From IMG/VR virus record IMGVR_UViG_3300023265_000001: a stretch of DNA of 64,000 bases, one strand, 5' to 3'. Positions 1 through 64,000 of the stretch are shown piece by piece. The DNA is from a virus. Each line of letters begins with the position of its first letter. The first letter of the stretch is position 1. The notes beneath the pieces are model-generated. The model made no database searches, was not told the DNA's origin, and worked only from the letters and a program-made list of their open reading frames with translations. Both the position numbers and the translations under genes were made by a program.

Positions 1-165
1 GCGAGTCCGCCAGGTCGTGTTGACGGGCCGGGTCCGTACGGGGTCGGTCGGCAGGTCGCACTTCCGGCGCCCGGTCTGCAACCTCGCGTACTCGCAGGCG
101 CGGTGATCGGGCTCCCAGTATTCAGAGAGCACCCAGAACGGCAGGTCTTTGTCGGTGCGAGACAT
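1..165 (-). CDS. hypothetical protein, N-terminal 55 codons (gene continues past left edge)
   Basis: ATG 165-163 with AAGGAGG 5 nt upstream on minus strand; frame open to nt 1; strong G/C at codon position 3. Confidence 0.5.
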   Translation of the reverse strand, partial: MSRTDKDLPFWVLSEYWEPDHRACEYARLQTGRRKCDLPTDPVRTRPVNTTWRTR

Positions 166-244
166 CTCGTCCTCCTTAGAGGACCACGCGGTGTGGCCCT
201 ACTAAGGCGGATGCGCTGTCATGCTCATGTGGGACAGCATACCA

Positions 245-481
245 CTAGTGCCCGACATTTTTCCGGCGGATCGCATCGGCGCGCAGACGGCGCAGACGAT
301 GAACCAGGACGGGCTCGGCGGCTTCCGCCTCGGGCCGGTCGATCAGCCTGTTCAGCAAGCCGTAGTAGCGGGTCGGCGTGAGTCCGAACTCGTCGCGCAT
401 AGCGGAGTCCTTCTCGCCGCGCAGCCTCCACTCGCGGTGCTCGAAGGCCAGAAAGGCGAGATCCCGCTCCGAAAGCGTCAC
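245..481 (-). CDS. DUF3263-like small protein
   Basis: 78 aa; LSERDLAFLAFE..W..G.K..A.R.EFG...RYYGLLNRLID pattern recalls actinobacterial DUF3263; 4-nt overlap with upstream gene. Confidence 0.6.
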   Translation of the reverse strand: MTLSERDLAFLAFEHREWRLRGEKDSAMRDEFGLTPTRYYGLLNRLIDRPEAEAAEPVLVHRLRRLRADAIRRKNVGH

Positions 482-798
482 GCGGTTTCGCCGCGGAAGT
501 ACGGCCGGCGCGCGGATACCAGCTGGCCCATGTCACGGAGCGGAATCGCGACAGCGCCGGCGGCGATGGCGGCCGTGCGACGGGCATCGACCACGTCGTA
601 GTGGAAGTGCGCGCAGACGCCGTCGATGCTCGGGCAGGGGCCGTACTTGCAGTGCCCCTGAAACCAGCTGCGTCGCATCCCGATCTGCTCGGCGAACTGG
701 TGCAGCTCCTCGACGCTGGTGGCGGTCAGGTGCGACCAGCGTGCGGTGATTCCCCCGACGCGCGCCTTGGCGCGAAAGTCGTCAACGTAGACGGTCAC
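478..798 (-). CDS. DUF4031-like protein
   Basis: 106 aa; MTVYVDD..W.HL.A.S.EELH.FAE.IG...WFQ...HYD pattern typical of DUF4031. Confidence 0.6.
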   Translation of the reverse strand: MTVYVDDFRAKARVGGITARWSHLTATSVEELHQFAEQIGMRRSWFQGHCKYGPCPSIDGVCAHFHYDVVDARRTAAIAAGAVAIPLRDMGQLVSARRPYFRGETA

Positions 799-852
799 TG
801 GATCACTCCTTTTCCTGAGGGCAGGGCAGCCGGTTCAGCCGGGACGCGATGC

Positions 853-1053
853 TCATGGTCGCTTCTCCTCTTGCGGCAACGGGACCACCAGGAAGGCGCG
901 GTCGCAGTTGGCGTAGGGGCAGTGCAAGACGTCATCCCAGGCGTGCCGCGGCGGCGGAACCCAGACGAGCCGGACGCGGGCCGGCACCTGGCACTCATTC
1001 TCGCAGTCCATCACCGCGGGGCCATCGATGACAGTCACTTCACCAGCCCGCAT
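853..1053 (-). CDS. hypothetical Cys-containing protein (66 aa)
   Basis: C-terminal part of ORF 853..1281 (upstream part is R/G-rich noise); ATG 1053, or GTG 1038 overlapping upstream TGA as GTGA. Confidence 0.45.
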   Translation of the reverse strand: MRAGEVTVIDGPAVMDCENECQVPARVRLVWVPPPRHAWDDVLHCPYANCDRAFLVVPLPQEEKRP

Positions 1054-1508
1054 TTGTAGGAAGGCCGGCAGAAGCCGCCCGGCAGTCGGCCGCAGCACTG
1101 AAACATCACAGCCGGCTCCGCGCTGGTGTCTCCCGTCTTCCCGGGGCCGGCCTCCGCCGGGCGCGAGAGGGCCGGCAGTTCGACGTCCCACTCGTTGCCC
1201 ACGAGATCCTCCGCGTCGATCTGGACCGAGCCGTCCGGATGGAACTCGATCTCTGTCCAGCCGCCGTCTGTAGTGTCCCATTCCAGTTGTACGCCGCCGG
1301 TGACCAACGGGACGATGCGCGGCTGCGGCAGCCTGGGCACCGCGGGGACGATCAGCGCCAGGCAGGTCAGGAACCGGCGCGCCGCTTCGATCGCGGCGCT
1401 GCTGATCGGCCTGGCGCCGTACGAATCCCAGCCCGGCCGCAACTGGGAGAACTCCGAGAGCTGCCTGTCCACGTACAGCGACCAGGGGAGCTGCTTGGGC
1501 TTAGGCAC
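1035..1508 (-). CDS. hypothetical protein (157 aa)
   Basis: ORF track; normal amino-acid composition and GC3 bias; member of minus-strand operon 3632->1. Confidence 0.6.
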   Translation of the reverse strand: MPKPKQLPWSLYVDRQLSEFSQLRPGWDSYGARPISSAAIEAARRFLTCLALIVPAVPRLPQPRIVPLVTGGVQLEWDTTDGGWTEIEFHPDGSVQIDAEDLVGNEWDVELPALSRPAEAGPGKTGDTSAEPAVMFQCCGRLPGGFCRPSYKCGLVK

Positions 1509-1920
1509 GCTGGCTCAGCTCGTCAACCTGCTGGCGCGCCGCCAGTACCGCATTGCCCACGCCTTCCCTGAGCGCCTTCGCGCCGCGGTACTGGTCGAGC
1601 AGCTCGGATATGACCGCCAGCGCCTTGCCGTAGATGCTGGCCTCGGCGACCGCCATCGTCAGCGGGGAGGAGGCCAGGCTGGCGAGCGCAGCGGCGCGCG
1701 GGCCTTCGCAGTCGGGGTGGCAGTAGTCCAGATTGTTGGCCTGCTCCCAGGTGGGGATCCGGTCGCCGGAGACCATCTCGACGGTCCTGAAGGTTCCGCT
1801 CCGGGTGAGCACCCAGTCGGCGCCGACTGCCTCGACGCGGCGACACGCGTACGAGTCCCGCCCGAACGAGCCGGCTGCGAAGCCGTGGATGACGTCGCCG
1901 GTAGTGAATCCGTGGGTCAT
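1501..1920 (-). CDS. hypothetical protein (139 aa)
   Basis: Internal ATG 1920 (MTHGFTTGDV) of ORF 1501..2115; upstream 65 codons are R/P/G noise. Confidence 0.6.
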   Translation of the reverse strand: MTHGFTTGDVIHGFAAGSFGRDSYACRRVEAVGADWVLTRSGTFRTVEMVSGDRIPTWEQANNLDYCHPDCEGPRAAALASLASSPLTMAVAEASIYGKALAVISELLDQYRGAKALREGVGNAVLAARQQVDELSQRA

Positions 1921-1922
1921 CG

Positions 1923-2342
1923 TCAGCCGCCAATCTTCCAGTGGTAGCTGTCGGGACGCACCTTGGGCATCGGCAGGCCGTTCTCCTCGGCGATCTGCTC
2001 GATCTCTGCAGTCCGTCGGTCGAAGGCCTCGGCCCTCTTGCGGTCCAGCTCGCGCGCCTCCGTGGGAGACGTCAGGCCGCGCATGAAGACGCCGACGACG
2101 AGGGCGACCGGCCACACCATCCCGATCACGGCGCCGAGAACAATGTCCATCCCCCGGTTCTCGGAGGAGACCAGAGGCTGACCGTGGTCCTCGTGGGGCT
2201 TCTTGAAGCGCTGCTCCCAGCTTTCCCGAACGGACAGCTCACGCTGGGCTTCCTGGTCGATCAGGTACAGCGCGGCGCTGCGCGCGGTCCACAGCCAGCC
2301 GAGCCCGTAGCCGGCGCAGGCCACGATCCAGTCGATCGGCAT
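1923..2342 (-). CDS. hypothetical membrane protein (139 aa)
   Basis: Internal ATG 2342 (MPIDWIVACAGYGLGWLW); two hydrophobic segments; ATGA overlap with upstream gene. Confidence 0.6.
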   Translation of the reverse strand: MPIDWIVACAGYGLGWLWTARSAALYLIDQEAQRELSVRESWEQRFKKPHEDHGQPLVSSENRGMDIVLGAVIGMVWPVALVVGVFMRGLTSPTEARELDRKRAEAFDRRTAEIEQIAEENGLPMPKVRPDSYHWKIGG

Positions 2343-2821
2343 CACAGAACCTCCGTCTTCGCGTCTGCGTCCAGGACGATGGCGGCGGCTTCCGCGCTGG
2401 AGCAGCAGGTGTCGCAGCCGTGGTCCTTGAACGGATTCTTGTCGTCGGGATCCACGTGGCCGATGCCGTGCGGGCAGTACCGCTCGATCACGCCGCGGTC
2501 GGCGCGCCAGTGCTGCGGCCAGCCCAGCATGTGGTGCTGGGTCGGCCAGTGGATGGCGCAGGGGCGCACGCAGACCGCTGCCCCGTGCGCCCACATCAGC
2601 TCGCCGCCGTTCAGCCTGACGTAGCCCCTGACGGCTGTGCGGTGCTCCGGCGTCGGCAGAGCCCTCCGCTCGACCCATTCGGAGAACTCCGGCCAGGTCA
2701 GTCCGAGGTACTCGTGCAGCTGCAGACCAGAGGCCCGGTCGTCGTGCCAGCGATCGATCCAGTCGTCGATGTCGCCGGCCAGCGCCCTGCCGTCGAAGTA
2801 GTCGTCGAGAAAGGTGATCAT
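2342..2821 (-). CDS. hypothetical protein (159 aa), His/Cys-rich C-terminal half
   Basis: ORF track; coupled overlaps at both ends. Confidence 0.65.
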   Translation of the reverse strand: MITFLDDYFDGRALAGDIDDWIDRWHDDRASGLQLHEYLGLTWPEFSEWVERRALPTPEHRTAVRGYVRLNGGELMWAHGAAVCVRPCAIHWPTQHHMLGWPQHWRADRGVIERYCPHGIGHVDPDDKNPFKDHGCDTCCSSAEAAAIVLDADAKTEVL

Positions 2822-3147
2822 CGTACGACCGCGCCTACCTCATCGACGCGGAGACGGACGATACGGCCGCGGCCCTCGGTCTCGTCGTTGGAGATGTCGT
2901 CGGCCGGCACGCCGGCCCGGTAGGCCTGCTCCAGCGCGGCGAAGGTGCCGCTGATGTAGACCGGCCGCTGGCCGCCGTTGTCGAGCCAGCCCCAGTACGA
3001 GCCGTGCTCGTCCTCGACGACGTCGATCTCGGCGACGCCGACGCCATCGCCGAGCGCAGCCCAGCCGCGGGGGCCGAAGTGGAAGAACTCTCTGCCCTCG
3101 GCGCTGGCATGCCGGCGCTGGGCGAACATCCGCCAGGTCTCACTCAT
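2818..3147 (-). CDS. hypothetical protein (109 aa)
   Basis: ORF track; 4-nt overlap with downstream gene. Confidence 0.65.
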   Translation of the reverse strand: MSETWRMFAQRRHASAEGREFFHFGPRGWAALGDGVGVAEIDVVEDEHGSYWGWLDNGGQRPVYISGTFAALEQAYRAGVPADDISNDETEGRGRIVRLRVDEVGAVVR

Positions 3148-3394
3148 GGGTGGGCTCCTTGGTCTCGCGGCCGAGCATGTGATCGATGGCGGCCCGGCGG
3201 TCCGCCACGCGGATGGCGTTCGTGTCGCCGTAGCGCAGGAACCATTCCCTGGATCCGTCCCCGGCCGGCCCCCATGCCACAGCCGAAGGGCTCTTGGACA
3301 GCCCCTGGCTCAGGTAGAGCGCACCGCCGACCGCCTCGTAGACAGTCCGGTCGTCGGTCTGGTCGACAACCCAGACGCTGATCGTCTCAGCCAC
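3140..3394 (-). CDS. hypothetical protein (84 aa)
   Basis: ORF track; overlaps neighbours by 8 nt on both sides. Confidence 0.6.
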   Translation of the reverse strand: MAETISVWVVDQTDDRTVYEAVGGALYLSQGLSKSPSAVAWGPAGDGSREWFLRYGDTNAIRVADRRAAIDHMLGRETKEPTHE

Positions 3395-3632
3395 TGATGT
3401 CTGCCTCGTGGGCGCCCGCCTGCAGCGCTGTGCGGCTGAGCATCCGGCTGAGCATCCGGATCCCGTCCGCCAGATCCTCCTCGTCGTACTCGATGATCCC
3501 GTTCCCGTCCTTGGTCACCGACAGCTTGATCAGCGGTCGACCGGAGCCCGGATCGCCGATCATCACGAACACCTCGTCGTGCGCTTTGGCGTCCTCGACC
3601 CGGAGGCCGTCCACCTCGCTGGTGATACGCAT
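3387..3632 (-). CDS. hypothetical protein (81 aa), first gene of minus-strand operon
   Basis: ORF track; acidic; non-coding region upstream. Confidence 0.65.
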   Translation of the reverse strand: MRITSEVDGLRVEDAKAHDEVFVMIGDPGSGRPLIKLSVTKDGNGIIEYDEEDLADGIRMLSRMLSRTALQAGAHEADISG

Positions 3633-3711
3633 ATTTGCTCCCTTCCTGTGGGTTCAGCGTACAGCATCGCATACCACATGGGGAGAGTCGAACGGTACAA
3701 GGTTGCCCTGC

Positions 3712-3864
3712 TCAGCGGCCCGTCACGATGGGCGCCTGAGGGCCAGGCGCAGTGGGCGGCGCGGAGTGGGCGTTGGCAGCGACCTGAGCGGCCGGCAGTG
3801 TCAGCAGGGACAGGACAACGACCACGGCGACGCGTCGGAGATAGCGAGCACGAACAGCAGACAT
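3712..3864 (-). CDS. possible small secreted peptide (50 aa)
   Basis: ATG 3864, GAGAGG upstream; MSAVRARYLRRVAVVVVLSLLTLPAAQVAA looks like a signal peptide; below ORF-track size cut-off. Confidence 0.3.
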   Translation of the reverse strand: MSAVRARYLRRVAVVVVLSLLTLPAAQVAANAHSAPPTAPGPQAPIVTGR

Positions 3865-3909
3865 GGGAAGGCCTCTCGCAAATTCGGGTGGGTCGAACGT
3901 ACCGCGAGC

Positions 3910-4160
3910 CTTGCGACCCCGCTGAAACGCCTGAAAATCCTAAGGTTTGGGACAATGTCCAATCTGCGTAGTATGCGGCCACCTTGCGACCCCCTATAGC
4001 AAACTTGGTTTGCCATAGATTTGCTATACGTATTTGATCTTGCGACCCAGTGATCTTGTAATACATCTGCAGGTCATCTGGGTTGTGACCCTCTTGCGAC
4101 CCCCCTTGCGACCCAGGGTCCAAGCCCGAGGCCCGCGCAGCAGACATGATCTTGCGACCC
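3910..4160 (+). repeat. six direct copies of CTTGCGACCC
   Basis: Exact 10-mers at 3910, 3983, 4039, 4093, 4105, 4151, all same orientation, in non-coding DNA. Confidence 0.9.
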
Positions 4161-4650
4161 TGGCCTCACACACGCATAGCAATTGCCATCATGGGGTGTG
4201 ACCATCGACGGTGCCAAAACGTGGGCTGACCTGCGTTTTGTCCATCAAGGAGATCAACTCCGGCCCGCTGGCCCAGATAGATCCAGATCGATGTCATAGC
4301 AAATGCCATGGCAAATGCTATGGCAAAACACATAGCAAACCCGGTTTTACGTAGTTTGCCATTCGGTTGAATACATGATCACTGAACGCTCGTTCACCTG
4401 AACGTGCGTTCAGGAAGCCGCGCGATAGCAAGTGCCATCAAAATGCCCCTGACCTGGTGTTCCACTCACAGGCCGTATAGCAAAACATGGCAAAACTGAT
4501 GGCAAATGCCATGGCAAATGCTATGGCAAGTGTTATGGCAAACGGATAGCAAACGCATGGCAAATCGATAGCAGAAGTAAGAAGTTACTAGCAGAGCTAG
4601 TAACTAAAGACCTCTTGTCGCAAGCTTCGCTGGCGACTGGCAAATGCCAT
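3996..4650. repeat. iteron field: >25 ATRGCAAA / TTTGCYAT half-sites incl. two tandem 11-12-bp arrays
   Basis: Tandem units start 4296/4308/4320/4332 and 4477/4487/4499/4511/4523/4535/4546/4557/4568; further inverted pairs at 3996-4028, 4178-4191, 4425-4438, 4638-4650. Confidence 0.9.
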
Positions 4651-4703
4651 CACCGATGAGGCGATGGCGGAGATCGCTGTCGGGGTGTGGTACGTTCTTC
4701 GGC

Positions 4704-4946
4704 ATGACGCCCCGGACCTTCATCGCCGCCACCGCCGACACCCTGCTCGGTGCCGCCGAGCGGCTCGACTGGGCCGAGGCCGACACCACCGCCGAGCAGG
4801 GCCGGAGCATGATCCTCGGCAACCTGCTGCGGCTGAGTTCGCTGAGCCTGGCGCTGACCGCCGTCCCGTTCATCGTCATCGACGTGATCTTCGGCGAGAT
4901 GGACCGAGCGACAGCCAGCGAGCCGCTGACCCCGGAACTCCGTTAG
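4704..4946 (+). CDS. hypothetical membrane protein (80 aa)
   Basis: Internal ATG 4704 of ORF 4644..4946; C-terminal hydrophobic segment LLRLSSLSLALTAVPFIVIDVIF. Confidence 0.45.
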   Translation: MTPRTFIAATADTLLGAAERLDWAEADTTAEQGRSMILGNLLRLSSLSLALTAVPFIVIDVIFGEMDRATASEPLTPELR

Positions 4947-5003
4947 CGACTTCCACACCAGGCTGTCTCACCAGCCAGGCCGTGTCACCGGCCAGATACG
5001 AAG

Positions 5004-5041
5004 AAGCCCCAGCCGTTTGCGGATCCAGCTGGGGCTTTTTC
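5004..5041. terminator. bidirectional intrinsic terminator
   Basis: AAGCCCCAGC...GCTGGGGCTT hairpin followed by TTTTT; lies between convergent genes. Confidence 0.75.
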
Positions 5042-5052
5042 GTGCCCGTTGA

Positions 5053-6129
5053 CTACCGGAACGGCGGCGTCCCGAACGCCACTCGCAGGGCTTCGATCCC
5101 GGCTGCCTTCGGGTCCAGGGTCCCCCACTGCGGAGTGTTCGAGCTGAAGTAGTTCGTCGCCACGATCTGGCCTTCACCCCGGAGCAGCTGCTCAGCGTTG
5201 ATGCGTTGCACGGCCGCCGGCCAGGCCCGGATGTAGGGCGCCTGACCGTTCACGTGGTCCTTGTTGGTACCCCACTCAGCGATGATGATCGGCTTCTTGC
5301 GGGCGTTCGGGCCGAGCAGGCGATAGCTGGTGATCATCTCCGACAGCCGGTCATACGGCGCGAGGTTGCCGGATCGGTTGTAGACGTTCCACTGCATCAC
5401 GTCGGTCGGCATGCTCTCGCCGTGCAGGCGCTTGAAGGAGTCGAAGCCGGACCAGGCGCCGGCCCATCCGGTGGAGAACGTGACGCCGCGGCCCAGGCGC
5501 GCGATGCCGACCGGCGGGTTCTTCAGCCAGCCGATCATGTACGAGTAGGCGGCGGCGGCCTTGGCGTCGGAGGTGATCCGGTCAAACACGGCGGACCCGG
5601 CGGAGGTGCCGAACTCGTTGTCGGTGTCGACCTCGCTGGCGAACTGGATGTTCACCCAGCCGGTCACCGGGACCTTGCGCAGCTCCACGAGCAGCCGGTG
5701 CAGCAGGCCGTCGATCGCACCCTTGGTCACCTGGTCGTACGAGTACGCCACCGGGTACGTGGTGTTCGCGCGCCGCTGGATTGTGCCGTTCGGCGCCGGC
5801 ACCGAGTAGCTCTTGCCCTCGACGGTGAAGTTCTGGGCGGACGCCGGCGCGCCGTAGACCTTCAGCTCGACGACCAGGTTGTAGAGCAGGCCGGCGGCGA
5901 CGAGCTGGGAGCGCCAGGTCTGCCCGGGGTAGATGGCCGGCCCGGTCTCGGCCAGCGAGTGGTAGCCGGTGAAGGAGCGCATGTTGACGTTGGCGAAGTC
6001 CGTTCGCCAGTCGCCGTTGCTGGCCACGTAGATGCCGCCGCGGACGCGTTCCGTAACGGCGTATTGGCTGCGCTGCAGAACCTCGTCTTGCCCGACCCCG
6101 ACATCGGTGATCGTGGTGACGGTTGCCAT
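5053..6129 (-). CDS. glycoside hydrolase-like protein (TIM-barrel, clan GH-A-like)
   Basis: 358 aa; QFASEVDTDNEFG and IIIAEWGT resemble acid/base and nucleophile Glu strands of GH5/GH26-type enzymes; by-eye only. Confidence 0.5.
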   Translation of the reverse strand: MATVTTITDVGVGQDEVLQRSQYAVTERVRGGIYVASNGDWRTDFANVNMRSFTGYHSLAETGPAIYPGQTWRSQLVAAGLLYNLVVELKVYGAPASAQNFTVEGKSYSVPAPNGTIQRRANTTYPVAYSYDQVTKGAIDGLLHRLLVELRKVPVTGWVNIQFASEVDTDNEFGTSAGSAVFDRITSDAKAAAAYSYMIGWLKNPPVGIARLGRGVTFSTGWAGAWSGFDSFKRLHGESMPTDVMQWNVYNRSGNLAPYDRLSEMITSYRLLGPNARKKPIIIAEWGTNKDHVNGQAPYIRAWPAAVQRINAEQLLRGEGQIVATNYFSSNTPQWGTLDPKAAGIEALRVAFGTPPFR

Positions 6130-6440
6130 CAGGCGACCGTCTTCCAGATGTACTCGGTGTTGTCCTGGTTGACGCTGAGCATGGTCCAGACCCGGCCCGC
6201 GCTGTCCTCGGGCGCACCGGTCACGACGCGGTCGGCCGGCGCGTCGACCACGTATTCGGATTCGGTGACCACCGGGTCCGAGGTGGTGCCGTCGGGCATG
6301 AAGACCACGGTCGTCGTACGGATCATGCCGCGCACCTCATCGGGGTCTCTGGGCACGATCGTGACGGTCAGCGTGATCTCCTCGCCCGGGGCGTAGACAG
6401 GCGGCGTGCGGTCGTACGAGTGCGAGACGGTGGTGAGCAT
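6129..6440 (-). CDS. hypothetical protein (103 aa), beta-rich
   Basis: ORF track; ATGA overlap with the hydrolase gene. Confidence 0.6.
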   Translation of the reverse strand: MLTTVSHSYDRTPPVYAPGEEITLTVTIVPRDPDEVRGMIRTTTVVFMPDGTTSDPVVTESEYVVDAPADRVVTGAPEDSAGRVWTMLSVNQDNTEYIWKTVA

Positions 6441-6547
6441 GCTGGTCCTCTCGATTAGCTACTCCATTGAGGAGGGTAATTACCTACCGTAGCGTGCTGA
6501 GCTGCTGGCCAAGAGATCCGCGCGTCGCTCCGCAGAAGTCGGTCGTG

Positions 6548-6994
6548 ATGGCTTACGCTGTCGCCATGACCTATGACGCAGGGCTCGACCACATGCTGGT
6601 GAAGTGGGGCATGAGCCTGGCCCATATCGCCCGCGTGACCAAGCTTCCGATCAGCCGCGTGCGGCACTGGCGCACCGGAGGCGAGCCGGCCGCGCCGCCG
6701 ATCGAGACCCGCAACCGGCTGGACGAGTTCGACCGGCTGCTGCGCTCGCTGCAGGACGCCGGCGCCGAAGAGCCGATCTACCAGCTGGAGCGCAGGCTCG
6801 TCGCCGGCTATACCGTGGTCGGCTGGGATCTCTATGACGAGGGCGAGTTCGAGGCGCTCGGCCAGATCGCCGCCGGCACGAACCCCGTGCATGTTCTGGA
6901 CCTGGCCATCCGGGACTGGCGGGATCGCTTCGGCACCCAGTTCGAGGTCTTCGAGGACACCGACGGGATCCCGTCGATCAGGTTCAAACAGTGA
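6548..6994 (+). CDS. putative HTH protein
   Basis: ATG 6548 (or 6566) within ORF 6467..6994; MSLAHIARVTKLPISRVRHWRTG looks like helix-turn-helix. Confidence 0.45.
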   Translation: MAYAVAMTYDAGLDHMLVKWGMSLAHIARVTKLPISRVRHWRTGGEPAAPPIETRNRLDEFDRLLRSLQDAGAEEPIYQLERRLVAGYTVVGWDLYDEGEFEALGQIAAGTNPVHVLDLAIRDWRDRFGTQFEVFEDTDGIPSIRFKQ

Positions 6995-7083
6995 GTCCGG
7001 AACCTCGACGGTGAACTGGTCCGGGTCCACATCCAGTAATCGATGTCGCTGTAGGCCCGAGGATTTGTTTTACGCTGCTCCAT

Positions 7084-7124
7084 GACGAAGGCCCCGCACC
7101 AGACGGTGCGGGGCCTTCGTTTAT
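7084..7124. terminator. bidirectional intrinsic terminator
   Basis: GACGAAGGCCCCGCACC agac GGTGCGGGGCCTTCGT hairpin plus TTT; convergent genes. Confidence 0.75.
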
Positions 7125-7134
7125 CCAGGTCAGA

Positions 7135-7386
7135 TCAGGTCCGAATGACCGGCGGTGCCTTCAGCACCCCGAGCACCTCGTCCGCCAGGTCCTCAGCCCA
7201 CGCCATGCAGCTGGGGTCTTCTCGGCCCGCCTCGGCGGCCTGCTCGACCTCGTCCAGGCCATAGTTGCTCCACGAGAACTCGGTAATCGCTTCGATCACC
7301 CGCTGCCGGCGCTCGAACCGGGCCTTCGTGAACACCTCGTCGACCGTGGGCAGGAGGTCGCCTTCGGAACCCGGCACGTCAGGCAC
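7135..7386 (-). CDS. hypothetical acidic protein (83 aa)
   Basis: ORF track; 8-nt overlap with upstream vWA gene. Confidence 0.6.
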   Translation of the reverse strand: MPDVPGSEGDLLPTVDEVFTKARFERRQRVIEAITEFSWSNYGLDEVEQAAEAGREDPSCMAWAEDLADEVLGVLKAPPVIRT

Positions 7387-8062
7387 CCTTCTCCACCTCG
7401 GTACGCAGCGCCGCGGCGACCGCCTCCGGGGTGGCGCCCTTCGAGTAGGACCGGGTCGACGCCGTCATGCCGGCGTAGCTGGACCGCGTCCCGGCGGCCG
7501 TGTTCGCCGTCTGGATGACGTTGTGGTCCCGGAATCCGAGCGACCGCCCCTGCTGCCACGCCGACGGGCCGGCCCCCAGGAACACGGCCTGCCACCGGCC
7601 GGTGCCCTCACGCTCCTCGATCATCTTGCTGATCTGCTCCGTGGTGAACCGGTGCGAGGAGTTCTCCTGGCCGTCGGTCTGCACCACCAGCAGAACCTTG
7701 TCCTCCGGCCCGAGTTCGGTCTCCCGCTCGAAGTCCACGATCATTCGGCCGACCGCGTCCAGCAGCGCAGTCCCGCCCTGCTTCGCGTGGTAGTTCCGGT
7801 TGTCCAGCCGCGGCATCGCCGACAGCTTCGAGGCGTTCGACAGCAGGTGGTACTCGGTCCCGAAGATGGCCGTGGTCACCCGGTACTTGGACCCCTTGTC
7901 CTTGCGCAGGCTGTCGATGTACTCGTTGAACCCGCTGATGGTGGCCTGCGCCAGGCCGTGCATGCTCGCGCTGTCGTCGACCGTCATCAGCACGTGCGTG
8001 ATGGGCTTGCCGGGCTTCGCGGCACTCGGCTCGGACTTCTGGGCCTTCAGGGCTTCGCTCAT
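7379..8062 (-). CDS. von Willebrand factor A (vWA) domain protein
   Basis: ATG 8062 with GGAAGGAG upstream; MIDAS DDSASM (DxSxS), GGTALLDA, VVQTDGQENSS; the 300 codons upstream in ORF 7379..8965 are noise. Confidence 0.8.
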   Translation of the reverse strand: MSEALKAQKSEPSAAKPGKPITHVLMTVDDSASMHGLAQATISGFNEYIDSLRKDKGSKYRVTTAIFGTEYHLLSNASKLSAMPRLDNRNYHAKQGGTALLDAVGRMIVDFERETELGPEDKVLLVVQTDGQENSSHRFTTEQISKMIEEREGTGRWQAVFLGAGPSAWQQGRSLGFRDHNVIQTANTAAGTRSSYAGMTASTRSYSKGATPEAVAAALRTEVEKGA

Positions 8063-8197
8063 GACTCTCCTTCCGGGCGCCGGCTGCGCCTCGAACTCGC
8101 AGCGTACCGGGCCGGTCTGACATGTGACTAGCGTGATCAAAACCCATGTGGTAAAGACCCTGATACCCTGTGCTGACTTCCCAAGAAAGGACCCCCA

Positions 8198-9001
8198 ATG
8201 GGCCAGCTCAGCGAGGACGCCAAGACCGACGCACTGCACTTCGCGCTGCGCGTCGCCGACGCGGCCGACTCGATCATCCTGTTCCACGCCGGCAACGTGC
8301 GCTCCGAGATGAAGCCCGACGGAACCCCGGTCTCCGACGTCGACCGTGCGATCGAGCGCATGGTCCACGCCGCCGTGAAGCGCGACCGCCGCGGCGAGGA
8401 GGTGCTGGGCGAGGAAAACGTCACCGGCTACAGGCCCGACGGTTCCCGGATCTGGGTCGTCGACCCGATCGACGGGACCGAGCTGCTCGTCAACGGCGAC
8501 CCCGGCTACGTCTTCAGCATGGCCCTCGTGATCGACGGCCAGCCCGAGGTCGCCGTCGTGCGCGACCCGAGGACCGGACGCAGCTGGTACGCCACGCTGG
8601 GCGGCGGCGCCTGGCTGAACGGCACGACCAGGCTCCGGGTCTCCGACCACACCCAGATCATCAGGCAGGCCGGCTGGGAGCCGGCCCGGCCGGCCGGCAA
8701 CATGTTCCTCTGGCCCGACGTCGTCAGCCTGGTCGACGGGGCCGGAGTCACCCCGCTCGAATACGGGTCTGTCATCCGGTCGGCCATGGACGTCGCGATG
8801 GGTCGCCTCGACGGGTTGATGTTCGGCCGATCCGGGCCGTGGGACATGGCCACCGCCGCGCTCATCGTGCCCGAGGCCGGCGGCCGGTTCACTGACCTGC
8901 TGGGCTTCAACCAGCGCGTCGACCAGCCGGTCAACGGCGGCCTGCTCTCCAACCTCTGGATCCACGAGGACCTGGTCCAGTTGGTCGAATACCAGCGCTA
9001 G
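8198..9001 (+). CDS. inositol monophosphatase / CysQ-SuhB family phosphatase
   Basis: 267 aa; GEE, WVVDPIDGT and WD.A.AALIV motifs of the IMPase fold. Confidence 0.85.
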   Translation: MGQLSEDAKTDALHFALRVADAADSIILFHAGNVRSEMKPDGTPVSDVDRAIERMVHAAVKRDRRGEEVLGEENVTGYRPDGSRIWVVDPIDGTELLVNGDPGYVFSMALVIDGQPEVAVVRDPRTGRSWYATLGGGAWLNGTTRLRVSDHTQIIRQAGWEPARPAGNMFLWPDVVSLVDGAGVTPLEYGSVIRSAMDVAMGRLDGLMFGRSGPWDMATAALIVPEAGGRFTDLLGFNQRVDQPVNGGLLSNLWIHEDLVQLVEYQR

Positions 9002-9060
9002 CCTGAACGCGAAGAAGCCCGGACCGCGTGGAGAGGTCCGGGCTTCTTCGCGCTCAGGCT
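9000..9060. terminator. long bidirectional terminator hairpin
   Basis: AGCCTGAaCGCGAAGAAGCCCGGACC ... GGTCCGGGCTTCTTCGCGcTCAGGCT; between convergent genes. Confidence 0.7.
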
Positions 9061-9063
9061 AGG

Positions 9064-9264
9064 TCAGTCCGGCAGAATGTCCTGCCCGATCACGTCCTCG
9101 CGGATGAACCGCTCGCAGTCGACCTTGCTTCTGAACCAGCACCCGTCGATCGGATAGCAGCCCAACGGCGTCTGCAGGTAAGCCCTCCAGGGGTACCGCT
9201 CGTCGTAGCCCTCTTCGTCCTTGTCGCCCGGATCGGCAAACCAGCCGCTGCGGTATTCACTCAT
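9064..9264 (-). CDS. hypothetical protein (66 aa)
   Basis: ORF track; acidic, Trp/Cys-containing. Confidence 0.6.
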   Translation of the reverse strand: MSEYRSGWFADPGDKDEEGYDERYPWRAYLQTPLGCYPIDGCWFRSKVDCERFIREDVIGQDILPD

Positions 9265-9496
9265 CGGTCGTTTCTACCTCCAGTCCGTGCCGGGCCGGGT
9301 CGCACACCCACCCCCACCCCAATCCCAGCGTGGTCGGGACCTGGCGCATATACGTCCAGGCGGTGCCAGCGAAGTACTTGCGCAGGTCTGCGCTCGTCGC
9401 GGGGTATGCCACCCACACGCCGCGCCGGCACTCCGGGATCAGGCAGTGGTACGGCCGCCGGCTGGCGATCAGCGACGGGCGGGCGAGCATGGCCAT
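9257..9496 (-). CDS. hypothetical protein (79 aa)
   Basis: Internal ATG 9496 (MAMLARPSLIA) of ORF 9257..10057 with GGAG upstream; rest of that ORF is low-complexity noise. Confidence 0.5.
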   Translation of the reverse strand: MAMLARPSLIASRRPYHCLIPECRRGVWVAYPATSADLRKYFAGTAWTYMRQVPTTLGLGWGWVCDPARHGLEVETTDE

Positions 9497-9952
9497 GGGC
9501 GCTCCATCTGGATGCGGGCACCGCGGTAGTGCCCGATTCGAGCAGCGTATACCAGTATGTGGACGCCAGATAGCCCTCCAGATAGGCCCCTGAGAGCCAA
9601 AACCAGGCCTCCGTAGGCCAGTTCCCGCGCCGAGGGGCGTTAGGCCGGCAGCGGCCCGCTGAGCGGGCGCACGAGCCTGTTCTGCTCGAAGGCCGGCCTG
9701 GCCAAAGCAGCGCAGCAAAGTTTTGCGACTCATCGACACCGCGAGGCCCAGAACGCTCCGGGCGCGCCCGCGAGGCGGGGGCAGGGGGTCCCCACCCCCT
9801 CTGACCAGGCAAAACACGGTGCAACTTGACACGTCGGCCCGGGTGTGGTTGTCTGTAGTGGCTTCACCGGAGCGACGCAGCGAGCGAGGCGGGCACAGCC
9901 CCCCGACACTGCGTAACCACAGAGGCAGGCACGGCACGACGCAACACAGCAC

Positions 9953-9993
9953 GTCAAGCTCGACTTGACAGGCACGGCACGGCACGCTAGGTT
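9953..9993 (+). promoter_or_regulatory. sigma70-type promoter 1 with palindromic -35 operator
   Basis: GTCAAG-n5-CTTGAC (9953-9969); TTGACA 9965-70, 17-nt spacer, TAGGTT 9988-93. Confidence 0.6.
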
Positions 9994-10115
9994 GATGGGG
10001 CACGGCAGGGAACGGGCAGGGCACAGGTAGCGCTAGACGGACGCACAGGGACATCACCTGCCTCCGCTACTGACCCCCGCACATACGCCCTGCACAACGT
10101 GCACAGCAAGCAAGC

Positions 10116-10156
10116 GTCAAGCCGCACTTGACAAGCGGGGCGCAGCACGGTACGGT
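10116..10156 (+). promoter_or_regulatory. sigma70-type promoter 2 with palindromic -35 operator
   Basis: GTCAAG-n5-CTTGAC (10116-10132); TTGACA 10128-33, 17-nt spacer, TACGGT 10151-56. Confidence 0.6.
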
Positions 10157-10254
10157 TACACCGCAACATCCCGGCCCACCTGGGCAGGGCGCACGGAAGC
10201 GGGCCACACGGTGGCAAGACGGCAAGCGCACGAATCAAGACCCGCAGTGTGAGT

Positions 10255-10295
10255 GTCAAGCGGGACTTGACAAGTAGGGCCGAGAGCGGTAACGT
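10255..10295 (+). promoter_or_regulatory. sigma70-type promoter 3 with palindromic -35 operator
   Basis: GTCAAG-n5-CTTGAC (10255-10271); TTGACA 10267-72, 17-nt spacer, TAACGT 10290-95. Confidence 0.6.
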
Positions 10296-10926
10296 TCTCC
10301 CCAGCAACACGGACGGCACGGAAGCGGGACGCGGCGAGCGTCAAGACGAACCCCTGGTGGGAAGGCGGGCCTGAGGTCCGCACGCCATAACAGCACTGGC
10401 GACAACCGGTGCACCTCGGGGTGGCTTGTCCTTTGAGAACTCCATAGCGTGGACGTTGATGGGCCGGAGTGTGCGGACCCATGGGTGAGCGTCGAATCCA
10501 GGTGGGCGGTACCGACCCGCTCGCAAAAACCTGGGCAGAAAAAAGGCCGACATTGGCCCCGTGCAGATCCACTTCTGGTGGGCGACGGATACAGCTACTC
10601 CGGTTCACGCCGGACTGCCGTCACGGGATTCCTCTCGGGAGGTTTGGAAACCTCCCCGATCTGGCCGGATCACCTCGGCGTACCTGCCGAGCACACAAAA
10701 ACAGCACCGCGAGGTGTTGGTGACCCTACGTGGCGACATTGTGGAGGCTCCCTGGACGGGTTGAGCTGCAGCGATGGGCGTCAAGACACACCACAGATTG
10801 CGCTTGACGTGGTGCTCGGGGACCTTCCGGGCTGGTGAGGCTGCATATAGCGGCAACCTCCCAGCTAGTGGGTGTCCGAGCACTGCTCTGGCCCAATCAG
10901 GGCAGGGAATCGAGCGAGGAGCGATC
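10296..10926 (+). other. ~0.6-kb untranslated leader / candidate structured RNA
   Basis: No credible ORF in any frame; locally lower GC; several short hairpins (e.g. GGGAGGT ttggaa ACCTCCC ~10637-56, CTCGGC gtacct GCCGAG ~10674-91). Confidence 0.3.
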
Positions 10927-11049
10927 ATGCAGCAGACGATCGAGCGCAAGGCTACCGACAAGAACGCCGGCCAGGAGACTGTGCCCACCGATCCGGCTCA
11001 CGAGCTGACCTGGGAGCGGGCCGTGGAAATGGCCATCGCTGGCTACTGA
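10927..11049 (+). CDS. array ORF 1, small hypothetical protein (40 aa)
   Basis: ATG 10927 after GAGCGAGGAG; stop TGA lies inside repeat SIR-01. Confidence 0.5.
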   Translation: MQQTIERKATDKNAGQETVPTDPAHELTWERAVEMAIAGY

Positions 11050-11108
11050 TCCTGTGGTTGAGGTCGAGGCGCGGCGTAAGCCGTGCTTGGACTCCGGCAC
11101 AGGGCCGG
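11046..11108 (+). repeat. SIR-01 structured intergenic repeat, family A
   Basis: CTGATC + outer stem CCTGTG/CACAGG + TTGAGGTCG + AGGCGCGGC/GCCGTGCTT hairpin + GCCGG. Confidence 0.85.
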
Positions 11109-11127
11109 TTTGGCAAGGGAGCGCGGC

Positions 11128-11352
11128 ATGGAAACCGAAACGTCGATGAACTTCGACCAGATGCACGACCAGCACGTGATCGAGTTCGCCGACCAGATCC
11201 TCGGGGTCAAGGAGTGGATGCGGATGTTCGGCAACAAAGATCACCCGCACTTCGGCCCGGTGACCGATCTCTGGGACCAGGCCGCCGCCGAGCTGGAGGA
11301 TCGCGGCCTTTTCGTCGAGTTCCGGGAAGAGCGAGGCATGGACCTGGACTGA
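11128..11352 (+). CDS. array ORF 2, hypothetical acidic protein (74 aa)
   Basis: ATG 11128 20 nt after SIR-01, GGGAG SD; stop in SIR-02. Confidence 0.6.
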   Translation: METETSMNFDQMHDQHVIEFADQILGVKEWMRMFGNKDHPHFGPVTDLWDQAAAELEDRGLFVEFREERGMDLD

Positions 11353-11411
11353 TCCTGCGGTTGAGGTCGAGGCGCGGTGCGAACCGTGCCTGGACTCCGG
11401 CGCAGGGCCGG
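11349..11411 (+). repeat. SIR-02, family A
   Basis: Outer stem CCTGCG/CGCAGG; inner AGGCGCGG tgcgaa CCGTGCCT. Confidence 0.85.
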
Positions 11412-11431
11412 ATGGAAGCGAGGAAGTTGTC

Positions 11432-11704
11432 ATGGACATGCTCAAGTTCGCCGAGGACATGTACGCCGTTTACTCGACGCGGCAGATGTTCCGGGTGGCT
11501 CGCCTGGTGACGCCGGACGAGGACCGTTCCCGCTGGGTGGCGACTGCCGACAGCCGGGTGTGGCGCCAGGACAACGATCGCTGGCAGGGCATGGGCGACT
11601 GGGAGGTTGTCCGGCACCCTGACGGGGAGATCCGGGAGCACCTGACCGAGCAGTTGCACCACTACGGCGTGGCTCCGTCGTCGCCGATGTGGGAGACGTA
11701 CTGA
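11432..11704 (+). CDS. array ORF 3, hypothetical protein (90 aa)
   Basis: ORF track; SD GAGGAAG; stop in SIR-03. Confidence 0.6.
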   Translation: MDMLKFAEDMYAVYSTRQMFRVARLVTPDEDRSRWVATADSRVWRQDNDRWQGMGDWEVVRHPDGEIREHLTEQLHHYGVAPSSPMWETY

Positions 11705-11763
11705 TCCTGCGGTTGAGGTCGAGGCGCGGCGTAGGCCGTGCCTGGACTCCGGCGCAGGGCCGG
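11701..11763 (+). repeat. SIR-03, family A
   Basis: Outer stem CCTGCG/CGCAGG; inner AGGCGCGGC gtag GCCGTGCCT. Confidence 0.85.
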
Positions 11764-11782
11764 ACGGAACGAGGGAGACATC

Positions 11783-12103
11783 ATGGGCGACGCCACGGCG
11801 GTCGAGATCATCACGGCGGCGGAACTGATCACGCCGGATGACTACACGACCGAACTGGGCAAGCGCTGGGCGGCGCACCGCAACGAGTGGGTGACCGTGA
11901 CCGAGATCCGGCTGGCGCACACCGGCGGCCAGCTGGCGGGCTACATCGTGGCCGGTGACGACAACCACGTGTTCGGCATGGCGGAGTGCACCGACGGCTC
12001 CTCCAAGTCGGTGGCGCACTGCGTCCTGGACACGTCGTCGGGCAGGGAGCACATGATCGCCAGTGTGATCGCTGTCTGGGCTGACAGCTGGGGCGGTAAC
12101 TGA
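11783..12103 (+). CDS. array ORF 4, hypothetical protein (106 aa)
   Basis: ATG 11783 after GAGGGAGACATC; stop in SIR-04. Confidence 0.6.
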   Translation: MGDATAVEIITAAELITPDDYTTELGKRWAAHRNEWVTVTEIRLAHTGGQLAGYIVAGDDNHVFGMAECTDGSSKSVAHCVLDTSSGREHMIASVIAVWADSWGGN

Positions 12104-12162
12104 TCCTGCGGTTGAGGTCGAGGCGCGGCGCTGGCCGTGCCTGGACTCCGGCGCAGGGCCGG
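12100..12162 (+). repeat. SIR-04, family A
   Basis: Outer stem CCTGCG/CGCAGG; same inner helix, loop gctg. Confidence 0.85.
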
Positions 12163-12180
12163 ATTGAGCAAGGGGGCGTC

Positions 12181-12426
12181 ATGCCGAAGTTCGAGATCCA
12201 CGCCAACGGGGACCGTCAGGAAACCATCGAGCTGGAGATGCCCAAGATCGGGCTGCTGATCGAGGTGGTCAGCGCGTTCTGGACGCACGATGTGTTCCGC
12301 AACGAGGGTGGCTGCCCGTTCACGGTTGCGGTGGTCAAGCACGACGGCCGAACCGTGGCGTATGGGTGGCTGGAGCCTGCGGGTTGGATGTGGGACGACA
12401 TCGACGAGGCTTACGACGAGAGCTGA
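12181..12426 (+). CDS. array ORF 5, hypothetical protein (81 aa)
   Basis: ATG 12181 after AGGGGG; stop in SIR-05. Confidence 0.6.
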   Translation: MPKFEIHANGDRQETIELEMPKIGLLIEVVSAFWTHDVFRNEGGCPFTVAVVKHDGRTVAYGWLEPAGWMWDDIDEAYDES

Positions 12427-12485
12427 TCCTGCGGTTGAGGTCGAGGCGCGGCGTAGGCCGTGCCTCGACTCCGGCGCAGGGCCGG
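12423..12485 (+). repeat. SIR-05, family A
   Basis: Outer stem CCTGCG/CGCAGG. Confidence 0.85.
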
Positions 12486-12504
12486 ACGTACGGAAGGTGT
12501 GAGC

Positions 12505-12762
12505 ATGAGCTACCGCGTCGAGGTGCTGGAGCCCCTCACGGAGGAGCCGCTGGGCTTCCTGATGACCGAGGACGACGAGAATCCGAACAACGTCGAGCGG
12601 GTCGCCAGCTTCGACACCCTGGAGGATGTCCGGCAGGCAATCGGCGAGTCGATCGCCGCTGGCCGCCCGATGGACTACCTGGTCGAGGACGAGAGCGGCG
12701 AGCACATCGGCGTGGCCTACGCCGATGGGGAGGTGTGGCACTACGAACTGCCCGAGGACTGA
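12505..12762 (+). CDS. array ORF 6, hypothetical strongly acidic protein (85 aa)
   Basis: ATG 12505 after GGAAGG; D/E-rich; stop in SIR-06. Confidence 0.6.
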   Translation: MSYRVEVLEPLTEEPLGFLMTEDDENPNNVERVASFDTLEDVRQAIGESIAAGRPMDYLVEDESGEHIGVAYADGEVWHYELPED

Positions 12763-12820
12763 TCCTGTGGTTGAGGGTGCGGGCCGCTACGGCGGCTCGT
12801 CGCCTCCGGCACAGGGCCGG
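12759..12820 (+). repeat. SIR-06, family B
   Basis: Outer stem CCTGTG/CACAGG; TTGAGGGTG; inner GCCGC tacg GCGGC; CGCCTCCGG. Confidence 0.85.
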
Positions 12821-12837
12821 ATGAGAGCGAGGGCACG

Positions 12838-13092
12838 ATGACCTTCCGAATGATGATCCGTGAGGCTGTCAAGGGTGGCGGCATCGAGGAATATCACCCC
12901 GAGGTCAGCGCCAAAGAGATCGACTACTTCGTCACGGTCACGGAGAAGTTCTACGGGGCCTGCCCGCAGTTCTTCGCGGTGACGATCATCGACGAGGACA
13001 CCGACGAACCGGTGCTGTACGGGGCTCGCCAGCAGGGCGACGTGTGGCGCTGGAGCGGGGCGTACTACGCACCACGGCCGAAAGGCTACTGA
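12838..13092 (+). CDS. array ORF 7, hypothetical protein (84 aa)
   Basis: ORF track; SD GAGGG; stop in SIR-07. Confidence 0.6.
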   Translation: MTFRMMIREAVKGGGIEEYHPEVSAKEIDYFVTVTEKFYGACPQFFAVTIIDEDTDEPVLYGARQQGDVWRWSGAYYAPRPKGY

Positions 13093-13151
13093 TCCTGCGG
13101 TTGAGGTCGAGGCGCGGCGTAGGCCGTGCCTGGACTCCGGCGCAGGGCCGG
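13089..13151 (+). repeat. SIR-07, family A
   Basis: Identical core to SIR-03. Confidence 0.85.
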
Positions 13152-13168
13152 ACGGAAGTGAGGGCATC

Positions 13169-13660
13169 ATGACCAGGATCATCGACCAGCGGGTCCGGGA
13201 CTTCGTCGCCGAGACCGGGCTGGATCTCGTGACGGTCAGCGAGTACGTCGAGGACGTCGTTACCGGCTACATCGGCACGCTGTTGTGGAGCGAGTCGTGC
13301 AACGGCACGGCGCCGTTGCACGTCTGCGACCACCTCAGTAGGCAAGGTGACGAGGCTGCCGACTGCGACACGAGCTTGGACTCGCTGGGCTACGCCGAGA
13401 ACGATCTCGCCGGGGAGGCTTACGACTCGATCCGGGAGGACGTCGCGGACTTCGTCTGCGCCAACTGGGCGGACCTGTACGGCTCCGACATGGACGCCGG
13501 GCAGGCCGGTCACGACTTCCTGCTCACCCGCAACCACCACGGTGCGGGTTTCTGGGACCGGGGGCTCGGCGAGCGTGGCGACAGGCTCACGGCCAACGCT
13601 CACCCGTACGGCACAACCGACGCCTACGTGGGAGACGACGAGCTGGTCTACGTGAGCTGA
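13169..13660 (+). CDS. array ORF 8, hypothetical acidic protein (163 aa)
   Basis: ORF track; conserved-looking GHDFLLTRNHHGAGFWDRG segment; stop in SIR-08. Confidence 0.65.
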   Translation: MTRIIDQRVRDFVAETGLDLVTVSEYVEDVVTGYIGTLLWSESCNGTAPLHVCDHLSRQGDEAADCDTSLDSLGYAENDLAGEAYDSIREDVADFVCANWADLYGSDMDAGQAGHDFLLTRNHHGAGFWDRGLGERGDRLTANAHPYGTTDAYVGDDELVYVS

Positions 13661-13720
13661 TCGTCCAGATGAGGGTGAGCGCCGGTTACGCCCGGCGCTT
13701 CGCCTCCGGTGGATGGCCGG
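13657..13720 (+). repeat. SIR-08, family B variant
   Basis: Outer stem GTCCA/TGGAT; ATGAGGGTG; inner GCGCCGG ttacg CCCGGCGC; CGCCTCCGG. Confidence 0.75.
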
Positions 13721-13741
13721 CCGATTTCCAGGAGGAATCTC

Positions 13742-14011
13742 ATGATCGCCAACCTGATCGACAAGACTCACGCCATCGGCGGTATCCGGGTGGCCGAGCG
13801 TCCCCGCCGCGCTGTGCGGCGCGGTGGCCCCGTGGTCATCGTGCCGCTGGCTGACGGTTCCGAGAAGGTCTACCCGGTCGGCCGTGATGTCGAGGTTACA
13901 GGCTGGACGGAGCCGTTCCAAGCGGGTCCGGTCAAGGCGCTTGTCGGTGGTCAGCGCATCGACTACGCCGAGCGTACGGCCAACTTCACCGTGAGCCGTA
14001 ATCCTCGCTGA
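13742..14011 (+). CDS. array ORF 9, hypothetical protein (89 aa)
   Basis: ATG 13742 after CAGGAGGAA. Confidence 0.6.
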   Translation: MIANLIDKTHAIGGIRVAERPRRAVRRGGPVVIVPLADGSEKVYPVGRDVEVTGWTEPFQAGPVKALVGGQRIDYAERTANFTVSRNPR

Positions 14012-14030
14012 GCTGAGTGTCACGGCCAAC

Positions 14031-14060
14031 TTGACAGGGTAGGGTGAGGGCCGCTACTGT
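14031..14060 (+). promoter_or_regulatory. promoter module copy 1
   Basis: TGTCACGGCCAACTTGACA; TTGACA 14031-36, 18-nt spacer, TACTGT 14055-60; homologous to modules at 17289 and 21759. Confidence 0.6.
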
Positions 14061-14096
14061 GGTCCTCAGCAAGGCAACGAGCGAGAGGGACGGGAC

Positions 14097-14294
14097 ATGG
14101 CAATCACACAGGACGTACTGGCGGGCAGCGCCGCATACGACGCAGTAGCCCAGACGGAGAGCGTCGAGGAAAAGCGACACCTGCTCCGGGCGTTCCGGCC
14201 GGGCGTGCTGCACTACCTCGCCGATGCGGTCTACGTGGAATGGGAGGGGCTGCGCGAGGAGACCGTGATCAACAACATCCTGACCGAACTCTGA
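14097..14294 (+). CDS. array ORF 10, hypothetical protein (65 aa)
   Basis: ORF track; SD GAGAGGGACGGGAC; stop in SIR-09. Confidence 0.6.
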   Translation: MAITQDVLAGSAAYDAVAQTESVEEKRHLLRAFRPGVLHYLADAVYVEWEGLREETVINNILTEL

Positions 14295-14352
14295 TCCTGT
14301 GGTTGAGGGTGGGCGCCAGCGTGCTGGCGCTACGCCTCCGGCACAGGGCCGG
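14291..14352 (+). repeat. SIR-09, family B
   Basis: Outer stem CCTGTG/CACAGG; inner GCGCCAG cgtg CTGGCGC. Confidence 0.85.
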
Positions 14353-14370
14353 TACGAGCAAGGGAGCGAC

Positions 14371-14748
14371 ATGGACCCCAACGCCGCGTTGGAGCAGATC
14401 AGGGCAGCCCGCCGAGAGATCCAGTCGGTGGCCGAGCAGATCGTCTGGCCCTACCAGGGCGACCGTGAGCGGAACCTGGAGCGGGTCGCCGAGGAGCTGG
14501 CCGAACTCTTCCAGGGCTTGGATGAGTTCCTGACACACGGCGGTTTTCTGCCGAGCGACTGGGAGGGCAAGCGCAAGGCGTTCACCCCGGAGCAGGGGGA
14601 CGTCATCGCCGAGGCGCTGGGCGACGCCTACGCCTACCGCAACGACTCCGGCGAGAGGGACGAGGAGGACCTGGAGGAGTACGAGCGGGAGGCGTGCCGC
14701 CGGTACACGCAGCTGGCGACCGAACTGGGCGTGAAGATCGCCAACTGA
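14371..14748 (+). CDS. array ORF 11, hypothetical acidic protein (125 aa)
   Basis: ATG 14371 after AGGGAG; stop in SIR-10. Confidence 0.6.
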   Translation: MDPNAALEQIRAARREIQSVAEQIVWPYQGDRERNLERVAEELAELFQGLDEFLTHGGFLPSDWEGKRKAFTPEQGDVIAEALGDAYAYRNDSGERDEEDLEEYEREACRRYTQLATELGVKIAN

Positions 14749-14806
14749 TCCTGTGGTTGAGGGTGCGGGCCGCCACGGCGGCCCGATGCCTCCGGCACAG
14801 GGCCGG
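14745..14806 (+). repeat. SIR-10, family B
   Basis: Outer stem CCTGTG/CACAGG; inner GGGCCGC cacg GCGGCCC. Confidence 0.85.
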
Positions 14807-14827
14807 AAGTGAGCACGAGGAGCGACC

Positions 14828-15187
14828 ATGAAGCTGCACACCGACATCCTGACGTCGATGAACATCGACGAGGCGCTGAACCGAGCCAAGGAGGCGGGCA
14901 AGGTCACTCGGGACATCTACTTCGTCCAGAAGAACGGCGCCGGGTCTCGGTCCCGCCGGGCCGGGTACGAGATCCAGCTGGGCACCGACGACAAGACGTC
15001 GGGACCGACCAACTCCCGGCGCTTCAAGAACAGCGGCTGGACCGGCGCCGACACGGTGTACGCGGCGACCTACGACGAGTGGGGATGGTTCATCGCCCAG
15101 CTCTTCCAGGTCGACCCTGACGCCATCTTCGGCGGCTACAAGGGCGTGGAGGACTTCCACGAGCAGACCAAGAACGCGTATCGCTGA
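14828..15187 (+). CDS. array ORF 12, hypothetical protein (119 aa)
   Basis: ORF track; SD GAGGAG; stop in SIR-11. Confidence 0.6.
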   Translation: MKLHTDILTSMNIDEALNRAKEAGKVTRDIYFVQKNGAGSRSRRAGYEIQLGTDDKTSGPTNSRRFKNSGWTGADTVYAATYDEWGWFIAQLFQVDPDAIFGGYKGVEDFHEQTKNAYR

Positions 15188-15245
15188 TCCTGCGGGTGAG
15201 GGTGGGCGCCGGGTAACCGGCGCCATGCCTCCGGCGCAGGGCCGG
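15184..15245 (+). repeat. SIR-11, family B
   Basis: Outer stem CCTGCG/CGCAGG; GTGAGGGTG; inner GGCGCCGG gtaa CCGGCGCC. Confidence 0.85.
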
Positions 15246-15264
15246 ACAGAATGAGGGAGACATC

Positions 15265-15642
15265 ATGGGCAGCGTCCTGGACTACTTCGTCCGTCACATC
15301 ACGCTGGTGCTCGACAACGACGAGGTGACCTACAACCGAATGACACGGACGGCGATCCGCATCGTCCGCAACAGCGGGGTCACGGTCTCCGAGTGGAAGA
15401 AGATGAACAGCGAGGACCGCCGCGACGAGTACGCCATGAAGATCGGCGAGCGTCTGGTGGAGATCATCGAGGATGAGTACCTCGCCGAGGCGGTCAGTGA
15501 CGGCACGGTCGGCGCGCAGCTGATCAGCGAGGTCATGATCACCGGCGACAGCGCGTTCGTCTACGAGATCGGCAGTCACTACATCCCCGAGGACGCCGAC
15601 GTCGTCGACCTGCTCGACGACGAGGACGAGGACGAGGACTGA
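15265..15642 (+). CDS. array ORF 13, hypothetical protein with poly-acidic tail (125 aa)
   Basis: ORF track; SD GAGGGAG; ends LLDDEDEDED; stop in SIR-12. Confidence 0.6.
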   Translation: MGSVLDYFVRHITLVLDNDEVTYNRMTRTAIRIVRNSGVTVSEWKKMNSEDRRDEYAMKIGERLVEIIEDEYLAEAVSDGTVGAQLISEVMITGDSAFVYEIGSHYIPEDADVVDLLDDEDEDED

Positions 15643-15700
15643 TCCTGCGGATGAGGGTGCGGGCCGCTGAAGCGGCCCGATGCCTCCGGCACAGGGCCGG
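15639..15700 (+). repeat. SIR-12, family B
   Basis: Outer stem CCTGCG/CACAGG (one mismatch); inner GGGCCGC tgaa GCGGCCC. Confidence 0.8.
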
Positions 15701-15719
15701 TATGTACGAGGGAGTGGCG

Positions 15720-16004
15720 ATGGCAACCCTTTACGGCGTGATCTACACAGCCGACGACGAGAGCACCACCGAGCACTCGGCCCACATCACCAAAGATGAC
15801 GCGGCACGGGCTGGCGCTGAGCTGGTCAAGGCCGAGGTCGAGCGCATCAGGTCGTGGGACCCGTCAGCGCCTGACCTGCCCGAGGCGTGGGCAGGCGACT
15901 GGGACCTGATCGACTGGATGCGCTCGCACTACGAGGTGCGTCTGGAGATCGAGCCCGTCGAGGTCTCCGAGGATGTGATCCGGGCGCTGATTGCCCGGCG
16001 CTGA
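15720..16004 (+). CDS. array ORF 14, hypothetical acidic protein (94 aa)
   Basis: ATG 15720 after GAGGGAG; stop in SIR-13. Confidence 0.6.
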   Translation: MATLYGVIYTADDESTTEHSAHITKDDAARAGAELVKAEVERIRSWDPSAPDLPEAWAGDWDLIDWMRSHYEVRLEIEPVEVSEDVIRALIARR

Positions 16005-16062
16005 TCCTGCGGATGAAGGTGCGGGCCGCTACGGCGGCTCGTCGCCTCCGGCGCAGGGCCGG
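16001..16062 (+). repeat. SIR-13, family B
   Basis: Outer stem CCTGCG/CGCAGG; ATGAAGGTG; inner GGGCCGC tacg GCGGCTC. Confidence 0.85.
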
Positions 16063-16081
16063 ATGGAACGAGGGAGACACC

Positions 16082-16450
16082 ATGACCATGCCTCACATCA
16101 AGGTCTACCGCGAGTGGACCGTCTGGGAGAACGAGGGCGACGACGAGCCCACCGTGGTCAAGCAGGAGGAAGACACCTACCCCTGCTTCCCCGATGCGAT
16201 CGACCACCAGGACGGCCTGACGGTCGTCGACCTGGCGGTGGCGGTCCTGGAGGGCAAGCTCTACGTGACCGAGACCAGCAACCACCCGTGGTCGCTGGGG
16301 AGCTGGTACAGCGCCACTCCTGGCCCCGATCACAGCTGGGGCATGAACGGCGCCGACGAGAGCCTGACGGCGCACCTGGAGGGCTTCACACCGGAGGAGG
16401 AGACGACGATCTTCGAGACGGTGAGCAAGCACGTGCCGTCGATGCGCTGA
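16082..16450 (+). CDS. array ORF 15, hypothetical acidic protein (122 aa)
   Basis: ATG 16082 after GAGGGAGACACC; stop in SIR-14. Confidence 0.6.
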   Translation: MTMPHIKVYREWTVWENEGDDEPTVVKQEEDTYPCFPDAIDHQDGLTVVDLAVAVLEGKLYVTETSNHPWSLGSWYSATPGPDHSWGMNGADESLTAHLEGFTPEEETTIFETVSKHVPSMR

Positions 16451-16509
16451 CCGTACGGATGAGGGTGGCTGCCAGCACGCTGGCAGCTCGCCTCCGGCGT
16501 ACGGGCCGG
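16447..16509 (+). repeat. SIR-14, family B
   Basis: Outer stem CCGTACG/CGTACGG (covaries vs CCTGCG); inner GCTGCCAGC ac GCTGGCAGC. Confidence 0.85.
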
Positions 16510-16528
16510 ACTGACGAAGGGAAACATC

Positions 16529-16864
16529 ATGAGCCTGAACTGGGACACCACCGCGTGCGTCGAGGACGTCACCAGCGAGGAGCACTGGAAGATCACCGAG
16601 GCCATCATCTGGGGCACCATGGCCGTGGACATGGGCCGGATCACCGAGGCGAACTACAAGAAGTTCGCCAAGCGGATCGACATGGTGCAGGGTCTGTACG
16701 GCGCGCTCTACCAGGTCTTCGAGGATGGGAAGGTCGTGGACCGCCCGGTCACCGAGGAAGACATCCGCCGGCGCATCGGTCTGAAGACCAATGTGACCAC
16801 GACCAGCGACGCCAAGTTCAACAAGCGGATGGCCGATGCGCTTCAGCGCAAGGGCCGGGCCTGA
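16529..16864 (+). CDS. array ORF 16, hypothetical protein (111 aa)
   Basis: ORF track; SD GAAGGGAAA; stop in SIR-15. Confidence 0.6.
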   Translation: MSLNWDTTACVEDVTSEEHWKITEAIIWGTMAVDMGRITEANYKKFAKRIDMVQGLYGALYQVFEDGKVVDRPVTEEDIRRRIGLKTNVTTTSDAKFNKRMADALQRKGRA

Positions 16865-16923
16865 CCGTACGGATGAGGGTGGGCGCCAGCACGCTGGCGT
16901 CGCGCCTCCGGCGTACGGGCCGG
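16861..16923 (+). repeat. SIR-15, family B
   Basis: Outer stem CCGTACG/CGTACGG; inner GCGCCAGC ac GCTGGCGT. Confidence 0.85.
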
Positions 16924-16942
16924 AACGACGAAGGGAAGCAAG

Positions 16943-17230
16943 ATGCAGCGAGACAACCTGGCTATCGCGGTGTCCTACGAGGGTGAGCGGGAGGTTGACA
17001 GCGGCGGTGTGAGCAAGCTGGCCGAGCTGTACCGCCAGATGCAGTACGGCGCGGACATCCGGATCCTGAGCGTGGCCGCGCTGGACGAGGGCGGGGTGCT
17101 GGTGCCGGTGAAGCACGAGATGCTGCCCTACACCTTCGACGACAACTCGATGGCCTACCCGGTCGTCAAGGTGACCATGCCGGACGGCCTGGCCGAGTGG
17201 GCGACCTTTTCGCTGGACGGCCGCGCCTAA
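16943..17230 (+). CDS. array ORF 17, hypothetical protein (95 aa)
   Basis: ORF track; SD GAAGGGAAG; TAA stop abuts SIR-16. Confidence 0.6.
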   Translation: MQRDNLAIAVSYEGEREVDSGGVSKLAELYRQMQYGADIRILSVAALDEGGVLVPVKHEMLPYTFDDNSMAYPVVKVTMPDGLAEWATFSLDGRA

Positions 17231-17288
17231 TCGTGCGCTGATGGTGGCGCCCGGCTTCGGCCGGGCGTTGCCACCGTCGCATGACGGA
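17228..17288 (+). repeat. SIR-16, family C
   Basis: Outer stem CGTGCG/CGCATG; CTGATGG; inner GGTGGCGCCCGGC ttcg GCCGGGCGttGCCACC; followed by a promoter. Confidence 0.85.
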
Positions 17289-17306
17289 CACACTGTCACG
17301 ACCAAC

Positions 17307-17335
17307 TTGACAGTGGGGTTGAGATGCACTACGTT
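17307..17335 (+). promoter_or_regulatory. promoter module copy 2
   Basis: CACTGTCA..TGACAGTG inverted repeat over -35; TTGACA 17307-12, 17-nt spacer, TACGTT 17330-35; then TCTCAGCAGGGAAAAC. Confidence 0.65.
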
Positions 17336-17371
17336 GGGTCTCAGCAGGGAAAACGACACACGGAGGTCACC

Positions 17372-17785
17372 ATGGGGAAGCTGCTCGCATCCAAGTTCCT
17401 GGAGCAGGTCATTCACCAGATGCCGGAGGACGTACTGGCCAACTACGGCAACTGCAGCGTGCCGGAGTCACACGAAAGCCCTGGTGCTCGGTTCCTCAAC
17501 GGAGCACGTCAAGGCTTCCTGCAGATTCTGGATCAGTACAACGGCGAGAGCCGGCAGGAGACCCAGGACAAGGTCTGGGGCGTGGCTGCGGAATGCCCGG
17601 CTGGAGTCATCAGCCTGCTTTGGGAGCAGTTCGCCGACCTGCACGCCTACCGCGAGGACATCGAAATGGAGATGCGCTCGCTGAACGACATGGCGCACAT
17701 CGCGTTGCAGCAGATCGCCGAGCGCGTCATCCAGGACCTGCTCAACGAGTGGTTCGACCAGCTCGAAGCGCCCGAATACTACTGA
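17372..17785 (+). CDS. array ORF 18, hypothetical protein (137 aa)
   Basis: ATG 17372 after CGGAGG; stop in SIR-17. Confidence 0.6.
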   Translation: MGKLLASKFLEQVIHQMPEDVLANYGNCSVPESHESPGARFLNGARQGFLQILDQYNGESRQETQDKVWGVAAECPAGVISLLWEQFADLHAYREDIEMEMRSLNDMAHIALQQIAERVIQDLLNEWFDQLEAPEYY

Positions 17786-17841
17786 CGTACGGATGATGGT
17801 GCGGCCCGGGTGACCGGGCCGATGCCACCGCTGTACGGCGG
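17782..17841 (+). repeat. SIR-17, family C
   Basis: Outer stem CGTACGG/CTGTACG (7 bp incl. one G-U); ATGATGG; inner GGCCCGG gtga CCGGGCC. Confidence 0.85.
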
Positions 17842-17863
17842 AACGATCGAGAGTGAGGCAGGC

Positions 17864-18157
17864 ATGACAACCTCTTACGTGCTGACGGTTCGGCACCCCG
17901 ACTACGGCAACGAGTACACAGTCGACGGCGACGTGCATGTCGTCGACATCGACCTGGGCAACGGATTCTTCGTGCGGCCCGGCGACTACGAGACCGCGAT
18001 GGACTTCGCGCTCTCCGTCGACAGGCTGTCGGACGTGCCGATCACCTCCCCGGTCTTCTCGGCCGGGCTGGCCATCTTCAGGGAGGCGCTGAGGGACTGG
18101 GACAACGTGCTGCCGATCATCGACGAGTACGAGCAGGAGCGCTGCCGCGTCGCCTGA
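17864..18157 (+). CDS. array ORF 19, hypothetical acidic protein (97 aa)
   Basis: ATG 17864 after GAGTGAGGCAGGC; stop in SIR-18. Confidence 0.6.
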   Translation: MTTSYVLTVRHPDYGNEYTVDGDVHVVDIDLGNGFFVRPGDYETAMDFALSVDRLSDVPITSPVFSAGLAIFREALRDWDNVLPIIDEYEQERCRVA

Positions 18158-18214
18158 TCCGTGCGCTGATGGTGCGGCCCGGTCATCCGGGCCGCCGCCA
18201 CCGCCGCACGGCGG
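18154..18214 (+). repeat. SIR-18, family C
   Basis: Outer stem CGTGCG/CGCACG; inner GGCCCGG tcat CCGGGCC. Confidence 0.85.
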
Positions 18215-18233
18215 AACGATCGAGGGAGCAACC

Positions 18234-18683
18234 ATGGTCAGGTACTGCGAGGACAAGCTGGTCGACGAGCACGGTGACAAGCAGGAGGACATCACCTGCC
18301 CCGGCCACCTCAGCAAGTTCGACGACTGCGTCCAGGAGGCGCTGTGGGAGCTGGTGCTGGACAACGGCGGCGAGCTGCAGACGGGGACCGACGACTTCGA
18401 GGGCACCTTCACGCTCTTCAACTTCGCCGACGAAGAGGCGGTGGAGATCAACCCGGATGGTGTCGACGCCCGCTGGGTGATGGTGCCGGAGGGCTACTAC
18501 ATCCTGCAGACCACCAGCGGCGGGTTCGTCTACACGCTGAAGTACGAGACCTACCGCGAGGCGCGGGAGGCGTACGAGGTGGCCGACGACCGCTACAGCC
18601 GCTGGGAGAAGGGGTGCGAGCAGACCGGGCACGAGGTCTGCGAGACCGAAGACGAATGCCAGCTGGGTGGAATCCCCGCCTGA
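18234..18683 (+). CDS. array ORF 20, hypothetical acidic Cys-containing protein (149 aa)
   Basis: ORF track; SD GAGGGAG. Confidence 0.6.
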   Translation: MVRYCEDKLVDEHGDKQEDITCPGHLSKFDDCVQEALWELVLDNGGELQTGTDDFEGTFTLFNFADEEAVEINPDGVDARWVMVPEGYYILQTTSGGFVYTLKYETYREAREAYEVADDRYSRWEKGCEQTGHEVCETEDECQLGGIPA

Positions 18684-18713
18684 CGCCGGCAAGGATGCGA
18701 GAAGGAGAGGGCG

Positions 18714-18902
18714 ATGCCTGAAGACCACTACGACCTGCTGCACCGCACGCTGGGCGGCGGGCTGAACGATCGCCAGCACGGCGCGGTGTACGGGCTGGCC
18801 TACCAGTTCGGCCACAGCGCCGGGGAGGACGAGGTCAGGGTCTACTACGAGGACCTGGCGGACATGGCCCGAGCGGTCATCGACGCCAACGACGAGCGCT
18901 GA
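18714..18902 (+). CDS. array ORF 21, hypothetical protein (62 aa)
   Basis: ORF track; SD GAAGGAGAGGG; its last codons form the 5' strand of the SIR-19 outer stem. Confidence 0.55.
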   Translation: MPEDHYDLLHRTLGGGLNDRQHGAVYGLAYQFGHSAGEDEVRVYYEDLADMARAVIDANDER

Positions 18903-18948
18903 TGGTGCGGCCCGGCATGTCCGGGCCGACGCCACCGCCGCTCGGCGG
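18893..18948 (+). repeat. SIR-19, family C
   Basis: Outer stem CGAGCG/CGCTCG; upstream ORF stops at the second TGA (gcgcTGAtgg); inner GGCCCGG catgt CCGGGCC. Confidence 0.85.
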
Positions 18949-18970
18949 AACGAGACACAGGGAGCACCGA

Positions 18971-19546
18971 ATGCGCACTATCACGGCAGATGATTTCGAC
19001 GTCTACACCCTGGACGAGCTGGAGCCGGAAGCACGGCTTCGGGCCATCGGCGAGGTCGCCGAGAAGCTGGGCAGCACCTGGTGGGACAGCAACGACAACG
19101 ACGACATCAGCGACGTCATGCGCTACACCCTGGCCAACAAGTTCGGCACTCCTGGTCACGGTGACTTCGGCGTCGGCGACTTCCCCGGCATCACGGGAGT
19201 CACGCTGCAGAGCTGGGACCTGGACCGGGGCAACTACATCGGGCTGACGGGTGTCCTGACCCGCGAGAACGCGCCCGCCCTGCCCTGGACGGACGGCGTC
19301 GAGCAGGTGGCACTGCGAGAGGGCAACGAGTACACGTCGATCGACGTCGAGTTCGACGACATGCTGGCCGAGCCGGACATGGAGCTGGCCAACGACCAGA
19401 TGACCGAGGCGATCACCGACGCGATGCACGAGGCGCTGCGCGACGGCCGGGCCGAGATGGAATACAAGACCGGTGAGGAGTACGCCGCCGGTTTCATCGA
19501 GGGCAACGGTCTGGAGTTCCTGGAGGACGGCACGCAGTACCCCTGA
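18971..19546 (+). CDS. array ORF 22, hypothetical strongly acidic protein (191 aa)
   Basis: ATG 18971 after AGGGAG; stop in SIR-20. Confidence 0.6.
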   Translation: MRTITADDFDVYTLDELEPEARLRAIGEVAEKLGSTWWDSNDNDDISDVMRYTLANKFGTPGHGDFGVGDFPGITGVTLQSWDLDRGNYIGLTGVLTRENAPALPWTDGVEQVALREGNEYTSIDVEFDDMLAEPDMELANDQMTEAITDAMHEALRDGRAEMEYKTGEEYAAGFIEGNGLEFLEDGTQYP

Positions 19547-19603
19547 TCGAGCGCTGATGGTGGCGCCCGGCTCCGGCCGGGCGTTGCCACCGCCGCTCGG
19601 CGG
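19543..19603 (+). repeat. SIR-20, family C
   Basis: Outer stem CGAGCG/CGCTCG; inner as SIR-16 (loop tccg). Confidence 0.85.
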
Positions 19604-19624
19604 AACGGGACACAAGGAGTGGAC

Positions 19625-19918
19625 ATGGCAGGCATGAAGCAGCTGATGACGGCGATCGAGGAGATGGCGGAGACGCTGGCCAACAGCGACACCGCGCTGG
19701 CGCACCTGACGTGCCGCGAGGTGGGCTCAATCGTGGACGTGCTGGTGTTGTCGGGCTTGGAGCAGCACGTCGGCGGTGTCCTCATGGGGCACGCCTACGG
19801 CGACAGCGGCACGGGCGACACGCACCACGATCTGTACCAGTCAGACGAGCGGGGCAACGAGGACGAGCTGGTGGACGGTTACATCGAGGCCGCGAAGCAG
19901 CGACTCGGCGTGCGCTGA
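19625..19918 (+). CDS. array ORF 23, hypothetical protein (97 aa)
   Basis: ATG 19625 8 nt after AAGGAG (GTG 19619 alternative); stops at second TGA of SIR-21. Confidence 0.6.
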   Translation: MAGMKQLMTAIEEMAETLANSDTALAHLTCREVGSIVDVLVLSGLEQHVGGVLMGHAYGDSGTGDTHHDLYQSDERGNEDELVDGYIEAAKQRLGVR

Positions 19919-19964
19919 TGGTGCGGCCCGGCATGTCCGGGCCGACGCCACCGCCGCACGGCGG
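19909..19964 (+). repeat. SIR-21, family C
   Basis: Outer stem CGTGCG/CGCACG; core identical to SIR-19. Confidence 0.85.
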
Positions 19965-19990
19965 AATCCCGAGCAGGAAGTGAGACCACC

Positions 19991-20353
19991 ATGAAGCAGG
20001 AACTCAAAGGTCAGGCCCGCCTGGACCCGAACGCCGCCGAGTACGAAGAGGCCATCGGGGGCGGGCTCAGCGCCGAGAGCACCGTGGCGCTGGGGTGGCC
20101 CACGGAGGACATCAACCCCAGCGACACCCCGGCCGAGGCAATCGAGCGGTTGTGCAACTACAAGGCCGGGATCGCAGCGCGGGCGCTGGCCGAGTACGCC
20201 CGGCTCACCGGCGGGCAGGGCGAGTCCATCCGAACCAACGCGGGTGACTTCGTCACGGACCTGATGCACCTGCTCGACGCCCTGGAGGTCGAGTTCTACG
20301 AGATCGCCGACTACGGCTACGACAACCACGCGGCAGAGCAGACCGAGCAGTGA
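19991..20353 (+). CDS. array ORF 24, hypothetical acidic protein (120 aa)
   Basis: ORF track; SD GGAAGTGAG; stops at TGATGG of SIR-22. Confidence 0.6.
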   Translation: MKQELKGQARLDPNAAEYEEAIGGGLSAESTVALGWPTEDINPSDTPAEAIERLCNYKAGIAARALAEYARLTGGQGESIRTNAGDFVTDLMHLLDALEVEFYEIADYGYDNHAAEQTEQ

Positions 20354-20399
20354 TGGTGGCGGCCGGGCATCCCGGCCGCACGCCACCGCCGCTCGGCGG
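20343..20399 (+). repeat. SIR-22, family C
   Basis: Outer stem CCGAGC/GCTCGG (5' strand coding); inner GGCGGCCGGG catc CCGGCCGC. Confidence 0.85.
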
Positions 20400-20423
20400 G
20401 ACGAACGCTACGAACGGAGCGGC

Positions 20424-20810
20424 ATGGACATCAAGACCCTGAGCGACAGCGACCTCTACGCCCTGATGACCGACATCCAGAACGAGCTGCGGCACCGTAC
20501 CGAGGTGCAGGCCGCAACCTCTCTGATCGGCGTGCTGCAGGCCAACCAGTACACGGCCGCCTTCGCCCCGCTGGCCAAGGCGATCAGCTTCGGCTCCAAG
20601 GAGTACGACAACGGGTTCTTCTACGACTCGGCGCAGGCCGAGCTGACTCTCGGCAGCGGAACGAGGGTGCAGGTCGACCTGTCGGACATCAGCGAGGTCG
20701 AGGAGCTGCTCACCGACCTGAGCGACTCCGAACGGCGCGAGTACGGCTCGCTGTTCGAGACGAGCAGCGTTCGGATCGACCTGCGCACCGGCGAGGTCGT
20801 GCACCGCTGA
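20424..20810 (+). CDS. array ORF 25, hypothetical protein (128 aa)
   Basis: ORF track; SD GGAGCGGC; stop abuts SIR-23. Confidence 0.6.
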   Translation: MDIKTLSDSDLYALMTDIQNELRHRTEVQAATSLIGVLQANQYTAAFAPLAKAISFGSKEYDNGFFYDSAQAELTLGSGTRVQVDLSDISEVEELLTDLSDSERREYGSLFETSSVRIDLRTGEVVHR

Positions 20811-20867
20811 CGTGCACCGATGGTGCGGCCCGGCTACGGCCGGGCCGACGCCACCGCTGCACGGCGG
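20808..20867 (+). repeat. SIR-23, family C
   Basis: Outer stem CGTGCA/TGCACG; inner GGCCCGGC tac GGCCGGGCC. Confidence 0.85.
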
Positions 20868-20887
20868 AAGAGACCAGGGAGAATGCG

Positions 20888-21259
20888 ATGACCAATCAGA
20901 TCGAGACCTACTACTTCGTCACCAGGGCAGGCGTCGAGTTCGCCGCGATGGCTATCCCCGCCAGCATCCAGGGGCCGAACGCTCGGCGGGCGCCGGCCGG
21001 CAGAGGCCAGGCTTCCGTCGAGTTCTACGACATGCGCTTCCCGAGCTGTGCCCGCGAGGGCGAGCCTGGCCAGTACGTGGCCAGCTACCGCCTCGACACC
21101 ATCGTGGGCAGCCCTGACGCGCTCGATGCAGGCGACTTCGATGGCACCACAGCGTTGATGCTGTCGGGCGACGAGCCGGACTGGATCATCGACGCCGCGA
21201 GCATGTTGGATGTCTCGACGTGGCTTGCCACGATCAAGGCGAATCGCTGGCTGGAATAG
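20888..21259 (+). CDS. array ORF 26, hypothetical protein (123 aa)
   Basis: ORF track; SD AGGGAGAA. Confidence 0.6.
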   Translation: MTNQIETYYFVTRAGVEFAAMAIPASIQGPNARRAPAGRGQASVEFYDMRFPSCAREGEPGQYVASYRLDTIVGSPDALDAGDFDGTTALMLSGDEPDWIIDAASMLDVSTWLATIKANRWLE

Positions 21260-21289
21260 ATCCAGCCAGACTGACGATAGGAGCCAGGT

Positions 21290-21700
21290 ATGAGCACTCC
21301 CCCTGCGGAGCCGGAGCCGGAACGCACGATCAGCGAGATCGTGTACGGCAAGGTCGAGGGCATCGACGCCACCGAGGATGAGCAGGAGCGCCTGAAGGAC
21401 TTCCTGCGCACCAACCCGACGCTGCGCCTGTCGAACCTGATCCGGGTGTGGTTCCCCGACCTGGCCGCCGAGGTGGCGGCCGAGGCCGAGAACTACGACA
21501 CCAGCGGCGACCCGAACTACACGGTGCGCGGCGAGGCCGTAGGCGAGACTCAGCAGGCGGAGGGGCTGAACCGGGGTGACGCCTGGGTCGCCCGTTTCGT
21601 CGGCGACTACATCGGCCAGGCGCTGCGCGAGGTGGATGCGCGAGAGCTGGCGAACGAGCACTATCGCCTGCGGATGCAGGAAGGGCAGCTGCAGGGCTGA
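21290..21700 (+). CDS. array ORF 27, hypothetical acidic protein (136 aa)
   Basis: ORF track; SD TAGGAG; stop abuts SIR-24. Confidence 0.6.
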   Translation: MSTPPAEPEPERTISEIVYGKVEGIDATEDEQERLKDFLRTNPTLRLSNLIRVWFPDLAAEVAAEAENYDTSGDPNYTVRGEAVGETQQAEGLNRGDAWVARFVGDYIGQALREVDARELANEHYRLRMQEGQLQG

Positions 21701-21758
21701 CGTGCGCTGACGGGACCGCCCAGCGAGGGGGCTGGGCGGTGCCACCGTCGCACGACGG
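21698..21758 (+). repeat. SIR-24, family C variant
   Basis: Outer stem CGTGCG/CGCACG; CTGACGG; inner ACCGCCCAGC gaggg GCTGGGCGGT; followed by a promoter. Confidence 0.8.
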
Positions 21759-21777
21759 ACCCAGTGTCACGGCCTAC

Positions 21778-21806
21778 TTGACACTGGGTTTGAGGTGCAC
21801 TACGGT
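21778..21806 (+). promoter_or_regulatory. promoter module copy 3
   Basis: CCAGTGTCA n9 TGACACTGG inverted repeat over -35; TTGACA 21778-83, 17-nt spacer, TACGGT 21801-06; then TCTCAGCAGGGAAAAC. Confidence 0.65.
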
Positions 21807-21840
21807 GTGTCTCAGCAGGGAAAACAACAAGGAGGAACGG

Positions 21841-22017
21841 ATGATCTACAACGTGCGACACAGCGTCGTGCACCTCGTCGAGGCGCAGTCGCCGGAGGCG
21901 GCTATCGCGGCATTGCGCGACAGCCTGCTGCGAGCCGGGTTCGAGCCCTTCACCGACGAGGCCACCGACGCCTTCGAGACCGTCGACCAGGACGCCACCG
22001 CCGATTCGCTGCCCTGA
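21841..22017 (+). CDS. array ORF 28, hypothetical acidic protein (58 aa)
   Basis: ATG 21841 after AAGGAGGAA; stop in SIR-25. Confidence 0.55.
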   Translation: MIYNVRHSVVHLVEAQSPEAAIAALRDSLLRAGFEPFTDEATDAFETVDQDATADSLP

Positions 22018-22074
22018 CCGAGCACCGATGGTGCGGCCCGGCATGTCCGGGCCGACGCCACCGCCGCTCGGCGG
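22015..22074 (+). repeat. SIR-25, family C
   Basis: Outer stem CCGAGC/GCTCGG; core identical to SIR-19/21. Confidence 0.85.
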
Positions 22075-22096
22075 AACCCCAAACGAACGGAGCAAC

Positions 22097-22549
22097 ATGA
22101 ACGACATCGACACCCGGCCCGGCCTGTGGCTGTTGACCAGCCAGCGCCGCCCCCACATCGTCATCGACACTAGGACCGGCCAGCCGGTCAGCAAGGGCGA
22201 CGAGATCACGTCGTTCCGTGGCGAGAAGAGCACACTGCAGTCCGTCTCCCGAGGCCCGCAGTACAACGGCACCTCGAAAGTCACCAACGCCAAGGGTTGG
22301 GAGTATTACGACTCGGTGTACGAGCTGCTCGTCCTGCCCCTGATCGAGGTCGGCGAGCTGTACCGTCTCGACATCTACAACCGGGAAGACATGATCCGGA
22401 AGTACCACTTCGTCCAGATCACCGACATCGCCGAGGACCGTACGGTCACGGCGTACGAGGTGGACGACGACGGCGGGCCGACTTCCAACGAGATCACCTT
22501 CCGCTGGGACGACGTCTACATCGCGGACCTGTACGCAGACGTGTGCTGA
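22097..22549 (+). CDS. array ORF 29, hypothetical protein (150 aa)
   Basis: ATG 22097 after ACGGAGCAAC; stops at TGATGG of SIR-26. Confidence 0.6.
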   Translation: MNDIDTRPGLWLLTSQRRPHIVIDTRTGQPVSKGDEITSFRGEKSTLQSVSRGPQYNGTSKVTNAKGWEYYDSVYELLVLPLIEVGELYRLDIYNREDMIRKYHFVQITDIAEDRTVTAYEVDDDGGPTSNEITFRWDDVYIADLYADVC

Positions 22550-22595
22550 TGGTGGCGGCCGGGCTTCCCGGCCGCACGCCACCGCCACACGGCGG
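22541..22595 (+). repeat. SIR-26, family C
   Basis: Outer stem GTGTG/CACAC (5' strand coding); inner as SIR-22. Confidence 0.8.
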
Positions 22596-22622
22596 AACCT
22601 ACGAGCGAGAGTGAGACCCCCT

Positions 22623-22802
22623 ATGAGCACCCCGAAGCAGACCAAGACGATCGGTTCGGTCGTGGCCAGCCTCATCGCCGGCAAGCCGGCCGGGCCGGGC
22701 GCCCCGGACCGCTACAACGGCAAGCACCGCCGGACCCGCAAGCTGCTCCCGGGCACCTCTGGCCGGCCGACGGACAACCCGCCGCCGCCGGCCGCGGCCT
22801 GA
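22623..22802 (+). CDS. array ORF 30, small basic Pro-rich protein (59 aa)
   Basis: ATG 22623 within ORF 22611..22802; SD GAGAGTGAG. Confidence 0.45.
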   Translation: MSTPKQTKTIGSVVASLIAGKPAGPGAPDRYNGKHRRTRKLLPGTSGRPTDNPPPPAAA

Positions 22803-22862
22803 CGACGCACCGGCCAGCCTTCGGGTTGGCCACGTGCTGCTGACCCGCACGTCAAGTACGGC

Positions 22863-22891
22863 TTGACGCAGTCAGTGTCAACTGCTACCTT
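22863..22891 (+). promoter_or_regulatory. sigma70-type promoter with GTCAAG-n5-CTTGAC palindrome
   Basis: GTCAAGtacggCTTGAC 22851-67; TTGACG 22863-68, 17-nt spacer, TACCTT 22886-91. Confidence 0.55.
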
Positions 22892-22898
22892 GAGTTCA

Positions 22899-22957
22899 CC
22901 GCAAGGGAGATGGTGGCCGCCGGTTACGACCGGCGGCGCGCCACCGCCGTGCGGCGG
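22899..22957 (+). repeat. SIR-27, family C (here downstream of a promoter, in a 5' leader)
   Basis: Outer stem CCGCA/TGCGG; GATGGTGGCCGCCGG ttacga CCGGCGGCgcGCCACC. Confidence 0.75.
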
Positions 22958-22989
22958 AGGGAAAACCCCTTAAACGAAGGAGATCCACC

Positions 22990-23199
22990 ATGAACGTCTA
23001 CGCCGTGAGCTTCAAGGGCCGCTCGACCCGCCGCGCCGATGGTGCACAGGGCCGCGAGACCCGCACCATCGAGGCCCTGGACATCCACGACGCCCGCTCA
23101 CTGGCCAGCGAGCTGGCTGCCGCCGGCCTGAAGCTGGACGGGGTGGTGTGCGACGAGGTGAACGTGGCCAACGTCGTCAAGGTCAAGGTCAAGTACTGA
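22990..23199 (+). CDS. array ORF 31, hypothetical protein (69 aa)
   Basis: ORF track; SD GAAGGAGA; stop in SIR-28. Confidence 0.6.
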   Translation: MNVYAVSFKGRSTRRADGAQGRETRTIEALDIHDARSLASELAAAGLKLDGVVCDEVNVANVVKVKVKY

Positions 23200-23256
23200 T
23201 CGTGCGCTGATGGTGGCGCCCGGCTTCGGCCGGGCGTTGCCACCGCCGCACGGCGG
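23196..23256 (+). repeat. SIR-28, family C
   Basis: Outer stem CGTGCG/CGCACG; core identical to SIR-16. Confidence 0.85.
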
Positions 23257-23279
23257 ACGAACGAAGGAGGACATGTCAG

Positions 23280-23708
23280 ATGGATTACCAGCACGGAAGC
23301 TTGCAGCAGTGGCGAGAGCAGGCCGAGCGTGCGCTGGCTGAGGCCGAGGCCGAGGTAGCCAGGGCGGCCAAGGGGCAGGCCATGTACGCGACCTGTCAGG
23401 CTTTCCCGGACGCCTTCACCGTGGTCTTCGCCGACCACCGGGGGCGCGAGATGGACGAACCGGTGGTCATCTCGCAGGTCCTCACCCGCAGCCGCCACGA
23501 CCTGCTCGCCGCGACTCGGCACGACAGCGGCCCCGAAGACCAGGCGGAGTGGGAGAAGCGCCAGCAGGAGCGCCTCCCGCTGGACGAGATCGCCGAGATG
23601 ATCACCCGGGCCTACGACATCGACCCGGAGCTGTTCCGGGACGCCAGGCGCCCCGAAGATCGCTTTCAGGCCTACGCGGAGCGCCGGTACGAGTTCGACG
23701 TGCACTGA
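23280..23708 (+). CDS. array ORF 32, hypothetical protein (142 aa)
   Basis: ORF track; SD GAAGGAGGA; last codons form 5' strand of SIR-29 outer stem. Confidence 0.6.
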   Translation: MDYQHGSLQQWREQAERALAEAEAEVARAAKGQAMYATCQAFPDAFTVVFADHRGREMDEPVVISQVLTRSRHDLLAATRHDSGPEDQAEWEKRQQERLPLDEIAEMITRAYDIDPELFRDARRPEDRFQAYAERRYEFDVH

Positions 23709-23754
23709 CGGTGGCGCCCGGCCCTGGCCGGGCGTTGCCACCGCTGCACGGCGG
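23700..23754 (+). repeat. SIR-29, family C
   Basis: Outer stem GTGCA/TGCAC; inner GGTGGCGCCCGGC cctg GCCGGGCGttGCCACC. Confidence 0.85.
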
Positions 23755-23773
23755 AGAAAACACAGGAGGAGCG

Positions 23774-24175
23774 ATGCCCGACATCACCAACGAAAGATTC
23801 ATGGCCCGGCCGGCGGCCGAGCGGCAGGAGGTGCTCCGGCTTCTGATGGCTGGCCAGCGCGGCGCCAACCTGGCCCTGGCTCGATTCCTGGCAGCCGACG
23901 CGGCGGCCCGGGTCCGCGAGATCCATGCGACGGCCACCGAGCTGCTCTTCGACGTGACCGAGGTCACGGAGCAGGGCAACGAGGGGCTCCTGGCTGACAC
24001 CGCCCTGGTCCTGGACCGGGACGGAAGGGTGCTGTTCGACGGAGCTACGGCGCCGGCGCACAGCTGCGAGGAGCTGTTCGAGGTGGAGTACCTGATCGCC
24101 GAAGCGGCCGACAACGGGCATCTGTTCGGCCAGAGCGGGTCGCGCTGGCGCCTGGACATCGAGGCGGGCGAATGA
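23774..24175 (+). CDS. array ORF 33, hypothetical protein (133 aa)
   Basis: ATG 23774 after CAGGAGGAG; in frame within ORF 23549..24175. Confidence 0.6.
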   Translation: MPDITNERFMARPAAERQEVLRLLMAGQRGANLALARFLAADAAARVREIHATATELLFDVTEVTEQGNEGLLADTALVLDRDGRVLFDGATAPAHSCEELFEVEYLIAEAADNGHLFGQSGSRWRLDIEAGE

Positions 24176-24759
24176 ACAAGGTCGCCATCACCGACCCGTC
24201 CGTGACCGTGATCTACGGGGTCACGGAGGACGACAACCCGCTCGACGCAGCGATGCGCATGATCGACGAGGCCAAGGTTCGCCCGGCGCACGACCGGCCC
24301 GGCTACTTCCACAACCAAGACCCCGGCGAGCACATCAACGTGCACACCCACCACGCGGACTCGCTGCCCGAGCAGTGGATGGAGATGGCCCCGCTCGGCG
24401 TGCAGAAGGCCGGCGACGTGGGCGGCGATGCGCAGGTCAGCGAGGCGTTCAGTCGGCGCTGGGTGATGCGCCGGCGCGTCGGCGACTGGGCGGTCTTCAC
24501 GGCCACCTTCTACGTCGCGCTGGTCCCCCCGAGCGCCGGGGCTGACCAGCCTCGCGTGGTCGAGGTCATGGAGGACTACGAGATCGCCGAAGACCTGCAC
24601 GACCTGGACGGCTCGCAGACCTTCGCCGAGACGCGGTACCGCGGCCTGGTGGGCGAGCCGACCGAGGAGCACGCCCGGCTGCTCGCAGAGCAGATGAACG
24701 CAGGGCGCGTCCAGTGGACGGGCTCCGAGTTCTACGGGCACTTCATCCCCCTGCGCTGA
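24172..24759 (+). CDS. array ORF 34, hypothetical protein (195 aa)
   Basis: ORF track; ATGA overlap with ORF 33; stops at TGATGG of SIR-30. Confidence 0.6.
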   Translation: MNKVAITDPSVTVIYGVTEDDNPLDAAMRMIDEAKVRPAHDRPGYFHNQDPGEHINVHTHHADSLPEQWMEMAPLGVQKAGDVGGDAQVSEAFSRRWVMRRRVGDWAVFTATFYVALVPPSAGADQPRVVEVMEDYEIAEDLHDLDGSQTFAETRYRGLVGEPTEEHARLLAEQMNAGRVQWTGSEFYGHFIPLR

Positions 24760-24806
24760 TGGTGCGGCCCGGCTCCGGCCGGGCCGTCGCCACCGTCGCA
24801 TGACGG
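24751..24806 (+). repeat. SIR-30, family C
   Basis: Short outer stem TGCG/CGCA; inner GGCCCGGC tcc GGCCGGGCC. Confidence 0.7.
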
Positions 24807-24823
24807 ATACCGATGGGAGAAAG

Positions 24824-25246
24824 ATGGACGCCGAAATCCGGGACGCCTACGGCAGGATGCTGTGGCTGGAACCCAAAGACCTGGCCGAGATCGCCACCCG
24901 GCACCGGAGCCGGAGCGGCGGGCTGGTCGCCCCGACCGACCCGAGCAGCCCTGCGGGCCTGTTCCTCGTGGACGCCAAGATGACCCTGCTCGGATACCTG
25001 GACGACAAGAACAGGCTGCCGGCGGCCGGCCGCGGCGACCAGGAGTTCCTGTTCCACTTCGTCGAGTCGGCCGCATCGGACGACGTCTGGCAGGCATTCG
25101 CGGAGCTGAGGGCCTGGCAGACGGGGCACGCCAAGGACTACTACGGCCTGGGCGCCAGCATGCCCTTCGAGCTGCTCAACAACATCGCGTGGGATATCTG
25201 CCGGAACCTGGTCACCGACTTCTGCGCGAAGGGGTCGCAGCGCTGA
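24824..25246 (+). CDS. array ORF 35, hypothetical protein (140 aa)
   Basis: ATG 24824 after GGGAGAAAG. Confidence 0.6.
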   Translation: MDAEIRDAYGRMLWLEPKDLAEIATRHRSRSGGLVAPTDPSSPAGLFLVDAKMTLLGYLDDKNRLPAAGRGDQEFLFHFVESAASDDVWQAFAELRAWQTGHAKDYYGLGASMPFELLNNIAWDICRNLVTDFCAKGSQR

Positions 25247-25488
25247 TGGCTGGCTACGGCAAGGTGAAGTACCGGATTCTGGTCGAGGTCGAGGTTGACC
25301 TGGACGCATGGGTCGAGGCTCGCCAGCCCAGCAATAAGAGCGAGACAAACGTCAGGGCGAACGTGCAGCACGAGACCGAGTTGGCCTGCCAGGACGAGGC
25401 ATTCGTCGGCCTGGTCAGCGACCACTTCCAGGCCCACGGCGGGGCCGTGCGCATCCTCGCCCCGACACGACCGGCCTACACCGACTGA
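25246..25488 (+). CDS. array ORF 36, hypothetical protein (80 aa)
   Basis: ATG 25246 overlaps upstream TGA (TGATG); tail of ORF 24862..25488. Confidence 0.55.
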   Translation: MAGYGKVKYRILVEVEVDLDAWVEARQPSNKSETNVRANVQHETELACQDEAFVGLVSDHFQAHGGAVRILAPTRPAYTD

Positions 25489-25569
25489 CGTCTTCTGTGC
25501 CGGCCGGGCTCCCCGGCCGGCGCGGTGGTCGCCAGACCAGGACCACCGCGAGCAGAGGAGCAACCCCAC

Positions 25570-25878
25570 GTGACCCGACTGCAGCGAATCGCCGCCGAGG
25601 CGCGAATCGCCAACCAGACAGATCAGACGATCACCCACGAGATAGCCCGGAGCGTAGCCGAGTACTTCGGTCTGGGCTCCGAGGATCCCCTCGACGACGA
25701 GTTCGTCCGGATCGGCCGGCTGCCGACCCGGATCCGGACCGTGATGGAGATCCACCAGGCGCTGACTTTCGGCCACACCGAGCTGCACATGGCGATGGCG
25801 TTGGGTCGTTACATGCGCAAGCGCGTCACCCAGGGCCTGACCGGAGAGACCTTCGGCTGGGCCGAATTGATCAATTAA
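25570..25878 (+). CDS. array ORF 37, hypothetical protein (102 aa)
   Basis: GTG 25570 after AGAGGAGCAACCCCAC; within ORF 25525..25878. Confidence 0.5.
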   Translation: MTRLQRIAAEARIANQTDQTITHEIARSVAEYFGLGSEDPLDDEFVRIGRLPTRIRTVMEIHQALTFGHTELHMAMALGRYMRKRVTQGLTGETFGWAELIN

Positions 25879-25889
25879 CAGGAGGAATC

Positions 25890-26171
25890 ATGACTGAGCA
25901 GAAGACCCCTTACTTCCCCTCGGGCAAGCGTGGCTGGGATGCCACGGCGACCGTCGAGGAGATGGCCGAGTGGGTGCTCGGCGCGCTCAACAACGACAAC
26001 GTTGTTCGCTTCGTCACCGACCACGACCTGGACCTCAGGGCTATCGACAGCATCACCGACCTGGAGGTCGACCTCGACAACTGGACGCCGGGACACGTCG
26101 AGATGCCGCGGTCCACGATCATCACACTGGCCAACGGGCAGAAATTCCGGGTGACGATCCAGGAGGACTGA
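25890..26171 (+). CDS. array ORF 38, hypothetical acidic protein (93 aa)
   Basis: ATG 25890 after CAGGAGGAATC; stop in SIR-31. Confidence 0.6.
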   Translation: MTEQKTPYFPSGKRGWDATATVEEMAEWVLGALNNDNVVRFVTDHDLDLRAIDSITDLEVDLDNWTPGHVEMPRSTIITLANGQKFRVTIQED

Positions 26172-26233
26172 CGATCGTGCCGATGATGGTCCGTCCGGCT
26201 TCGGCCGGGCGTGGCCACCGGGGCATGACCGGG
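26169..26233 (+). repeat. SIR-31, family C variant
   Basis: Outer stem GTGCC/GGCAT; GATGATGG; inner CCGGC ttcg GCCGG core; followed by a promoter. Confidence 0.7.
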
Positions 26234-26247
26234 ATGTCATAAGCAAC

Positions 26248-26276
26248 TTGACACGTAGTACGTAGAGCGCTACGCT
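26248..26276 (+). promoter_or_regulatory. sigma70-type promoter
   Basis: TTGACA 26248-53, 17-nt spacer, TACGCT 26271-76; AAGGAGGAA SD follows. Confidence 0.6.
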
Positions 26277-26297
26277 ACTCGAAACCAAGGAGGAATC

Positions 26298-26993
26298 ATG
26301 ATCGACCTGGGTAAGTGGCCCACGCTGCGCGTCGTCGGAGAGCCGGTGACCGAGGCAGAGGCAAGCCGAATCCTGATCGGCACGTTCTCGTGGTGGGGCG
26401 CCTTCGCCAACGACAAGGACTGGCTGGGTCAGGTGCGCGCCATCGCAGGCGAGTTCGGGATGCCGGTCGAGCCGCTGCGCGACGACTTCGGCTCCCACGA
26501 CGAGTATGTCAAGCATGCGTTCCGGGTCTGGCTGCCGGCATTCACCACGTGGACCGAGGAGCACGGGGTGCTCACCACGATCAGCCCGGACAGCATCGGC
26601 AACGACCGCATCACCGGCACCTACCGGGCCTGGTGTCACTGGGATGGCCTGATCGAGGGCCAGTACAGCGTCGGCAAGGACCCCGGCGAGGACGAAATCC
26701 TGGATGAGTGGGAGCAGATCGCCCGGCTGCACCCCGGCCTGGTCCTGACCGCCGATCTCGTCTCGGAGCACGACGACTGCCGGGGTGACACCAGCAACCC
26801 GGAGGGTTACACCGCCGCGTATCGCTACCACGTGGCCCACGGCATGGTCCGGATGGAGCAGAGCCTCAGCTTCGAGCCGCTGGTGCTCAGTGACGAGTAC
26901 ATGCACCGGGCGCACAACGAAGACCGGATGAGCGACCGCGGGACGACCCCCGAGCGCCTGCGCCGGGCGTTCCGAGACCTGGTGGGTGCCTGA
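26298..26993 (+). CDS. hypothetical protein (231 aa)
   Basis: ORF track; strong SD. Confidence 0.65.
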   Translation: MIDLGKWPTLRVVGEPVTEAEASRILIGTFSWWGAFANDKDWLGQVRAIAGEFGMPVEPLRDDFGSHDEYVKHAFRVWLPAFTTWTEEHGVLTTISPDSIGNDRITGTYRAWCHWDGLIEGQYSVGKDPGEDEILDEWEQIARLHPGLVLTADLVSEHDDCRGDTSNPEGYTAAYRYHVAHGMVRMEQSLSFEPLVLSDEYMHRAHNEDRMSDRGTTPERLRRAFRDLVGA

Positions 26994-27115
26994 TGAAGGT
27001 CTTCCTGCTCTGCCGCGTCCTGGGCCGGCACAAGCCGGTCCCGTCCTGGGTGTCCAACAAATGGCGCCACTCCTACTGCGAGCGCTGCAAGCTCGACCTG
27101 TGCTCGCCCGCCTGA
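26993..27115 (+). CDS. small Cys-containing protein (40 aa)
   Basis: ATG overlaps upstream TGA (TGATG); MKVFLLCRVLGRHKP...CERCKLDLC; below ORF-track cut-off. Confidence 0.4.
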   Translation: MKVFLLCRVLGRHKPVPSWVSNKWRHSYCERCKLDLCSPA

Positions 27116-27132
27116 CCACGAAAGGATCAGCC

Positions 27133-27309
27133 GTGACCTACGACGACCTGCTCGCCGCCGTCGAGCTGCACCGACCGCAGCTGATGGACAAGCACGCCCA
27201 CCCCACCACCGACCCGGCCAAGATCGTCCACCGGCGCTGTGGGGAGTGCCGGATCAACATCCCCGTGCAGGGGTGCCCCACCTGGGAGCGGGGCAAGATC
27301 GATGCGTGA
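27133..27309 (+). CDS. small Cys-containing protein (58 aa)
   Basis: GTG 27133 after GAAAGGA; CGECRINIPVQGC. Confidence 0.45.
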   Translation: MTYDDLLAAVELHRPQLMDKHAHPTTDPAKIVHRRCGECRINIPVQGCPTWERGKIDA

Positions 27310-27472
27310 CATCGACCGGCTGATCGAGTTCATCCAGGAGTGCGACCGGATCCCTCCGGTGCACAAGCGCGTGCTCATCAATCGGATCGAGTCGCCCCCG
27401 ACCCGGGAGGAGCTGGACCGGGCGGCGGCCGAGGTGCGCGCCGAGAGCGCGCCGGCGGGAGGCGATGCCTGA
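27302..27472 (+). CDS. hypothetical protein (56 aa)
   Basis: ATG 27302 overlapping upstream gene end; tail of ORF 27239..27472. Confidence 0.45.
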   Translation: MRDIDRLIEFIQECDRIPPVHKRVLINRIESPPTREELDRAAAEVRAESAPAGGDA

Positions 27473-27708
27473 TGGCGGGCTCGTACTGCCAGTACTGCGA
27501 CCGTCGCTGCTTCGTCTCGCGTCAGGTCATCGTGGCCGGCCAGCTGGTCTGGGCCGGCCACATGGCCACGTGCGAGCGCGGCAAGGAGCACGACCGGAAC
27601 GCGATCGGCATGGACTCCACCACCGCGCACAACCCGGTCTGGGACGAATGCCCCTGCGCGCTCTGCAAGCCTGCCGCGGTCGGCTCGGGGGGTCCCGATG
27701 CCCAGTAA
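27472..27708 (+). CDS. Cys-rich (zinc-ribbon-like) protein (78 aa)
   Basis: ATG 27472 overlaps upstream TGA; CQYCDRRC ... CERG ... CPCALC. Confidence 0.5.
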   Translation: MAGSYCQYCDRRCFVSRQVIVAGQLVWAGHMATCERGKEHDRNAIGMDSTTAHNPVWDECPCALCKPAAVGSGGPDAQ

Positions 27709-27910
27709 CCGCCTCGCGGGGCACACGCTCCCGCTGGAGGGGCGCGTGCAGCTCGCCGGTCGGCTGATCGGGGACGGCAACGGGGAAGGGCGGGCGGTCT
27801 GCTCGTGCACCGACTACTCGCCCCTGCTGCCGTCCACGCGCGCCCGCCAGCAGTGGCACCGCGAGCACAAGGACGAGATCCGCTCCCGACGCAGCCCGGA
27901 GGAGTCGTGA
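27698..27910 (+). CDS. hypothetical protein (70 aa)
   Basis: ORF track; overlaps neighbours. Confidence 0.5.
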   Translation: MPSNRLAGHTLPLEGRVQLAGRLIGDGNGEGRAVCSCTDYSPLLPSTRARQQWHREHKDEIRSRRSPEES

Positions 27911-28107
27911 TGCACAGGACTCAGTTCGAGGTGCGCAACACGGACGGCACCCTGCTGGACGTGGGCGACTTCATCAACTGCCCGGACCTCGCGGATACCC
28001 GCATCGACCGGTGCCTGAAGCACTACCCGGAGGCCACCGTTATCCGCTCCGACGACCCGGACTGGTATCAGGGGAAACCGGCGCCCGCGGGCACGGAGGG
28101 AGAGTGA
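27910..28107 (+). CDS. hypothetical protein (65 aa)
   Basis: ATG 27910 overlaps upstream TGA; tail of ORF 27805..28107. Confidence 0.5.
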   Translation: MHRTQFEVRNTDGTLLDVGDFINCPDLADTRIDRCLKHYPEATVIRSDDPDWYQGKPAPAGTEGE

Positions 28108-28109
28108 CC

Positions 28110-28409
28110 ATGGGCGTCTCCGAGAGCGGGTACACCCACCCGCTGGTCCACGTCAATCGCAGCTCCCCGGACCCCTCGATCCCGCCGTGTTACGACTGCG
28201 GCGCCCAGGTCGACGACTACTACACGGAACCGAACCGGTGCGGCCCCTGCCACGCCAAGCATGTCAAGTGTGGGGGTGCACCCCTGGAGCCGTCCGGCGT
28301 GCCCTGCGATTACCACGACTTCCCGCACGGGGAAGCGTGTCCGGGCGCCCCGGTGTGCTCGCTGGGCCGGCCCGGTAGCCCGCCGAATCCGGGAGCGGAT
28401 CATGCCTGA
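28110..28409 (+). CDS. Cys-rich protein (99 aa)
   Basis: ATG 28110 after GGAGGGAGAGTGACC; CYDCG...CGPCH..C...C..H. Confidence 0.5.
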   Translation: MGVSESGYTHPLVHVNRSSPDPSIPPCYDCGAQVDDYYTEPNRCGPCHAKHVKCGGAPLEPSGVPCDYHDFPHGEACPGAPVCSLGRPGSPPNPGADHA

Positions 28410-28713
28410 GGACCCGATGCACATCGACAACGTACGGGTGCGGCAAGCCGCGGACAGCGCAGAGCGGGACATGTTCCGGGACCTCGCCCGAGAGATCGAC
28501 GGCCCGTCGCCGCCCGGTATCGGTGCCCTGCTGAGGCGAGCGCTCAGCCAGCCCGCGGCGAGTACCGCGCCCAATCCGCCGACGCGGTGCTGCGATCGGT
28601 ACGGCATCGGAGACCACGACAGCGCAGACCACGCCGATCCCGATCTGATGCGCATGCAAAGTTGGGACGCCCACGAGAACGCCGAGCGGGTCGAGGACGA
28701 TACCGGTTCGTAG
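28402..28713 (+). CDS. hypothetical protein (103 aa)
   Basis: ATG 28402 within ORF 28261..28713; 8-nt overlap with upstream gene. Confidence 0.5.
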   Translation: MPEDPMHIDNVRVRQAADSAERDMFRDLAREIDGPSPPGIGALLRRALSQPAASTAPNPPTRCCDRYGIGDHDSADHADPDLMRMQSWDAHENAERVEDDTGS

Positions 28714-28730
28714 CACTGAGGGCTTCTGTC

Positions 28731-28753
28731 GCCGCCGGCCCTGGGCCGGCGGC
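28731..28753 (+). terminator. GC hairpin without U-tract (possible I-shaped terminator)
   Basis: GCCGCCGGCC ctg GGCCGGCGGC 18 nt after stop. Confidence 0.35.
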
Positions 28754-28786
28754 GTGCAGTGGACGTCAGTTCAAGAGGGGAGATCG

Positions 28787-29125
28787 ATGGAAACCACACA
28801 CAAGAAGCAGGTCCGGGTCGCGTTTCTCGACGAGGAGACACAGGGCATCGGGCCGAACGGCCGTGGCACTCGGGTCGCGCCCGGTGCCTACATCATCGCT
28901 GACCTGGACGGCATGGAGCCGGGGATGCTGATGCTGCAGGTCGCCGGCAGCATCCTGCTGCTGGCGATCGTGCAGGAGAGCGACGCCAACCACATCCAGG
29001 AGGTCCTGGATGGTCCGCACGCCCGTGATTGGGCCGCCTACTACCGCGCCCACCCGAACACCGTGGCCAGCTGGGGCGAGCAGAACGGCCGGCGGCCGGG
29101 TGCGCCCTATAACCAGGAGGACTGA
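28787..29125 (+). CDS. hypothetical protein (112 aa)
   Basis: ATG 28787 after AGAGGGGAGATCG. Confidence 0.6.
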   Translation: METTHKKQVRVAFLDEETQGIGPNGRGTRVAPGAYIIADLDGMEPGMLMLQVAGSILLLAIVQESDANHIQEVLDGPHARDWAAYYRAHPNTVASWGEQNGRRPGAPYNQED

Positions 29126-29127
29126 TC

Positions 29128-29730
29128 ATGGACTACAGCGTTGACATCGTCCCGATCGAGACGATCGTCGGGCGCGTCGCCCGGGACCAGATCTTCCCGC
29201 TGGGCCGCTACACCCACATCGGTGCCAACCTGCCCGAGATCACCGAGCAGTACGCCGACGACTTCCTGACCTCCATCGCCCAGGAGCAGGCGCCGCCGCT
29301 GACCATCACCCTGGACTCCAGCGGGGTGGTCGTCTCCGGCCAGCACCACCTGAGCATCCTGGTCGGCGCCCTGCTGCACCCGGACGAGCGCCACAACTGG
29401 GTGGAGCTGCCGAAGTTCCTCGACACGATGGTGGTCACCGACATCGGCGAGCCCAGCGGACCGACTGTCTGGTCCTCCTATGAGCCCGCCGGCCACGCCG
29501 TGACCTGGCTGCCGGTGAACTACATCCCCCGCACGGCGGCCTGGACCAGTTGGTGCGAGACGCTCGGGAACTCGCAGCTGATCACGGCCCGGGAGGCCCG
29601 CAAGGTCCTGTCCGAGGCGAACCGGATCGCCCGGATGTTCATGGACTACCGGGTGGTCCTGATCCGCGCTGGCCGGAACGTCAGCGGCTCGCGGCTCGCT
29701 GAGCTTATGGCGGCCCGCGGCCAGCACTGA
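29128..29730 (+). CDS. hypothetical protein (200 aa)
   Basis: ORF track; SD CAGGAGGA; VVVSGQHHLSIL faintly ParB/DUF262-like (weak). Confidence 0.6.
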   Translation: MDYSVDIVPIETIVGRVARDQIFPLGRYTHIGANLPEITEQYADDFLTSIAQEQAPPLTITLDSSGVVVSGQHHLSILVGALLHPDERHNWVELPKFLDTMVVTDIGEPSGPTVWSSYEPAGHAVTWLPVNYIPRTAAWTSWCETLGNSQLITAREARKVLSEANRIARMFMDYRVVLIRAGRNVSGSRLAELMAARGQH

Positions 29731-29817
29731 TCGCAGGCGGCGCCAGGATGCACGATGATGGAGCGTACGCATCTACCGACGTCCATCCTGGCACCGCACC
29801 CGCACTGAGGAGATCGA

Positions 29818-30300
29818 ATGCCGTTCACCAACAGCCTGCAGGTCGTCGAGCACGACATCCGGTCGTGGAAGCTGCTCAACGACCTGCACTATCAAGGCGA
29901 CACCGACCACTTCACCGTGCCGGCCGGCTATGTCACCGACTTCGCCAGCGTGCCCGACTCGCTCGTGTGGCTGCTCAACAAGACCGGCCCTTACACCCGG
30001 GCCGCGGTCGTGCACGACTGGCTGATCACCGACGAGATCCCCGCCAAGCGGGTTACCTCGCGCGACACCGACGGCCTGTTCCGCCGGATCATGCGCGAGG
30101 AGGGCGTCCCGTTCCCGAAGCGCTGGGTGATGTGGGCCGCCGTACGCATGGGCGCCCTGTTCTCCCCCGGCCGGGCATACGGCCGGCAGTTCTACCGCGA
30201 CGCGCCGCTGATCACCCTGATTGCCGTGCTGTCGCTCCCCATCGTGCCGGCGACCCTGCTGGTGCTGATCACCCGGACGCTGTTGCGCCCCCTGCGGTAG
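29818..30300 (+). CDS. DUF1353-like protein
   Basis: 160 aa; FTVPAGYVTDFASVP ... AAVVHDWL ... SRDTDGLF pattern of DUF1353; C-terminal TM. Confidence 0.65.
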   Translation: MPFTNSLQVVEHDIRSWKLLNDLHYQGDTDHFTVPAGYVTDFASVPDSLVWLLNKTGPYTRAAVVHDWLITDEIPAKRVTSRDTDGLFRRIMREEGVPFPKRWVMWAAVRMGALFSPGRAYGRQFYRDAPLITLIAVLSLPIVPATLLVLITRTLLRPLR

Positions 30301-30306
30301 AGAGGG

Positions 30307-30648
30307 ATGGCCATGCTGGACCCGAGCGAAGCCTGGGCGCTGGACGTCGAGGACGGCTCGCCGCCGACCATCGAGCACCCCGAGATCTTCACGCAGGGAA
30401 TGACCTGCCTTGGGTGCCCTGAGACATACGAAGGCATGCTGACCAGCGGCCTGCTGTTCTTCTTCCGCTACCGGCGAGGCCTGGCCTTCCTGGGCGTCGC
30501 GCCGACCGAGGACGGCGCGCTGATGGGCACCGAGTCGCAGGGGACCGGCGCATCGATGGCGGTCGGGGATGACCTGCAGGGGGTATTCAGCAACGACCAG
30601 CAGCGCAACGACACGTTCGCCGCGCTGCTGGACCGGATCTACCACTGA
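30307..30648 (+). CDS. hypothetical protein (113 aa)
   Basis: ORF track; stop abuts SIR-32. Confidence 0.6.
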   Translation: MAMLDPSEAWALDVEDGSPPTIEHPEIFTQGMTCLGCPETYEGMLTSGLLFFFRYRRGLAFLGVAPTEDGALMGTESQGTGASMAVGDDLQGVFSNDQQRNDTFAALLDRIYH

Positions 30649-30704
30649 CGTGCGCTGATGGTCGCAGCCGGGCCTGCCGGCTGCGTGCCACCGTCGCATG
30701 GCGG
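30646..30704 (+). repeat. SIR-32, family C
   Basis: Outer stem CGTGCG/CGCATG; CTGATGG; inner GCAGCCGGG cct GCCGGCTGC. Confidence 0.8.
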
Positions 30705-30718
30705 AGAGATGAGGAGTC

Positions 30719-30919
30719 ATGGAGAGCAGCAAACGAACCGAGAAGTGGCTGGTGCTGAACAGCTCGCTCGGCTGGCCGATCGAATGCAAGGACGCCGACC
30801 AGGCGGCCGACATGGTCCGCGAGTTCCGAACGGACAACACGCTGGTCGAGCGGATCGTCACCGTGACCACCACGACCACCAGCCAGGTGACCGTGGCTGA
30901 GTTCCTGGGAGAGCCCTAG
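30719..30919 (+). CDS. hypothetical protein (66 aa)
   Basis: ORF track; SD GAGGAG. Confidence 0.6.
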   Translation: MESSKRTEKWLVLNSSLGWPIECKDADQAADMVREFRTDNTLVERIVTVTTTTTSQVTVAEFLGEP

Positions 30920-31188
30920 TGGTCTGGCAACGTGGCCGGCTCCGCGCCGGCGGAACCGGCTTCGTCGGCGAGTCGGCCGGAGCGGGCCTGCGCGCCGACG
31001 ACAGCAAGCGGATCGCCTGCCCGAAGTGCGGCGCAGGGATCCGGATGCGCTGCCGCGGCAAGGACGGTCACTACCTGCAGCGGCTGCACACGGAACGACA
31101 GGCCGCGTTCAAAGAGGTCAGACAGCCTTCGCTCACGGCCCGCCGCCGGCCCGCGCAGCGCCCGCAAGCAGAAGAGGGAGAGGAGTGA
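30919..31188 (+). CDS. basic zinc-ribbon-like protein (89 aa)
   Basis: GTG 30919; CPKCGAGIRMRCRGKDGH; start uncertain. Confidence 0.45.
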   Translation: MVWQRGRLRAGGTGFVGESAGAGLRADDSKRIACPKCGAGIRMRCRGKDGHYLQRLHTERQAAFKEVRQPSLTARRRPAQRPQAEEGEE

Positions 31189-31190
31189 CG

Positions 31191-31427
31191 ATGCGACTGT
31201 TTCTCGTAACCGACTGGGCCGCCAGCTTCAACGAGCTGGAGGCCGCGGTGGTGCTGGCCGACTCGCCCAACGAAGCCAGGGAGCTGGTCGAGGAGGCCGA
31301 CCTGGCCGCCGCTGCCAGGCCGAACCGCGACGGCTCGATGCCGCCGCTGCGCAAGGGCGCGCAGCTGGTCGTCCTGGAGTTGCCGATGGAGCGTGGCATC
31401 GTGCACGGGAACGGCCGGTGGGCCTGA
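31191..31427 (+). CDS. hypothetical protein (78 aa)
   Basis: ATG 31191 after GGGAGAGGAG. Confidence 0.55.
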   Translation: MRLFLVTDWAASFNELEAAVVLADSPNEARELVEEADLAAAARPNRDGSMPPLRKGAQLVVLELPMERGIVHGNGRWA

Positions 31428-31783
31428 TGGTCGACCCCGTCCTGCACGGCATGTTCCTCGGCGACGTGCTGCTGACCGCCCTGATCGACACCGAGGGCTC
31501 GCTGGGCACCTGGGCCATCTGCGGATCCTGGCAGACCGAATCCTGCCTGGAGGTGGCCGTACGGCAGGCCAGCGGGGTCCGGATCCATATCAACCGGCAG
31601 GTCATCGAGCGCGGCCTGGCGCGGGCGCTCGGCTGTGAGGGCAGCGGGCCGACGGAGCTGGATGCCGATGCGCACTCCAGGATCGTGAAGGCCGACGCCA
31701 AGCAGGATGCCAGCCACCTGACGCCGGCGGCAGCCAGCATGGTCATCCAGCTCGGGGTGTTCGGCCGGGTGCTGTACCGATGA
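31427..31783 (+). CDS. hypothetical protein (118 aa)
   Basis: ATG 31427 overlaps upstream TGA; tail of ORF 30932..31783. Confidence 0.55.
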   Translation: MVDPVLHGMFLGDVLLTALIDTEGSLGTWAICGSWQTESCLEVAVRQASGVRIHINRQVIERGLARALGCEGSGPTELDADAHSRIVKADAKQDASHLTPAAASMVIQLGVFGRVLYR

Positions 31784-32211
31784 CCGTGCCGCCGCGGAAG
31801 GTCAACGGGCAGTGCCCTGAGTGCCTGCGCCACGACCTGTGGCAGGCGCCACGTAACTGCGTGCGCTGCGCCATGCAGGAGGCGGACCAGATGGGCTACA
31901 AGGCCTTCAACCTCTCCGAGATGTCGGCCTGGGACGACGACTTCTACGCCACCCTGATCAGGCACTACGAGGCCGGCTGGGTCCGGCCGGCGCACTTCTA
32001 CGTCTACGTGGGCTACACCCGCGGCCGGCTCAACCTGCCCATGGAGCCGCTGATGAGCCTGGACGCGACAGGCTGGGACGCCGCTGCCGGGCGGTACGAG
32101 AGCGCGGTAGTCGCCACCATGGCGGCGATGCGCGCAACCTACCGGTACGAGGCGGTGTGGATCGTGACGAAGTCCGGTGCCTGGATGATCGCGGACACCC
32201 GTAGTTTCTAA
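31780..32211 (+). CDS. hypothetical protein with N-terminal CxxC..CxxC (143 aa)
   Basis: ORF track; ATGA overlap. Confidence 0.6.
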   Translation: MTVPPRKVNGQCPECLRHDLWQAPRNCVRCAMQEADQMGYKAFNLSEMSAWDDDFYATLIRHYEAGWVRPAHFYVYVGYTRGRLNLPMEPLMSLDATGWDAAAGRYESAVVATMAAMRATYRYEAVWIVTKSGAWMIADTRSF

Positions 32212-32278
32212 TCCGTCAAGTGACACTGGACAATGTCCGGATGATCAGGTAACGTACCTGGTAGAAGCCGGACCGATC

Positions 32279-32312
32279 CACTCAGCGCCCGCCGGTCGGC
32301 GGGCGCTGAGTG
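32279..32312 (+). terminator. strong GC hairpin (terminator or leader structure)
   Basis: CACTCAGCGCCCGCC ggtc GGCGGGCGCTGAGTG; no U-tract. Confidence 0.45.
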
Positions 32313-32350
32313 CTGTCGGGACGAAACCGCACGTAGTGAAGGGAGAGACC

Positions 32351-32803
32351 GTGATCAGCATCAACGACGTGATCGCCTTGAGCGAGAAGATCAAGAACGC
32401 ACCCCAGTTCGCCGGCGCCGAAGGTGCGGCCACGGTGGCGGGCCTCATCGACGAGGCCCGCGTGGTCTACGGCAAGTGGCTGAACGTCACCCGGGCACGC
32501 ATCCTGGCCGACGAGCACTACCTGAACGGCGCGTCGCAGCGCACCCTGGCGTCCACGCAGGGCGTCTCGGTCAACGCGGTCTCGCTGTGGCTGAAGCAGT
32601 ACGGCCCGACGGAGTACGTGACCGTCCGGCAGGAGGCCGAGGCCTTCGTGATCGAGACCGTGAAGCCGCGGGCGGTCCGGGACCTGATCGGCGCCGGCCG
32701 GCGCGTGGCGCCATCCACGTGGGGTCTGTTCGACAACGACCTGGGCCTGATCTACACGGGCAAGCCCGAGAAGCTGTGGAACAACCTGGCCAGCCAGGCC
32801 TGA
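32351..32803 (+). CDS. HTH DNA-binding protein (150 aa)
   Basis: GTG 32351 4 nt after GAAGGGAGAG; GASQRTLASTQGVSVNAVSLWLKQYG helix-turn-helix. Confidence 0.6.
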   Translation: MISINDVIALSEKIKNAPQFAGAEGAATVAGLIDEARVVYGKWLNVTRARILADEHYLNGASQRTLASTQGVSVNAVSLWLKQYGPTEYVTVRQEAEAFVIETVKPRAVRDLIGAGRRVAPSTWGLFDNDLGLIYTGKPEKLWNNLASQA

Positions 32804-32804
32804 T

Positions 32805-32839
32805 AGAGGGCACGCATCCATGAGGGGCGTGCCCTCTTG
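32805..32839 (+). terminator. intrinsic terminator
   Basis: AGAGGGCACGC ... GCGTGCCCTCTT. Confidence 0.65.
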
Positions 32840-32859
32840 ATGTTGGTGTCACATCTGAC

Positions 32860-32889
32860 TTGACAGCGTAGGACAGTATTAGATAGGCT
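32860..32889 (+). promoter_or_regulatory. sigma70-type promoter
   Basis: TTGACA 32860-65, 18-nt spacer, TAGGCT 32884-89. Confidence 0.55.
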
Positions 32890-32917
32890 GACATCATAAG
32901 CAACGGAGGGAGAACGA

Positions 32918-33097
32918 ATGGACAGGGACGCATTCACCGTGCTGATCGCGGTGTGCACGCTGTTCGTCGGCATGCTGCTGATGGGCATCGTGGACAGCCA
33001 GTTCGAGAAGGCTCGCTGCAAAACCCTGGAGCGGGAGATCGGCGTCAACCTCGCCTACACCTTCAGCACCGGCTGCGTGCCGGCAGACAAGCTGTGA
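32918..33097 (+). CDS. small membrane protein (59 aa)
   Basis: ATG 32918 after CGGAGGGAG; one TM (FTVLIAVCTLFVGMLLMGIV); below ORF-track cut-off. Confidence 0.5.
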   Translation: MDRDAFTVLIAVCTLFVGMLLMGIVDSQFEKARCKTLEREIGVNLAYTFSTGCVPADKL

Positions 33098-33543
33098 GCG
33101 ACGACCAGCAGGGCACCAGCTCTGCAGACAGCGTCGGAGATGGGTTCCGGCGCATCGAACTGGCCGGCGGTACCGAGCGCGGTGAGCGCGGTGTGCAGTG
33201 GGCCGCGGCCGAAATGGTCCGCCGGCAGCAGACTCCGCTGGAGGGCGACGAGTCACGGCGGGAACGCTGGGACGAACCGCTGATCATCTACGTCGAAGAG
33301 ATCGGCGGCTTCAGCGAGCAGGCCAAAGACCTGCTCGCGCGACTTGCCCATGAGGGCCGATCGGAAGGCGTCGTCGTGTCGGTCAGGCGCGACGTGAAAG
33401 GCCCGAAGCACCCGGTCACCAGGCCGGTCTCGGAGCGGTTCGACCCGCCCCTGGAGTACCGGCCGTACGAAGAGATCTACGCCCTGGTGAACAGGCTGTG
33501 GGCAGACATCGAAAACCGAAGCACCACGAAGGGACGCAAATGA
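33094..33543 (+). CDS. hypothetical protein (149 aa)
   Basis: GTG 33094 overlaps upstream stop (GTGA); tail of ORF 32953..33543. Confidence 0.5.
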   Translation: MSDDQQGTSSADSVGDGFRRIELAGGTERGERGVQWAAAEMVRRQQTPLEGDESRRERWDEPLIIYVEEIGGFSEQAKDLLARLAHEGRSEGVVVSVRRDVKGPKHPVTRPVSERFDPPLEYRPYEEIYALVNRLWADIENRSTTKGRK

Positions 33544-34811
33544 CCGACGTCAACGAGGCTTTCCGCACCGAGCGCCTCTCCCAGATCGCCTTCGCCCAGA
33601 GCGCCGGCGAGCGGGCCGCGCAGAGCAACGAGGACCGGGTCCGCGAGTTCGACAGCCGTGTCGCGGACGGCAAGCTCCGCAACCTCGGCAACAACCGGTT
33701 CCAGGTCACCGACCCCAGCTCCTGGGACAACGGCGAGGTGCTGGTCCTGCGTCAGATCGACGTGCAGGGCGTGATGCAGCGGCAGATCCTGCCGGAGCAC
33801 GGCCTCGACGACAGCACCGGCACCGTGAAGGTCTACTCCCGGGCGCCGATGTGGCACGAGCTGGGCACCGTCATCCCCGAGGGCGTCAGCGACATCGACA
33901 CGGTCATGGAGCTGGGCGGCCTGAACTACCAGGTCGAGAAGCGGCCGTACCTCTATCGCAACCCGGTCACCGGCGTCGAGGAGACCCTCGACGGCCAGTT
34001 CACCACGTACCGGATGGACACCGGGAAGGCGCTCGGCACCGTCGGCAACATGTACGAGCCGGCGCAGAACCGCGACAGCTTCGAGTTCCTGGAGAAGCTG
34101 GTCGCCCGGACCGGCGTCATCTGGGAGTCGGCCGGCCCGCTGCGCAACGGCGCCAAGACGTTCGTCTCGATGCGCCTGCCGCAGGAGATCCGCATCGACC
34201 CGAACGGCGTGAACGACGAGATCCTGCCGTTCGTGATCGCCCTGAACAGCCACGACGGCTCCGGCAAGTTCGAGGTCATGGTCAGCCCGTGGCGCCCGAT
34301 CTGCGGCAACACGGAGCGGTTCGCCGTCCGGGACGCGCTGGTCCGCTGGGGCACCCGCCACACCAGCAACGGCGACGACAAGATGCGCGAGAAGATCCTC
34401 GACGCGCAGCGCACGATGGCCAACTCGGTCCAGTACTTCGAGCGGTTTGTCGAGGAGGAGAACGCGCTCGCGCAGGTGGCGATGCGGGACTCCGACATCG
34501 ACGCTCTGATCAACGAGATCTGGGGCGAGGTCGACGAGGACGCGACCAAGCAGGCCATCACCAAGCGCGCGAAGTTCGCGGAGAAGATCCGGCAGGGCCA
34601 CGCCGTCAACGTGGAGCAGGTCGGGTCCACCCTCTACGCCTTCGAGCGCACCGTGACCGCGTTCGCGGACCACGAGAAGACCTACAAGCCGCGCTCCAGC
34701 TCGCTGAAGGGCAAGGACGCCCTCATCCGGGCGACCGCGGTGGTCGAGGATCTCTCGGGCGACCTGAAGAGCCGGGCGCACCGCAAGCTGATGCTCCGCG
34801 TCAACCGCTGA
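33540..34811 (+). CDS. DUF932 (phage/plasmid-like TIGR03299-type) protein
   Basis: ATG 33540 (ATGA overlap); 423 aa; YRMDTGKALGTVGNMYEPAQN, GAKTFVSMRLP, LNSHDGSGKFEVMVSPWRPICGNT. Confidence 0.75.
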   Translation: MTDVNEAFRTERLSQIAFAQSAGERAAQSNEDRVREFDSRVADGKLRNLGNNRFQVTDPSSWDNGEVLVLRQIDVQGVMQRQILPEHGLDDSTGTVKVYSRAPMWHELGTVIPEGVSDIDTVMELGGLNYQVEKRPYLYRNPVTGVEETLDGQFTTYRMDTGKALGTVGNMYEPAQNRDSFEFLEKLVARTGVIWESAGPLRNGAKTFVSMRLPQEIRIDPNGVNDEILPFVIALNSHDGSGKFEVMVSPWRPICGNTERFAVRDALVRWGTRHTSNGDDKMREKILDAQRTMANSVQYFERFVEEENALAQVAMRDSDIDALINEIWGEVDEDATKQAITKRAKFAEKIRQGHAVNVEQVGSTLYAFERTVTAFADHEKTYKPRSSSLKGKDALIRATAVVEDLSGDLKSRAHRKLMLRVNR

Positions 34812-34868
34812 CCTGACCATCACCGTCGTCGCCGGCTCCGGCCGGCGGCGAGCGGCGGTCGCCAGGAG
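34809..34868 (+). repeat. SIR-33, family D
   Basis: TGA + CCTGAC..GTCgcCAGG outer stem; inner ACCGtCGtCGCCGGC tcc GCCGGCGgCGagCGG; runs into AGGAGG SD. Confidence 0.8.
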
Positions 34869-34889
34869 GCGAACGAGACAGGGGAAACC

Positions 34890-35228
34890 ATGACCAAGAC
34901 GAACCTGAACGAGCTGATGGACCGGATCATCAACGGCCCCGACCCGTTCGAGCGGGCCAAGATCGCCTACGAGAACTTCGCTGAGGGCTGGCGCCGCGCG
35001 AACCAGGCGACACGCGGCATCGACGACCTGATGGATCGGAGCGCCGAGCTGGCCCGGTCCGGCGGCAGGGACACCGAGCTGCTGGTGGAGATCGCCGATC
35101 GTCTGGAGCGGTTCGCGGTCGAGAAAGAGCGAAGCCGAGTGATCGACACGATCACCGCCAGCACCGCCGCGGAGATGCGCTGCCTGTCGGAGGTCTACCG
35201 GCGGCTCGCCCAGAAGGACGACGAGTAG
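34890..35228 (+). CDS. hypothetical protein (112 aa)
   Basis: ORF track. Confidence 0.6.
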   Translation: MTKTNLNELMDRIINGPDPFERAKIAYENFAEGWRRANQATRGIDDLMDRSAELARSGGRDTELLVEIADRLERFAVEKERSRVIDTITASTAAEMRCLSEVYRRLAQKDDE

Positions 35229-35286
35229 CAGCCTGACCATCACCGTCGTCGCCGGCTCCGGCCGGCGGCGTGCGGCGGTCGCCAGG
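35226..35286 (+). repeat. SIR-34, family D
   Basis: ~95% identical to SIR-33 over ~75 nt although flanking ORFs are unrelated. Confidence 0.8.
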
Positions 35287-35308
35287 AGGCGAACGAGAGA
35301 GGGGCAAC

Positions 35309-35671
35309 ATGTCGCAGCACCTGGAGTACTTCGAGTCCATCGCTCTGGACCTGAAGCAGCTGAGGTATCGAGACGACGACCTGGCGCAGCTGCTGGTCCG
35401 TGGCACCCGGTACGGCGGGGACTGGGTACTGAGCGCCAGTCCGTTCTTCGACGGCCAGCCGACGGACGCCGGCGTCGTCGGGAAGATCGAGACCACGGGC
35501 GTGAAGGGTGACGCCACCTGGGCGTTTCAGACCGCCTGCGTCTGGGTCGGGGACGCATGCAAGAAGGCGGACCTGGTGGTGGCGAGTTCGGAAGATCTCC
35601 GCAACCTGCTGCCGGCCGAGGAGCGCGAGTACTTCTGCAACGCGATGATCTTCATCGACCGGCTGCTCTGA
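35309..35671 (+). CDS. hypothetical protein (120 aa)
   Basis: ATG 35309 after GAGAGGGGCAAC. Confidence 0.6.
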   Translation: MSQHLEYFESIALDLKQLRYRDDDLAQLLVRGTRYGGDWVLSASPFFDGQPTDAGVVGKIETTGVKGDATWAFQTACVWVGDACKKADLVVASSEDLRNLLPAEEREYFCNAMIFIDRLL

Positions 35672-35722
35672 CCACCACCGTGCGGCCCGGGATACCCCCG
35701 GGCCGGGCGGCGGTCGCCAGGA
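35669..35722 (+). repeat. SIR-35, family D variant
   Basis: ACCGtGCGGCCCGGG atac CCCGGGCCGgGCGG then GGTCGCCAGGAGGCGAC. Confidence 0.65.
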
Positions 35723-35752
35723 GGCGACAAGCAATGACGAAAGGGGAAATCT

Positions 35753-36202
35753 ATGACATACAACGAGCAGGAACCGATTCCGAGCGGCAAGCCGCTGTTC
35801 AGCCGGACGATGGTGTTCGTCATCGTCGGGGGTGTCATCGGCCTGCTGGCCCTGACGTTCGTGGGCATCTTCCTGCAGGCCCGGGACAGCCAGGAGCCGG
35901 AACGCCGCTCGCTCAGCGCGACGCAGCAGCGGTGCGACGCGGCCGGCGCCGGGACCACCGTGCAGGACGACGGCAACACCCTGGTCGTGAACAGCATCGG
36001 CGCAGACCACCCGATGACCGGCGTTGACACGGCGGCGCTGCGATGCATCTTCGACGACGTCAAGATGCCCTCGTTCGTGTCCGAGGCGGTCTGGGCCACC
36101 CGGGCGCTGGACGGCCGCCAGGAGGACTCCTGGCCGGGCTACACGGCCGCGTGGAGCTACCACCCGGACTCCGGCCTGCGGATGATCATCCGAGCCGTCT
36201 GA
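35753..36202 (+). CDS. membrane-anchored protein (149 aa)
   Basis: ORF track; N-terminal TM (MVFVIVGGVIGLLALTFVGIFL). Confidence 0.6.
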   Translation: MTYNEQEPIPSGKPLFSRTMVFVIVGGVIGLLALTFVGIFLQARDSQEPERRSLSATQQRCDAAGAGTTVQDDGNTLVVNSIGADHPMTGVDTAALRCIFDDVKMPSFVSEAVWATRALDGRQEDSWPGYTAAWSYHPDSGLRMIIRAV

Positions 36203-36210
36203 CGAAGACC

Positions 36211-36247
36211 AAGAGGCCGCCGACCAGCACCTGGTCGGCGGCCTCTG
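36211..36247. terminator. bidirectional terminator
   Basis: AAGAGGCCGCCGACCAG cac CTGGTCGGCGGCCTCT between convergent genes. Confidence 0.7.
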
Positions 36248-36250
36248 CTG

Positions 36251-36931
36251 TCACCAGGCGACGCCGGTTACGGCCTTCCACACGGCCAGGTCCCTGATCG
36301 CCGTCTTGGAAATCTTGATCTTCGTAGTCACGCCCGGCCCGTACGGCGCGCTCTGGTCGTCGTACTGCATGGCCGAGAGCTTGGCCCAGCCGCCGTAGCC
36401 GGCGTTCCAGTCGGCCGAGGCGTCACCCGGGTAGCTGCCCGGGTAGCCGTCATTCGGCGCCGCCCACAGGTACGGCGTGTAGGTGCCGCCGACCTTGCCG
36501 GCGAACCGGGACGTCCACCACCAGTCCCCCGTGTAGTTGAAGATCGGCCGGCCAAGCAGCTTCTGCATGGTGGTCACGTACTCGGTCCAGATCGTCCAGG
36601 TCGGCTGCTTCGCCTTGTCCTTCTCCTCGGCGTCCACCGAGTGCCCGATGGCGGTCGGGCCACCGAGCAGCTTGATCCGGTTGAAGACGAACTTGGCCTG
36701 TTCCGCGCCGGACGCTGAGTTGTCGAGCCAGTGGAACGTGCAGAGGCGCAGCTTTTCGGCCCGCGCCTCCTTGACCCGCGCGACGTCGTCGGGCTGGTCC
36801 GGGTACAGCTCCTCCCCCGCGGTCATTCCGTGAGAGATCTTGATGTTGACGGCTCCGAAGCCGGCCTTGACCAGCTGGGAGAGTGGCAAGCCTTTCTGCC
36901 ACCGAGCGATGTCCGAGACGTAGGCAGTCAT
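36251..36931 (-). CDS. GH25-type muramidase (lysozyme)
   Basis: ATG 36931; VSDIARWQKG..VKAGFGAVNIKISHG, LCTFHW..SGAEQAKFVF, VDAEE, NYTGDWWW, MQYDD align by eye with Cellosyl-type GH25 motifs. Confidence 0.7.
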   Translation of the reverse strand: MTAYVSDIARWQKGLPLSQLVKAGFGAVNIKISHGMTAGEELYPDQPDDVARVKEARAEKLRLCTFHWLDNSASGAEQAKFVFNRIKLLGGPTAIGHSVDAEEKDKAKQPTWTIWTEYVTTMQKLLGRPIFNYTGDWWWTSRFAGKVGGTYTPYLWAAPNDGYPGSYPGDASADWNAGYGGWAKLSAMQYDDQSAPYGPGVTTKIKISKTAIRDLAVWKAVTGVAW

Positions 36932-36980
36932 AGATCGAAGGTACGACGTGACCAGCGTGTTGGATATGCCACCGCAGGCC

Positions 36981-37020
36981 GTCAAGTGTCAAGTTCAGCT
37001 TGTGCATGTCAAGTTCAGCT
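36981..37020 (-). promoter_or_regulatory. divergent promoter region with duplicated -35 box
   Basis: 14-bp direct repeat TGTCAAGTTCAGCT at 36987 and 37007 (minus strand AGCTGAACTTGACA, i.e. TTGACA twice). Confidence 0.4.
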
Positions 37021-37067
37021 GGTAATGTCCCAGCCAACGTAGAGAATCACGACAGGACGGAGGGCTG

Positions 37068-37529
37068 ATGAAGAACGCGCAGGAGCAGCTGCAGGTCTAC
37101 GCCGCCGGCTGGGCCGCGATGAAGTGGCTGGCCCGGCACGCCAGGACCCAGTGCTTCGCCTGCGAGCGTTACCACCGCGCGGTCGCCGCCGGTAAGCCTG
37201 CCTCGCAGGAGGTTCGGTACCGGTGCCCGCTCGCGCGTAAGCACCACGGCGAGTACATGGCCGTCGAGAAGATGCTGCTGGAGCTGAACGACGACTTCGA
37301 GTGCGACCTGATCGACAACTCGCGGCCTGAGCTGCTGTGCTCCGGCCCGGCCAGGTACGCCCTGGTGCAGCGCAGCCGGCGCGGCGGGTCGCTGGTGCAC
37401 TTCCAGATCGGGTGTCAGGCGCACGCCCAGTTCGCCGAGGCCAAGGCCGTGGTGAACGGCGACGCGGGGACCTTCACGGTTGAGGATTTGGAGACGGTGG
37501 TCCGCGAGGACGCCACCAAGATGCGATGA
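37068..37529 (+). CDS. hypothetical Cys/His-containing protein (153 aa)
   Basis: ORF track; SD ACGGAGGG. Confidence 0.6.
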   Translation: MKNAQEQLQVYAAGWAAMKWLARHARTQCFACERYHRAVAAGKPASQEVRYRCPLARKHHGEYMAVEKMLLELNDDFECDLIDNSRPELLCSGPARYALVQRSRRGGSLVHFQIGCQAHAQFAEAKAVVNGDAGTFTVEDLETVVREDATKMR

Positions 37530-37543
37530 GAGGAGCTGGTTTC

Positions 37544-37789
37544 ATGACCGACAAGCGCGAGTCCGACGAGCCCATCCGGGTGCAGCTCAAAGCGCACGAC
37601 GGCTGGTTCGTACCGAACCGGACGTACGAGAAGACGATCGAGGTTGACCGAGACGACTGGAACTGGCGCGACGCCGCTGGTCGGCGAGAGCTGGTCGAGG
37701 AGATGCAGCGAGATTGGCTGCAGGAGACCTTCGACCTGTCGTACGAGGTTCTCGACGGGCGCGACTTCGACGATCCGAGCGAGGAATGA
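37544..37789 (+). CDS. hypothetical acidic protein (81 aa)
   Basis: ATG 37544 after GAGAGGAG. Confidence 0.6.
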   Translation: MTDKRESDEPIRVQLKAHDGWFVPNRTYEKTIEVDRDDWNWRDAAGRRELVEEMQRDWLQETFDLSYEVLDGRDFDDPSEE

Positions 37790-38091
37790 TGATCACACTT
37801 CGCGAGCTGCACCTGCAGTTCCGCACCGAGGACCGCCGCGACCAGGGCTGGCGAGAGCGCCTGGTCGGCAAGCGCGAGTGCCCCAAGGCCACGCGCTGCG
37901 ACCCGGACACCGCCGGCCTGTGCCGGTGGTGCCGGAAGCCGTGCGCCGAACGGACGCCGGCCCCGGCGGCGCCCTACGACCTGAACGAGGGAGCCATCCT
38001 GATCCAGGAGGCGTACGACTACCACTACAACCCGGACGGCGCCGACCTCCCGTTCGCGCTGACCGGTTCCTTCTACGTGGGGAGCGAGTGA
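37786..38091 (+). CDS. hypothetical protein (101 aa)
   Basis: ATG 37786 (ATGA overlap). Confidence 0.55.
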   Translation: MMITLRELHLQFRTEDRRDQGWRERLVGKRECPKATRCDPDTAGLCRWCRKPCAERTPAPAAPYDLNEGAILIQEAYDYHYNPDGADLPFALTGSFYVGSE

Positions 38092-38459
38092 TGCGACGAC
38101 CGAGCCGGTCTACCAGAGACGGGGTCGTCGCGCTGGCCCTGGGCACCGTGATGGTGACGGGTGTCATAGGCGCCCCGTTCGCCTGGTTCCACTACCAGGA
38201 CCGGGCGTACGAGCAGAGGCAGGAAGCCGGGCGGGGACGCTGGCAGGCCCATCTGGACGAGATGACGACCTGCTCCACGAAGGGGTGGGTCTACGTGCCG
38301 TCCAGCTGGACGGGTGGCACCGGCTGCCTGCCGCCGGACATGTACGTCTGCCTCTCCCGAAACGGCGTATGGATCAGCACGCCGCTGCTGCCCGATCGCA
38401 TCGAGGACGGGTACTGCGAGCTGCCTGAGTCCCCCTCGGCGTCCCCGGAGCCGAGGTGA
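38091..38459 (+). CDS. membrane-anchored Cys-containing protein (122 aa)
   Basis: ATG 38091 overlaps upstream TGA; N-terminal TM. Confidence 0.55.
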   Translation: MRRPSRSTRDGVVALALGTVMVTGVIGAPFAWFHYQDRAYEQRQEAGRGRWQAHLDEMTTCSTKGWVYVPSSWTGGTGCLPPDMYVCLSRNGVWISTPLLPDRIEDGYCELPESPSASPEPR

Positions 38460-38848
38460 GCGCCACCTCGGTCTGGGGCCGAGACGGACTGCAAGGCACC
38501 ACCACCGCGACGCGCAGCGCGGCGTTCCAGATGATCGAACGCAAGCTGTCCGGTCAGGCCCGGATCGACGCCATGGACTTCGTCAGGAATCGCCACCGCC
38601 GGGAAGCCCACCTGATCAGCCTCATCGAGCGCCTGGAGCAGAAGCCCGACCTGGAGAAGGAGTGCCACTCTAGGGCAATGCTGACCGACAGCCAGGCGAT
38701 GCAGCTGATCCGGGAAAGCCTCGCCGGCGACAGCACGGCTGTCCTGGCCGAACGGTACGGCGTGAAACCCGGGACGGCAGCGCACATCTCCAAGGGGCGC
38801 AGTCGCCCCCGCCTGTACGAGCAAGTGATGGAAGAAAGGGAGACATGA
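38456..38848 (+). CDS. hypothetical protein, possible HTH (130 aa)
   Basis: GTG 38456; C-terminal LAERYGVKPGTAAHISKGR. Confidence 0.5.
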   Translation: MSATSVWGRDGLQGTTTATRSAAFQMIERKLSGQARIDAMDFVRNRHRREAHLISLIERLEQKPDLEKECHSRAMLTDSQAMQLIRESLAGDSTAVLAERYGVKPGTAAHISKGRSRPRLYEQVMEERET

Positions 38849-39210
38849 ACGCACCGCTGAGCCCGCAGAGCGACCAGCAGTGGGCAGACCTGCTGATGCA
38901 CCAGGAGACCCTGGAGCGCGCCAAGCTGGACGCCGAGGTCAAGATGCACCAGCAGGACGTGGAAGCTCGCACTGAGCAGCTGGTGAGCCGGCGTCGCCTG
39001 ACCGGGACCATCGTGCTCGCCGGCAGCATCACCTTTGCTGTCGCGTTCTTCTTCAGCGTGATGGCCTTGTTCATCAGCCAGGACCTCAAACACGACGAGC
39101 AGATGAGCAAGGACTGCATTGCCGTGGGCCGAGTCTGGTCTCCCGCCGAGAACATCTGCTACCCGACCGGGGAGAAGCCCGGAGAGAAGCCCGAGAAGGA
39201 GACCCGATGA
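38845..39210 (+). CDS. membrane protein (121 aa)
   Basis: ORF track; one TM; ATGA overlap. Confidence 0.6.
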   Translation: MNAPLSPQSDQQWADLLMHQETLERAKLDAEVKMHQQDVEARTEQLVSRRRLTGTIVLAGSITFAVAFFFSVMALFISQDLKHDEQMSKDCIAVGRVWSPAENICYPTGEKPGEKPEKETR

Positions 39211-39560
39211 CCAAGCCCCTGACGCCCACTACCGACGAGCAGTACCTGATCGAGCTGCGCGAGTCCCGCGCGCATGACCTGGCCATGAGGAAGTCCGACA
39301 ACGATCGCGCCGTCAAGATCGCGCAGGAGGAGACGGAGCGCCGCGAGACTGGCCGCCGGTACGTTGTGGTCGGCCTGGTCGTGTTCGTGCTCGGAGCCAT
39401 CCTGGCCAGCCTGATCTACTGGGGGATCTGGAACACTCGGTCTGACGACGCCGCGCGTGACAGGCAGGTGCAGCTGAACGGCCAGATCGCCGAGGCATGC
39501 ATCGCCGCCGGGAACATCTGGTACGACGGCAACTGCCTGATCACCAAGAACACCCCGTGA
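39207..39560 (+). CDS. membrane protein (117 aa), similar architecture to previous
   Basis: ORF track; one TM; ATGA overlap. Confidence 0.6.
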   Translation: MTKPLTPTTDEQYLIELRESRAHDLAMRKSDNDRAVKIAQEETERRETGRRYVVVGLVVFVLGAILASLIYWGIWNTRSDDAARDRQVQLNGQIAEACIAAGNIWYDGNCLITKNTP

Positions 39561-39814
39561 CAGGGGCCACGCACCGAACCACACTCATTCGCTTCAATGA
39601 GCAGCTGCAGATGTGGACGACGGTCGAACGCCGGCCGCGCCGGCATCGCAGGCTGCCGACCCTGACCCGGCTGCTGGCCGGCTCGGCTGGCCTGACCCGG
39701 AAACAGGCGCAGCGCGCGATCGGGTCCACCGGTGATTTGCAGCTGGATCAGCGCTTGAAGAAGTCGCGCACGCTGTATGGAGCCCGCCGGCGATCTCGCC
39801 GCGGACGGAAGTAA
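39557..39814 (+). CDS. small basic protein (85 aa)
   Basis: GTG 39557 overlaps upstream stop (GTGA). Confidence 0.4.
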   Translation: MTGATHRTTLIRFNEQLQMWTTVERRPRRHRRLPTLTRLLAGSAGLTRKQAQRAIGSTGDLQLDQRLKKSRTLYGARRRSRRGRK

Positions 39815-39827
39815 CGGAAGGGGACTG

Positions 39828-40322
39828 ATGACCAACCGGAGGATGTCCTCTCGGAACGCGCTGAGCATCGGCACGCTGGCCCTGCTGGCCGGCCCTGGCG
39901 TCGCCGCGTGCGACGACTCGGGCTACTACGAGGACTCGGGCTACTACTCCAGCGACGTCGAAGAGGCCCAGCAGACCCAGTTCCAGTGCGCCCGGGAAGA
40001 GGACGGGATGGAGATCGCCGTCGACTGCGCGCTGGTTGACGACGACCGCGGGGAGGTCTACTACGGCGGCTCGTACGTGCCCGTGTTCATCTACGGCAGC
40101 ACCTACGGCGGGTCGACCTACTCCCCCGGACAGCGCCTGCCGGCCGACCCGAACCGCGCCAAGATCGGGTACAAGGACTCGGCGGGGCGCACGCGCTGGG
40201 GCCTGCCGGCCACCGGCCGGGTCGCCAACAACACCAAGACCGGCGTGATCGGCAAGGGCGGCCAGCCGGTCGCGCGCGGCGGGAACGTCGGCGGCGGGAG
40301 CGGCGCGAAGAGCGGCGGCTGA
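39828..40322 (+). CDS. lipoprotein (164 aa)
   Basis: ATG 39828 after GGAAGGGGA; signal peptide ending in lipobox-like GVAAC. Confidence 0.6.
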   Translation: MTNRRMSSRNALSIGTLALLAGPGVAACDDSGYYEDSGYYSSDVEEAQQTQFQCAREEDGMEIAVDCALVDDDRGEVYYGGSYVPVFIYGSTYGGSTYSPGQRLPADPNRAKIGYKDSAGRTRWGLPATGRVANNTKTGVIGKGGQPVARGGNVGGGSGAKSGG

Positions 40323-40328
40323 CAGAGA

Positions 40329-40371
40329 CACGAAGAAGGGGCGACCGGCATCCGGTCGCCCCTTCTTCGTG
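40329..40371. terminator. bidirectional terminator (twin of 50261-50317)
   Basis: CACGAAGAAGGGGCGACCGG catc CGGTCGCCCCTTCTTCGTG. Confidence 0.75.
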
Positions 40372-40386
40372 TCAGCTAGCTGGTGG

Positions 40387-40812
40387 TCAGCTCAGCCACT
40401 TGATCGAGGTGATCTCGTCCACCTGCGTCGGGTGGGTGAGCGTCATGTGCGCCGAACCGTCCCCGTTGACCAGGGTGAACGCCTGTCCGGTGCAACCGGC
40501 GTCGTTGTAGAACCGGACGGACACCCCGGACCCGTTCCAGATCGAGGAGATCTGGTCGTTGTAGCCGACGTTGTCGCAGGTGCCGTTGGCGCGCTTGAGC
40601 CGGTCGTCCCGGTTGCCGGACCAGGCGTCACCGGTATACATGCAGAGCAGCGAGCTGCCACAGGACGAGGGCTTCGCCGTCCGGGCGGCCTGGTCCTGGC
40701 CGGCGGGCGTGGGCGGTACGCCGGCGGACGCCGGGGTGGAAATCAGGAACAGGGTGGACATGGCCAGGGCGATGGCGGCGAAGAACGCCGCCATGCGGTT
40801 ATAGAAGGTCAT
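40387..40812 (-). CDS. secreted peptidase-inhibitor I36 (SMPI)/beta-gamma-crystallin-like protein
   Basis: ATG 40812; signal peptide; C..LC.YTG..WSG....C.N......ISS..N......FYND.GC.G pattern. Confidence 0.55.
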   Translation of the reverse strand: MTFYNRMAAFFAAIALAMSTLFLISTPASAGVPPTPAGQDQAARTAKPSSCGSSLLCMYTGDAWSGNRDDRLKRANGTCDNVGYNDQISSIWNGSGVSVRFYNDAGCTGQAFTLVNGDGSAHMTLTHPTQVDEITSIKWLS

Positions 40813-40863
40813 GGATAAGACCCTATCAGGGTCAATGCCTGCATCCGACCCAGGGATCACACA

Positions 40864-40898
40864 CAGAAGGCCCTGCAGGATGCCTGCAGGGCCTTCTG
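40864..40898 (-). terminator. intrinsic terminator hairpin
   Basis: CAGAAGGCCCTGCAGG atg CCTGCAGGGCCTTCTG. Confidence 0.6.
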
Positions 40899-40911
40899 GG
40901 ATCGGCTGCGA

Positions 40912-41418
40912 TCAGTACTGCGCCAGCTTGCGCTTCTGGGCAGTGGAGAACTTCAGCGGCGGCACGTGCTTCGGCCGGCCGCAGCGCTGCCGCGGGTCCA
41001 TCGCGGTGGTGCAGTCGGCCTGGTGCTGCAGGAACCGCTGGTGCCCCAGCTCGTGGACGAGCAACCACTTCTTCGTCTTCGGCCCGAAGTTGCCCTTCCA
41101 GCCCCGGATGTGCTTGGTCCGGTAGACGTCGATGGTGATCGTCGAGCCGCTGGACCAGCCAGCGGTGTCGCTCAGCCGCCCCTGCTTGATCGTGATGCAC
41201 TTCCAGGCCGCCGGCGTGCACTTCCGGACCACGCTCATCCGGGAGCCGGTGTAGCTGTCGACAAAGCTGACGGCCGCGGTGACCGGCCAGTCGCGCGGCA
41301 GCTTGTTGATCACCTGGATGGTCTTGCCGTTCCAGGGCACCGCGGCCTGAGCCGGCGCCGGAATGGCAAACACCCCCGCGGTGATCGCGAGGGTGGCAAG
41401 CGCTGCTGTTCGTTTCAT
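40912..41418 (-). CDS. small secreted zinc metalloprotease (metzincin-like)
   Basis: 168 aa; signal peptide; HELGHQRFLQH fits HExxHxxxxxH; Met-containing TAMDP shortly after. Confidence 0.65.
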   Translation of the reverse strand: MKRTAALATLAITAGVFAIPAPAQAAVPWNGKTIQVINKLPRDWPVTAAVSFVDSYTGSRMSVVRKCTPAAWKCITIKQGRLSDTAGWSSGSTITIDVYRTKHIRGWKGNFGPKTKKWLLVHELGHQRFLQHQADCTTAMDPRQRCGRPKHVPPLKFSTAQKRKLAQY

Positions 41419-41627
41419 GAAGTCCTCTCGGGTTCGGGTGGTGGCGGCTGCTGGTCGAGCGGCAGCACATGCCCCGTGTACTTGTCAGTGAAGATCACGA
41501 TGACGCCGTAAGGCCTCATCTCTTCAGCTGCCGCCGCGTGGCGGCGCCGGGCGTAGGTCGCCGCAGCGGCGCGGCGCGCCTTGCTGGTGTCGGCGCGCCG
41601 GCGAAGGCCCTTCGGCGTATCGGTCAT
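41415..41627 (-). CDS. small basic protein (70 aa)
   Basis: ATG 41627; 4-nt overlap with protease gene start; no clear SD. Confidence 0.4.
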   Translation of the reverse strand: MTDTPKGLRRRADTSKARRAAAATYARRRHAAAAEEMRPYGVIVIFTDKYTGHVLPLDQQPPPPEPERTS

Positions 41628-41638
41628 GGAACGGAATC

Positions 41639-41673
41639 TACAGCAGTGTTGCAGTGTCTGCAAGACTGCTGTA
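41639..41673. promoter_or_regulatory. 35-bp near-perfect palindrome (operator) in divergent promoter region
   Basis: TACAGCAGT g TTGCAG tgt CTGCAA g ACTGCTGTA; followed by TACGGT and ATG 41685 (short or no leader). Confidence 0.6.
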
Positions 41674-41684
41674 CGGTACACCCC

Positions 41685-43043
41685 ATGAGCGACGAGAAGA
41701 GGACGTCCCACGGGACGGAGGACGCGGTACAGGACACGGAACACCTGGAGAACACGGAGCACCGTCCCTCGGTACGGAAGAGGATCGCCGACTGGCGGAC
41801 GTCCCGCGCGATGACTGCCCATGAGAACGCTCAGGCGGCCCGGCTCGCGGAACACCGCAAGGAACAGGAGCGGAACGCCGCGCGGGACAGGGCGGCCCGT
41901 GCGGCTGCAGCGTCCCGCAAGGCCGCGGAGAACACGTCCGGGACGGAACGGGACGACCTCTTGGCTCCCGTCCCGCGCAAGATGCGCTGGCTCGCGGTCT
42001 GGCTGGACCGTACCATCGGCGCTCTCCCGCTCCTCGCTCCGCTGATCCTCTCGGGGTACTTCACTACGCACGTGTTCTACGGCGAGGGACAGCCGATCAA
42101 TATCCCCCTCGGTGTGGCCATCCTCGCTGCTGGTGCCCTGGAAGGTGGCGTCTGGAAGCTGGTCGCACTGCTGTCGAAGACGATGCTGGAGGGCGACTCC
42201 ACCGTGGGGCTGCGCGCCAGCCTGGCCATCTACCTGAGCGTCATCTCCGGCCTCATCTACTGGCACGCGGACTGGGTTGCCAGGTCGCAGGGGGCCGACA
42301 GCGGCGCCCTGGACGGCTGGGGCTGGGTCCCGGCCGCTGGCGCAGCCATCTTCTCGCTGCTTGGCGTTCGGATCTGGATGCACAGCGCTCGCTTCCAGTA
42401 CCGAGTAGCACTGCGAGAAGCCGGCCGGGTCGACAAGCAGGCGCCCAAGTTCGCGTTCCTCGCGTGGATCCTCACACCGGTGGAGACCCCCAAGGCGCTC
42501 CGTCACGCAGTGCGGTACAGGATCGAGAGCCCGATCGAGGCGGTGGAGGACAGGCGCCTCTGGGTCGCGGCCGACAAGCCCCGAGTCTGGCCCGTCCTTG
42601 AGGACACGGAACAGAGCGTTCCGTTCCACCAGGAGGTCCCGTCCCGTCCCGTCCCGCTGACTGCGACGGTACGCACCCAGACGTCCCCCGTCCCCCGTCC
42701 CGCTGTCCCTCGGGCTGAGCGCCCCGCGCTCTCCTCCGCCCCGGCTCCGACGTCCCCCGCGTCCTCGGAGAGCGCCATCGACGAGATGGAGGACATCCTG
42801 AAGTACGCGGGACACCTCCTGATCGTGATCGACGCGTTCCGCGGCTGGGAGAACGGGCCTGTCCCGTCGGTGCGGAACATACGGGACGCGATCCACGCGT
42901 ACCGCCAGAACCAGGAGGACGGCGGCGAGTTCCGTTCCATGTCCGTCGCCGACAAGGTCCAGAAGGCGCTCATCAAGCTCCGCGAGCACCCGCACCTGGT
43001 CGACATCATGAACGCTCAGCGTGGCACCGAGGAGACCTCCTAG
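41685..43043 (+). CDS. DUF2637-like integral membrane protein of transfer region
   Basis: ATG 41685 within ORF 41469..43043; basic N-terminus, 4-5 TM segments, P/S-rich linker; family call is by recollection. Confidence 0.5.
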   Translation: MSDEKRTSHGTEDAVQDTEHLENTEHRPSVRKRIADWRTSRAMTAHENAQAARLAEHRKEQERNAARDRAARAAAASRKAAENTSGTERDDLLAPVPRKMRWLAVWLDRTIGALPLLAPLILSGYFTTHVFYGEGQPINIPLGVAILAAGALEGGVWKLVALLSKTMLEGDSTVGLRASLAIYLSVISGLIYWHADWVARSQGADSGALDGWGWVPAAGAAIFSLLGVRIWMHSARFQYRVALREAGRVDKQAPKFAFLAWILTPVETPKALRHAVRYRIESPIEAVEDRRLWVAADKPRVWPVLEDTEQSVPFHQEVPSRPVPLTATVRTQTSPVPRPAVPRAERPALSSAPAPTSPASSESAIDEMEDILKYAGHLLIVIDAFRGWENGPVPSVRNIRDAIHAYRQNQEDGGEFRSMSVADKVQKALIKLREHPHLVDIMNAQRGTEETS

Positions 43044-43090
43044 CCACGCAACGCTCTGACCTGCGCAAACCCCCGGAAAGGAACTTCTAC

Positions 43091-43375
43091 ATGGAAACGA
43101 ACCGGACTTCTAGCTTCCCGGCTGAGACCGTCTCGCACCGCCCGAACTACGGCTACACGGTCGCCAGTGTGCTTGCCGTGCCCACTTCCCTGGCCACCGC
43201 CGGTACCTACTGGCAGCACCTGAGGGGAGAGGACACGGCGGTGGCCGGCTCGGTTGCGCTGCTGCTGTTCCTGGCGTACGCGTACGCGCTGGCCTCGGCC
43301 CGGCTGAAGACCAACCGCCGACTGAGGGCGTACCGCGAGAAGAATCCCGACGTTGAGCTGCTGCACGGTCCCTGA
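43091..43375 (+). CDS. membrane protein (94 aa)
   Basis: ORF track; SD GGAAAGGAA; two TM. Confidence 0.6.
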   Translation: METNRTSSFPAETVSHRPNYGYTVASVLAVPTSLATAGTYWQHLRGEDTAVAGSVALLLFLAYAYALASARLKTNRRLRAYREKNPDVELLHGP

Positions 43376-43400
43376 CCTGCAGAAACACTAGGAGAAAGCC

Positions 43401-43724
43401 ATGCGATTCACCCGATCGGAAGAGGACCCGCTCCTCCACCACACGCGCCAGCCCCACTTCGTTGAGATCTTCTTTCGCGGGCGCCGGCTGGATCAGCCGT
43501 TCGTGACCGAGGTCGCGATCGGGAACTACGGGGACCTGCGGGAACTGGCCGTCGAGGCGGCGCGGGCCAACGAGGCGGATCCGGTCAAGGATCCGGCCCG
43601 GTATCTGGTCCGGGTGTACGAGCACAGGATCGCCAAATCGGGTCCGCGGCGCGGTGCGCGCGTCGTGGATTACGTGCCGAGAACTGAGGAGGGAGGCCCC
43701 CATGGATACACACACGCAGCGTGA
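43401..43724 (+). CDS. hypothetical protein (107 aa)
   Basis: ORF track; SD TAGGAGAAAG. Confidence 0.6.
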   Translation: MRFTRSEEDPLLHHTRQPHFVEIFFRGRRLDQPFVTEVAIGNYGDLRELAVEAARANEADPVKDPARYLVRVYEHRIAKSGPRRGARVVDYVPRTEEGGPHGYTHAA

Positions 43725-44103
43725 GGTAGAAGTTCCGGATGGAAGTGGTCCGGAGTACCAACGTGCTGATCATGGCACGGGTGATGTTGAACAACCTCGG
43801 GAAGTAGCAGTCACGCAGCGTGGCAAGCAGACGGCCCTGGCCTACCTCGGGGACGTCCAGCAGGCCCGCGCCGTGGCCAAGGCGCCCCCTCCCCTGGGTG
43901 TGCTCTGGTCGCAGCTCTGGGAGGCACCTGAGGTGCTCGCAGACAACGGTCTGATGCGCTTCCTGGCGCGGGTCTACGCCCCCGTCGGGATGCTCATCGT
44001 GAGCACCCTGTACTGGCTCGTGGCGGCCCATCTTCACCCTGTGCGAGCGCTGCTCGTCGACACGGCGATCGGCTTCGCCATCTGGCTCTGGTTCTTCTCC
44101 TGA
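43702..44103 (+). CDS. membrane protein (133 aa)
   Basis: ATG 43702 after GAGGAGGGAGG. Confidence 0.55.
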   Translation: MDTHTQREVEVPDGSGPEYQRADHGTGDVEQPREVAVTQRGKQTALAYLGDVQQARAVAKAPPPLGVLWSQLWEAPEVLADNGLMRFLARVYAPVGMLIVSTLYWLVAAHLHPVRALLVDTAIGFAIWLWFFS

Positions 44104-44205
44104 TCGCTTCCGTCGCCCTCGGTCACCGAGGGTCGGCGGTGGCCATCAGGCCTGGCACCACCCCAAGCAAGATCCAACCCCAGCTCGGAAGGAGCACACG
44201 CACCG

Positions 44206-44655
44206 ATGGGAATCACTGCTGGATTCATGATCACCCTGGTCCTCGGCATCGTCCTGCGCTCGCAGGCCCACAAGATGGGCGGCGGCGACGGCGGTGGCCG
44301 TGGCGGCGGTGGCGGCACCCGGTTCAACCTGCGGCCCTGGTACCTCTGGGGCGCGCTGATCTCCCTGGCCGCCTCCGGCACCCTGGCCGTCGACACGATC
44401 GTCGGCGACTTCATCACCGGTATCGCCAACCTGGCCCCCTGGGTCGGCTGGTGCTGGGCGATCGTCCTGGTCGCCGGCACCGTGAAGGACCTGTGGAACG
44501 ACCGCGAGCCCGATAAGGTCGCGCCCTGGTTCCTGTTCCTGCTGCCCTCGGTCTCCAACGGCCTCTCGGGTGAGTTCGGCGGCCTGCTGAACTCGATGTG
44601 GGACACCTACGGCAACTGGGCCGGCGAGTTCATCGGCCGGATCTTCGGGGTCTGA
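44206..44655 (+). CDS. multi-TM membrane protein with Gly-rich loop (149 aa)
   Basis: ORF track; SD GGAAGGAG. Confidence 0.65.
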   Translation: MGITAGFMITLVLGIVLRSQAHKMGGGDGGGRGGGGGTRFNLRPWYLWGALISLAASGTLAVDTIVGDFITGIANLAPWVGWCWAIVLVAGTVKDLWNDREPDKVAPWFLFLLPSVSNGLSGEFGGLLNSMWDTYGNWAGEFIGRIFGV

Positions 44656-44660
44656 TCAAC

Positions 44661-45971
44661 ATGCCCCTGCTCGTAATCGCGATCATCACGCAGGTCATCT
44701 ACAACGCGATGACCAAAGGCGTGGAGTGGGGCTCGGACGCATCACGACGGGCGTGGGCCGCTTCGGCGGCCCGCTCCGCCGAGCTGGCCGACCGCATCCG
44801 CCAACGGCTCCTGGACAAGCTCGACGAGTGGGAGTCGGACCCGCGCACCCGCGGGTACGTCGCCTGGACCGCCAAGGCCCTCGGCAAGACCGTCAAGGGA
44901 ATCGGCAGGGGCACCCTGTGGGGCCTGCTCGCCGGCGCCCGCGGGGCCGGCGCTGTCGCCCGCGTGCTCGGCGGCGGCGCGTTCGCACGCACCGGCCTGC
45001 TCGGCGCACTGGCCCAGGCTGTCCGGACCGGAACCGCCCGCGGCGCCCGCTGGTGGCGCCGGCGCCGGGGTGACAGGGCCTCCGAGAAGGCCAACGACTG
45101 GGCGGACCGGGCCGAGCGATGGGGAGACACCATCCCCGGCGAGACCGCTGACCCCCCGCCGGCCGAGGACTGGGGTCCCGAGGACCCCTGGACCAAGGAC
45201 GACCCGACGCCGGATGCGGAGCAGCCCGACGTCGAGCACGACGATGAACCGGCCGAGGAGGCAGCTCGTGAGCCTTACAACGCCGGCACCGCGACGGTCG
45301 GAGACCCGGTAGGCCAGCCGGCCCCGGCCGCCTCCCCCATCCCGATCGGTGACAGCCCCGAACCGGCCGGTAACGGACAGGCTAGAAGTCCCGAGCCGAC
45401 ACCGGTACCATGGGGCGGAGGCGGTGCCCTCGGCGGCACCACCGGGCACGGAGAACTGGTCCAGGACACTCCCGGGCCGGGCAACGAAGGGAGCGATATG
45501 TCGAGCGTGGCAACTACCACGGGGACCGGCCTGGCCCCGGCCGGCAGCGGGACCATTGCGCCGCTGTCGACATCCGCCGACTGCATGCAGTACGAGCAGG
45601 CTCAGAACTTCTTCCGGGAGCAGGAGGAGCGCGCCAACACCTTGGCGAACCTTGCCGAGGAGATCCACCAGCTGCAGGTACGGCTGGGGCACGCCGCGAC
45701 CATCATGGCCACCGACCACGTGACCGCCCAGGACGCCCTGGCGCGCTTCCGCATCCAGGCGCCCAACGTCAGCGGCTCCATCGACCTGCTGTTCAACGTC
45801 GCCGGCAAGGCGGCCAGTGACCAGCAGATGCTGGAGGTCTTCAACTCCCTGAACGTGGTCTCGGTGCAGATGGCCGCGGACGCCGCCAACCTGCGGGACC
45901 GCTTCCAGACCGCCTACGAGATCATCTCGGCGGAGAACGCCGACGCCCAGTTCGTCAACCAGAGCCAGTAA
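44661..45971 (+). CDS. membrane-anchored protein with acidic/Pro-rich linker and helical C-domain (436 aa)
   Basis: ATG 44661 within ORF 44598..45971. Confidence 0.6.
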   Translation: MPLLVIAIITQVIYNAMTKGVEWGSDASRRAWAASAARSAELADRIRQRLLDKLDEWESDPRTRGYVAWTAKALGKTVKGIGRGTLWGLLAGARGAGAVARVLGGGAFARTGLLGALAQAVRTGTARGARWWRRRRGDRASEKANDWADRAERWGDTIPGETADPPPAEDWGPEDPWTKDDPTPDAEQPDVEHDDEPAEEAAREPYNAGTATVGDPVGQPAPAASPIPIGDSPEPAGNGQARSPEPTPVPWGGGGALGGTTGHGELVQDTPGPGNEGSDMSSVATTTGTGLAPAGSGTIAPLSTSADCMQYEQAQNFFREQEERANTLANLAEEIHQLQVRLGHAATIMATDHVTAQDALARFRIQAPNVSGSIDLLFNVAGKAASDQQMLEVFNSLNVVSVQMAADAANLRDRFQTAYEIISAENADAQFVNQSQ

Positions 45972-45983
45972 GTCCCAGCAGCG

Positions 45984-46015
45984 AGAACGGGCCGCCGCGA
46001 GCGGCCCGTTCTTTT
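45984..46015 (+). terminator. intrinsic terminator
   Basis: AGAACGGGCCGC cgcga GCGGCCCGTTCT + TTT. Confidence 0.75.
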
Positions 46016-46035
46016 ATCCCCAGGAGGGCCACACC

Positions 46036-48420
46036 ATGACCGACACCACCACACAGCCTCGGCGCCGGCCGCGCCCGCACCCGCCGCGGGAGGCGGACCG
46101 GGAGCCGCTGACCATGCCGCCGCGCGATGACGGCGACGACCCGATCCCGCCGCCGAAGAACCGCAGCCAGCAGGGCCTCGCCCGCCGTGCGGTCCAGCAG
46201 CGCTCGCTCGCGCCGGTCATCTCCGAGGCGCGCATCGCCGCGACCAAGCCGCTCATCCCGGTGGCGCACGCCGCGCGCGAGAAGCTGAAGCCCGTCATGC
46301 ACGCCGGCGTCGGCCTGGCCGGGGCCGCCATGGTCGGCACGCAGATGGCGCAGACGCCGGGCTCCACGCTGCCCATGGCGCTCGCCACTGTCGTCATCGG
46401 CCCGGCAACCTGGTACGCCGGCCGGCAGACGATCGAGCGGCAGATGGCCGGCCTGCCCCCGGAGCGGATCGCCCGCGCTCGCCGGTTCTCCTCGGCCGTC
46501 GCCACCGCGGCCGGCGGCTGGTTCACCTCGGCCGCCGCGCTGGGCGTCGACCCGAACAGCATCGGCGGGAAGATCAACCTGACCGTCGGCGGCCTGATCG
46601 GCCTCTGGGCCGCATCGCCGTACGTCCGGTTCCGCAACCAGCCGCGCATCGTCGCCACCCCTGAGCCCGAGCGGGAGCCGGAGCCGACGCCCGAGGAGGA
46701 AGAGGAGCCGATCGAGGAGTCGCCGATGGGCTTCGCTGTCACCGCGGCGCTGTACCGGACCCGGTGGGCCGAGCGCGTCGCGATCTCGCAGGGCGCCCTG
46801 CCGTCGACCTCGCTCGACCCCGACTCGATCGAAGAGATCAAGGGCGGCTGGACCGCCACCATCGTCTCGGACACCCCGGGCCTGCTCGCGCCGGAGCGGT
46901 TCGTGCCGGCCGGCAGCCGGGTCGCGGCTGCATACGGTGTCGGCCTGGCTGATGTCACGATCGAGACCGCGGCTGACAACGCCTCGAAGGCGCAGCTGAC
47001 GCTGTTCCACGACAACCCGCTGATCAGCTTCCAGCACTGGGCCGGGCCGTACGCGGTCATCAACGGGACCAAGATGTTCGACACGTCCACCGGCGTGGCG
47101 CTCATCGGCCTGCACGCTGATGCTGACCTGGTCCGCTACCGGTTCTGGAACCAGGGCGGCGCCTGGCACGACCTGATCTCCGGGGCCACCGGCTCCGGTA
47201 AGAGCGAGTTCGTCAGCCTGCTGCTGGCCTACGAGCGGCACGCGGTCGTCGAGGTGCCCGTGATGGACCTGGAGACCGGGCAGCCCAAGCTGGACGAAGA
47301 CGGCAACGCGATCACGGTCAAGAAGGGCCTGATCGTCTCTCGGATCATCGACCCGCAGTGGGGTCAGAGCTTTGGCGACTGGCAGGATTCGGTCGACTGG
47401 TTCGCGCCCACGATCGACGAAGCCCGGATTCTGCTGCAGAAGACCGAGAAGGAGATGTACGCCCGCAACCGGGCGTTCGGCCGGACGAAGTGGTACGACG
47501 AGAGGCGCAAGAAGTGGCGGCGCGGGGTCAAGGACTTCCCGCTCAGCCCGGACATGCCGCTGATCGTCATCACCATCGACGAGGCGCACGAGGTCCTGAA
47601 GGACGACGAGTGCAAGCGGATCGTCGCCAAGCTCGGCAAGATGGGCCGGAAGACCGGCATCAAGCTGCGCCTGATCACCCAGGTCCCGCTGCTGCAGGAA
47701 CTGGGTGGCGAAATGGCCATCCGGGACGCGGTCGCCGGCGGTAACGTCGTCGTTTTCCGTACGGCCAACAGCCTCTCGGGTCAGGTGGCCTTCAACGGCG
47801 GCCTGGACCGGGTGCAGCCGCACACGATCCCGCGCGAGTGGCCGAAGGGCCGCGCCAAGCCCGGCGAGGAAACCACGGCTGGACTGGGCTACGCGCTCGG
47901 CCCCAGCTCGCGCTCCGCGATCATGCGCGCCTTCTACCCCGGAGACGCCATCGACTGGATGTACCAGAACGGCGAGGAGTGGGGGATCCCGGGCGTGCTT
48001 GACCGCACCACCCGGGAGGCCGGCACCGGCTACGAGGACCGGCACCAGCGGCTGGCTGAACTGGACGACCTGGACGAGATCCCGGACGGCACACCGGCCG
48101 GGTCGCGCCGGGCCACCGGCATGACCTGCGCCCAGGTCGTCCTGGCGGCGTTCCTGGCCAAGGCGAGCGACGACTACAAGCTGAAGCTGGAGGATCTCGT
48201 CGGGGTTGTCAACGGCGAGTTCAGCGCCCGGATGGTCAGCAACGTGCTGAAGGACTTCGGCAAGCGCGGCTGGGTGATCTCGGGGAAGGCCGGCGACATG
48301 CAGCACGGCTGGCACCAGCTGACGGTCAAGGGTCGTGAGGAGGCCGCGGATCAGCTCTCTGTCGACGACGTGATCGAGAACCCGGCGGCGGACGAAGTGG
48401 CCATGCTCGCCAGATCCTGA
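46036..48420 (+). CDS. traB: FtsK/SpoIIIE-family conjugative DNA translocase (TraB-like)
   Basis: 794 aa; N-terminal TM region, Walker A GATGSGKSEF, Walker B IVITIDEAHE, C-terminal winged-helix-like tail. Confidence 0.85.
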   Translation: MTDTTTQPRRRPRPHPPREADREPLTMPPRDDGDDPIPPPKNRSQQGLARRAVQQRSLAPVISEARIAATKPLIPVAHAAREKLKPVMHAGVGLAGAAMVGTQMAQTPGSTLPMALATVVIGPATWYAGRQTIERQMAGLPPERIARARRFSSAVATAAGGWFTSAAALGVDPNSIGGKINLTVGGLIGLWAASPYVRFRNQPRIVATPEPEREPEPTPEEEEEPIEESPMGFAVTAALYRTRWAERVAISQGALPSTSLDPDSIEEIKGGWTATIVSDTPGLLAPERFVPAGSRVAAAYGVGLADVTIETAADNASKAQLTLFHDNPLISFQHWAGPYAVINGTKMFDTSTGVALIGLHADADLVRYRFWNQGGAWHDLISGATGSGKSEFVSLLLAYERHAVVEVPVMDLETGQPKLDEDGNAITVKKGLIVSRIIDPQWGQSFGDWQDSVDWFAPTIDEARILLQKTEKEMYARNRAFGRTKWYDERRKKWRRGVKDFPLSPDMPLIVITIDEAHEVLKDDECKRIVAKLGKMGRKTGIKLRLITQVPLLQELGGEMAIRDAVAGGNVVVFRTANSLSGQVAFNGGLDRVQPHTIPREWPKGRAKPGEETTAGLGYALGPSSRSAIMRAFYPGDAIDWMYQNGEEWGIPGVLDRTTREAGTGYEDRHQRLAELDDLDEIPDGTPAGSRRATGMTCAQVVLAAFLAKASDDYKLKLEDLVGVVNGEFSARMVSNVLKDFGKRGWVISGKAGDMQHGWHQLTVKGREEAADQLSVDDVIENPAADEVAMLARS

Positions 48421-48430
48421 CGCAATCTGA

Positions 48431-48466
48431 CAGAAGGGCGCTCACCACACGGTGGGCGCCCTTCTG
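48431..48466 (+). terminator. intrinsic terminator hairpin
   Basis: CAGAAGGGCGC ... GCGCCCTTCTG. Confidence 0.65.
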
Positions 48467-48511
48467 TATGTCGTCATAGTGTTATAGGCTGATGGAAACC
48501 CACAGAGAAAG

Positions 48512-49522
48512 GTGAATGTCTTGCCGAACAGCAAAATCAGAACCCTCCGCCAGCAGGTGGAGGCCGACATCCTGTTCGCCCTCGGCGAGGGAGATGCTCG
48601 CGGGGAAACACTGGCCGACCTGGGCAAGGCTCACGGGCACGACTCGTCCGCCACCCTGCAGGCCCTCAACAAGCTGCACCGGGACAAGCTGATCGGCATC
48701 AGCGGGGCGAACTGGTACCGGCTGACCAACGACGGGGCTTTGGCCCTGCTCTTCCTCCTCGACCGGCTGCCCAAACGCCTCCGCAAGGAGATCCAGCCGC
48801 CGTTCAGCTGGGGCCTCACGCCCACCAATGGGCACCTGGAAGTCGGGCTGCAGGCAGCCGGCGCCTGGCACTACTGGACGCTGTTCGACGACCGCGGCGC
48901 CCACAACGTGCTGGTTGCCGGGTCCTCCGGATCCGGGACGACCAACGCTCTGCGAGTACTGCTGCAGGCGACCGCCAAGTCCGACCTGGTGCGTGTGTGG
49001 GCCGCGGACCCGGCGTTCGACCTCGATCGCGCTGGGGAGTTCGGCATCGATCGCCTGGAGCGCGACAACGACGGGATCGAAGTGCTGATCGACGACGTCC
49101 TCCAGGTCATCGAACGGCGCCACCAGGTTCTCGCCGAGAACGGCGACGCGCGCTGGACCGGCCCCACCCGCGGCATGCCGCTGGGGATCCTCATGCTGAC
49201 CGGCGCGGCCCAGATCTTCGAGCGCCACCCGGACTGGATGCACCGCATTCTGCGCGCCGGCCGGAAGGTCGGCGTAATGGTCGCCGCGGAGGTCGGCGAC
49301 CTGACCCTGAGGACTTTTCAGAACGTGCCGATCCGCGACTCGTTCCTGGCGGACAACGTGCTGATCCTGCGCATGGTCAGCGAGGCATCCATCCCTACGA
49401 TCAAGATGCTGCCCGAGGGCCTCCCCCCGATCCCCCGGTGGATCAACAACCTGTACGTGCCCTCGTCGGGCATCGGGTACGACCAGGACGGCACTCTGCT
49501 GCGGTCCATCTACGTCCCGTGA
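48512..49522 (+). CDS. wHTH + FtsK-like P-loop ATPase (336 aa)
   Basis: GTG 48512 after AGAAAGG; N-terminal MarR/wHTH-like segment; Walker A VAGSSGSGTTNAL. Confidence 0.65.
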   Translation: MNVLPNSKIRTLRQQVEADILFALGEGDARGETLADLGKAHGHDSSATLQALNKLHRDKLIGISGANWYRLTNDGALALLFLLDRLPKRLRKEIQPPFSWGLTPTNGHLEVGLQAAGAWHYWTLFDDRGAHNVLVAGSSGSGTTNALRVLLQATAKSDLVRVWAADPAFDLDRAGEFGIDRLERDNDGIEVLIDDVLQVIERRHQVLAENGDARWTGPTRGMPLGILMLTGAAQIFERHPDWMHRILRAGRKVGVMVAAEVGDLTLRTFQNVPIRDSFLADNVLILRMVSEASIPTIKMLPEGLPPIPRWINNLYVPSSGIGYDQDGTLLRSIYVP

Positions 49523-50262
49523 TGGGCCGTGGGCACGCGGCGTCCGGCATGGCAGCTGGCGCCGCGTGCACGGCCTGGGGGCTCCCCGCGCTCGATTACG
49601 TGGTTCCGGGTGGGGTATGGCCCACAATCCTGCTGGGGGCGATCCTGGCGGGCTGGAGCCTCGCTCCCGACATCGACCACGAACGGGCCACCGCCACCAC
49701 GGCGTTCGGCCCGTTCTCGCGTTTCACTCATAGGCTCGCCGCGCGGGCCAGCTACCACTTCACCAAGGCCACCGGCACCAAGTACGACGAGCCGCGCGAG
49801 CACCGCGGGCTGACCCACACCCCGACCTTCTGTGTCGGCGTCTTCGTGGTGCTGGCGGTGCTCGGCGAGCGCTGGCCGCGGGCGGTCATCGCCGTGGTGG
49901 TCGGCCTGGCCGTGGGGATGCTGGTCCGGCTGCTGGCCAAGCCACCCGTCTCGATGGCGGCGGGGGCGCTGGCCGGCGTGGCGCTGTTCGCCATCTCCGT
50001 GCACGTTCCCGGGCCTGGACCGCTGCTCGCCGCCGGCGCTGCCGCGCTGGGCTGCGCGGTGCACATCTGGGGCGACTGGATTACACGCGAGGGCGTGCCG
50101 TTGGCTGCGCCCTGGCTGAAGGTCAGGGGGAAACGCTGGTGGAACTTCCGGCTCCCGCTCGTGCTGACCTTCAAGGCCGGCAGCAAGACCGAGAACGTAT
50201 TCGTGGCTGGATTCTGGATGGTGACGCTGCTGGCCACTGCGAAGACCGCCGGCGTCCTCTGA
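49522..50262 (+). CDS. membrane-bound metal-dependent hydrolase (YdjM/DUF457-like)
   Basis: ATG 49522 overlaps upstream TGA; DIDHERA, HRGLTHTP, HIWGDWIT motifs between TM segments. Confidence 0.55.
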   Translation: MGRGHAASGMAAGAACTAWGLPALDYVVPGGVWPTILLGAILAGWSLAPDIDHERATATTAFGPFSRFTHRLAARASYHFTKATGTKYDEPREHRGLTHTPTFCVGVFVVLAVLGERWPRAVIAVVVGLAVGMLVRLLAKPPVSMAAGALAGVALFAISVHVPGPGPLLAAGAAALGCAVHIWGDWITREGVPLAAPWLKVRGKRWWNFRLPLVLTFKAGSKTENVFVAGFWMVTLLATAKTAGVL

Positions 50263-50317
50263 CGGGCACGAAGAAGGGGCGAGACCGCGATGGTCTCGCC
50301 CCTTCTTCGTGCCCGTC
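50261..50317. terminator. long bidirectional terminator (twin of 40329-40371)
   Basis: GACGGGCACGAAGAAGGGGCGAGACC gcgat GGTCTCGCCCCTTCTTCGTGCCCGTC. Confidence 0.75.
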
Positions 50318-50320
50318 AGG

Positions 50321-51163
50321 TCACCAGCGGCTGCCGCTCCGGCCGTTGATGTCGCCCATGGTGGTCTTGGCCGTGATCCCGGGGTGCTCCGGGTGGCTGA
50401 TGTTGCCCATGGTGGTCTTCAGGAGCAGCTTCTGGCCGTCGAACTGCTTGATCTTGACGTTGCCAGCGGTGCTGACCATCCGACCGCTGCCGGTCAGACG
50501 CCCGACCTTGACGTTCCCGCTCGCCGAGGAGAGGTTGATGTAACCGCCGACGTCCTCCAGCTTCACGTTCCCCGAGCTGCAGTCCACGTTCGCCCCGTCG
50601 TGCACGTAGCCGACCCAGATGTCGCCGGCGGCCAGGTCAGCGTCCAGCTCCGCGACGCTGGCCAGTCGGGCGTTACCCGAGCTGAGCTTACCGGCGAAGG
50701 CCCCCAGGTTGCCCAGAGTCTCGACGTCGCCTGCACCGGAACGGATGTTGACGCTGGTGTTGGTGGGCACCCTCACGACGCCCTGCACGCCGCGGGTGAC
50801 GAAAGACCCGCCGCCCGAGCTGAAGTTGTTGTACTGCACGTTCCCGTGGCCGACCTGGACGTTGCGGTTCCCGTGCATGTGCACGCCGCCGAAGATCGTG
50901 CCGGCCACGACGCCGACGTTGCCGCTCACGACCGTGTGCGAGTCGGGGCCTTTCACGGTCAGCTCGTAGGTGTCGCCGTAGACCTCGCCGGTCGCTGCGC
51001 GGATCATCTGAGCGCCCAGGCCGTCCTCGTCGTCCTCGGTGAACAGGGTGACCTCGATGTCGTTGCGGTCCTCGGCGACCACCTGGAAGTCCGCCGTGTC
51101 CGTCCTGATCTTCAGCAGGCCGGGAAGGCTGGGGCTGCCCTGGAGTACGCGGGTGTAGGTCAT
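50321..51163 (-). CDS. DUF4097-like beta-helix ('putative adhesin') protein
   Basis: ATG 51163 after GGGAGAAG; repetitive GNV.V/SGNVK beta-solenoid pattern; upstream 31 codons of ORF 50321..51256 just read through the iterons. Confidence 0.55.
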   Translation of the reverse strand: MTYTRVLQGSPSLPGLLKIRTDTADFQVVAEDRNDIEVTLFTEDDEDGLGAQMIRAATGEVYGDTYELTVKGPDSHTVVSGNVGVVAGTIFGGVHMHGNRNVQVGHGNVQYNNFSSGGGSFVTRGVQGVVRVPTNTSVNIRSGAGDVETLGNLGAFAGKLSSGNARLASVAELDADLAAGDIWVGYVHDGANVDCSSGNVKLEDVGGYINLSSASGNVKVGRLTGSGRMVSTAGNVKIKQFDGQKLLLKTTMGNISHPEHPGITAKTTMGDINGRSGSRW

Positions 51164-51207
51164 GTCTTCTCCCTTCGTCGGCCGGTCGGCCGCTGCAACC
51201 TCGATGG

Positions 51208-51242
51208 CGTTTGCTATGGCAAATGCTATGGCAATTGCCATC
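51208..51242. promoter_or_regulatory. satellite ATRGCAAA iteron operator
   Basis: TTTGCTATGGCAAATGCTATGGCAATTGCCAT, 45 nt upstream of the DUF4097-like gene start. Confidence 0.7.
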
Positions 51243-51292
51243 GAGACCACAGTCAATGACCGGATGTCGTACTCAGTACCCTACCGTGACTG

Positions 51293-51832
51293 TCAAGCTT
51301 GACCTTCAGTTCCGGCCGGAGGGCGGCGGTTCCTGGCCCACTCCTTCCGGTCGCGGACCTCCGGATCCCACGACTCGATCAAGCCGTTCACCCAGATCTG
51401 GCCGCGGGCCGATCTCATGCCCTCCAGGATCTGCCCTACCTGAGCGACGAGGCCGGCGCCATCGTCGACAGGGTGACCGTTGTGCCACCAGCCGCAGCAC
51501 CGGCACCAGTACGCGACGTACTCCCGACGCTCCGCGACATCCCGGGCGCGCCTCTCCGTCAGCCGGCGCTTGCCCAGGCACATCCCGGCGGCGATGCCCC
51601 AGCACGGACCGCAGACGACAGCGCCGGGCCGAAGGATCTCCCGGCCGCAGCCGACCGGGCACCGAGCAACTCGCCGGTCCCTGGACGCCTTCTTGCGGCA
51701 GGTGGGCGAGCAGTAGGTGGCCGGTTCCTGGCCGGGCATCACGGTCACCTCGAAGAAGGCCCCGCAGCTGGACCGAGCGCAGATCTTCGTGAAGATCTGC
51801 GGGAAGGTCTCTGCGGGGTCCTCGGTGTTCAT
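51293..51832 (-). CDS. multi-Cys (zinc-ribbon-like) protein (179 aa)
   Basis: ATG 51832 (ATGA overlap); C.RSSCG...YCSPTCRKKA, CPVGCG, CGPCW, WCRCCGWWH. Confidence 0.55.
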   Translation of the reverse strand: MNTEDPAETFPQIFTKICARSSCGAFFEVTVMPGQEPATYCSPTCRKKASRDRRVARCPVGCGREILRPGAVVCGPCWGIAAGMCLGKRRLTERRARDVAERREYVAYWCRCCGWWHNGHPVDDGAGLVAQVGQILEGMRSARGQIWVNGLIESWDPEVRDRKEWARNRRPPAGTEGQA

Positions 51833-52377
51833 TTGTCGCAGGGGGTCCAGTGCAACCCCATGCCTCCAGAGTGGTTGCCCGGCGTGGCGCCGGAGCCCTT
51901 GCCCTTGAGCCGCATGACGAGGCCGACGCCGGTGGCCACCACGGCAAAGCCCACGAGGCCGGCGCCAGTCATCCCGGCGGTCACCTCGCGGATCTGGGAG
52001 ACCACCCACATCCCAGCTGCGAACAGCAGCCCCAGGGCGAACAGGATGACGCCAGCGACGACTACCGGGCGAAACCAGGCCTGCTTGCGCAGCGCGGTGC
52101 GGGACGGCGCTGCCGGCCGTGCGGCGATAGCCGCGGTCGCCTCCGGCCGGACCGGCGTTGCGCCTTCCACGTAGAGCCCGGCCGGCTTACGGAAGCGGAC
52201 CACGGCGAACGATCCGCCGGCGTCGTACCTCATGGCGCTGGCGCCCACGAACAGACCGCGGTCACGGAGCTGCTGCACAACGCCCGCGACGTACCGCTCG
52301 TCGCCATAGGCCTTGCGCTGCACCTCCTCGAACCGCTGTGCGCCCTGCTCCCGGGCGGCGTTGTTGGTGTTGCTCAT
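51829..52377 (-). CDS. membrane protein (182 aa)
   Basis: ATG 52377 after GAGAGG (GTG 52383 alternative); two TM segments. Confidence 0.55.
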   Translation of the reverse strand: MSNTNNAAREQGAQRFEEVQRKAYGDERYVAGVVQQLRDRGLFVGASAMRYDAGGSFAVVRFRKPAGLYVEGATPVRPEATAAIAARPAAPSRTALRKQAWFRPVVVAGVILFALGLLFAAGMWVVSQIREVTAGMTGAGLVGFAVVATGVGLVMRLKGKGSGATPGNHSGGMGLHWTPCDK

Positions 52378-52440
52378 ACCCACCTCTCTTCGTTGACGGA
52401 CACCGCAGCGCCCGGCCGTAGCCGGGCGTCACGGAGAGCG

Positions 52441-53022
52441 TCAGCGGCCCTCGTGGTACCAGTCGCCGAACCCAGCCCTGGTGATCTTGAGGTTGCCCAG
52501 GTCCAGCTGGAGCTGCATCCGCTCATCGTCCATGCAGTCGCCCCACGTGCCCGCCCAGCGCCGGTCACCGTTGCGGCCGGTGTGGATGTAGACCTCCTCG
52601 GCGCCAGCCGCGATCGATCCGCGACGGCAGAACTGCGCCATGCTCGGCTCGAAAACCAGCCGGAAAAAGTCACTGTCTGGAGCCCTCTTGAGCTGTCCGA
52701 TGGCCGAGGCATACCCGACCGCGTCGACCATGGCGACCGCCGTGGTCGAGCTGCGGCCGATCACGAGCAGGGCGCCCTCGGTGAACAGGCCGGCCTCGCG
52801 CAATGCGTCGGTGTGCGCGACCTGAAGGCCGGCGACACGCCACTCCTTCTCGTCCGCATGGCCGACCATTCGCGACCGCAACGCCGCCGAGGCGGAGGCC
52901 TTACTCGGCGCGACCACGTAGACGATGTAGTCGGCCCGTCCGCGCTCCGGCGCCAGGATGGCCTCCACCCGAGAATTGCTCGTGTGGATGAGCCCCATCT
53001 GGTAGATCTTCGGCTTCGCCAC
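52441..53022 (-). CDS. hypothetical protein (193 aa)
   Basis: GTG 53022; ORF track. Confidence 0.55.
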   Translation of the reverse strand: MAKPKIYQMGLIHTSNSRVEAILAPERGRADYIVYVVAPSKASASAALRSRMVGHADEKEWRVAGLQVAHTDALREAGLFTEGALLVIGRSSTTAVAMVDAVGYASAIGQLKRAPDSDFFRLVFEPSMAQFCRRGSIAAGAEEVYIHTGRNGDRRWAGTWGDCMDDERMQLQLDLGNLKITRAGFGDWYHEGR

Positions 53023-53024
53023 GG

Positions 53025-53243
53025 TCAGACCGCCGGCTCGTCGTCAGGGTCGTCGAACCGGGCGTACGAGACCACGCCATTTTCCAGCTCGACCTCGATG
53101 CAGCCGTTCACGAAGCCTCGGCGCTCGGCTTCCGTCATCGCGTCCCAGTCCTCGCGCTCCACGACGATGGGCACCTCGATCAGGCCGGGGACCGGCTCGA
53201 CGGTGACCGTGAAGCAGACCGGGTTGCTCTCGCTATCGCTCAT
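53025..53243 (-). CDS. hypothetical acidic protein (72 aa)
   Basis: ORF track. Confidence 0.6.
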   Translation of the reverse strand: MSDSESNPVCFTVTVEPVPGLIEVPIVVEREDWDAMTEAERRGFVNGCIEVELENGVVSYARFDDPDDEPAV

Positions 53244-53354
53244 GTCATCCTTCCTGTACGTTGCGTTGTTCAGCCAGAGTACAGCTTCAACTTGACATAT
53301 ACAAGTCGGTGGGCCAACTTGACTTGGGCTGATGAGTACGGCACTATATGCGAC

Positions 53355-53633
53355 ATGGATTTGAAGCAGGCAGATACCGACCGGAGGGTCGGCGCCGTTG
53401 AGGCCAAGGTCGGGGCCGTAATGGTCCTCGAAGAGGCCACCAACGCGTTCGCCGTAGCCCGAAACCAGGCGTACAACCGGCGCGACGCGGCAGTCCGCCG
53501 CGCAGCGCTGGTCCTGACCCAGAAGGAGATCGCGGAGATCACGGGGCTCAGCGCCGAGACCATCCGCAAGATCACCAAGGGTTACCCCGTCAGCTGGCCG
53601 CGCCGGGTGACCGTCCGAGGACTGGCGCGCTGA
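53355..53633 (+). CDS. HTH protein (92 aa)
   Basis: ATG 53355, no SD (possibly leaderless, TATATG just upstream); TQKEIAEITGLSAETIRKI. Confidence 0.5.
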   Translation: MDLKQADTDRRVGAVEAKVGAVMVLEEATNAFAVARNQAYNRRDAAVRRAALVLTQKEIAEITGLSAETIRKITKGYPVSWPRRVTVRGLAR

Positions 53634-53863
53634 TGGCCAGTGACTGGAAGAAGCTCATGGAAGCGCTGAAAGACGAGGACTACGAGGTGGAGCACCAGCG
53701 CGGTGGCCACTACGGGATCTTCAAGGACGGCAAGCGGGTCGGCACGCTGGTCTGCTCGGCCAGCGACCACCGCAGCTGGCAGAACACGCTAGGCCAGCTG
53801 CGCAGACAGCTGAACTTCGACTACCGGCCAAAGCAGACGCGCAGCAAGAAGGAGGAAGAGTGA
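53633..53863 (+). CDS. HicA/YcfA-like small protein (76 aa)
   Basis: ATG overlaps upstream TGA; WKKLMEALKDEDYEVEHQRGGHYGIF.DGKRVGTL resembles HicA toxin layout (weak). Confidence 0.4.
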   Translation: MASDWKKLMEALKDEDYEVEHQRGGHYGIFKDGKRVGTLVCSASDHRSWQNTLGQLRRQLNFDYRPKQTRSKKEEE

Positions 53864-55038
53864 CCCAGCTCGACGAGGTATTCGATCTCGATCTTTTCGA
53901 CCGGATGGTCAACGAGCGATTCGTGCGGGTGCAGTACCACCCGACGGAGCCGCTGGCGATTGCCAACTACACGGAGACCGCGGTCTTCGACAAGGCCTGG
54001 AACGGCGTCACCCTGCAGTGCCGCGGCCTGATCTACAACACCGCGACGTTGGAGGTGGTCGCGCGGCCCTTCCGGAAGTTCTTCAACCACTCGGAGGGCG
54101 CAGCGCCGGCCATCGGCCTGAACGCGCCCGTGACCGTCACCGACAAAAAGGACGGCTCGTTGGGTGTGCTGTACCGGATGCCGGTCAGCGGTAAGTGGGC
54201 GGTCGCGACCCGCGGCTCGTTCACCAGTGAGCAGGCCGCTCGCGCCACCGTGCTCTACCTGATGAACTACGAGGCCCGGTTCGAGCCGCGGCCGAGCCTC
54301 ACGTACCTCTTCGAGATCATCTACCCCCAGAACCGCATCGTCGTGGACTACGGCCGCATGGCGGATCTGATCCTGCTCGGCGCCGTTGACATCCGGACCG
54401 GCAAGTCGATCAGCCCCGGCGTCATCCAGGACGAGCAGATGCTCGGGCGGCGCTGGCCCGGCCCGGTCACCGAGACCTTCAGCTACCGCACGTACGGCGA
54501 GGCCCTGGCAGCCGCGCCCCGGCCGGGCATGGAGGGCCTGGTCGTGCACGACCTGCTCACCGACGAGCGAGTGAAGATCAAGCAGGAGGACTACGTCACC
54601 CTGCACCGGCTGGTCACCGGCCTGACCTCGCGGCGCGTGCACGAGGCGATGCTGGCCGGCATTGACCTCGACGAGTTCATCGCGCCGCTGCCGGACGAGT
54701 TCCACGACTGGGTGCGCGGCGTCGCCGCCGACATCGACTTCGTGGTGCGGGAAGCCAACCGCGCCATCAACCGGCAGTGGCACCGCGTGGTCGCCACCTG
54801 CGAGGAGCAGTCTGCGGAGGGCGAGTGGCCGGCCAGCGTGAGCATGGGCATGGACACCGGCAGCGCGCTGACGCGCGAGCAGCGCAAGCTGTTCGCCTCG
54901 ATCGCGCAGTCGGAGACCTACGCCTGGGCGCTGTTCGCACGCCTCGACGGGCGGGACTACCAGGAGAAGCTGCTCAAGCAGGCGGAGCCGGAGATCGAGA
55001 CGCCGCAGGGCCGGACCTTCACGGAGGCGACCGCGTGA
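53860..55038 (+). CDS. T4 Rnl1-family RNA ligase
   Basis: GTG 53860 after AAGGAGGA; LQCRGLIYN, RPFRKFFN, motif I TDKKDGSL, TRGSFTSEQA, YLFEIIYPQNRIV, MEGLVVH, KIKQEDYVTLH match T4 RnlA landmarks. Confidence 0.8.
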   Translation: MTQLDEVFDLDLFDRMVNERFVRVQYHPTEPLAIANYTETAVFDKAWNGVTLQCRGLIYNTATLEVVARPFRKFFNHSEGAAPAIGLNAPVTVTDKKDGSLGVLYRMPVSGKWAVATRGSFTSEQAARATVLYLMNYEARFEPRPSLTYLFEIIYPQNRIVVDYGRMADLILLGAVDIRTGKSISPGVIQDEQMLGRRWPGPVTETFSYRTYGEALAAAPRPGMEGLVVHDLLTDERVKIKQEDYVTLHRLVTGLTSRRVHEAMLAGIDLDEFIAPLPDEFHDWVRGVAADIDFVVREANRAINRQWHRVVATCEEQSAEGEWPASVSMGMDTGSALTREQRKLFASIAQSETYAWALFARLDGRDYQEKLLKQAEPEIETPQGRTFTEATA

Positions 55039-55391
55039 ACGCCGCTGACCTGGCCCTGGCCACCTGGGCCGACGATCACTACTACCTGCTCCAGCGGGCC
55101 ATCCAGCTGCAGTACCGGACCATGCGGGATTTCGCTGAGACCGCGACCGGGGCGCTCAGTGGTGACTACCTCCGGCTGGCCGACAGGTGGCAGTGGATGG
55201 ATCGCTACCTGTTCAACATCGTCGGCGAGAACCAGGACACCGCCGACTGGGTCGCCGAACACAGAGAGAACTTGGCGCAGGCCCTGGAGCAGCTGGCTCT
55301 GTCTTACTCGCAGTGGGGTCATAGCCGTCGAGTCATCCGCGCCGACCGGGAGGAGTTCCTGCGCCTGGCCAGAGAGGTCGCGGGAGAGTGA
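55035..55391 (+). CDS. hypothetical protein (118 aa)
   Basis: GTG 55035 overlaps upstream stop (GTGA). Confidence 0.5.
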   Translation: MNAADLALATWADDHYYLLQRAIQLQYRTMRDFAETATGALSGDYLRLADRWQWMDRYLFNIVGENQDTADWVAEHRENLAQALEQLALSYSQWGHSRRVIRADREEFLRLAREVAGE

Positions 55392-55777
55392 GGCGCGAGT
55401 ACGACGGCGGCCCCGGTCCGAACCCGTACTGGAAGCCGCGCAACAGCGCGAACGGCAACCGGGCGCATGACGCGTTCAACGAGTGGCAGCTGACCATCGG
55501 CTACGCCGCCGGCCGGGAGATTCCCTGGCCGGCGGGCCACCGGCTGGAGGGCTCTACCGGGATCACGCCGGACGGCTTCACTCCTGACGGCGCCCCGGTG
55601 GAGCTGAAGTCCGGGCACGCCCTCCACAGCAAGGCCTCGCGCCGGCAGCTGCACAAGGCCATCTCGGTCCTGGATGCACAGTACGGGGAGATGTGGCTGT
55701 GGGTAGCCGACAGCGGCAACTTCCGCTTCACGCTGGCGTATCGAATGGACCGCGAAGGCAACGTCACAGCGGCTTGA
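55388..55777 (+). CDS. small PD-(D/E)xK-like (restriction-endonuclease-fold) protein, paralogue A
   Basis: GTG 55388; GITPDGFTPDGAPVELKSG fits PD..(n)..ExK; paralogous to 55841..56260. Confidence 0.5.
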   Translation: MRREYDGGPGPNPYWKPRNSANGNRAHDAFNEWQLTIGYAAGREIPWPAGHRLEGSTGITPDGFTPDGAPVELKSGHALHSKASRRQLHKAISVLDAQYGEMWLWVADSGNFRFTLAYRMDREGNVTAA

Positions 55778-55840
55778 CACGACCGAAGAACGCGCGCACG
55801 AGCAGTTCAACATCTGGCAGCAGACCAAGGGGGAAATGAT

Positions 55841-56260
55841 ATGACCGACGAGCAACAGGACTTCCACGAGAATCGCATCGGCGCCACCGAAGTACGAGAT
55901 CGATTTCGGGATTGGCTTCTCACTATCGGCTACCAGCCCTGCTCGTTGCAGCGACACCTGGACCCGGGGGAGGTGGGCGCCAGGCCGGGCTTCCTGGCTG
56001 GGGGTGGGTACTGGGTCATGCCGACTGCCCTGAACTATCACGGTGAGCCCGTGTTGCTGAAGAGCGAGCACTCTTTCAACTCGAAGGCTGGCCGAAAAAA
56101 GTTGCGAGGTTTCATCAACCGCGGCAACAAGAATTACGGCGAGATGTGGGTCTGGTCGGAGGACGGAGACAGTCTTCGTTTCCGGCAGGCATATCTGATG
56201 GGCAAGGACGGCAGCATCTTCTCTCCTAGCCATCACGCTGATTGGTTCGAGATCAGCTGA
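55841..56260 (+). CDS. paralogue B of 55388..55777 with degenerate catalytic motif
   Basis: Shared W.LTIGY, PV.LKS.H...SKA.R..L, YGEMW.W, RF..AY.M...G; PD and E positions replaced (MPTA..LLKSE); visibly lower GC3. Confidence 0.55.
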   Translation: MTDEQQDFHENRIGATEVRDRFRDWLLTIGYQPCSLQRHLDPGEVGARPGFLAGGGYWVMPTALNYHGEPVLLKSEHSFNSKAGRKKLRGFINRGNKNYGEMWVWSEDGDSLRFRQAYLMGKDGSIFSPSHHADWFEIS

Positions 56261-56272
56261 TCCACCAGAAAA

Positions 56273-57337
56273 ATGTCGTACCCAACCGGTACGCTGACCG
56301 GTAAAGCCAACGGAGGAGGAAAGTTGTCCGGAATCAACTACGTCAACCACGTCGTCTTCGTCGTGGACGAGTCGTCCTCGATGCACAACCACAAGCACGA
56401 GGTTGTACGGGTCGTCGACCGGGAGGTCGCCCATCTCGCTCGTAGGTCCCAGGAGCTGGACCAGGAGACCCGAGTCTCGGTCTACACGTTCAACAGCACC
56501 GTGCCGGATCCGATCTTCTACGACAAGGACGTCCTGCGCCTCCCGTCGATCGCCAACCACTACCGCCCCGGCGGCAGGACGGCGCTGATCGACGCCACCA
56601 TCAAGAGCCTGGACGACCTCGGGAAGACTGCTCAGCTCTACGGCGACCACGCCTTCCTCGTCTACGTCGTCACGGACGGCGAGGAGAACCAGTCGCGCCT
56701 CAGCTCCCCCGATCTGCAGGACGCGCTGAAGCGCCTCCCGGAGGAGTGGACGGTCGCCGTCCTGGTGCCGAACATGCGCGGGAAGCACTGGGCGCAGCAG
56801 GACGGATTCGCGCCCAACAACATCGCCATCTGGGACCCCAACGCCAGCGACGGCGTCGAGGACGCCGGCCGGACGATCCGGACCTCTACCGACGACTGGA
56901 TGGCGGACCGCGCCCGCGGCAAGCGCGGCACCAAGGCCCTGTTCTCCACCGGGGTCGATGCCGTGAACGCGGCGACGGTCCGGTCCAGCCTGACGCCGCT
57001 GGGGCCGAACAACTACGACGTCCTGAAGGTCCACGAGGACTCCTACATCAGGCCCTTCATCGAATCCAAGCCCAAGATGCAGTTCGACTCCTACAGGCGG
57101 TTCTACCAGCTGACCAAGACCGAGACGATCCAGTCGAGTAAGCGGATCGCCGTCCGGGAGAGGCAGACCGGCGCGTTCTACACCGGGCCGGCCGCGCGCG
57201 ACCTGCTGGGCCTGCCCGGCATGGATGTCCGGGTCAAGCCGGACTACAACCCGGAGTACGACGTCTTCGTGGAGTCCACCTCCGTGAATCGGCGCCTGAT
57301 CGCGGGCACCGAACTGCTGCTGCTGCCGCTGAGCTGA
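56273..57337 (+). CDS. vWA domain protein with ~150-aa C-terminal extension
   Basis: MIDAS VDESSSM, GGRTALIDA, VVTDGEENQS; ATG 56273 lacks SD, TTG 56324 preceded by GGAGGAGGA is an alternative start; stop in SIR-36. Confidence 0.75.
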   Translation: MSYPTGTLTGKANGGGKLSGINYVNHVVFVVDESSSMHNHKHEVVRVVDREVAHLARRSQELDQETRVSVYTFNSTVPDPIFYDKDVLRLPSIANHYRPGGRTALIDATIKSLDDLGKTAQLYGDHAFLVYVVTDGEENQSRLSSPDLQDALKRLPEEWTVAVLVPNMRGKHWAQQDGFAPNNIAIWDPNASDGVEDAGRTIRTSTDDWMADRARGKRGTKALFSTGVDAVNAATVRSSLTPLGPNNYDVLKVHEDSYIRPFIESKPKMQFDSYRRFYQLTKTETIQSSKRIAVRERQTGAFYTGPAARDLLGLPGMDVRVKPDYNPEYDVFVESTSVNRRLIAGTELLLLPLS

Positions 57338-57395
57338 TCGTCTGGGTGAGGGTGCGCGCCGCCACCGCGGCGCGACGCCTCCGGCAGACGGCCGG
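57334..57395 (+). repeat. SIR-36, family B, isolated copy
   Basis: CTGATC + outer stem GTCTG/CAGAC + GTGAGGGTG + GCGCGCCGC cacc GCGGCGCG + CGCCTCCGG ... GGCCGG. Confidence 0.8.
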
Positions 57396-57411
57396 CACAG
57401 AAAGGGGAAGC

Positions 57412-57888
57412 ATGGGCACCTATCACTACGGCCACCTTGCGTACGGCATCGACATGGGCGGCAGCGAGAAGGCCGAGATCGTCGAGGTCGACGAGTACGG
57501 CACGATCGACCTGCCGTGGCTCGTCCGTGACGACGAGGGGTACCCCGACCACGACCTGTCGGAGGCAGTCACCAGGCGGCTGTACGAGCTGATCCCCGGC
57601 ACGCCGCCGGTGAGTGAGGCCTGGGGAGTGAGCGACCGCGTCAAGTCGCACTACGGGGTCGAGATGCTGGAGCACGGCTGGCCGACCGAGGGGCAGACGC
57701 CCTGCTGGGTCCTGTCGACCTTCCACTTCTCGGTCGACGGCGGCGACACGCTGGCTATCGACCCGCAGGAGATGATCGACCGCGTGACCGAGAGCGGCTG
57801 GAACGAGATGCTCGCCGCCGCCCTGGCCAAGCTGGAGATCACCCCGAACAACCCGACCCCGCGCTGGTACCTGCTGGCCGACCGGTGA
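57412..57888 (+). CDS. hypothetical acidic protein (158 aa)
   Basis: ATG 57412 after AAAGGGGAAGC. Confidence 0.6.
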   Translation: MGTYHYGHLAYGIDMGGSEKAEIVEVDEYGTIDLPWLVRDDEGYPDHDLSEAVTRRLYELIPGTPPVSEAWGVSDRVKSHYGVEMLEHGWPTEGQTPCWVLSTFHFSVDGGDTLAIDPQEMIDRVTESGWNEMLAAALAKLEITPNNPTPRWYLLADR

Positions 57889-58163
57889 CCGACGAGGGCA
57901 TGCTGACCCAACGCGAGGTCGAACACGAGGCTCACGAGCGGCACCACGCGTACGGAGAGATTCCGACCTGCCTGTGGTGCCTGGAGGAGATGGGGCCGGG
58001 CGCCGCCCGAACGATCATGAACGCTCCTCCGGCCGAGCTGCAACTCGCTGAGATGCGCAAGCGCATGGCGGCCATGGCTGTGGAGTACCGGCGCGAGTCG
58101 CGCTGGATCCGCTCCGACGCGGTCGCCGAACTGCTGGAGGACTGGCTCTCGATCCAGCCCTGA
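57885..58163 (+). CDS. hypothetical protein (92 aa)
   Basis: GTG 57885 overlapping upstream stop (ATG 57900 alternative). Confidence 0.5.
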   Translation: MTDEGMLTQREVEHEAHERHHAYGEIPTCLWCLEEMGPGAARTIMNAPPAELQLAEMRKRMAAMAVEYRRESRWIRSDAVAELLEDWLSIQP

Positions 58164-58206
58164 GCACGGCGATGACAACCACACGACAGCACGACGAGAG
58201 GACCGA

Positions 58207-59361
58207 ATGAGCACCCTGAACGTCTCCATCGCAAGACTGACCATCCACCCGCACCCGAACGCTGACCGCCTGGAGCTGGCCCAGGTCGGCCTGTACTGCG
58301 CCGTCGTCGCCAAGGGCGCGTACCAGACGGGCGACTGGGCGCTCTACATCCCGGAGCAGGCGGTCCTGCCGCAGCCGCTGATCGAAGAGCTGGGCGTCGG
58401 CGGCTTCCTCGCCGGCAAGGACAAGAATCGGGTCCGCGCGGCCCGGCTCCGCGGCGAACTGTCGCAGGGCATCGTCTGCCGGCCTCAGAAGCTCAGTGAC
58501 GCGCTGCGGCGCGAGGACCCGAACTGGAACTGGGACGGCCCGGTCCTCGACGAGGTCGACCCGCCCACGTATACGGACTTCGCGGAGTACCTCGGCATCG
58601 AGAAGTGGGTGCCGCCGATCCCGACGAACATGGCCGGACAGGTCTACGCCCCCGACCGGCTGCTGCGCTGGGTCGACATCGAGAACATCAAGCGCTACCC
58701 GGAGATGTTCGAGGCCGGCGAGCCGGTCATCGCGACCGAGAAGATCCACGGCACCTGCTTCATGCTCACCTTCCAGGACAGCGGCGAGGTCGCCGTGTCC
58801 TCCAAGGGGTACGGCGGCAAGGGCCTGGCCATCGAGCGTGACCCGAACAACCTCTACTGGCGTGCGGCCAACGCCTACAGCCTGGAGACCTTCGCGGACA
58901 ACGTTTCGATCGTGGCCGGCGCACCGACTGTCGCGCTGTTCGGCGAGGTCTACGGGGCCGGCGTACAGGACCTGGCGTACGGGACCGATGTGCACCGCGG
59001 GGCGCCCGGCTTCGTGCTCTTCGACATCGCCGTGGACTACGGCGACGGCGTACAGGTCTTCCTCCGGCCCGAGGAGTACGACCGTGTCGTCCGGGAGGTC
59101 AACGAGAAGATGCTCAGCGAGCGCATCCTCGACCAGCCGGTGCTGACCGCGCCGGTCCTGTACGAGGGGCCGTACGACGAGCAGGCGCTGCTCGCCCTGG
59201 CCGAAGGTGGCACTGAGCTGGCCGACGTGGACCAGATCCGCGAGGGCCTGGTCGTTCGCCCGATCAAGGAGGCGCGCTCGCCGATCACGAACGGCCGCAA
59301 GATCGGGAAGATCGTCAGCGAGTCGTACCTGCTCCGCAAGAACGGGACGGAGTTCGAGTGA
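58207..59361 (+). CDS. Rnl5-type (DraRnl/NgrRnl-like) RNA ligase with N-terminal OB module
   Basis: 384 aa; ARLRGELSQG, LGIEKWVPPIPTNMAGQV, motif I TEKIHGT, EGLVVRP, matches by eye to NgrRnl/DraRnl. Confidence 0.8.
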   Translation: MSTLNVSIARLTIHPHPNADRLELAQVGLYCAVVAKGAYQTGDWALYIPEQAVLPQPLIEELGVGGFLAGKDKNRVRAARLRGELSQGIVCRPQKLSDALRREDPNWNWDGPVLDEVDPPTYTDFAEYLGIEKWVPPIPTNMAGQVYAPDRLLRWVDIENIKRYPEMFEAGEPVIATEKIHGTCFMLTFQDSGEVAVSSKGYGGKGLAIERDPNNLYWRAANAYSLETFADNVSIVAGAPTVALFGEVYGAGVQDLAYGTDVHRGAPGFVLFDIAVDYGDGVQVFLRPEEYDRVVREVNEKMLSERILDQPVLTAPVLYEGPYDEQALLALAEGGTELADVDQIREGLVVRPIKEARSPITNGRKIGKIVSESYLLRKNGTEFE

Positions 59362-59639
59362 GCCGCGGAGACGACGGGCTCGCCGTTACGATCCTGGGCG
59401 GCACGGCCGCCCTCCTGGTGGCGGCGCTCGGCATCGCTGCCTGCTCGCCGGCCGGGGAGCAGGACAAGACCAAGGCGCCGGCCGGGCCGGTGCAGATCAG
59501 CCCGAAGCCGTTCACCAGCGACGTCGGGGAAATCTTCCGGTTCGAGACGACGATCGACGGGGCGCCGGTGACCTGCCTGGTCTACGACGGCAACCGCGCC
59601 GGCGGCCTCCACTGCTTCAGGAAGGAGGAGCTGAAATGA
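59358..59639 (+). CDS. lipoprotein (93 aa)
   Basis: GTG 59358 overlaps upstream stop; lipobox-like LGIAAC. Confidence 0.5.
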   Translation: MSRGDDGLAVTILGGTAALLVAALGIAACSPAGEQDKTKAPAGPVQISPKPFTSDVGEIFRFETTIDGAPVTCLVYDGNRAGGLHCFRKEELK

Positions 59640-59746
59640 CCCCGAGAGCGACGATGGTCCTGCTGGGCGCAATTCTCGTGCTCGCACTGATCGCGCTGGG
59701 GCTCGGTGTCGCCCTGGGGCAGAGCGCCGACTTCGGCGCACGCTAG
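59636..59746 (+). CDS. tiny membrane protein (36 aa)
   Basis: ATG 59636 after GGAAGGAGGAG; single TM; below ORF-track cut-off. Confidence 0.4.
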   Translation: MTPRATMVLLGAILVLALIALGLGVALGQSADFGAR

Positions 59747-59756
59747 GGCGAACAGC

Positions 59757-59792
59757 AAGAAGCCCCCGCCAGACTGGCGGGGGCTTCTTTGC
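59757..59792. terminator. bidirectional intrinsic terminator
   Basis: AAGAAGCCCCCGCC agact GGCGGGGGCTTCTT + T. Confidence 0.75.
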
Positions 59793-59794
59793 GC

Positions 59795-60280
59795 TCAGAA
59801 CCCGGCGAACAGGCACGAGACGAAGAAGATGCAGAGGATGTGCCAGCTCTGGTCCAGGTGAAACAGGGCCGTACCCGGGCCGACCTCGTGCACGCCAGCG
59901 CCGCGGGCCACGTTGCAGTGCTCGATGTATTCGGTCAGCCCGACCTTGCCAGCCGCCCACCGCAGCGGGGTGCGCAGGTCAGCCAGGAAGTGCGTGCCGG
60001 CGTGCAGCACCATGCCGGTGGCGATCCATCCGGGGCGCAGCGGCAAGTTCACCTGGGCAGCGACGAGCAGGAACAGGCCCAGGCCGAGCGCGCAGTAGGT
60101 GGCGACGTGTTTGGCGCAGTGCCACACGGCGTCGGCCGTTCGGCCGTTCGGCTGGCCCAGGGCCTTCTTCAGCGCCTGGCCGCCGGTCTGCAGCCAGTGG
60201 TCCCCGAAGTAGTGGGCGGCGAGCAGCGCGGCGAATGCCAGGGCGATCGTCAGGGCACGGATCATGTCGTTGGTTTCCAT
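59795..60280 (-). CDS. DUF3307-like membrane protein
   Basis: 161 aa; AHYFGDHWLQT and later conserved His residues between TM segments. Confidence 0.55.
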   Translation of the reverse strand: METNDMIRALTIALAFAALLAAHYFGDHWLQTGGQALKKALGQPNGRTADAVWHCAKHVATYCALGLGLFLLVAAQVNLPLRPGWIATGMVLHAGTHFLADLRTPLRWAAGKVGLTEYIEHCNVARGAGVHEVGPGTALFHLDQSWHILCIFFVSCLFAGF

Positions 60281-60437
60281 ACGCTGATTCGACCAGGCAT
60301 TCCGGGTTGGTTCTGTGTCAAAAGGCGTGTTCGAGGTGTCGGGTGCGCTACACCATGAGACCTCGTGACAATGTCAAGCTGGTGTTGTATGCTGCTACCG
60401 AGCGGCTGAGAGTTCAGCTGCAAAGAAAGGGGCCGGT

Positions 60438-61370
60438 ATGACGAAACTGACCATCACACGGGGCCTGCCCGGTTGCGGTAAGACCACCGAGGCCCGCCGG
60501 CGCGTCGCGGAGAACCCGCGGCGTCTGGCTCGGGTCAATCGCGACGACGTCGGCGCGCAGCTGCACGGCCGGCGCTTCTACGAGGACCCCGACCTGATGC
60601 GCTCCACGGAGAGGGCCATCACCGTGGCGCAGCACGCGCAGATCGCCGAGCTGCTCAAGCGGGGCTGGGACGTCATCTGCGACGACACCAACCTCGCCCG
60701 GCGCGTCGCGAGGGACCTGCGCAACCTGGCTGTTCGGTGCGGCGCCGAGTTCGAGATCGTCGACATGCTCGAAGTCCCGCTGGAGACGGTCTTCGCGCAG
60801 AACGAGATGCGCGCCGGCACCGACGCCTACGTGCCGGTCGATGTCATCGAGCGGATGATCCGGCGGTACACCGGCAAGCAGGCCTACGAGGTCCCGTTGA
60901 ACCCGGAGCCGACGAGTGACCTCGATGGCTTCAGGGTGTACGAGCCGGAGCCCGGCCTGCCTGACGCCGTCATGGTCGACATCGATGGCACGGTCGCCCT
61001 CATGGGCAGCCGCAGCCCGTACGACGAGTCGCTCGTGCACGAAGATCTGCCGAACGAGGCGGTCATCGAGTCGGTCCGGGAGGCGCACGACGCCGGTAAG
61101 GACATCGTGTTCTGCTCCGGTCGAACCGCGGCGGCCTACGACGCCACCTACGCCTGGGTCGAGCGCGTGGTCCAGGTCCCGATCGCGGGCCTGTTCATGC
61201 GCAAGGTCGGCGACACCCGGAAGGACGACATCGTCAAGCTGGAGCTGTTCGACGAGAACATCCGCGGCCGGTGGAACATCTCCCGGGTCTACGACGACCG
61301 CGATCAGGTCGTCCGGGCCTGGCGGTCGATCGGCCTGCCGGTCTTCCAGGTGGCGGAAGGCAACTTCTGA
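60438..61370 (+). CDS. pnkp: T4-type polynucleotide kinase / 3'-phosphatase
   Basis: 310 aa; GLPGCGKTT, NRDD, DDTNL, phosphatase DIDGT, CSGR, GDTRKDDIVKLELF, DDRDQVVRAWRSIGLPVFQVAEGNF: near-collinear with T4 PseT. Confidence 0.9.
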   Translation: MTKLTITRGLPGCGKTTEARRRVAENPRRLARVNRDDVGAQLHGRRFYEDPDLMRSTERAITVAQHAQIAELLKRGWDVICDDTNLARRVARDLRNLAVRCGAEFEIVDMLEVPLETVFAQNEMRAGTDAYVPVDVIERMIRRYTGKQAYEVPLNPEPTSDLDGFRVYEPEPGLPDAVMVDIDGTVALMGSRSPYDESLVHEDLPNEAVIESVREAHDAGKDIVFCSGRTAAAYDATYAWVERVVQVPIAGLFMRKVGDTRKDDIVKLELFDENIRGRWNISRVYDDRDQVVRAWRSIGLPVFQVAEGNF

Positions 61371-61597
61371 TGTCGGTGGAGGAGATCCTCGCGCGGATGA
61401 TGCTGTTCGTGATCCGGGTGGCCTGGGTCGCGCTGGTCGTCCTGCTGGGCACCGGCCTGAGCTGGCTGGTCTGGGGCGACGTCCCGGAGCTGAAGCTTCT
61501 TGTCGTCGGCGGCCTGGCAGGCTTCGGCCTGGCATGGGTGCTGACGCCGCTGTTCGTGAGCGCCAAGCCGAACGGGGTCAGCGATGGCTCTGTCTGA
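61370..61597 (+). CDS. small membrane protein (75 aa)
   Basis: ATG 61370 overlaps pnkp stop; two TM. Confidence 0.5.
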   Translation: MSVEEILARMMLFVIRVAWVALVVLLGTGLSWLVWGDVPELKLLVVGGLAGFGLAWVLTPLFVSAKPNGVSDGSV

Positions 61598-61934
61598 GGA
61601 GGCGCAGCGGGAGTACGACGAAGCACTGCGCCGGGCCACGATCCGCAACGGGTCGGTGCTCGCCACGAGGGAGCGCCGCTTCGGGTGGCAGGACTTCGAG
61701 GCGACGTTGCACCTGGGGCAGTGCGGCGGCACCTCGGAGCTGAACGCCCAGGAGGACTTCTGGCACGAGTTTGCCGGCACGTTCGCCGAGGCGGGCGATC
61801 ACGAGAAGCACGGGGTGTCGCTCAAGGGCGTGTCCTGCCAGTGCGGTGAACTGTCCGACCGGGAGGTTCGCTGGACCGACTACCCGTCGGCCATGACCGA
61901 GGCGGTCTTCGGGGAAGCCTTCGGGCGGCGCTGA
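61584..61934 (+). CDS. hypothetical protein (116 aa)
   Basis: ORF track. Confidence 0.55.
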   Translation: MALSEEAQREYDEALRRATIRNGSVLATRERRFGWQDFEATLHLGQCGGTSELNAQEDFWHEFAGTFAEAGDHEKHGVSLKGVSCQCGELSDREVRWTDYPSAMTEAVFGEAFGRR

Positions 61935-61944
61935 CCTCTTCTGT

Positions 61945-62022
61945 CCGCGATAGCAAGTGCCATGTGCGATGGCAAACCTGTAGCAAATGCTATGGCAAAT
62001 GCCATGACACTTGCTATCGCGG
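61945..62022. promoter_or_regulatory. 78-bp palindromic ATRGCAAA iteron operator
   Basis: CCGCGATAGCAAGTG ... ATGGCAAA ... AGCAAATGCTATGGCAAATGCCAT ... CACTTGCTATCGCGG, 30 nt upstream of ATG 62054. Confidence 0.75.
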
Positions 62023-62053
62023 AGCAGTGGAAGCCAGACAGAAGGGACAAAGC

Positions 62054-62287
62054 ATGTTTGTGATCGTCATCAACGAACGCCCTCTGTTCGGGGAGCCCGG
62101 CGACCGCTACGAGGTCGAGTTCGGCGACGACTTCGACGCCGCCTCGGAGGCGCTCGTCGAGTGGGCCGACTGGATGGACAGGGGCGTCGACAGCGTGCTC
62201 GCGCTGAACAACCCGAAGGGGGACGGGTGGAACATGCGCCCTGTCCTCATCGCTGAGATCGCACTGACCTACCGGAGGGACACATGA
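62054..62287 (+). CDS. hypothetical acidic protein (77 aa)
   Basis: ATG 62054 after GAAGGGACAAAGC. Confidence 0.55.
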   Translation: MFVIVINERPLFGEPGDRYEVEFGDDFDAASEALVEWADWMDRGVDSVLALNNPKGDGWNMRPVLIAEIALTYRRDT

Positions 62288-63051
62288 CCGAAGATCGACC
62301 CACCCGAGAAGAGCCGCAGTACGTGATCCTGGAAGGCGTTGTCGGCTCGACCGCCTACAACCTGGCCACCCCGACATCCGACCGGGACCGGCTCGGCGTT
62401 TTCCTGGAACCCACCATCAGCTTCCTCAGCCTGGACGGCGTGCCCGAGAAGCGCCGGAGCTGGGTCGGCCCCAAGGCCGCCGGCGACCGCGCGCTGCACG
62501 AGGTCGGCAAGTACTGCGACAAGCTGCTCGGCGGCAACCCGACCTACACCGAGCTGCTCTGGCTGCCCGGCCGGCTGTACGAGGTCGTCACCGACCTGGG
62601 TCTGCAGCTGATCGGGTTGCGGAGCGCGTTCCTGTCGGCGAAGGCCGTCGAGGACTCCTACCTGGGCTACCCGGTCGGGCAGTTCTCCCGGCTGGAGGGC
62701 CGCAAGAAGAAGGCCGGCGAGGGCGAGCAGGTTGGCTTCAGCTCGGACCTGCGCAAGCAGACCGAGAAGCACGCCAGGCACATGCTCCGCCTGCTGGTGC
62801 AGGGCTTCCAGCTCTGGGAGACCGGACAGCTGACGGTCAGCCTGACCGATATGGAGGCCGCGGAGTGCAGGGCCTTCGGCCAGGAGGTCGCCGAGCTGGC
62901 CAGCAAGAACAAACCGATCGCCATCGCCGACGAGAAGCTGGCCGAGTACCGGGCCAAGTTCGCCGGCACACGCACGGCGCTCCCCGAGCGCCCGGACCGG
63001 GAAGGGGTAGACGCATGGCTGAAGGCAGTTCGCCTGGCCGCACTGCGGTGA
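62284..63051 (+). CDS. Pol-beta-superfamily nucleotidyltransferase (RlaP-type, RNA-ligase-associated)
   Basis: 255 aa; GVVGSTAYNLATPTSDRDRLGVF (GS..n..D.D NTase signature); ATGA overlap. Confidence 0.65.
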   Translation: MTEDRPTREEPQYVILEGVVGSTAYNLATPTSDRDRLGVFLEPTISFLSLDGVPEKRRSWVGPKAAGDRALHEVGKYCDKLLGGNPTYTELLWLPGRLYEVVTDLGLQLIGLRSAFLSAKAVEDSYLGYPVGQFSRLEGRKKKAGEGEQVGFSSDLRKQTEKHARHMLRLLVQGFQLWETGQLTVSLTDMEAAECRAFGQEVAELASKNKPIAIADEKLAEYRAKFAGTRTALPERPDREGVDAWLKAVRLAALR

Positions 63052-63509
63052 CCGGCTTCGAGCGCTACGAGACCGACACCCTGCTGCGCATCCACGCCAA
63101 CCTCCGGAACGGCTCGAAGCAGGTCGCCATGTCGGAGGCGGCCGGTACACTCCATGTTCGCCCGAAGCCCGGCGCGGCCACACCGTCCGAGGCCGGCTTC
63201 ACCTTCGTAGCACTGCTCGAAGGCATCAACCACGTGCTCGCATCGAGAGGAATACCTGTGGTCGACTCCCGCAACCCGTACCAGGTCCAGGCCGGTCAGA
63301 TCTGGCAGGACAACGACGCGCGCTACCGCACGCCGGACACCTACCGGTTCATCAAGGTTCTCGGGCTGGACCTCGCCGGCGGCAAGGCACTGGTGGAGAC
63401 CGTGACCGCCGACGGTGCCCCCACTGACGGCCGCCAGCGCTCGATCAAGCTGACCCGGTTCCTGTCCAACAGCACCGGCTACCTGCGCCGGGCGGACCTG
63501 GACCGGTGA
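63048..63509 (+). CDS. hypothetical protein (153 aa)
   Basis: GTG 63048 overlaps upstream stop (GTGA). Confidence 0.5.
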   Translation: MTGFERYETDTLLRIHANLRNGSKQVAMSEAAGTLHVRPKPGAATPSEAGFTFVALLEGINHVLASRGIPVVDSRNPYQVQAGQIWQDNDARYRTPDTYRFIKVLGLDLAGGKALVETVTADGAPTDGRQRSIKLTRFLSNSTGYLRRADLDR

Positions 63510-63823
63510 TGGACGAGCTGCAGATCGACGGCTGGGCTCGCATCTTCGACACCGACACCATCGGCCAGGTGCGCAAGCTGGGCCAGACCCCGGTCCCGTG
63601 GGCCAAGCTCATCACTGAGCAAGGCCAGGCGTTCACCCTGCCGCAGGCGATCCTGTCCCCGATGGATGATCCGGCTATCGAGCGTGCAGCGTTCGCCATC
63701 CTGGACATCCTGCGGGAGTTCGACCCGACCTGGAGCCAGGTCGACACCTCCGAGCTGCGCCGCCGGATCGTACGCACCGCGACCAGCGCGGTGGCGAATT
63801 ACAAGCCTGCAATTAACCGCTGA
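63509..63823 (+). CDS. hypothetical protein (104 aa)
   Basis: ATG 63509 overlaps upstream TGA. Confidence 0.55.
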   Translation: MDELQIDGWARIFDTDTIGQVRKLGQTPVPWAKLITEQGQAFTLPQAILSPMDDPAIERAAFAILDILREFDPTWSQVDTSELRRRIVRTATSAVANYKPAINR

Positions 63824-63837
63824 CAGGAAGGACTCAC

Positions 63838-64000
63838 ATGCCGGATAGCAACCCCACCCGCGACGCCGCCCTGGTCGTCGTCAGGGCCTGGAACGACCGC
63901 TACAGGCGCGCCACCCTGCCCGTGCTCTTCGACAACGGGAGCGCCAAGGTGCCCCTGATGGTCTGGGGGCTGGCCTACGTCGAGCCGAAGAAGTGGCCGG
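63838..64000 (+). CDS. hypothetical protein, N-terminal 54 codons (runs off right edge)
   Basis: ATG 63838 after CAGGAAGGA; open to window end. Confidence 0.5.
   Translation, partial: MPDSNPTRDAALVVVRAWNDRYRRATLPVLFDNGSAKVPLMVWGLAYVEPKKWP

What the first reader, a model, noticed from the sequence alone, without database searches (positions are those of the whole stretch)
11046..35722. 36-copy structured intergenic repeat (SIR) punctuating a co-directional small-ORF array
Seen directly: there are 36 copies of a 55-65-nt element, all on the + strand and all sitting exactly between co-directional ORFs.

Shared architecture:
- The upstream stop codon, usually inside a conserved CTGATC.
- A 5-7-bp outer stem.
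- A short conserved linker, nTGAGGG or nTGATGG.
- A GC-rich inner hairpin of 7-13 bp with a 3-5-nt loop.
- The closing strand of the outer stem, then GCCGG or GCGG.
- About 15-25 nt carrying a Shine-Dalgarno sequence and the next start codon.

Four sequence families occur in blocks along the array: A x6 (11.0-13.2 kb), B x10 (12.8-16.9 kb plus 57.3 kb), C x17 (17.2-30.7 kb) and D x3 (34.8-35.7 kb).

The outer stem covaries while keeping complementarity: CCTGCG/CGCAGG, CCTGTG/CACAGG, CCGTACG/CGTACGG, CGTGCG/CGCACG, CGAGCG/CGCTCG, CGTGCA/TGCACG, GTGTG/CACAC, GTCTG/CAGAC, CCGCA/TGCGG. Inner hairpins differ in sequence (GGGCCGC/GCGGCCC, GCGCCAG/CTGGCGC, GGCGCCGG/CCGGCGCC, GCTGCCAGC/GCTGGCAGC and others) but always pair. 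Conservation of structure rather than sequence argues for selection on a folded RNA or ssDNA.

I cannot place it in any described class:
- It is not CRISPR.
- It lacks the RYYYAAC/GTTRRRY boxes of integron attC.
- It has no U-tract like a canonical terminator.

Working hypotheses:
- (i) RNase III/E-type processing or 3'-stabiliser sites, as in the T7 early region.
- (ii) Leaky 'I-shaped' terminators that grade expression along the array.
- (iii) Recombination joints that let ORF cassettes be shuffled while keeping stop, SD and start intact, analogous to T4 PeSL elements or attC.
Basis: partly seen in the sequence, partly recalled or inferred. Interest (0 to 1): 0.9.

Follow-up and report, generated by a model that had tools for sequence, protein, structure and literature searches.

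The report
Two-state RNA hairpins punctuating phage genes
An uncultivated 141-kb soil phage separates its small early genes with 36 or more copies of a 60-base element whose RNA can fold in two mutually exclusive ways around the stop codon; it most likely marks and protects individual messages, and it is also where gene cassettes are gained and lost between strains.

Summary
All 36 copies (A x6, B x10, C x17, D x3) lie on the + strand. Each starts at the stop codon of one small ORF and ends 15-27 nt before the next start.

The window is part of a ~141-kb uncultivated actinophage. The array sits in operons driven by eight + strand TTGACA-type promoter-like sites.

The 'GCCGG/GCGG' tail is the 3' strand of a third helix, P3. 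The loop of P3 is the 3' strand of the outer stem P1, so P1 and P3 exclude each other:
- closed form, P1+P2: -41 kcal/mol
- open form, P2+P3: -35 kcal/mol

All three helices covary. Across strains, stems vary five-fold less than loops. UNCG/GNRA tetraloops are enriched. The architecture recurs in distant relatives.

No U-tract, attC boxes, integrase or Rfam match was found.

Strain comparison shows ORF cassettes gained, lost and replaced with breakpoints inside the elements. At one locus a C-type copy is replaced by a B-type copy.

Best reading: an intercistronic RNA punctuation element for processing, stability and insulation, which also acts as a homologous-recombination joint. The precise RNA mechanism is untested.

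The parts
10927..36202 (+). Co-directional array of about 61 small ORFs (40-423 aa), almost all of unknown function, read on the + strand
   Evidence: GC3-based gene calls. Gene calls on the same contig agree. Of 49 ORFs scanned, 1 hits Pfam. No paralogy among them.
11050..11108 (+). SIR copy A1 (P1 first nt to P3 last nt)
11353..11411 (+). SIR copy A2
   Evidence: Left edge of a gene replacement in strains L159 and L024.
11705..11763 (+). SIR copy A3
   Evidence: Junction of the deletion in strain L164.
12104..12162 (+). SIR copy A4
   Evidence: Junction of the deletion in strain L164.
12427..12485 (+). SIR copy A5
12763..12820 (+). SIR copy B1
13093..13151 (+). SIR copy A6
13661..13720 (+). 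SIR copy B2 (P1 TCGTCCA/TGGATGG)
14295..14352 (+). SIR copy B3
   Evidence: Junction of the deletion in strain L011.
14749..14806 (+). SIR copy B4
   Evidence: Junction of the deletion in strain L011.
15188..15245 (+). SIR copy B5
15643..15700 (+). SIR copy B6 (one mismatch in P1)
16005..16062 (+). SIR copy B7
16451..16509 (+). SIR copy B8 (P1 CCGTACG/CGTACGG)
16865..16923 (+). SIR copy B9
17231..17287 (+). SIR copy C1 (P3 CCGTC/GACGG), directly upstream of the promoter-like site at 17307
17785..17841 (+). SIR copy C2
18159..18214 (+). SIR copy C3
18892..18948 (+). SIR copy C4. The linker TGA is the stop codon, and the P1 5' strand encodes the ORF's last residues.
   Evidence: Site of an extra cassette in strain L003.
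19547..19603 (+). SIR copy C5
19908..19964 (+). SIR copy C6 (linker TGA is the stop)
20343..20399 (+). SIR copy C7 (linker TGA is the stop)
20810..20867 (+). SIR copy C8
21700..21758 (+). SIR copy C9, directly upstream of the promoter-like site at 21778
22018..22074 (+). SIR copy C10
   Evidence: Site of an extra cassette in strain L159.
22539..22595 (+). SIR copy C11 (linker TGA is the stop)
22899..22957 (+). SIR copy C12. It has no linker TGA and lies in a 5' leader after a promoter-like TTGACG site.
23200..23256 (+). SIR copy C13
23698..23754 (+). SIR copy C14 (linker TGA is the stop)
24749..24806 (+). SIR copy C15 (linker TGA is the stop; weak P1)
26175..26232 (+). SIR copy C16, upstream of the promoter-like site at 26248. 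Strain L032 has a B-type element at this locus.
30648..30704 (+). SIR copy C17
34812..34872 (+). D1: D-family element after the DUF932 gene. P1 is CCTG/CAGG next to the stop, and P3 is TCGCC-AGGA-GGCGA.
   Evidence: Copies at the same position in relatives L155, L167, L170 and L171.
35232..35292 (+). D2
35667..35728 (+). D3
57338..57395 (+). SIR copy B10, isolated, after the vWA gene
25485..25560 (+). In the MFE the post-stop CTTCTG pairs with the downstream SD.
   Evidence: weak CM hit at E 0.048
28714..28776 (+). Additional E-type hairpin (ACTGA.../...GTCAGT), similar in sequence to elements of relatives L155 and L167
9965..10295 (+). Three tandem promoter-like sites (TTGACA-N16-19-TANNNT) upstream of the array
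   Evidence: 8 sites, all on the + strand, against 0.10 expected
14031..14060 (+). Internal promoter-like site
17307..17335 (+). Internal promoter-like site within repeat D16
21778..21806 (+). Internal promoter-like site within repeat D16
26248..26276 (+). Internal promoter-like site
32860..32889 (+). Internal promoter-like site
36212..36246 (.). GC-rich hairpin between the last array gene and a convergent GH25 gene; marks the end of the array

Best explanation
The elements are transcribed, strand-specific intercistronic RNA modules in the early small-gene operons of a ~141-kb uncultivated actinobacterial phage. Each unit runs from the stop codon of one ORF to about 20 nt before the next start.

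**Two exclusive folds**
- Closed: outer stem P1 stacks on the GC-rich hairpin P2. This gives an irregular hairpin of about 25 nt per arm whose base abuts or contains the stop codon.
- Open: P2 stands beside a small 4-6-bp hairpin P3. The loop of P3 is the 3' strand of P1.
- A ribosome sitting on the stop codon, or a cut at the base of the long hairpin, must convert closed to open.

**Proposed function (inferred)**
- The module punctuates polycistronic early mRNA.
- The closed form is a double-strand-specific (RNase III-type) processing substrate.
- After opening or cleavage, P2 stays as a 3' protective hairpin on the upstream cistron.
- P3 forms as a 5' cap directly ahead of a purine-rich, unstructured Shine-Dalgarno leader.
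- Each ORF is therefore expressed as an insulated unit.

**Second role (shown)**
- The same ~60-nt unit recurs at high identity. It is also the homologous-recombination joint at which ORF cassettes are inserted, deleted and exchanged between strains.

**Shown versus inferred**
- Shown: anatomy, the three covarying helices, their mutual exclusion, constraint on stems, absence of a T-run, cassette breakpoints.
- Predicted from promoter-like consensus sites only: the position of the copies inside operons.
- Inferred: transcription, nuclease cleavage, stabilisation, insulation.
For: **Structure under selection**
- P1+P2 on 31 aligned copies: 87.8% of cells paired against 75.9% shuffled. 14 of 21 pairs changed on both sides. 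0 of 500 shuffles reach the observed values. Slid controls give 29-60%.
- P1 self against non-self complementarity: 5.96 against 4.30 bp, 0 of 10000 permutations.
- In six copies the P1 5' strand is the last codons of unrelated ORFs, and the 3' strand matches each one.

**P3**
- 12 distinct 14-nt variants are 100% paired. 3 of 5 pairs changed on both sides. No shuffle in 500 reaches the observed paired fraction or covariation score; 3 of 500 reach the count of pairs changed on both sides.
- Further variants read directly: CCGGC/GCCGG, CCTCC/GGAGG, CCCCG/CGGGG.
- The P1 3' strand lies inside P3 in every A-C copy.

**Energetics**
- Closed -41.2 against open -34.8 kcal/mol.

**Population evidence**
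- Across 14 contigs from closely related strains (roughly 94-99.8% identical), paired positions are 1.3% polymorphic. Unpaired positions are 6.5% (odds ratio 5.4, p=8e-9). The array average is 3.6%.

**RNA signatures**
- 15 of 38 apical loops are UNCG or GNRA.
- The covariance model scores 79 bits on the + strand against 26 on the mirror strand.

**Boundaries**
- The information profile shows the repeat unit runs exactly from the stop codon to the end of P3.

**Context**
- Eight + strand promoter-like sites against 0.10 expected place most copies inside operons.
- The spacer after the element is 71% purine and 9% T.

**Conservation**
- C-type copies with the P1/P3 design occur in relatives L155, L167, L169, L171 and L296. 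D-type copies sit at the same position after DUF932. These relatives share 48-64% protein identity.

**Recombination**
- Cassette indels have their breakpoints inside elements.
- A C-type copy is replaced by a B-type copy at one locus.
Against: - No transcript data exist. Transcription, cleavage and stabilisation are all inferred.
- No RNase III recognition features can be tested by sequence, and the host is unknown.
- If RNase III cut both strands, the upstream cistron would lose P2. The model needs a T7-like single cut on the 3' side.
- P3 is absent or weak in some D/E-type copies of relatives (L155 at 11260, L170 at 2341), so it is not universal.
- Promoter-like sites every 3-4.5 kb would also suit a decaying read-through model, that is, leaky termination.
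- Copies within a genome are related by descent or gene conversion, so shuffle tests overstate independence.
- The + strand fold is more stable than the - strand fold in only 23 of 36 copies.
Confidence: 0.4

Rival explanations
1. Leaky, factor-independent 'I-shaped' terminators without a U-tract, as reported for the phiC31 early region. Each element stops a fraction of polymerases, so expression is graded along the array and is re-boosted by the internal promoters.
For: - The hairpins are very stable and GC-rich and start right after stop codons.
- C1, C9 and C16 sit immediately upstream of promoter-like sites.
- Promoter-like sites recur every 3-4.5 kb, as expected if read-through decays.
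- There is precedent in Ingham et al. 1995, NAR 23:370. It is listed as reference 24 of PMC3993855; its content is recalled from memory.
Against: - No + strand hairpin followed by a T-run is found in 10-30 kb.
- The downstream 15-27 nt are 9% T.
- Mycobacterial RNA polymerase needs a U-tract in vitro, according to the title of PMC3993855. Its discussion says that such hairpins may instead stabilise RNA ends.
- About 30 copies lie inside operons of 8-11 genes. Even modest termination at each copy would silence the distal genes.
- Termination does not explain P3 or the exact register with the stop codon.
Confidence: 0.2
2. A ribosome-driven switch that needs no cleavage. The terminating ribosome melts P1, and P3 snaps shut. 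This pays back part of the unwinding cost, so the ribosome does not stall at a stop codon buried in a helix. It also keeps the next ribosome-binding site in a constant unstructured context. The element would act as a translational insulator or coupler.
For: - The stop codon ends 0-2 nt before P1, or lies in the linker, in 31 of 33 A-C copies.
- The open state is only 6.4 kcal/mol less stable than the closed state.
- The leader is purine-rich and carries a Shine-Dalgarno sequence.
- In the E-type hairpin at 25485-25560, the post-stop CTTCTG pairs with the downstream SD in the MFE. This is the classical look of translational coupling.
Against: - In families A-C neither state sequesters the downstream SD or start codon, so no obvious on/off effect on initiation follows.
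- The idea is untested.
Confidence: 0.2
3. The primary selected function is at the DNA level. The elements would be standard junctions that let ORF cassettes be swapped between co-infecting phages, as in the linker-sequence idea for mosaic phages or, by analogy, attC. The RNA fold would be secondary.
For: - Five of six structural differences among strains have breakpoints inside elements.
- Inserted ORFs end in the element's own P1 strand and linker TGA.
- The element families are interchangeable at one locus.
- The ORFs between copies are unrelated.
Against: - Plain sequence identity would be enough for homologous recombination. It would not produce compensatory changes in three helices, five-fold lower polymorphism in stems, or UNCG/GNRA loops.
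- No attC boxes occur in any of the 36 copies.
- No integrase or recombinase is found in the window.
Confidence: 0.1
4. Selfish, REP- or MITE-like palindromic elements that have spread through the intergenic regions.
For: - The elements are multi-copy, palindromic and intergenic, and fall into sequence families arranged in blocks.
Against: - All copies share one orientation, and their register to the stop and start codons is exact.
- The P1 5' strand lies inside coding sequence in six copies.
- No terminal repeats, target duplications or transposase were seen.
- The 20-kb leftward gene cluster has no copy.
Confidence: 0.03
5. Single-stranded DNA structures, such as primosome or replication signals, or N4-like hairpin promoters.
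For: - Hairpins lie upstream of every gene, and P3 lies about 20 nt before each start.
Against: - UNCG and GNRA loops are stabilising motifs in RNA (established knowledge of RNA tetraloops; counts).
- The exact coupling to the stop codon has no rationale at the DNA level.
- Host-type promoter-like sites already account for transcription.
Confidence: 0.03

Closest known systems
RNase III processing sites between the early genes of coliphage T7/T3 (R0.3, R0.5, R1.1 and others; from general knowledge)
   Same: - Irregular hairpins of about two helical turns, with internal loops.
- They lie between co-directional early genes that are transcribed from tandem promoters at the left end.
- They leave a 3' hairpin on the upstream message.
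   Different: - There is no sequence relation.
- There are 36 or more copies here, against about ten in T7.
- The element starts exactly at the stop codon.
- It carries an alternative helix, P3, that T7 sites lack.
- Cleavage has not been shown.
Terminators without a poly-U tail in the early region of actinophage phiC31, and 'I-shaped' hairpins at actinobacterial 3' ends (Ingham et al. 1995, cited in PMC3993855)
   Same: - GC-rich hairpins without a U-tract.
- They follow the early genes of a high-GC actinophage.
   Different: - The copies here are repeated and fall into families.
- Most lie inside operons.
- They have two exclusive states.
- PMC3993855 argues that such hairpins may stabilise RNA ends rather than terminate transcription.
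REP/BIME elements of enterobacteria
   Same: - Repeated imperfect palindromes in intercistronic gaps.
- They can protect upstream mRNA from 3' exonucleases. When close to a stop codon they can affect translation (general knowledge; REP is discussed in PMC3993855).
   Different: - REPs occur in both orientations and in clusters.
- They are chromosomal and are linked to RAYT transposases.
- They have no fixed register to the stop and start codons, and no P3 equivalent.
SAS/ESAS (start-associated sequences) of Cluster K mycobacteriophages and Cluster EF Microbacterium phages (PMC3203893, PMC7302621)
   Same: - Repeated motifs in one orientation in the short gaps of the non-structural genes of actinophages.
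- ESAS is an inverted repeat just upstream of a conserved ribosome-binding motif.
- They are associated with unrelated genes.
- Their function is unknown.
   Different: - SAS/ESAS are conserved in sequence: a 13-bp motif plus 17-bp inverted repeats.
- Here the structure is conserved while the sequence varies.
- The SAS consensus is at chance level in the window.
- The elements here are anchored to the stop codon.
Integron attC sites
   Same: - One structured imperfect palindrome follows each co-oriented promoterless cassette.
- Structure is conserved more than sequence.
- Cassette content varies between strains.
   Different: - No R/L core boxes occur in any of the 36 copies.
- No IntI integrase is present.
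- The junctions look like homologous exchange between identical repeats.
- The element sits in a phage.

Membership tests
Canonical intrinsic (hairpin + U-tract) terminator | GC-rich hairpin | tested here: met
   MFE of -38 to -49 kcal/mol, with z-scores of -3 to -6
Canonical intrinsic (hairpin + U-tract) terminator | U-rich tract of 7-9 nt directly after the stem | tested here: not met
   No + strand terminator-like site in 10-30 kb. The spacer after the element is 9% T.
Canonical intrinsic (hairpin + U-tract) terminator | Located at the ends of transcription units | tested here: not met
   Only C1, C9 and C16 directly precede promoter-like sites. About 30 copies are internal. The promoters are predictions only.
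U-tract-less actinobacterial / phiC31-type terminators | Stable hairpin without a U-tract after a gene of a high-GC actinomycete or its phage | tested here: met
U-tract-less actinobacterial / phiC31-type terminators | Demonstrated release of RNA polymerase | not testable with these tools
   Needs in vitro transcription or Term-seq.
T7-type RNase III processing site | Irregular hairpin of about 20 bp or more, with an internal loop, in an intercistronic position of an early polycistronic transcript | tested here: met
   Arms of about 25 nt, with 1-3-nt internal loops between P1 and P2. Position inside operons is inferred.
T7-type RNase III processing site | Cleavage by RNase III | not testable with these tools
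   No enzyme assay or transcript ends are available.
Integron attC | R''/L''...L'/R' core sites (RYYYAAC ... GTTRRRY) | tested here: not met
   0 of 36 copies carry either box within 100 nt
Integron attC | Adjacent IntI tyrosine recombinase with attI and Pc | tested here: not met
   No recombinase domain in the roughly 100 ORFs of the window that were scanned. The rest of the 141-kb genome was mostly not examined; about 9.5 kb beyond the left end was seen.
Integron attC | Co-oriented cassette array whose content varies at the sites | tested here: met
REP/BIME | Copies in both orientations, often as inverted clusters, with a RAYT transposase in the genome | tested here: not met
   All 36 copies are on the + strand. 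No transposase was found.
SAS/ESAS of Cluster K phages | 13-bp motif GGGATAGGAGCCC at the ribosome-binding site | tested here: not met
   3 matches with up to 2 mismatches against 2.06 expected, and none lies at an element
SAS/ESAS of Cluster K phages | Inverted repeat upstream of the ribosome-binding site, in one orientation, restricted to non-structural genes | tested here: met
   compared with the descriptions read
CRISPR array | Near-identical short repeats separated by non-coding spacers of 26-72 bp | tested here: not met
   The spacing is 300-1700 bp and consists of ORFs
Any Rfam family | Match to a curated covariance model | tested here: not met
   None at gathering scores. One chance hairpin match at E 0.75.

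The most novel reading that the evidence does not exclude
The element is a standard 'plug-and-play' junction for phage early genes.

- It is a two-state RNA device driven by the terminating ribosome. It supplies the stop context and triggers processing.
- It leaves a 3' cap (P2) on one message and a 5' cap (P3) plus a clean ribosome-binding leader on the next.
- Its DNA is the homologous joint through which unrelated ORFs are exchanged in the phage population.
- It would be a functional analogue of the integron cassette system, built on RNA structure and general recombination instead of a site-specific integrase.
Probability: 0.25. Interest if true: 0.85.

Novelty: new variant of a known kind. 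Interest (0 to 1): 0.68.

Why it matters
- **Repeats in actinophage early regions.** Repeated intergenic motifs there (SAS/ESAS, the Cluster O and EG inverted repeats) have been catalogued for more than a decade without a mechanism. This element gives an unusually clear handle. It has three covarying helices, two of which are mutually exclusive. It is anchored to the stop codon. There is population-level evidence of constraint, and direct evidence that it is where genes come and go.
- **Hairpins without a U-tract.** If the two-state model holds, it would explain how a high-GC phage expresses dozens of unrelated small genes as autonomous units from a few promoters. It would also bear on what such hairpins do in Actinobacteria: termination or processing.
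- **Mosaicism.** It would explain how mosaicism in early regions can be channelled to gene boundaries without destroying expression.
- **Practical use.** It would offer a compact natural insulator part for actinomycete synthetic operons.

Tried and rejected
**Searches that found nothing**
- Megablast of 20 kb of the array against INPHARED phages and PLSDB plasmids: no match.
- Blastn of a single element against phages: no match.
- Rfam at gathering scores and at E<=1: nothing.
- tRNA scan of the window: none.

**Relatives that did not help**
- Myrna/Phabba and the Streptomyces phages Satis/Kradal share a vWA protein with the window. The Myrna and Satis regions fetched have tightly packed genes and no obviously similar spacing. 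The covariance-model scan over them failed for size and was not repeated.

**Uninformative public scans**
They say nothing about spread, except that no multi-copy locus appeared among the rows returned.
- The DUF932-based metagenome scan found only one further contig with a C-type copy.

**Ideas tested and dropped**
- Tandem gene duplication as the source of the repeats: rejected, because the ORFs are not paralogues.
- attC, SAS and CRISPR membership: rejected.
- UGA read as selenocysteine, or read-through to the in-frame linker TGA in A/B: rejected. The would-be extension peptide is not conserved (USCG, USSR, UPYG, USSG, read), and in family C the two TGAs are usually out of frame.
- P1 and P3 coexisting as a pseudoknot: rejected on geometry. 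The whole P3 loop and its closing pairs would have to pair with P1, leaving no connecting loops (inference).

**Weak or failed**
- Strand asymmetry of folding energy alone is weak: 23 of 36 copies are more stable on the + strand.
- One look-up, for the protein at 63506-63823, found no record. The genome to the right of the window was therefore not examined.

Full report
**What the window is.**
- The sequence is 67% G+C.
- It is identical to part of a 140,613-bp metagenome contig, ENA ERZ27228469 k141_1605235.
- Two other samples assembled it independently at 140,661 and 141,047 bp.
- No isolate phage or plasmid matches at the nucleotide level.
- Protein content points to a large actinobacterial phage:
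  - a vWA protein 45% identical to gp18 of the mycobacteriophages Myrna and Phabba, and 38-41% identical to proteins of ~185-kb Streptomyces phages;
  - two RNA ligases, PNKP, RlaP, a GH25 lysin and DUF932.
- The closest cellular DUF932 homologues are in Micromonospora and Dactylosporangium. This is only a hint about the host.

- A covariance model built from family C alone finds every A and B copy at E<=1e-3. The mirror strand scores far lower (79 against 26 bits for the best copy). D is found only at E 0.07-0.25.
- Two simple patterns give 15 matches against 0.04 expected, and 15 + strand matches against 1.77 expected.
- Eight representative copies fold with z-scores of -3.0 to -6.3.
- The array holds about 61 co-directional small ORFs. 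None is a paralogue of another. Only one of 49 scanned has a Pfam domain. The repeats are therefore not a by-product of gene duplication.
- Gaps that carry an element are remarkably uniform: 64-81 nt from stop to start.

- Each A-C unit has five parts in order:
  - an outer stem P1 of 6-7 bp;
  - a linker, nTGAGG or nTGATGG;
  - a GC-rich hairpin P2;
  - the 3' strand of P1;
  - a tail, GCCGG or GGCGG.
- That tail pairs with CCGGC or CCGCC just 5' of the P1 3' strand. This forms a 4-6-bp hairpin, P3, whose 4-7-nt loop is the P1 3' strand itself.
- P1 and P3 therefore cannot coexist.
- With the first 14 nt free, the closed fold (P1+P2) averages -41.2 kcal/mol. With them blocked, P2+P3 forms at -34.8 kcal/mol.
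- In family D the same logic holds. P1 is CCTG/CAGG next to the stop, and CAGG lies in the loop of P3, TCGCC-AGGA-GGCGA.
- In 25 of 33 A-C copies the stop codon ends 0-2 nt before P1. In six C copies the linker TGA is the stop, so the P1 5' strand encodes the last residues of unrelated proteins. P3 ends 15-27 nt before the next start, unless a promoter-like site or an extra small gene intervenes.
- An information profile shows that similarity between copies begins at the stop codon and ends at the last base of P3. Only a Shine-Dalgarno bump lies beyond.

**Evidence that the fold is selected.**
- On the model-based alignment of 31 copies, 87.8% of P1+P2 cells are paired, against 75.9% after shuffling. 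14 of 21 pairs changed on both sides. No shuffle in 500 reaches the observed values. Slid structures pair in 29-60% of cells.
- Across 23 distinct P1 classes, a copy's own two strands form a longer helix than strands from different copies: 5.96 against 4.30 bp, 0 of 10,000 permutations.
- For P3, twelve distinct 14-nt variants are all fully paired, with double changes at three of five pairs. Other loop lengths add CCGGC/GCCGG, CCTCC/GGAGG, CCCC/GGGG and CCCCG/CGGGG.
- Copies within one genome share ancestry, so two independent lines were added.
  - Fourteen contigs from closely related strains (roughly 94-99.8% identical) show 1.3% polymorphic sites at paired positions and 6.5% at unpaired positions of the elements (odds ratio 5.4, p=8e-9). 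The array as a whole shows 3.6%.
  - Relatives whose DUF932 proteins are only 48-64% identical carry C-type elements with the same P1/P2/P3 design. They also carry D-type elements at the same position after DUF932, with compensatory P2 changes.
- Eleven UNCG and four GNRA loops among 38 hairpins, together with the strand-specific model scores, favour RNA over DNA as the folded molecule.

**Transcriptional context.**
- TTGACA-N16-19-TANNNT occurs eight times, all on the + strand, against 0.10 expected. Three sites lie in tandem at 9965-10295 ahead of the array. The others are at 14031, 17307, 21778, 26248 and 32860.
- C1, C9 and C16 lie just upstream of such sites. About 30 copies are internal to predicted operons of 8-11 genes.
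- No + strand hairpin followed by a T-run exists in 10-30 kb.
- The leader after the element is 35% A, 36% G and 9% T.
- The 20 kb of leftward replication genes next to the array contain no copy.
- Other gaps of the array hold unique or E-type hairpins, and the array ends in a hairpin facing a convergent lysin gene.

**Recombination.**
- Among strain contigs, six structural differences were seen. Five have both or one breakpoint in an element.
  - L164 lacks the gene between A3 and A4.
  - L011 lacks the gene between B3 and B4 and carries a hybrid B3/B4 element.
  - L003 has an extra ORF flanked by two identical C4-type copies.
  - L159 has an extra ORF flanked by C10-type copies.
  - L159 and L024 replace one gene next to A2-A3 with a different one.
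- The inserted ORFs end in the element's own P1 strand and linker TGA ('...NER*', '...PEW*').
- At the C16 locus, strain L032 carries a B-type element between homologous flanks. The families are therefore interchangeable.
- The junctions are what homologous exchange between repeats would give.
- No integrase was found in the window, and no attC boxes are present.

**Interpretation.**
- The data establish a strand-specific, structure-constrained, two-state element tied to translation stop and start.
- How it works is inferred.
- Favoured model (confidence about 0.4): punctuation of polycistronic early mRNA.
  - The closed form is a long irregular duplex of the size used by double-strand-specific RNases.
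  - After opening or cutting, P2 protects the upstream 3' end.
  - P3 caps the downstream 5' end ahead of a clean ribosome-binding leader.
  - This is the only reading found here that uses the P1/P3 exclusivity, the exact unit boundaries and the intra-operon position together.
- Leaky U-less termination (0.2) and a cleavage-free, ribosome-driven insulator or coupler (0.2) remain open.
- A purely DNA-level recombination role (0.1) does not explain the RNA-type constraints. The recombination consequence itself is observed.

**Comparison with known systems.**
- The nearest functional analogues are:
  - T7 RNase III sites;
  - the U-less terminators of phiC31 (cited in PMC3993855);
  - REP elements.
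- The nearest descriptive analogues in actinophages are SAS/ESAS and related intergenic repeats. Their function is still unknown (PMC3203893, PMC7302621).
- The element fails the defining tests for canonical terminators, attC, REP, SAS, CRISPR and every Rfam family.
- I file it as a new variant of the known kind 'structured intercistronic repeat in phage early operons'. The two-state design is new.

Noticed in passing
window 4288-4340 and 4476-4575; also 51192-51260 and 61968-62036: Arrays of a 12-nt-periodic motif, (A/C)AT(G/A)GCAAAnnn. They lie in a ~970-nt non-coding stretch of lower GC and at two other sites. ATGGCAAANGC with up to 1 mismatch gives 15 hits against 1.86 expected. They look like iterons or operator/partition sites.
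   Followed up: partly
window 9965-10295, 14031, 17307, 21778, 26248, 32860: A family of + strand promoter-like sites (8 against 0.10 expected). Three lie in tandem ahead of the array, recalling the T7 A1-A3 layout. Those at 14031, 17307 and 21778 share a longer conserved block, GTCACGnCCnACTTGACA.
   Followed up: partly
window 53860-55038, 58207-59361, 60438-61370, 62284-63051: A set of RNA-repair genes: an Rnl1-like ligase, an Rnl2-like ligase, polynucleotide kinase-phosphatase, and an RlaP nucleotidyltransferase.
   Followed up: no
window 25485-25560: An E-type intercistronic hairpin in which the CTTCTG just after the stop codon pairs with the downstream Shine-Dalgarno sequence CAGAGGAG in the MFE. 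This is the classical look of translational coupling.
   Followed up: no
L168 (JGI Ga0606675_0001065), e.g. 1341-1442, 2693-2794, 3024-3112, 7602-7658: A more distant relative uses a different intergenic repeat. It is a ~35-nt palindrome built around TTGAC (for example CCAGCGCGCTTGAC...GTCCAGCGCGCTGTAC) and lies upstream of most small genes. A tRNA-like sequence follows its DUF932 gene.
   Followed up: no
L296 (WNFV01002741.1) 9367-9432: A single C-type element with intact P1, P2 and P3 lies in a 72% G+C contig whose DUF932 protein is only 48% identical. The family therefore extends beyond the close phage clade.
   Followed up: partly
window 28390-28406 (strain L032): One strain carries about 233 extra bases inside the tightly packed part of the array, not at an element.
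   Followed up: no
window 46036-48420 and 48512-49522: Two adjacent ORFs have weak FtsK/HerA-type P-loop matches. The 794-aa ORF has no relative in isolate phages.
   Followed up: no
window 11046-16945 (families A and B): In all 16 A/B copies the linker TGA is in frame with the real stop codon 12 nt upstream, giving a tandem stop. In family C the two TGAs are usually out of frame (read).
   Followed up: partly

What the first reader, a model, noticed from the sequence alone, without database searches (positions are those of the whole stretch)
10927..36202. 25-kb, 63-gene unidirectional block of small orphan ORFs: candidate establishment / anti-defence island
Every gene from 10927 to 36202 is on the + strand. 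Most encode proteins of 40-200 aa with no motif I recognise.

Several groups stand out:
- Many are strongly acidic, for example ORFs 12505, 15265 (ends DDEDEDED), 16082 and 18971.
- Others are Cys-rich, zinc-ribbon-like proteins.
- The recognisable members are families typical of plasmid/ICE early-entry regions: DUF932 (33540), DUF1353 (29818), and an ORF with a GHDF.LTRN.HGAGFWDRG segment (13169).

Established knowledge: leading or early regions of conjugative elements concentrate anti-restriction, anti-CRISPR and DNA-mimic proteins, which are often small and acidic.

Inference: this block plays that role for a TraB-type (dsDNA-transferring) actinomycete element. For such elements the concept is, to my knowledge, unexplored.
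Basis: partly seen in the sequence, partly recalled or inferred. Interest (0 to 1): 0.7.

Follow-up and report, generated by a model that had tools for sequence, protein, structure and literature searches.

The report
Hairpin-punctuated small-gene array with rrn-like leader
The 25-kb run of 63 small unknown genes is real and belongs to a ~140-kb actinomycete mobile element, but its main feature is regulatory: repeated promoters, a ribosomal-RNA-type antitermination signal and a conserved RNA hairpin after most genes, along which genes are gained, lost and reordered.

Summary
In detail: 63 genes, all on the + strand, from 10927 to 36202, median 111 aa. Only 3 match Pfam and 12 match PHROG families, almost all of unknown function; 38 of 63 have pI below 5.

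- 37 of 62 gene junctions hold a conserved 56-67 nt compound hairpin. It starts at the stop codon and occurs only in sense orientation.
- Two mutually exclusive helices (P1, P3) are both supported by covariation.
- Nine near-identical TTGACA promoters, six with a TGTCA-N9-TGACA operator, split the block into units.
- The 1.4-kb leader carries three tandem promoters and a 20-nt motif otherwise found just upstream of actinobacterial 16S rRNA genes (boxA/CL2).
- An inositol-monophosphatase/SuhB-family gene lies next to the leader.

Close relatives differ by whole-cassette indels bounded by hairpins. Distant relatives have reshuffled cassettes.

The closest known analogue is the PeSL promoter/stem-loop cassettes of T4-type phages. 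It is not an integron.

The replicon mixes large-phage genes with a distant TraB-like gene. An anti-defence role is plausible but untested: two acidic candidates gave confident models with no match to any solved structure.

The parts
10927..36202 (+). Block of 63 small genes, all on the + strand
   Evidence: Own gene caller. Pfam and PHROG scans.
8198..9001 (+). Inositol-monophosphatase / SuhB-family gene next to the leader
   Evidence: Pfam Inositol_P 1.5e-31. PDB matches: HisN 5yht 1.3e-27, 'Nus factor SuhB' 8wdq 1.5e-21, E. coli SuhB in rrnTAC 6tqn_T 1e-19. A homologue sits in the same place in L044 and L177.
9953..9993 (+). Leader promoter 1: GTCAAG-N-CTTGACA operator, -10 TAGGTT
10116..10156 (+). 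Leader promoter 2: operator plus TTGACA-17-TACGGT
10254..10295 (+). Leader promoter 3: TGTCA-N9-TGACA operator, TTGACA-17-TAACGT
10432..10451 (+). boxA/CL2-like motif of rrn leaders: TTTGAGAACTCCATAGCGTG
   Evidence: Single copy in the window. L045 has the exact 20-mer. That 20-mer lies 60-260 nt upstream of 16S rRNA in 8 of 8 metagenome loci tested.
10452..10545 (+). Conserved non-coding leader segment downstream of boxA
   Evidence: Near-identical in the window, L044 and L045. No Rfam match. Fold no more stable than shuffles.
14018..14060 (+). Internal operator-promoter
17294..17335 (+). Internal operator-promoter, directly after hairpin 17228-17292
21765..21806 (+). Internal operator-promoter, directly after hairpin 21697-21763
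22851..22891 (+). Internal promoter variant: TTGACG-17-TACCTT
26235..26276 (+). Internal operator-promoter, directly after hairpin 26172-26236
32847..32889 (+). Internal operator-promoter ahead of the 32918-34811 unit (DUF932)
11046..11108 (+). Hairpin, type A
11349..11411 (+). Hairpin, type A
11702..11767 (+). Hairpin, type A
   Evidence: Covariance-model hit
12101..12166 (+). Hairpin, type A
12424..12489 (+). Hairpin, type A
12760..12824 (+). Hairpin, type A
13090..13155 (+). Hairpin, type A
13658..13724 (+). Hairpin, type A variant (outer stem CGTCCA/TGGATG)
14292..14356 (+). Hairpin, type A; left boundary of variable cassette 14371-14748
14746..14810 (+). Hairpin, type A; right boundary of that cassette
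15185..15249 (+). Hairpin, type A
15640..15704 (+). Hairpin, type A
16002..16066 (+). Hairpin, type A
16448..16514 (+). Hairpin, type A variant (CCGTACG/CGTACGG)
16862..16928 (+). Hairpin, type A variant
17228..17292 (+). Hairpin, type B
17782..17846 (+). Hairpin, type B
18156..18219 (+). Hairpin, type B
18889..18953 (+). Hairpin, type B; L002 carries an extra cassette here between two copies
19544..19608 (+). Hairpin, type B
19905..19969 (+). Hairpin, type B; the upstream ORF stops at the internal TGA
20340..20404 (+). Hairpin, type B
20807..20872 (+). Hairpin, type B
21697..21763 (+). Hairpin, type B
22015..22079 (+). Hairpin, type B
22536..22600 (+). Hairpin, type B
22896..22962 (+). Hairpin, type B, divergent 5' arm, downstream of promoter 22851-22891
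23197..23261 (+). Hairpin, type B; left boundary of variable cassette 23280-23708
23695..23759 (+). Hairpin, type B; right boundary of that cassette
24746..24811 (+). Hairpin, type B
25489..25550 (+). Double hairpin of another type after the stop codon
26172..26236 (+). Hairpin, type B variant
28714..28761 (+). Hairpin of another type after the stop codon
30645..30709 (+). Hairpin, type B
34812..34872 (+). Hairpin, type C (3' mini-hairpin TCGCC-AGGA-GGCGA)
35229..35292 (+). Hairpin, type C
35672..35727 (+). Hairpin, type C
57335..57399 (+). One further hairpin copy outside the block, after the VWA gene, again starting at its stop codon
14371..14748 (+). Cassette present in the window but absent from the close relative L009
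23280..23708 (+). Cassette present in the window but absent from L009
13169..13660 (+). Acidic 163-aa protein with HGAGFWDRG motif (phrog_1915, unknown function)
18971..19546 (+). Acidic 191-aa protein; a homologue also sits inside the arrays of L007 and L043
26993..28713 (+). Hairpin-free compact operon of overlapping genes, several Cys-rich
29818..30300 (+). DUF1353 protein
   Evidence: Pfam 7.9e-30
33540..34811 (+). DUF932 / TIGR03299 phage-plasmid-like protein; a homologue also ends the array in L008

Best explanation
**What it is.** The block is the hyperplastic accessory arm of a ~140-kb actinomycete mobile replicon, and it looks early-expressed. It is built from regulatory cassettes rather than plain operons.

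**Transcription.**
- It starts at three tandem strong promoters in a 1.4-kb leader and at six near-identical internal promoters.
- Most promoters are overlapped by a palindromic operator (TGTCA-N9-TGACA). This suggests one repressor and derepression on entry or induction (inferred).
- The leader RNA carries an rrn-type boxA. I infer that it loads the host Nus factors, possibly with the element's own SuhB-family protein. RNA polymerase would then become processive and termination-resistant across the first unit (inferred).

**Hairpins.**
- Within units, 37 genes are each followed by a 56-67 nt compound hairpin whose base contains the stop codon.
- I take these to act in the mRNA (inferred). With no ribosome on the stop codon, the long hairpin (P1+P2+inner stem, -37 to -50 kcal/mol) forms.
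- A terminating ribosome would cover the 5' arm, and the freed 3' arm then folds into a mini-hairpin (P3).
- The most likely role is to define and protect the 3' end of each cistron, by attenuation or RNase III-type processing, and to insulate neighbouring cistrons (inferred).

**Recombination.** Because the copies are near-identical, they also serve as homologous crossover points. That explains whole-cassette gain, loss and reordering (shown).

**Products.** The proteins are mostly small, acidic and of unknown function. Host takeover or anti-defence is plausible but not shown.
For: **Regular spacing and repeats**
- Gaps are 70-81 nt and hold the repeat.
- A covariance model finds 31 copies on the + strand of the window. 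Minus-strand hits are only mirror images, at most 31 bits against up to 84 bits.

**Both helices covary**
- P1: 95.3% of cells paired, 36 double-change cells against 5.7 in shuffles, 0 of 500 shuffles as high.
- P3: 90.3% paired, 16 double-change cells against 2.5, 0 of 500.
- Further sequence types in L044 and L045 keep the same topology.

**Link to the stop codon**
- Every copy starts at the stop codon or contains it.
- Masking 16 nt gives P3 in 23 of 25 copies.
- A stricter automated test gives 63 of 102 against 32 of 309 in shuffles.

**Not U-tract terminators.** No U-tract terminator was found on the + strand in the 9400-29000 stretch scanned.

**Promoters and boxA**
- The operator-promoter occurs 6 times exactly, against 0.09 expected; full promoter list.
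- The boxA motif lies upstream of 16S rRNA in 8 of 8 loci tested and is conserved in the leaders of three divergent relatives.
- PMC10218544 names the mycobacterial CL2 rrn-leader motif a putative BoxA.
- SuhB-family homology. SuhB as a component of the rrn antitermination complex: PMC6614797, PMC4807359.

**Cassette turnover**
- Three of five indels among 94-99% identical relatives are bounded by hairpins.
- Cassette order differs in L044 and L045.

**Regulatory nature of the modules**
- L044 and L045 mix hairpin, promoter and hairpin+promoter modules.
- L167 uses promoter modules only.
- The precedent is PeSLs (PMC2839356, PMC4122927).
Against: - There are no expression data, so RNA-level action, processing, attenuation and antitermination are all inferred.
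- G-U against A-C asymmetry is modest: P1 18 against 11, P3 14 against 3. A role for folded DNA is therefore not excluded.
- The ribosome-binding site and start codon stay unpaired in both conformers, so the output of the P1/P3 switch is unknown.
- boxA occurs only in the leader; the internal promoters lack it.
- L045 has boxA but no inositol-monophosphatase gene within 10 kb. The window's protein scores higher against HisN and IMPase than against SuhB.
- Two of five indels are not at hairpins.
Confidence: 0.55

Rival explanations
1. Integron-like cassette array. The hairpins are attC-type recombination sites that fold as single-stranded DNA, and a site-specific recombinase captures and excises cassettes.
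For: - The layout is alike: small unidirectional ORFs, each followed by an imperfect palindrome with conserved ends and a variable centre.
- Some ORFs end inside the repeat.
- Cassette indels and reordering occur at the repeats.
- The same gene, 18971, sits in three different arrays.
Against: - No tyrosine recombinase was found in the Pfam scans of the genes called in the window, nor among the precomputed Pfam hits for ~20 kb of flanks.
- The arms are CGTGCG/CGCACG or CCTGCG/CGCAGG, not RYYYAAC/GTTRRRY.
- The apparent crossover points differ between the two sequenced junctions.
- Relatives replace the hairpin with a promoter module in the same position.
- The array has its own internal promoters.
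Confidence: 0.07
2. The hairpins are plain transcription terminators or attenuators, as in PeSLs. Their only function is to stop RNA polymerase unless it was modified at boxA or restarts at the next promoter.
For: - In PeSLs the stem-loops are effective terminators (PMC2839356).
- Hairpins directly precede promoters at 17228, 21697 and 26172, and at many sites in L044 and L045.
- A boxA leader makes sense if there are signals to read through.
Against: - No U-tract follows any copy.
- Units started at internal promoters lack boxA yet contain up to about ten hairpins, so efficient termination would silence most genes.
- This reading does not explain the conserved P3 alternative.
Confidence: 0.2
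3. One reading: the leading or early-entry anti-defence island of a TraB-type conjugative plasmid. The repeats would be incidental.
For: - A TraB-like gene pair has homologues on 126 Streptomycetaceae plasmids and none in phage records.
- An iteron-rich putative origin or centromere lies at 3970-4660.
- The products are small and acidic.
- The promoters carry an operator.
Against: - The TraB family score is far below its cut-off.
- The replicon carries many large-phage hallmark genes, and relatives are filed in IMG/VR.
- No known anti-defence family was found. Two candidates have folds with no match among solved structures.
- The repeats are conserved in at least three lineages with covariation, so they are not incidental.
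Confidence: 0.15

Closest known systems
PeSL (promoter-early stem-loop) regulatory cassettes of T4-type phage hyperplastic regions (PMC2839356, PMC4122927)
   Same: - Short conserved promoter and stem-loop modules sit between small ORFan genes in a variable region.
- Indels and replacements between close relatives are bounded by the modules.
- Recombination between modules shuffles genes.
   Different: - The host is an actinomycete with 67% G+C.
- In the window most modules are a hairpin without a promoter.
- The hairpin is larger (about 20 bp in three stacked helices), is anchored on the stop codon, has no U-tract and has a conserved alternative fold.
- The array is headed by an rrn-type boxA.
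Integron cassette arrays (attC sites and IntI)
   Same: - A unidirectional array of small orphan ORFs.
- Each is followed by an imperfect palindrome with conserved ends and a variable centre.
- Stop codons sometimes lie inside the repeat.
   Different: - No integrase was found.
- There are no R''/R' core sites.
- There is no fixed crossover point.
- The array has internal promoters.
- Promoter modules can take the hairpin's place in relatives.
RNase III processing sites between early genes of phage T7 and SP82/SPO1 (own knowledge, not checked here)
   Same: Irregular hairpins with internal loops lie between consecutive cistrons of a long early transcript that also encodes host-takeover genes.
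   Different: - There are 37 copies rather than about 5.
- The copies are near-identical.
- They are anchored on the stop codon.
- Cleavage has not been shown.
rrn and lambda-type BoxA/Nus processive antitermination with SuhB (PMC6614797, PMC6614801, PMC4807359, PMC5725501)
   Same: - A boxA motif identical or near-identical to that of the host clade's rrn leaders.
- It is placed in a leader downstream of tandem strong promoters.
- A SuhB-family gene lies nearby.
   Different: - The transcript downstream is a protein-coding array on a mobile element.
- No boxB, boxC or N-like factor was identified.
- Function is untested.
REP/BIME intergenic palindromes of enterobacteria (own knowledge)
   Same: GC-rich palindromes lie 3' of genes and can stabilise upstream mRNA.
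   Different: REPs are shorter, occur in both orientations, are scattered across the chromosome and are tied to RAYT transposases.

Membership tests
Integron | IntI-type tyrosine recombinase next to the array | tested here: not met
   No Phage_integrase hit in the Pfam scans of the genes called in the window or among the precomputed Pfam hits for the flanks.
Integron | attC with R''/R' cores RYYYAAC / GTTRRRY | tested here: not met
   The conserved arms are CGTGCG/CGCACG, CCTGCG/CGCAGG and similar.
Integron | Unidirectional cassettes, each ending in an imperfect palindrome | tested here: met
   37 of 62 junctions.
Integron | Recombination at one fixed position of the site | tested here: inconclusive
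   Only two junctions were resolved; they point to different parts of the repeat.
PeSL-type regulatory cassettes | Conserved sigma-70-like promoter joined to a stem-loop, between small ORFan genes | tested here: met
   Hairpin+promoter composites at 17228-17335, 21697-21806 and 26172-26276, and many in L044 and L045. Most units in the window have the hairpin only.
PeSL-type regulatory cassettes | Indels or replacements between close relatives bounded by the motif | tested here: met
   3 of 5 indels.
PeSL-type regulatory cassettes | The stem-loop terminates transcription | not testable with these tools
   No U-tract follows the hairpins. Needs in vitro or in vivo transcription assays.
PeSL-type regulatory cassettes | Host genome is a T4-type myovirus | tested here: not met
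   High-G+C actinomycete element. No DNA match to known phages.
BoxA/Nus antitermination | BoxA sequence matching that of the clade's rrn leaders | tested here: met
   19 of 20 in the window, 20 of 20 in L045. The motif lies upstream of 16S rRNA in 8 of 8 loci.
BoxA/Nus antitermination | Position in a transcribed leader downstream of a promoter | tested here: met
   About 140 nt after the -10 hexamer of promoter 10254-10295 and 475 nt before the first ORF. Transcription itself is not shown.
BoxA/Nus antitermination | NusB/NusE/SuhB binding and read-through | not testable with these tools
   Needs ChIP or in vitro transcription.
SuhB (Nus factor) | Membership of the SuhB branch rather than another inositol-monophosphatase branch | tested here: inconclusive
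   HisN and IMPase score higher (1e-27) than SuhB (1.5e-21).
Streptomyces TraB conjugation system | TraB-family FtsK-like translocase | tested here: not met
   NCBIfam plasmid_TraB scores 46.9 bits against a cut-off of 800; Pfam FtsK_SpoIIIE is below threshold. It is a distant relative, with homologues on plasmids.
Streptomyces TraB conjugation system | clt locus with 8-bp TRS repeats | tested here: inconclusive
   Two GACCCGG copies were seen at 39561-39827, but no repeat family was found there.
ArdA/Ocr-type DNA mimics | Family sequence profile | tested here: not met
   No ArdA or other anti-restriction Pfam hit in the 62 block ORFs scanned.
ArdA/Ocr-type DNA mimics | Fold similarity | tested here: not met
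   13169 and 18971 have no PDB match with E below 0.5. The other 61 ORFs were not modelled.
T7-type RNase III site | Hairpin of about two helical turns with an internal loop, between cistrons | tested here: met
   P1 (6-7 bp), internal loop, P2, inner stem.
T7-type RNase III site | Cleavage by RNase III | not testable with these tools
   Needs end-mapping in wild type and an rnc mutant.

The most novel reading that the evidence does not exclude
A previously undescribed way of organising accessory genes on actinomycete mobile elements:
- Each cassette ends in a stop-codon-anchored, bistable RNA hairpin that senses whether a ribosome is terminating. The hairpin sets the fate of the transcript, and the same modules act as dedicated cassette-exchange sites.
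- The whole array is driven by a hijacked ribosomal-RNA antitermination signal, together with an element-encoded SuhB.
Probability: 0.2. Interest if true: 0.85.

Novelty: new variant of a known kind. Interest (0 to 1): 0.6.

Why it matters
**If the model holds**
- It would extend the 'mobile regulatory cassette' principle from T4-type phages to high-G+C actinomycete elements.
- It would be a case of a mobile element copying its host's rrn boxA, perhaps with its own SuhB, to drive a 25-kb protein-coding array.
- It would define a compact RNA module with two conserved alternative folds tied to the stop codon. That module can be tested directly as a translation-sensing device.

**Practical uses**
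- The hairpin model and the promoter motif mark the boundaries of accessory cassettes in metagenomes. That gives a way to harvest candidate host-takeover or anti-defence genes.
- One array lies in a named, culture-collection strain, Micromonospora maritima JCM 17013, so experiments look feasible.

Tried and rejected
**Searches that found nothing**
- Megablast of 19 kb of the block against phages and plasmids: no match.
- blastn of one hairpin against plasmids and phages: nothing relevant.
- Rfam at gathering threshold on the whole window, and at E-value threshold on the leader: no family.
- tRNA scan: none.

**Leads that proved uninformative**
- The best plasmid hit for DUF932, on a Streptomyces chartreusis plasmid, has a unidirectional hypothetical-gene block but irregular gaps and no model hits.
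- The genome contigs pattern scan gave mostly single chance hits; only Micromonospora maritima (L043) holds an array.
- L003 was a chance match.
- The leader fold is no more stable than shuffles, z = -0.07.
- Pol III alpha is about 51% identical to both phage and plasmid homologues, so it does not classify the replicon.
- Walking rightwards through IMG/VR with TROVE found only 39%-identical relatives.
- The next 10 kb, up to about 92 kb of the replicon, shows no virion genes. Phage versus plasmid therefore stays open.

**Readings rejected**
- A SECIS or stop-codon read-through reading of the 'UGA plus hairpin' arrangement. Reading through would add only 3-4 codons before the second UGA, and Rfam's SECIS models did not match.
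- TraB recognition sites inside the hairpins. The inner stems vary in sequence.

Full report
**1. The observation**

The window is 62-70% G+C, so raw ORF lists are mostly noise. A codon-usage gene caller trained on the window's long ORFs gave 129 genes. Exactly 63 of them lie between 10927 and 36202, all on the + strand. Their median length is 111 aa and 61 of 63 are 200 aa or shorter.

- Pfam recognises only DUF1353 (29818-30300), DUF932 (33540-34811) and a sub-threshold zinc-finger domain (30919-31188).
- Twelve ORFs match PHROG families, almost all of unknown function.
- The first 31 ORFs have no sequence relative in the PDB.
- 38 of 63 products have pI below 5, against 15 of 66 elsewhere in the window.
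- The Cys-rich mini-proteins cluster at 26993-28409.

**2.

Intergenic gaps in 10927-25500 are almost all 70-81 nt. They hold a repeated element that starts at the stop codon and ends about 20 nt before the next start codon, leaving room for the ribosome-binding site.

Three sequence types share one topology:

| Type | Positions | 5' and 3' arms |
|---|---|---|
| A | 11046-16928 | TCCTGCGGTTGAGG ... CCTCCGGCGCAGGGCCGG |
| B | 17228-24811, 26172, 30645 | CGTGCGCTGATGGTG ... GCCACCGCCGCACGGCGGA |
| C | 34812-35727 | ... GGCGGTCGCCAGGAGGCGA |

- With two further hairpins (25489, 28714), 37 of the 62 junctions are occupied.
- The remaining junctions are overlapping or abutting genes (26993-28713, 30919-32211, 33094-33543) or promoters.
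- Arm motifs occur only on the + strand.
- A covariance model built from the type-B copies finds 31 + strand copies in the window, 30 of them in the block and one after the VWA gene at 57335. Minus-strand hits are only weak mirror images, at most 31 bits against up to 84 bits.

**3. Structure of the repeat**

Each copy folds into a long imperfect hairpin with an outer stem P1, an internal loop, a middle stem P2 and a variable G+C-rich inner stem. Free energies are -37 to -50 kcal/mol.

- A TGA is conserved immediately 5' of P1, and a second TGA lies in the internal loop. Every upstream ORF stops at one or the other; one uses TAA at the first position.
- The 3' strand of P1 is also the loop of a small 3' hairpin, P3. 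Examples are CCGCC-GCAC-GGCGG in type B and CCGGC-GCAGG-GCCGG in type A. P1 and P3 therefore exclude each other.
- On 60 copies from four sources, P1 is paired in 95.3% of cells, with 36 double-change cells against 5.7 ± 2.1 in shuffles (0 of 500 shuffles as high).
- P3 was not part of the model. It is paired in 90.3% of cells, with 16 double-change cells against 2.5 ± 1.4 (0 of 500).
- New sequence types in relatives keep the same arrangement. CTGGAC/GTCCAG pairs sit inside CCGGG...CCCGG, and TCGAAC/GTTCGA pairs sit inside GGGA...TCCC.
- Masking the first 16 nt, as a ribosome on the stop codon would, gives P3 in 23 of 25 window copies. The ribosome-binding site and start codon stay open in both states.
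- A stricter automated test gives 63 of 102 units against 32 of 309 shuffles.
- G-U against A-C counts favour the + strand only modestly: P1 18 against 11, P3 14 against 3.
- No copy is followed by a U-tract, and the scan of 9400-29000 found no U-tract terminator on the + strand.

**4. Promoters and leader**

The motif TGTCA-N9-TGACA occurs six times, all in intergenic positions of the block or its leader, against 0.09 expected. In each case it overlaps a TTGACA -35 box, followed 17-18 nt later by TAC(G/T)(G/T)T or a close variant.

With variant operators, there are three tandem promoters in the leader (9953-10295) and six internal ones (14018, 17294, 21765, 22851, 26235, 32847).

The 1.4-kb leader (9497-10926) has no called gene.
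- Downstream of the last promoter lies TTTGAGAACTCCATAGCGTG (10432-10451), the only such motif in the window.
- The relative L045 has TTTGAGAACTCAATAGCGTG at the same place.
- That pattern hit at least 120 metagenome loci, many at contig ends.
- In 8 of 8 loci tested it lies 60-260 nt upstream of a 16S rRNA gene, on the same strand.
- The similarity to rrn leaders is confined to this motif.
- PMC10218544 describes the conserved mycobacterial rrn-leader motif CL2 as a putative BoxA. Against the gamma-proteobacterial consensus GYTCTTTAANA (PMC5725501), both the window's sequence and the actinobacterial rrn sequence match 9 of 11 positions (own count).
- About 90 nt after the motif are nearly identical in three relatives whose proteins are only 35-65% identical. 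They match no Rfam family.

Upstream of the leader, separated from it by a palindrome and two small minus-strand genes, lies an inositol-monophosphatase-family gene (8198-9001). It matches 'Nus factor SuhB' structures at 1.5e-21, but HisN and IMPase at 1e-27. SuhB is a component of the rrn antitermination complex (PMC6614797, PMC6614801, PMC4807359).

**5. Relatives and cassette turnover**

- The hairpin pattern found close relatives in IMG/VR (L002, L004, L005/L006 = L009), a distant 95-kb IMG/VR contig with arrays of its own (L007, L008), and a 610-kb contig of Micromonospora maritima JCM 17013 with at least 18 copies in 8 kb (L043).
- Homologues of ORF 13169 led to two ~140-kb contigs (L044, L045) with the same layout: minus-strand genes, a ~1-kb leader, then the + strand array. 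L044 also carries the inositol-monophosphatase gene; L045 does not within 10 kb.
- Among relatives 94-99% identical to the window there are five indels. Three are whole cassettes bounded by hairpins: 14371-14748 and 23280-23708 are present only in the window, and L002 has an extra cassette at 18889. Two are not at hairpins.
- The two sequenced junctions point to different parts of the repeat.
- In L044 and L045 most cassettes are different, and the shared ones are in a different order.
- ORF 18971 has homologues inside the arrays of L007 and L043. The array in L008 also ends with a 32336-like gene and DUF932.
- L044 and L045 mix three kinds of intergenic module: hairpin, promoter, and hairpin+promoter.
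- L167, a 138.7-kb NCBI contig, has an array whose ~80-nt modules are conserved promoters, with no hairpin-model hit.
- The position between genes is thus filled by interchangeable regulatory modules. That argues for a role in expression rather than a dedicated recombination site.

**6. The replicon**

Exact proteins of the window lie on a 140,613-nt contig (ERZ27228469:k141_1605235). Relatives are 138.7-140.7 kb.

*Phage-like content*
- Rnl1-like and Rnl2-like RNA ligases, PNKP and the RlaP nucleotidyltransferase.
- A VWA protein 45% identical to its homologue in Mycobacterium phage Phabba (44% to Myrna gp18).
- A GH25 lysozyme.
- Outside the window: Pol III alpha, dCTP deaminase, ThyX, thymidylate kinase, RNase H, Ro60/TROVE and WhiB.

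*Plasmid-like content*
- A distant TraB-like FtsK pair. It has homologues on 126 Streptomycetaceae plasmids and none in phage records, but its family score is far below the cut-off.
- An iteron-rich region at 3970-4660.

Phage, plasmid or phage-plasmid remains open. No integrase was found.

**7. Function of the products**

- No family search links any ORF to a known anti-defence protein.
- ORF 13169 (pLDDT 96) and ORF 18971 (pLDDT 95) gave confident models. Neither has a PDB fold match with E below 0.5.
- 18971 resembles uncharacterised phage proteins of the same size, with TM-scores up to 0.57.
- The anti-defence reading is therefore neither refuted nor supported by direct evidence. It rests on context only: co-regulated promoters, rapid turnover, small acidic products, and a tRNA-repair module elsewhere on the replicon.

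**8. Interpretation**

The best-supported model is a hyperplastic accessory region built from regulatory cassettes. The closest analogue is the PeSL system of T4-type phages (PMC2839356, PMC4122927). Four things are new here:
- a large stop-codon-anchored hairpin without a U-tract;
- two conserved alternative folds;
- an operator on the promoters;
- an rrn-type boxA leader with a nearby SuhB-family gene.

| Shown | Inferred |
|---|---|
| The anatomy of the block | Action at the RNA level |
| Covariation of P1 and P3 | Ribosome dependence of the P1/P3 switch |
| Strand bias of the hairpins | Processing or attenuation at the hairpins |
| Identity of the boxA motif with rrn leaders | Nus-dependent antitermination |
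| Cassette indels and reordering | Repressor control of the promoters |
| | The role of the proteins |

An integron is excluded as a family. No integrase was found, the core sites are absent, and there are internal promoters and replaceable modules. Recombination at the repeats clearly happens all the same.

No description of this arrangement was found in the searched literature. The hairpin has no match in the sequenced phage or plasmid collections.

Noticed in passing
window 3970-4660: A non-coding stretch in the window's lowest-G+C segment (0.62 for 4001-6000). It holds at least 15 copies of an 11-12-bp iteron (ATGGCAAATGC / ATAGCAAAYG) in two inverted clusters, plus about six CTTGCGACCCC repeats. 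It looks like a replication origin or partition site.
   Followed up: partly
window 53860-63051, and L178 beyond the right end: A full RNA-repair set: Rnl1-like ligase, Rnl2-like ligase, PNKP and RlaP nucleotidyltransferase. Just outside the window follow dCTP deaminase, ThyX, thymidylate kinase, RNase H and a Ro60/TROVE protein.
   Followed up: partly
window 41685-49522: Two large membrane or low-complexity proteins are followed by a 794-aa and a 336-aa FtsK-like protein. Their best family is plasmid_TraB, far below its cut-off. The same gene order occurs on a linear Kitasatospora indigofera plasmid (L046).
   Followed up: partly
window 10452-10545; L044 and L045 leaders: About 90 nt downstream of the boxA motif (GAATCCAGGTGGGCGGTACCGACCCGCTCGCAAAAACCTGGG...) are almost identical in three relatives whose proteins are only 35-65% identical. 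There is no Rfam match. This is a candidate leader RNA element.
   Followed up: partly
L167 6600-16700 (GCA_040384425.1, JAWVGW010000092.1): A related array of small genes in which nearly every ~80-nt gap is a conserved promoter (CCGACA-N17-GTCATAGTT ... GAAAGGCA-ATG) instead of a hairpin. Toxin-antitoxin genes and a DNA methylase lie nearby.
   Followed up: partly
window 9002-9063, 36203-36250, 40323-40386, 40864-40898: Long perfect palindromes sit where convergent genes meet. They look like bidirectional terminators and differ from the array hairpins.
   Followed up: no
window 14371-14748: The cassette missing from the close relative L009 matches, over its first 72 residues, PHROG families annotated 'HNH endonuclease' (phrog_865, 2.6e-16). 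No HNH motif is evident by eye.
   Followed up: no
window 27472-27708: A 78-aa protein with 7 Cys hits phrog_9947, which is labelled 'Lsr2-like DNA bridging protein' (2.5e-21). The label looks doubtful for a zinc-ribbon-like sequence.
   Followed up: no
L043 (Micromonospora maritima JCM 17013, NZ_BAABCL010000003.1): An array with at least 18 hairpin copies lies on a 610-kb contig of a named, culture-collection strain. This suggests that an integrated or very large form of the element exists.
   Followed up: partly
window 7379-8062 and 56324-57337: The 56324-57337 product is a VWA-domain protein (Pfam VWA). The 7379-8062 product gave no Pfam hit and only looks VWA-like by eye. Both lie outside the block. 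The 56324-57337 gene is followed by the only hairpin copy outside the array.
   Followed up: no
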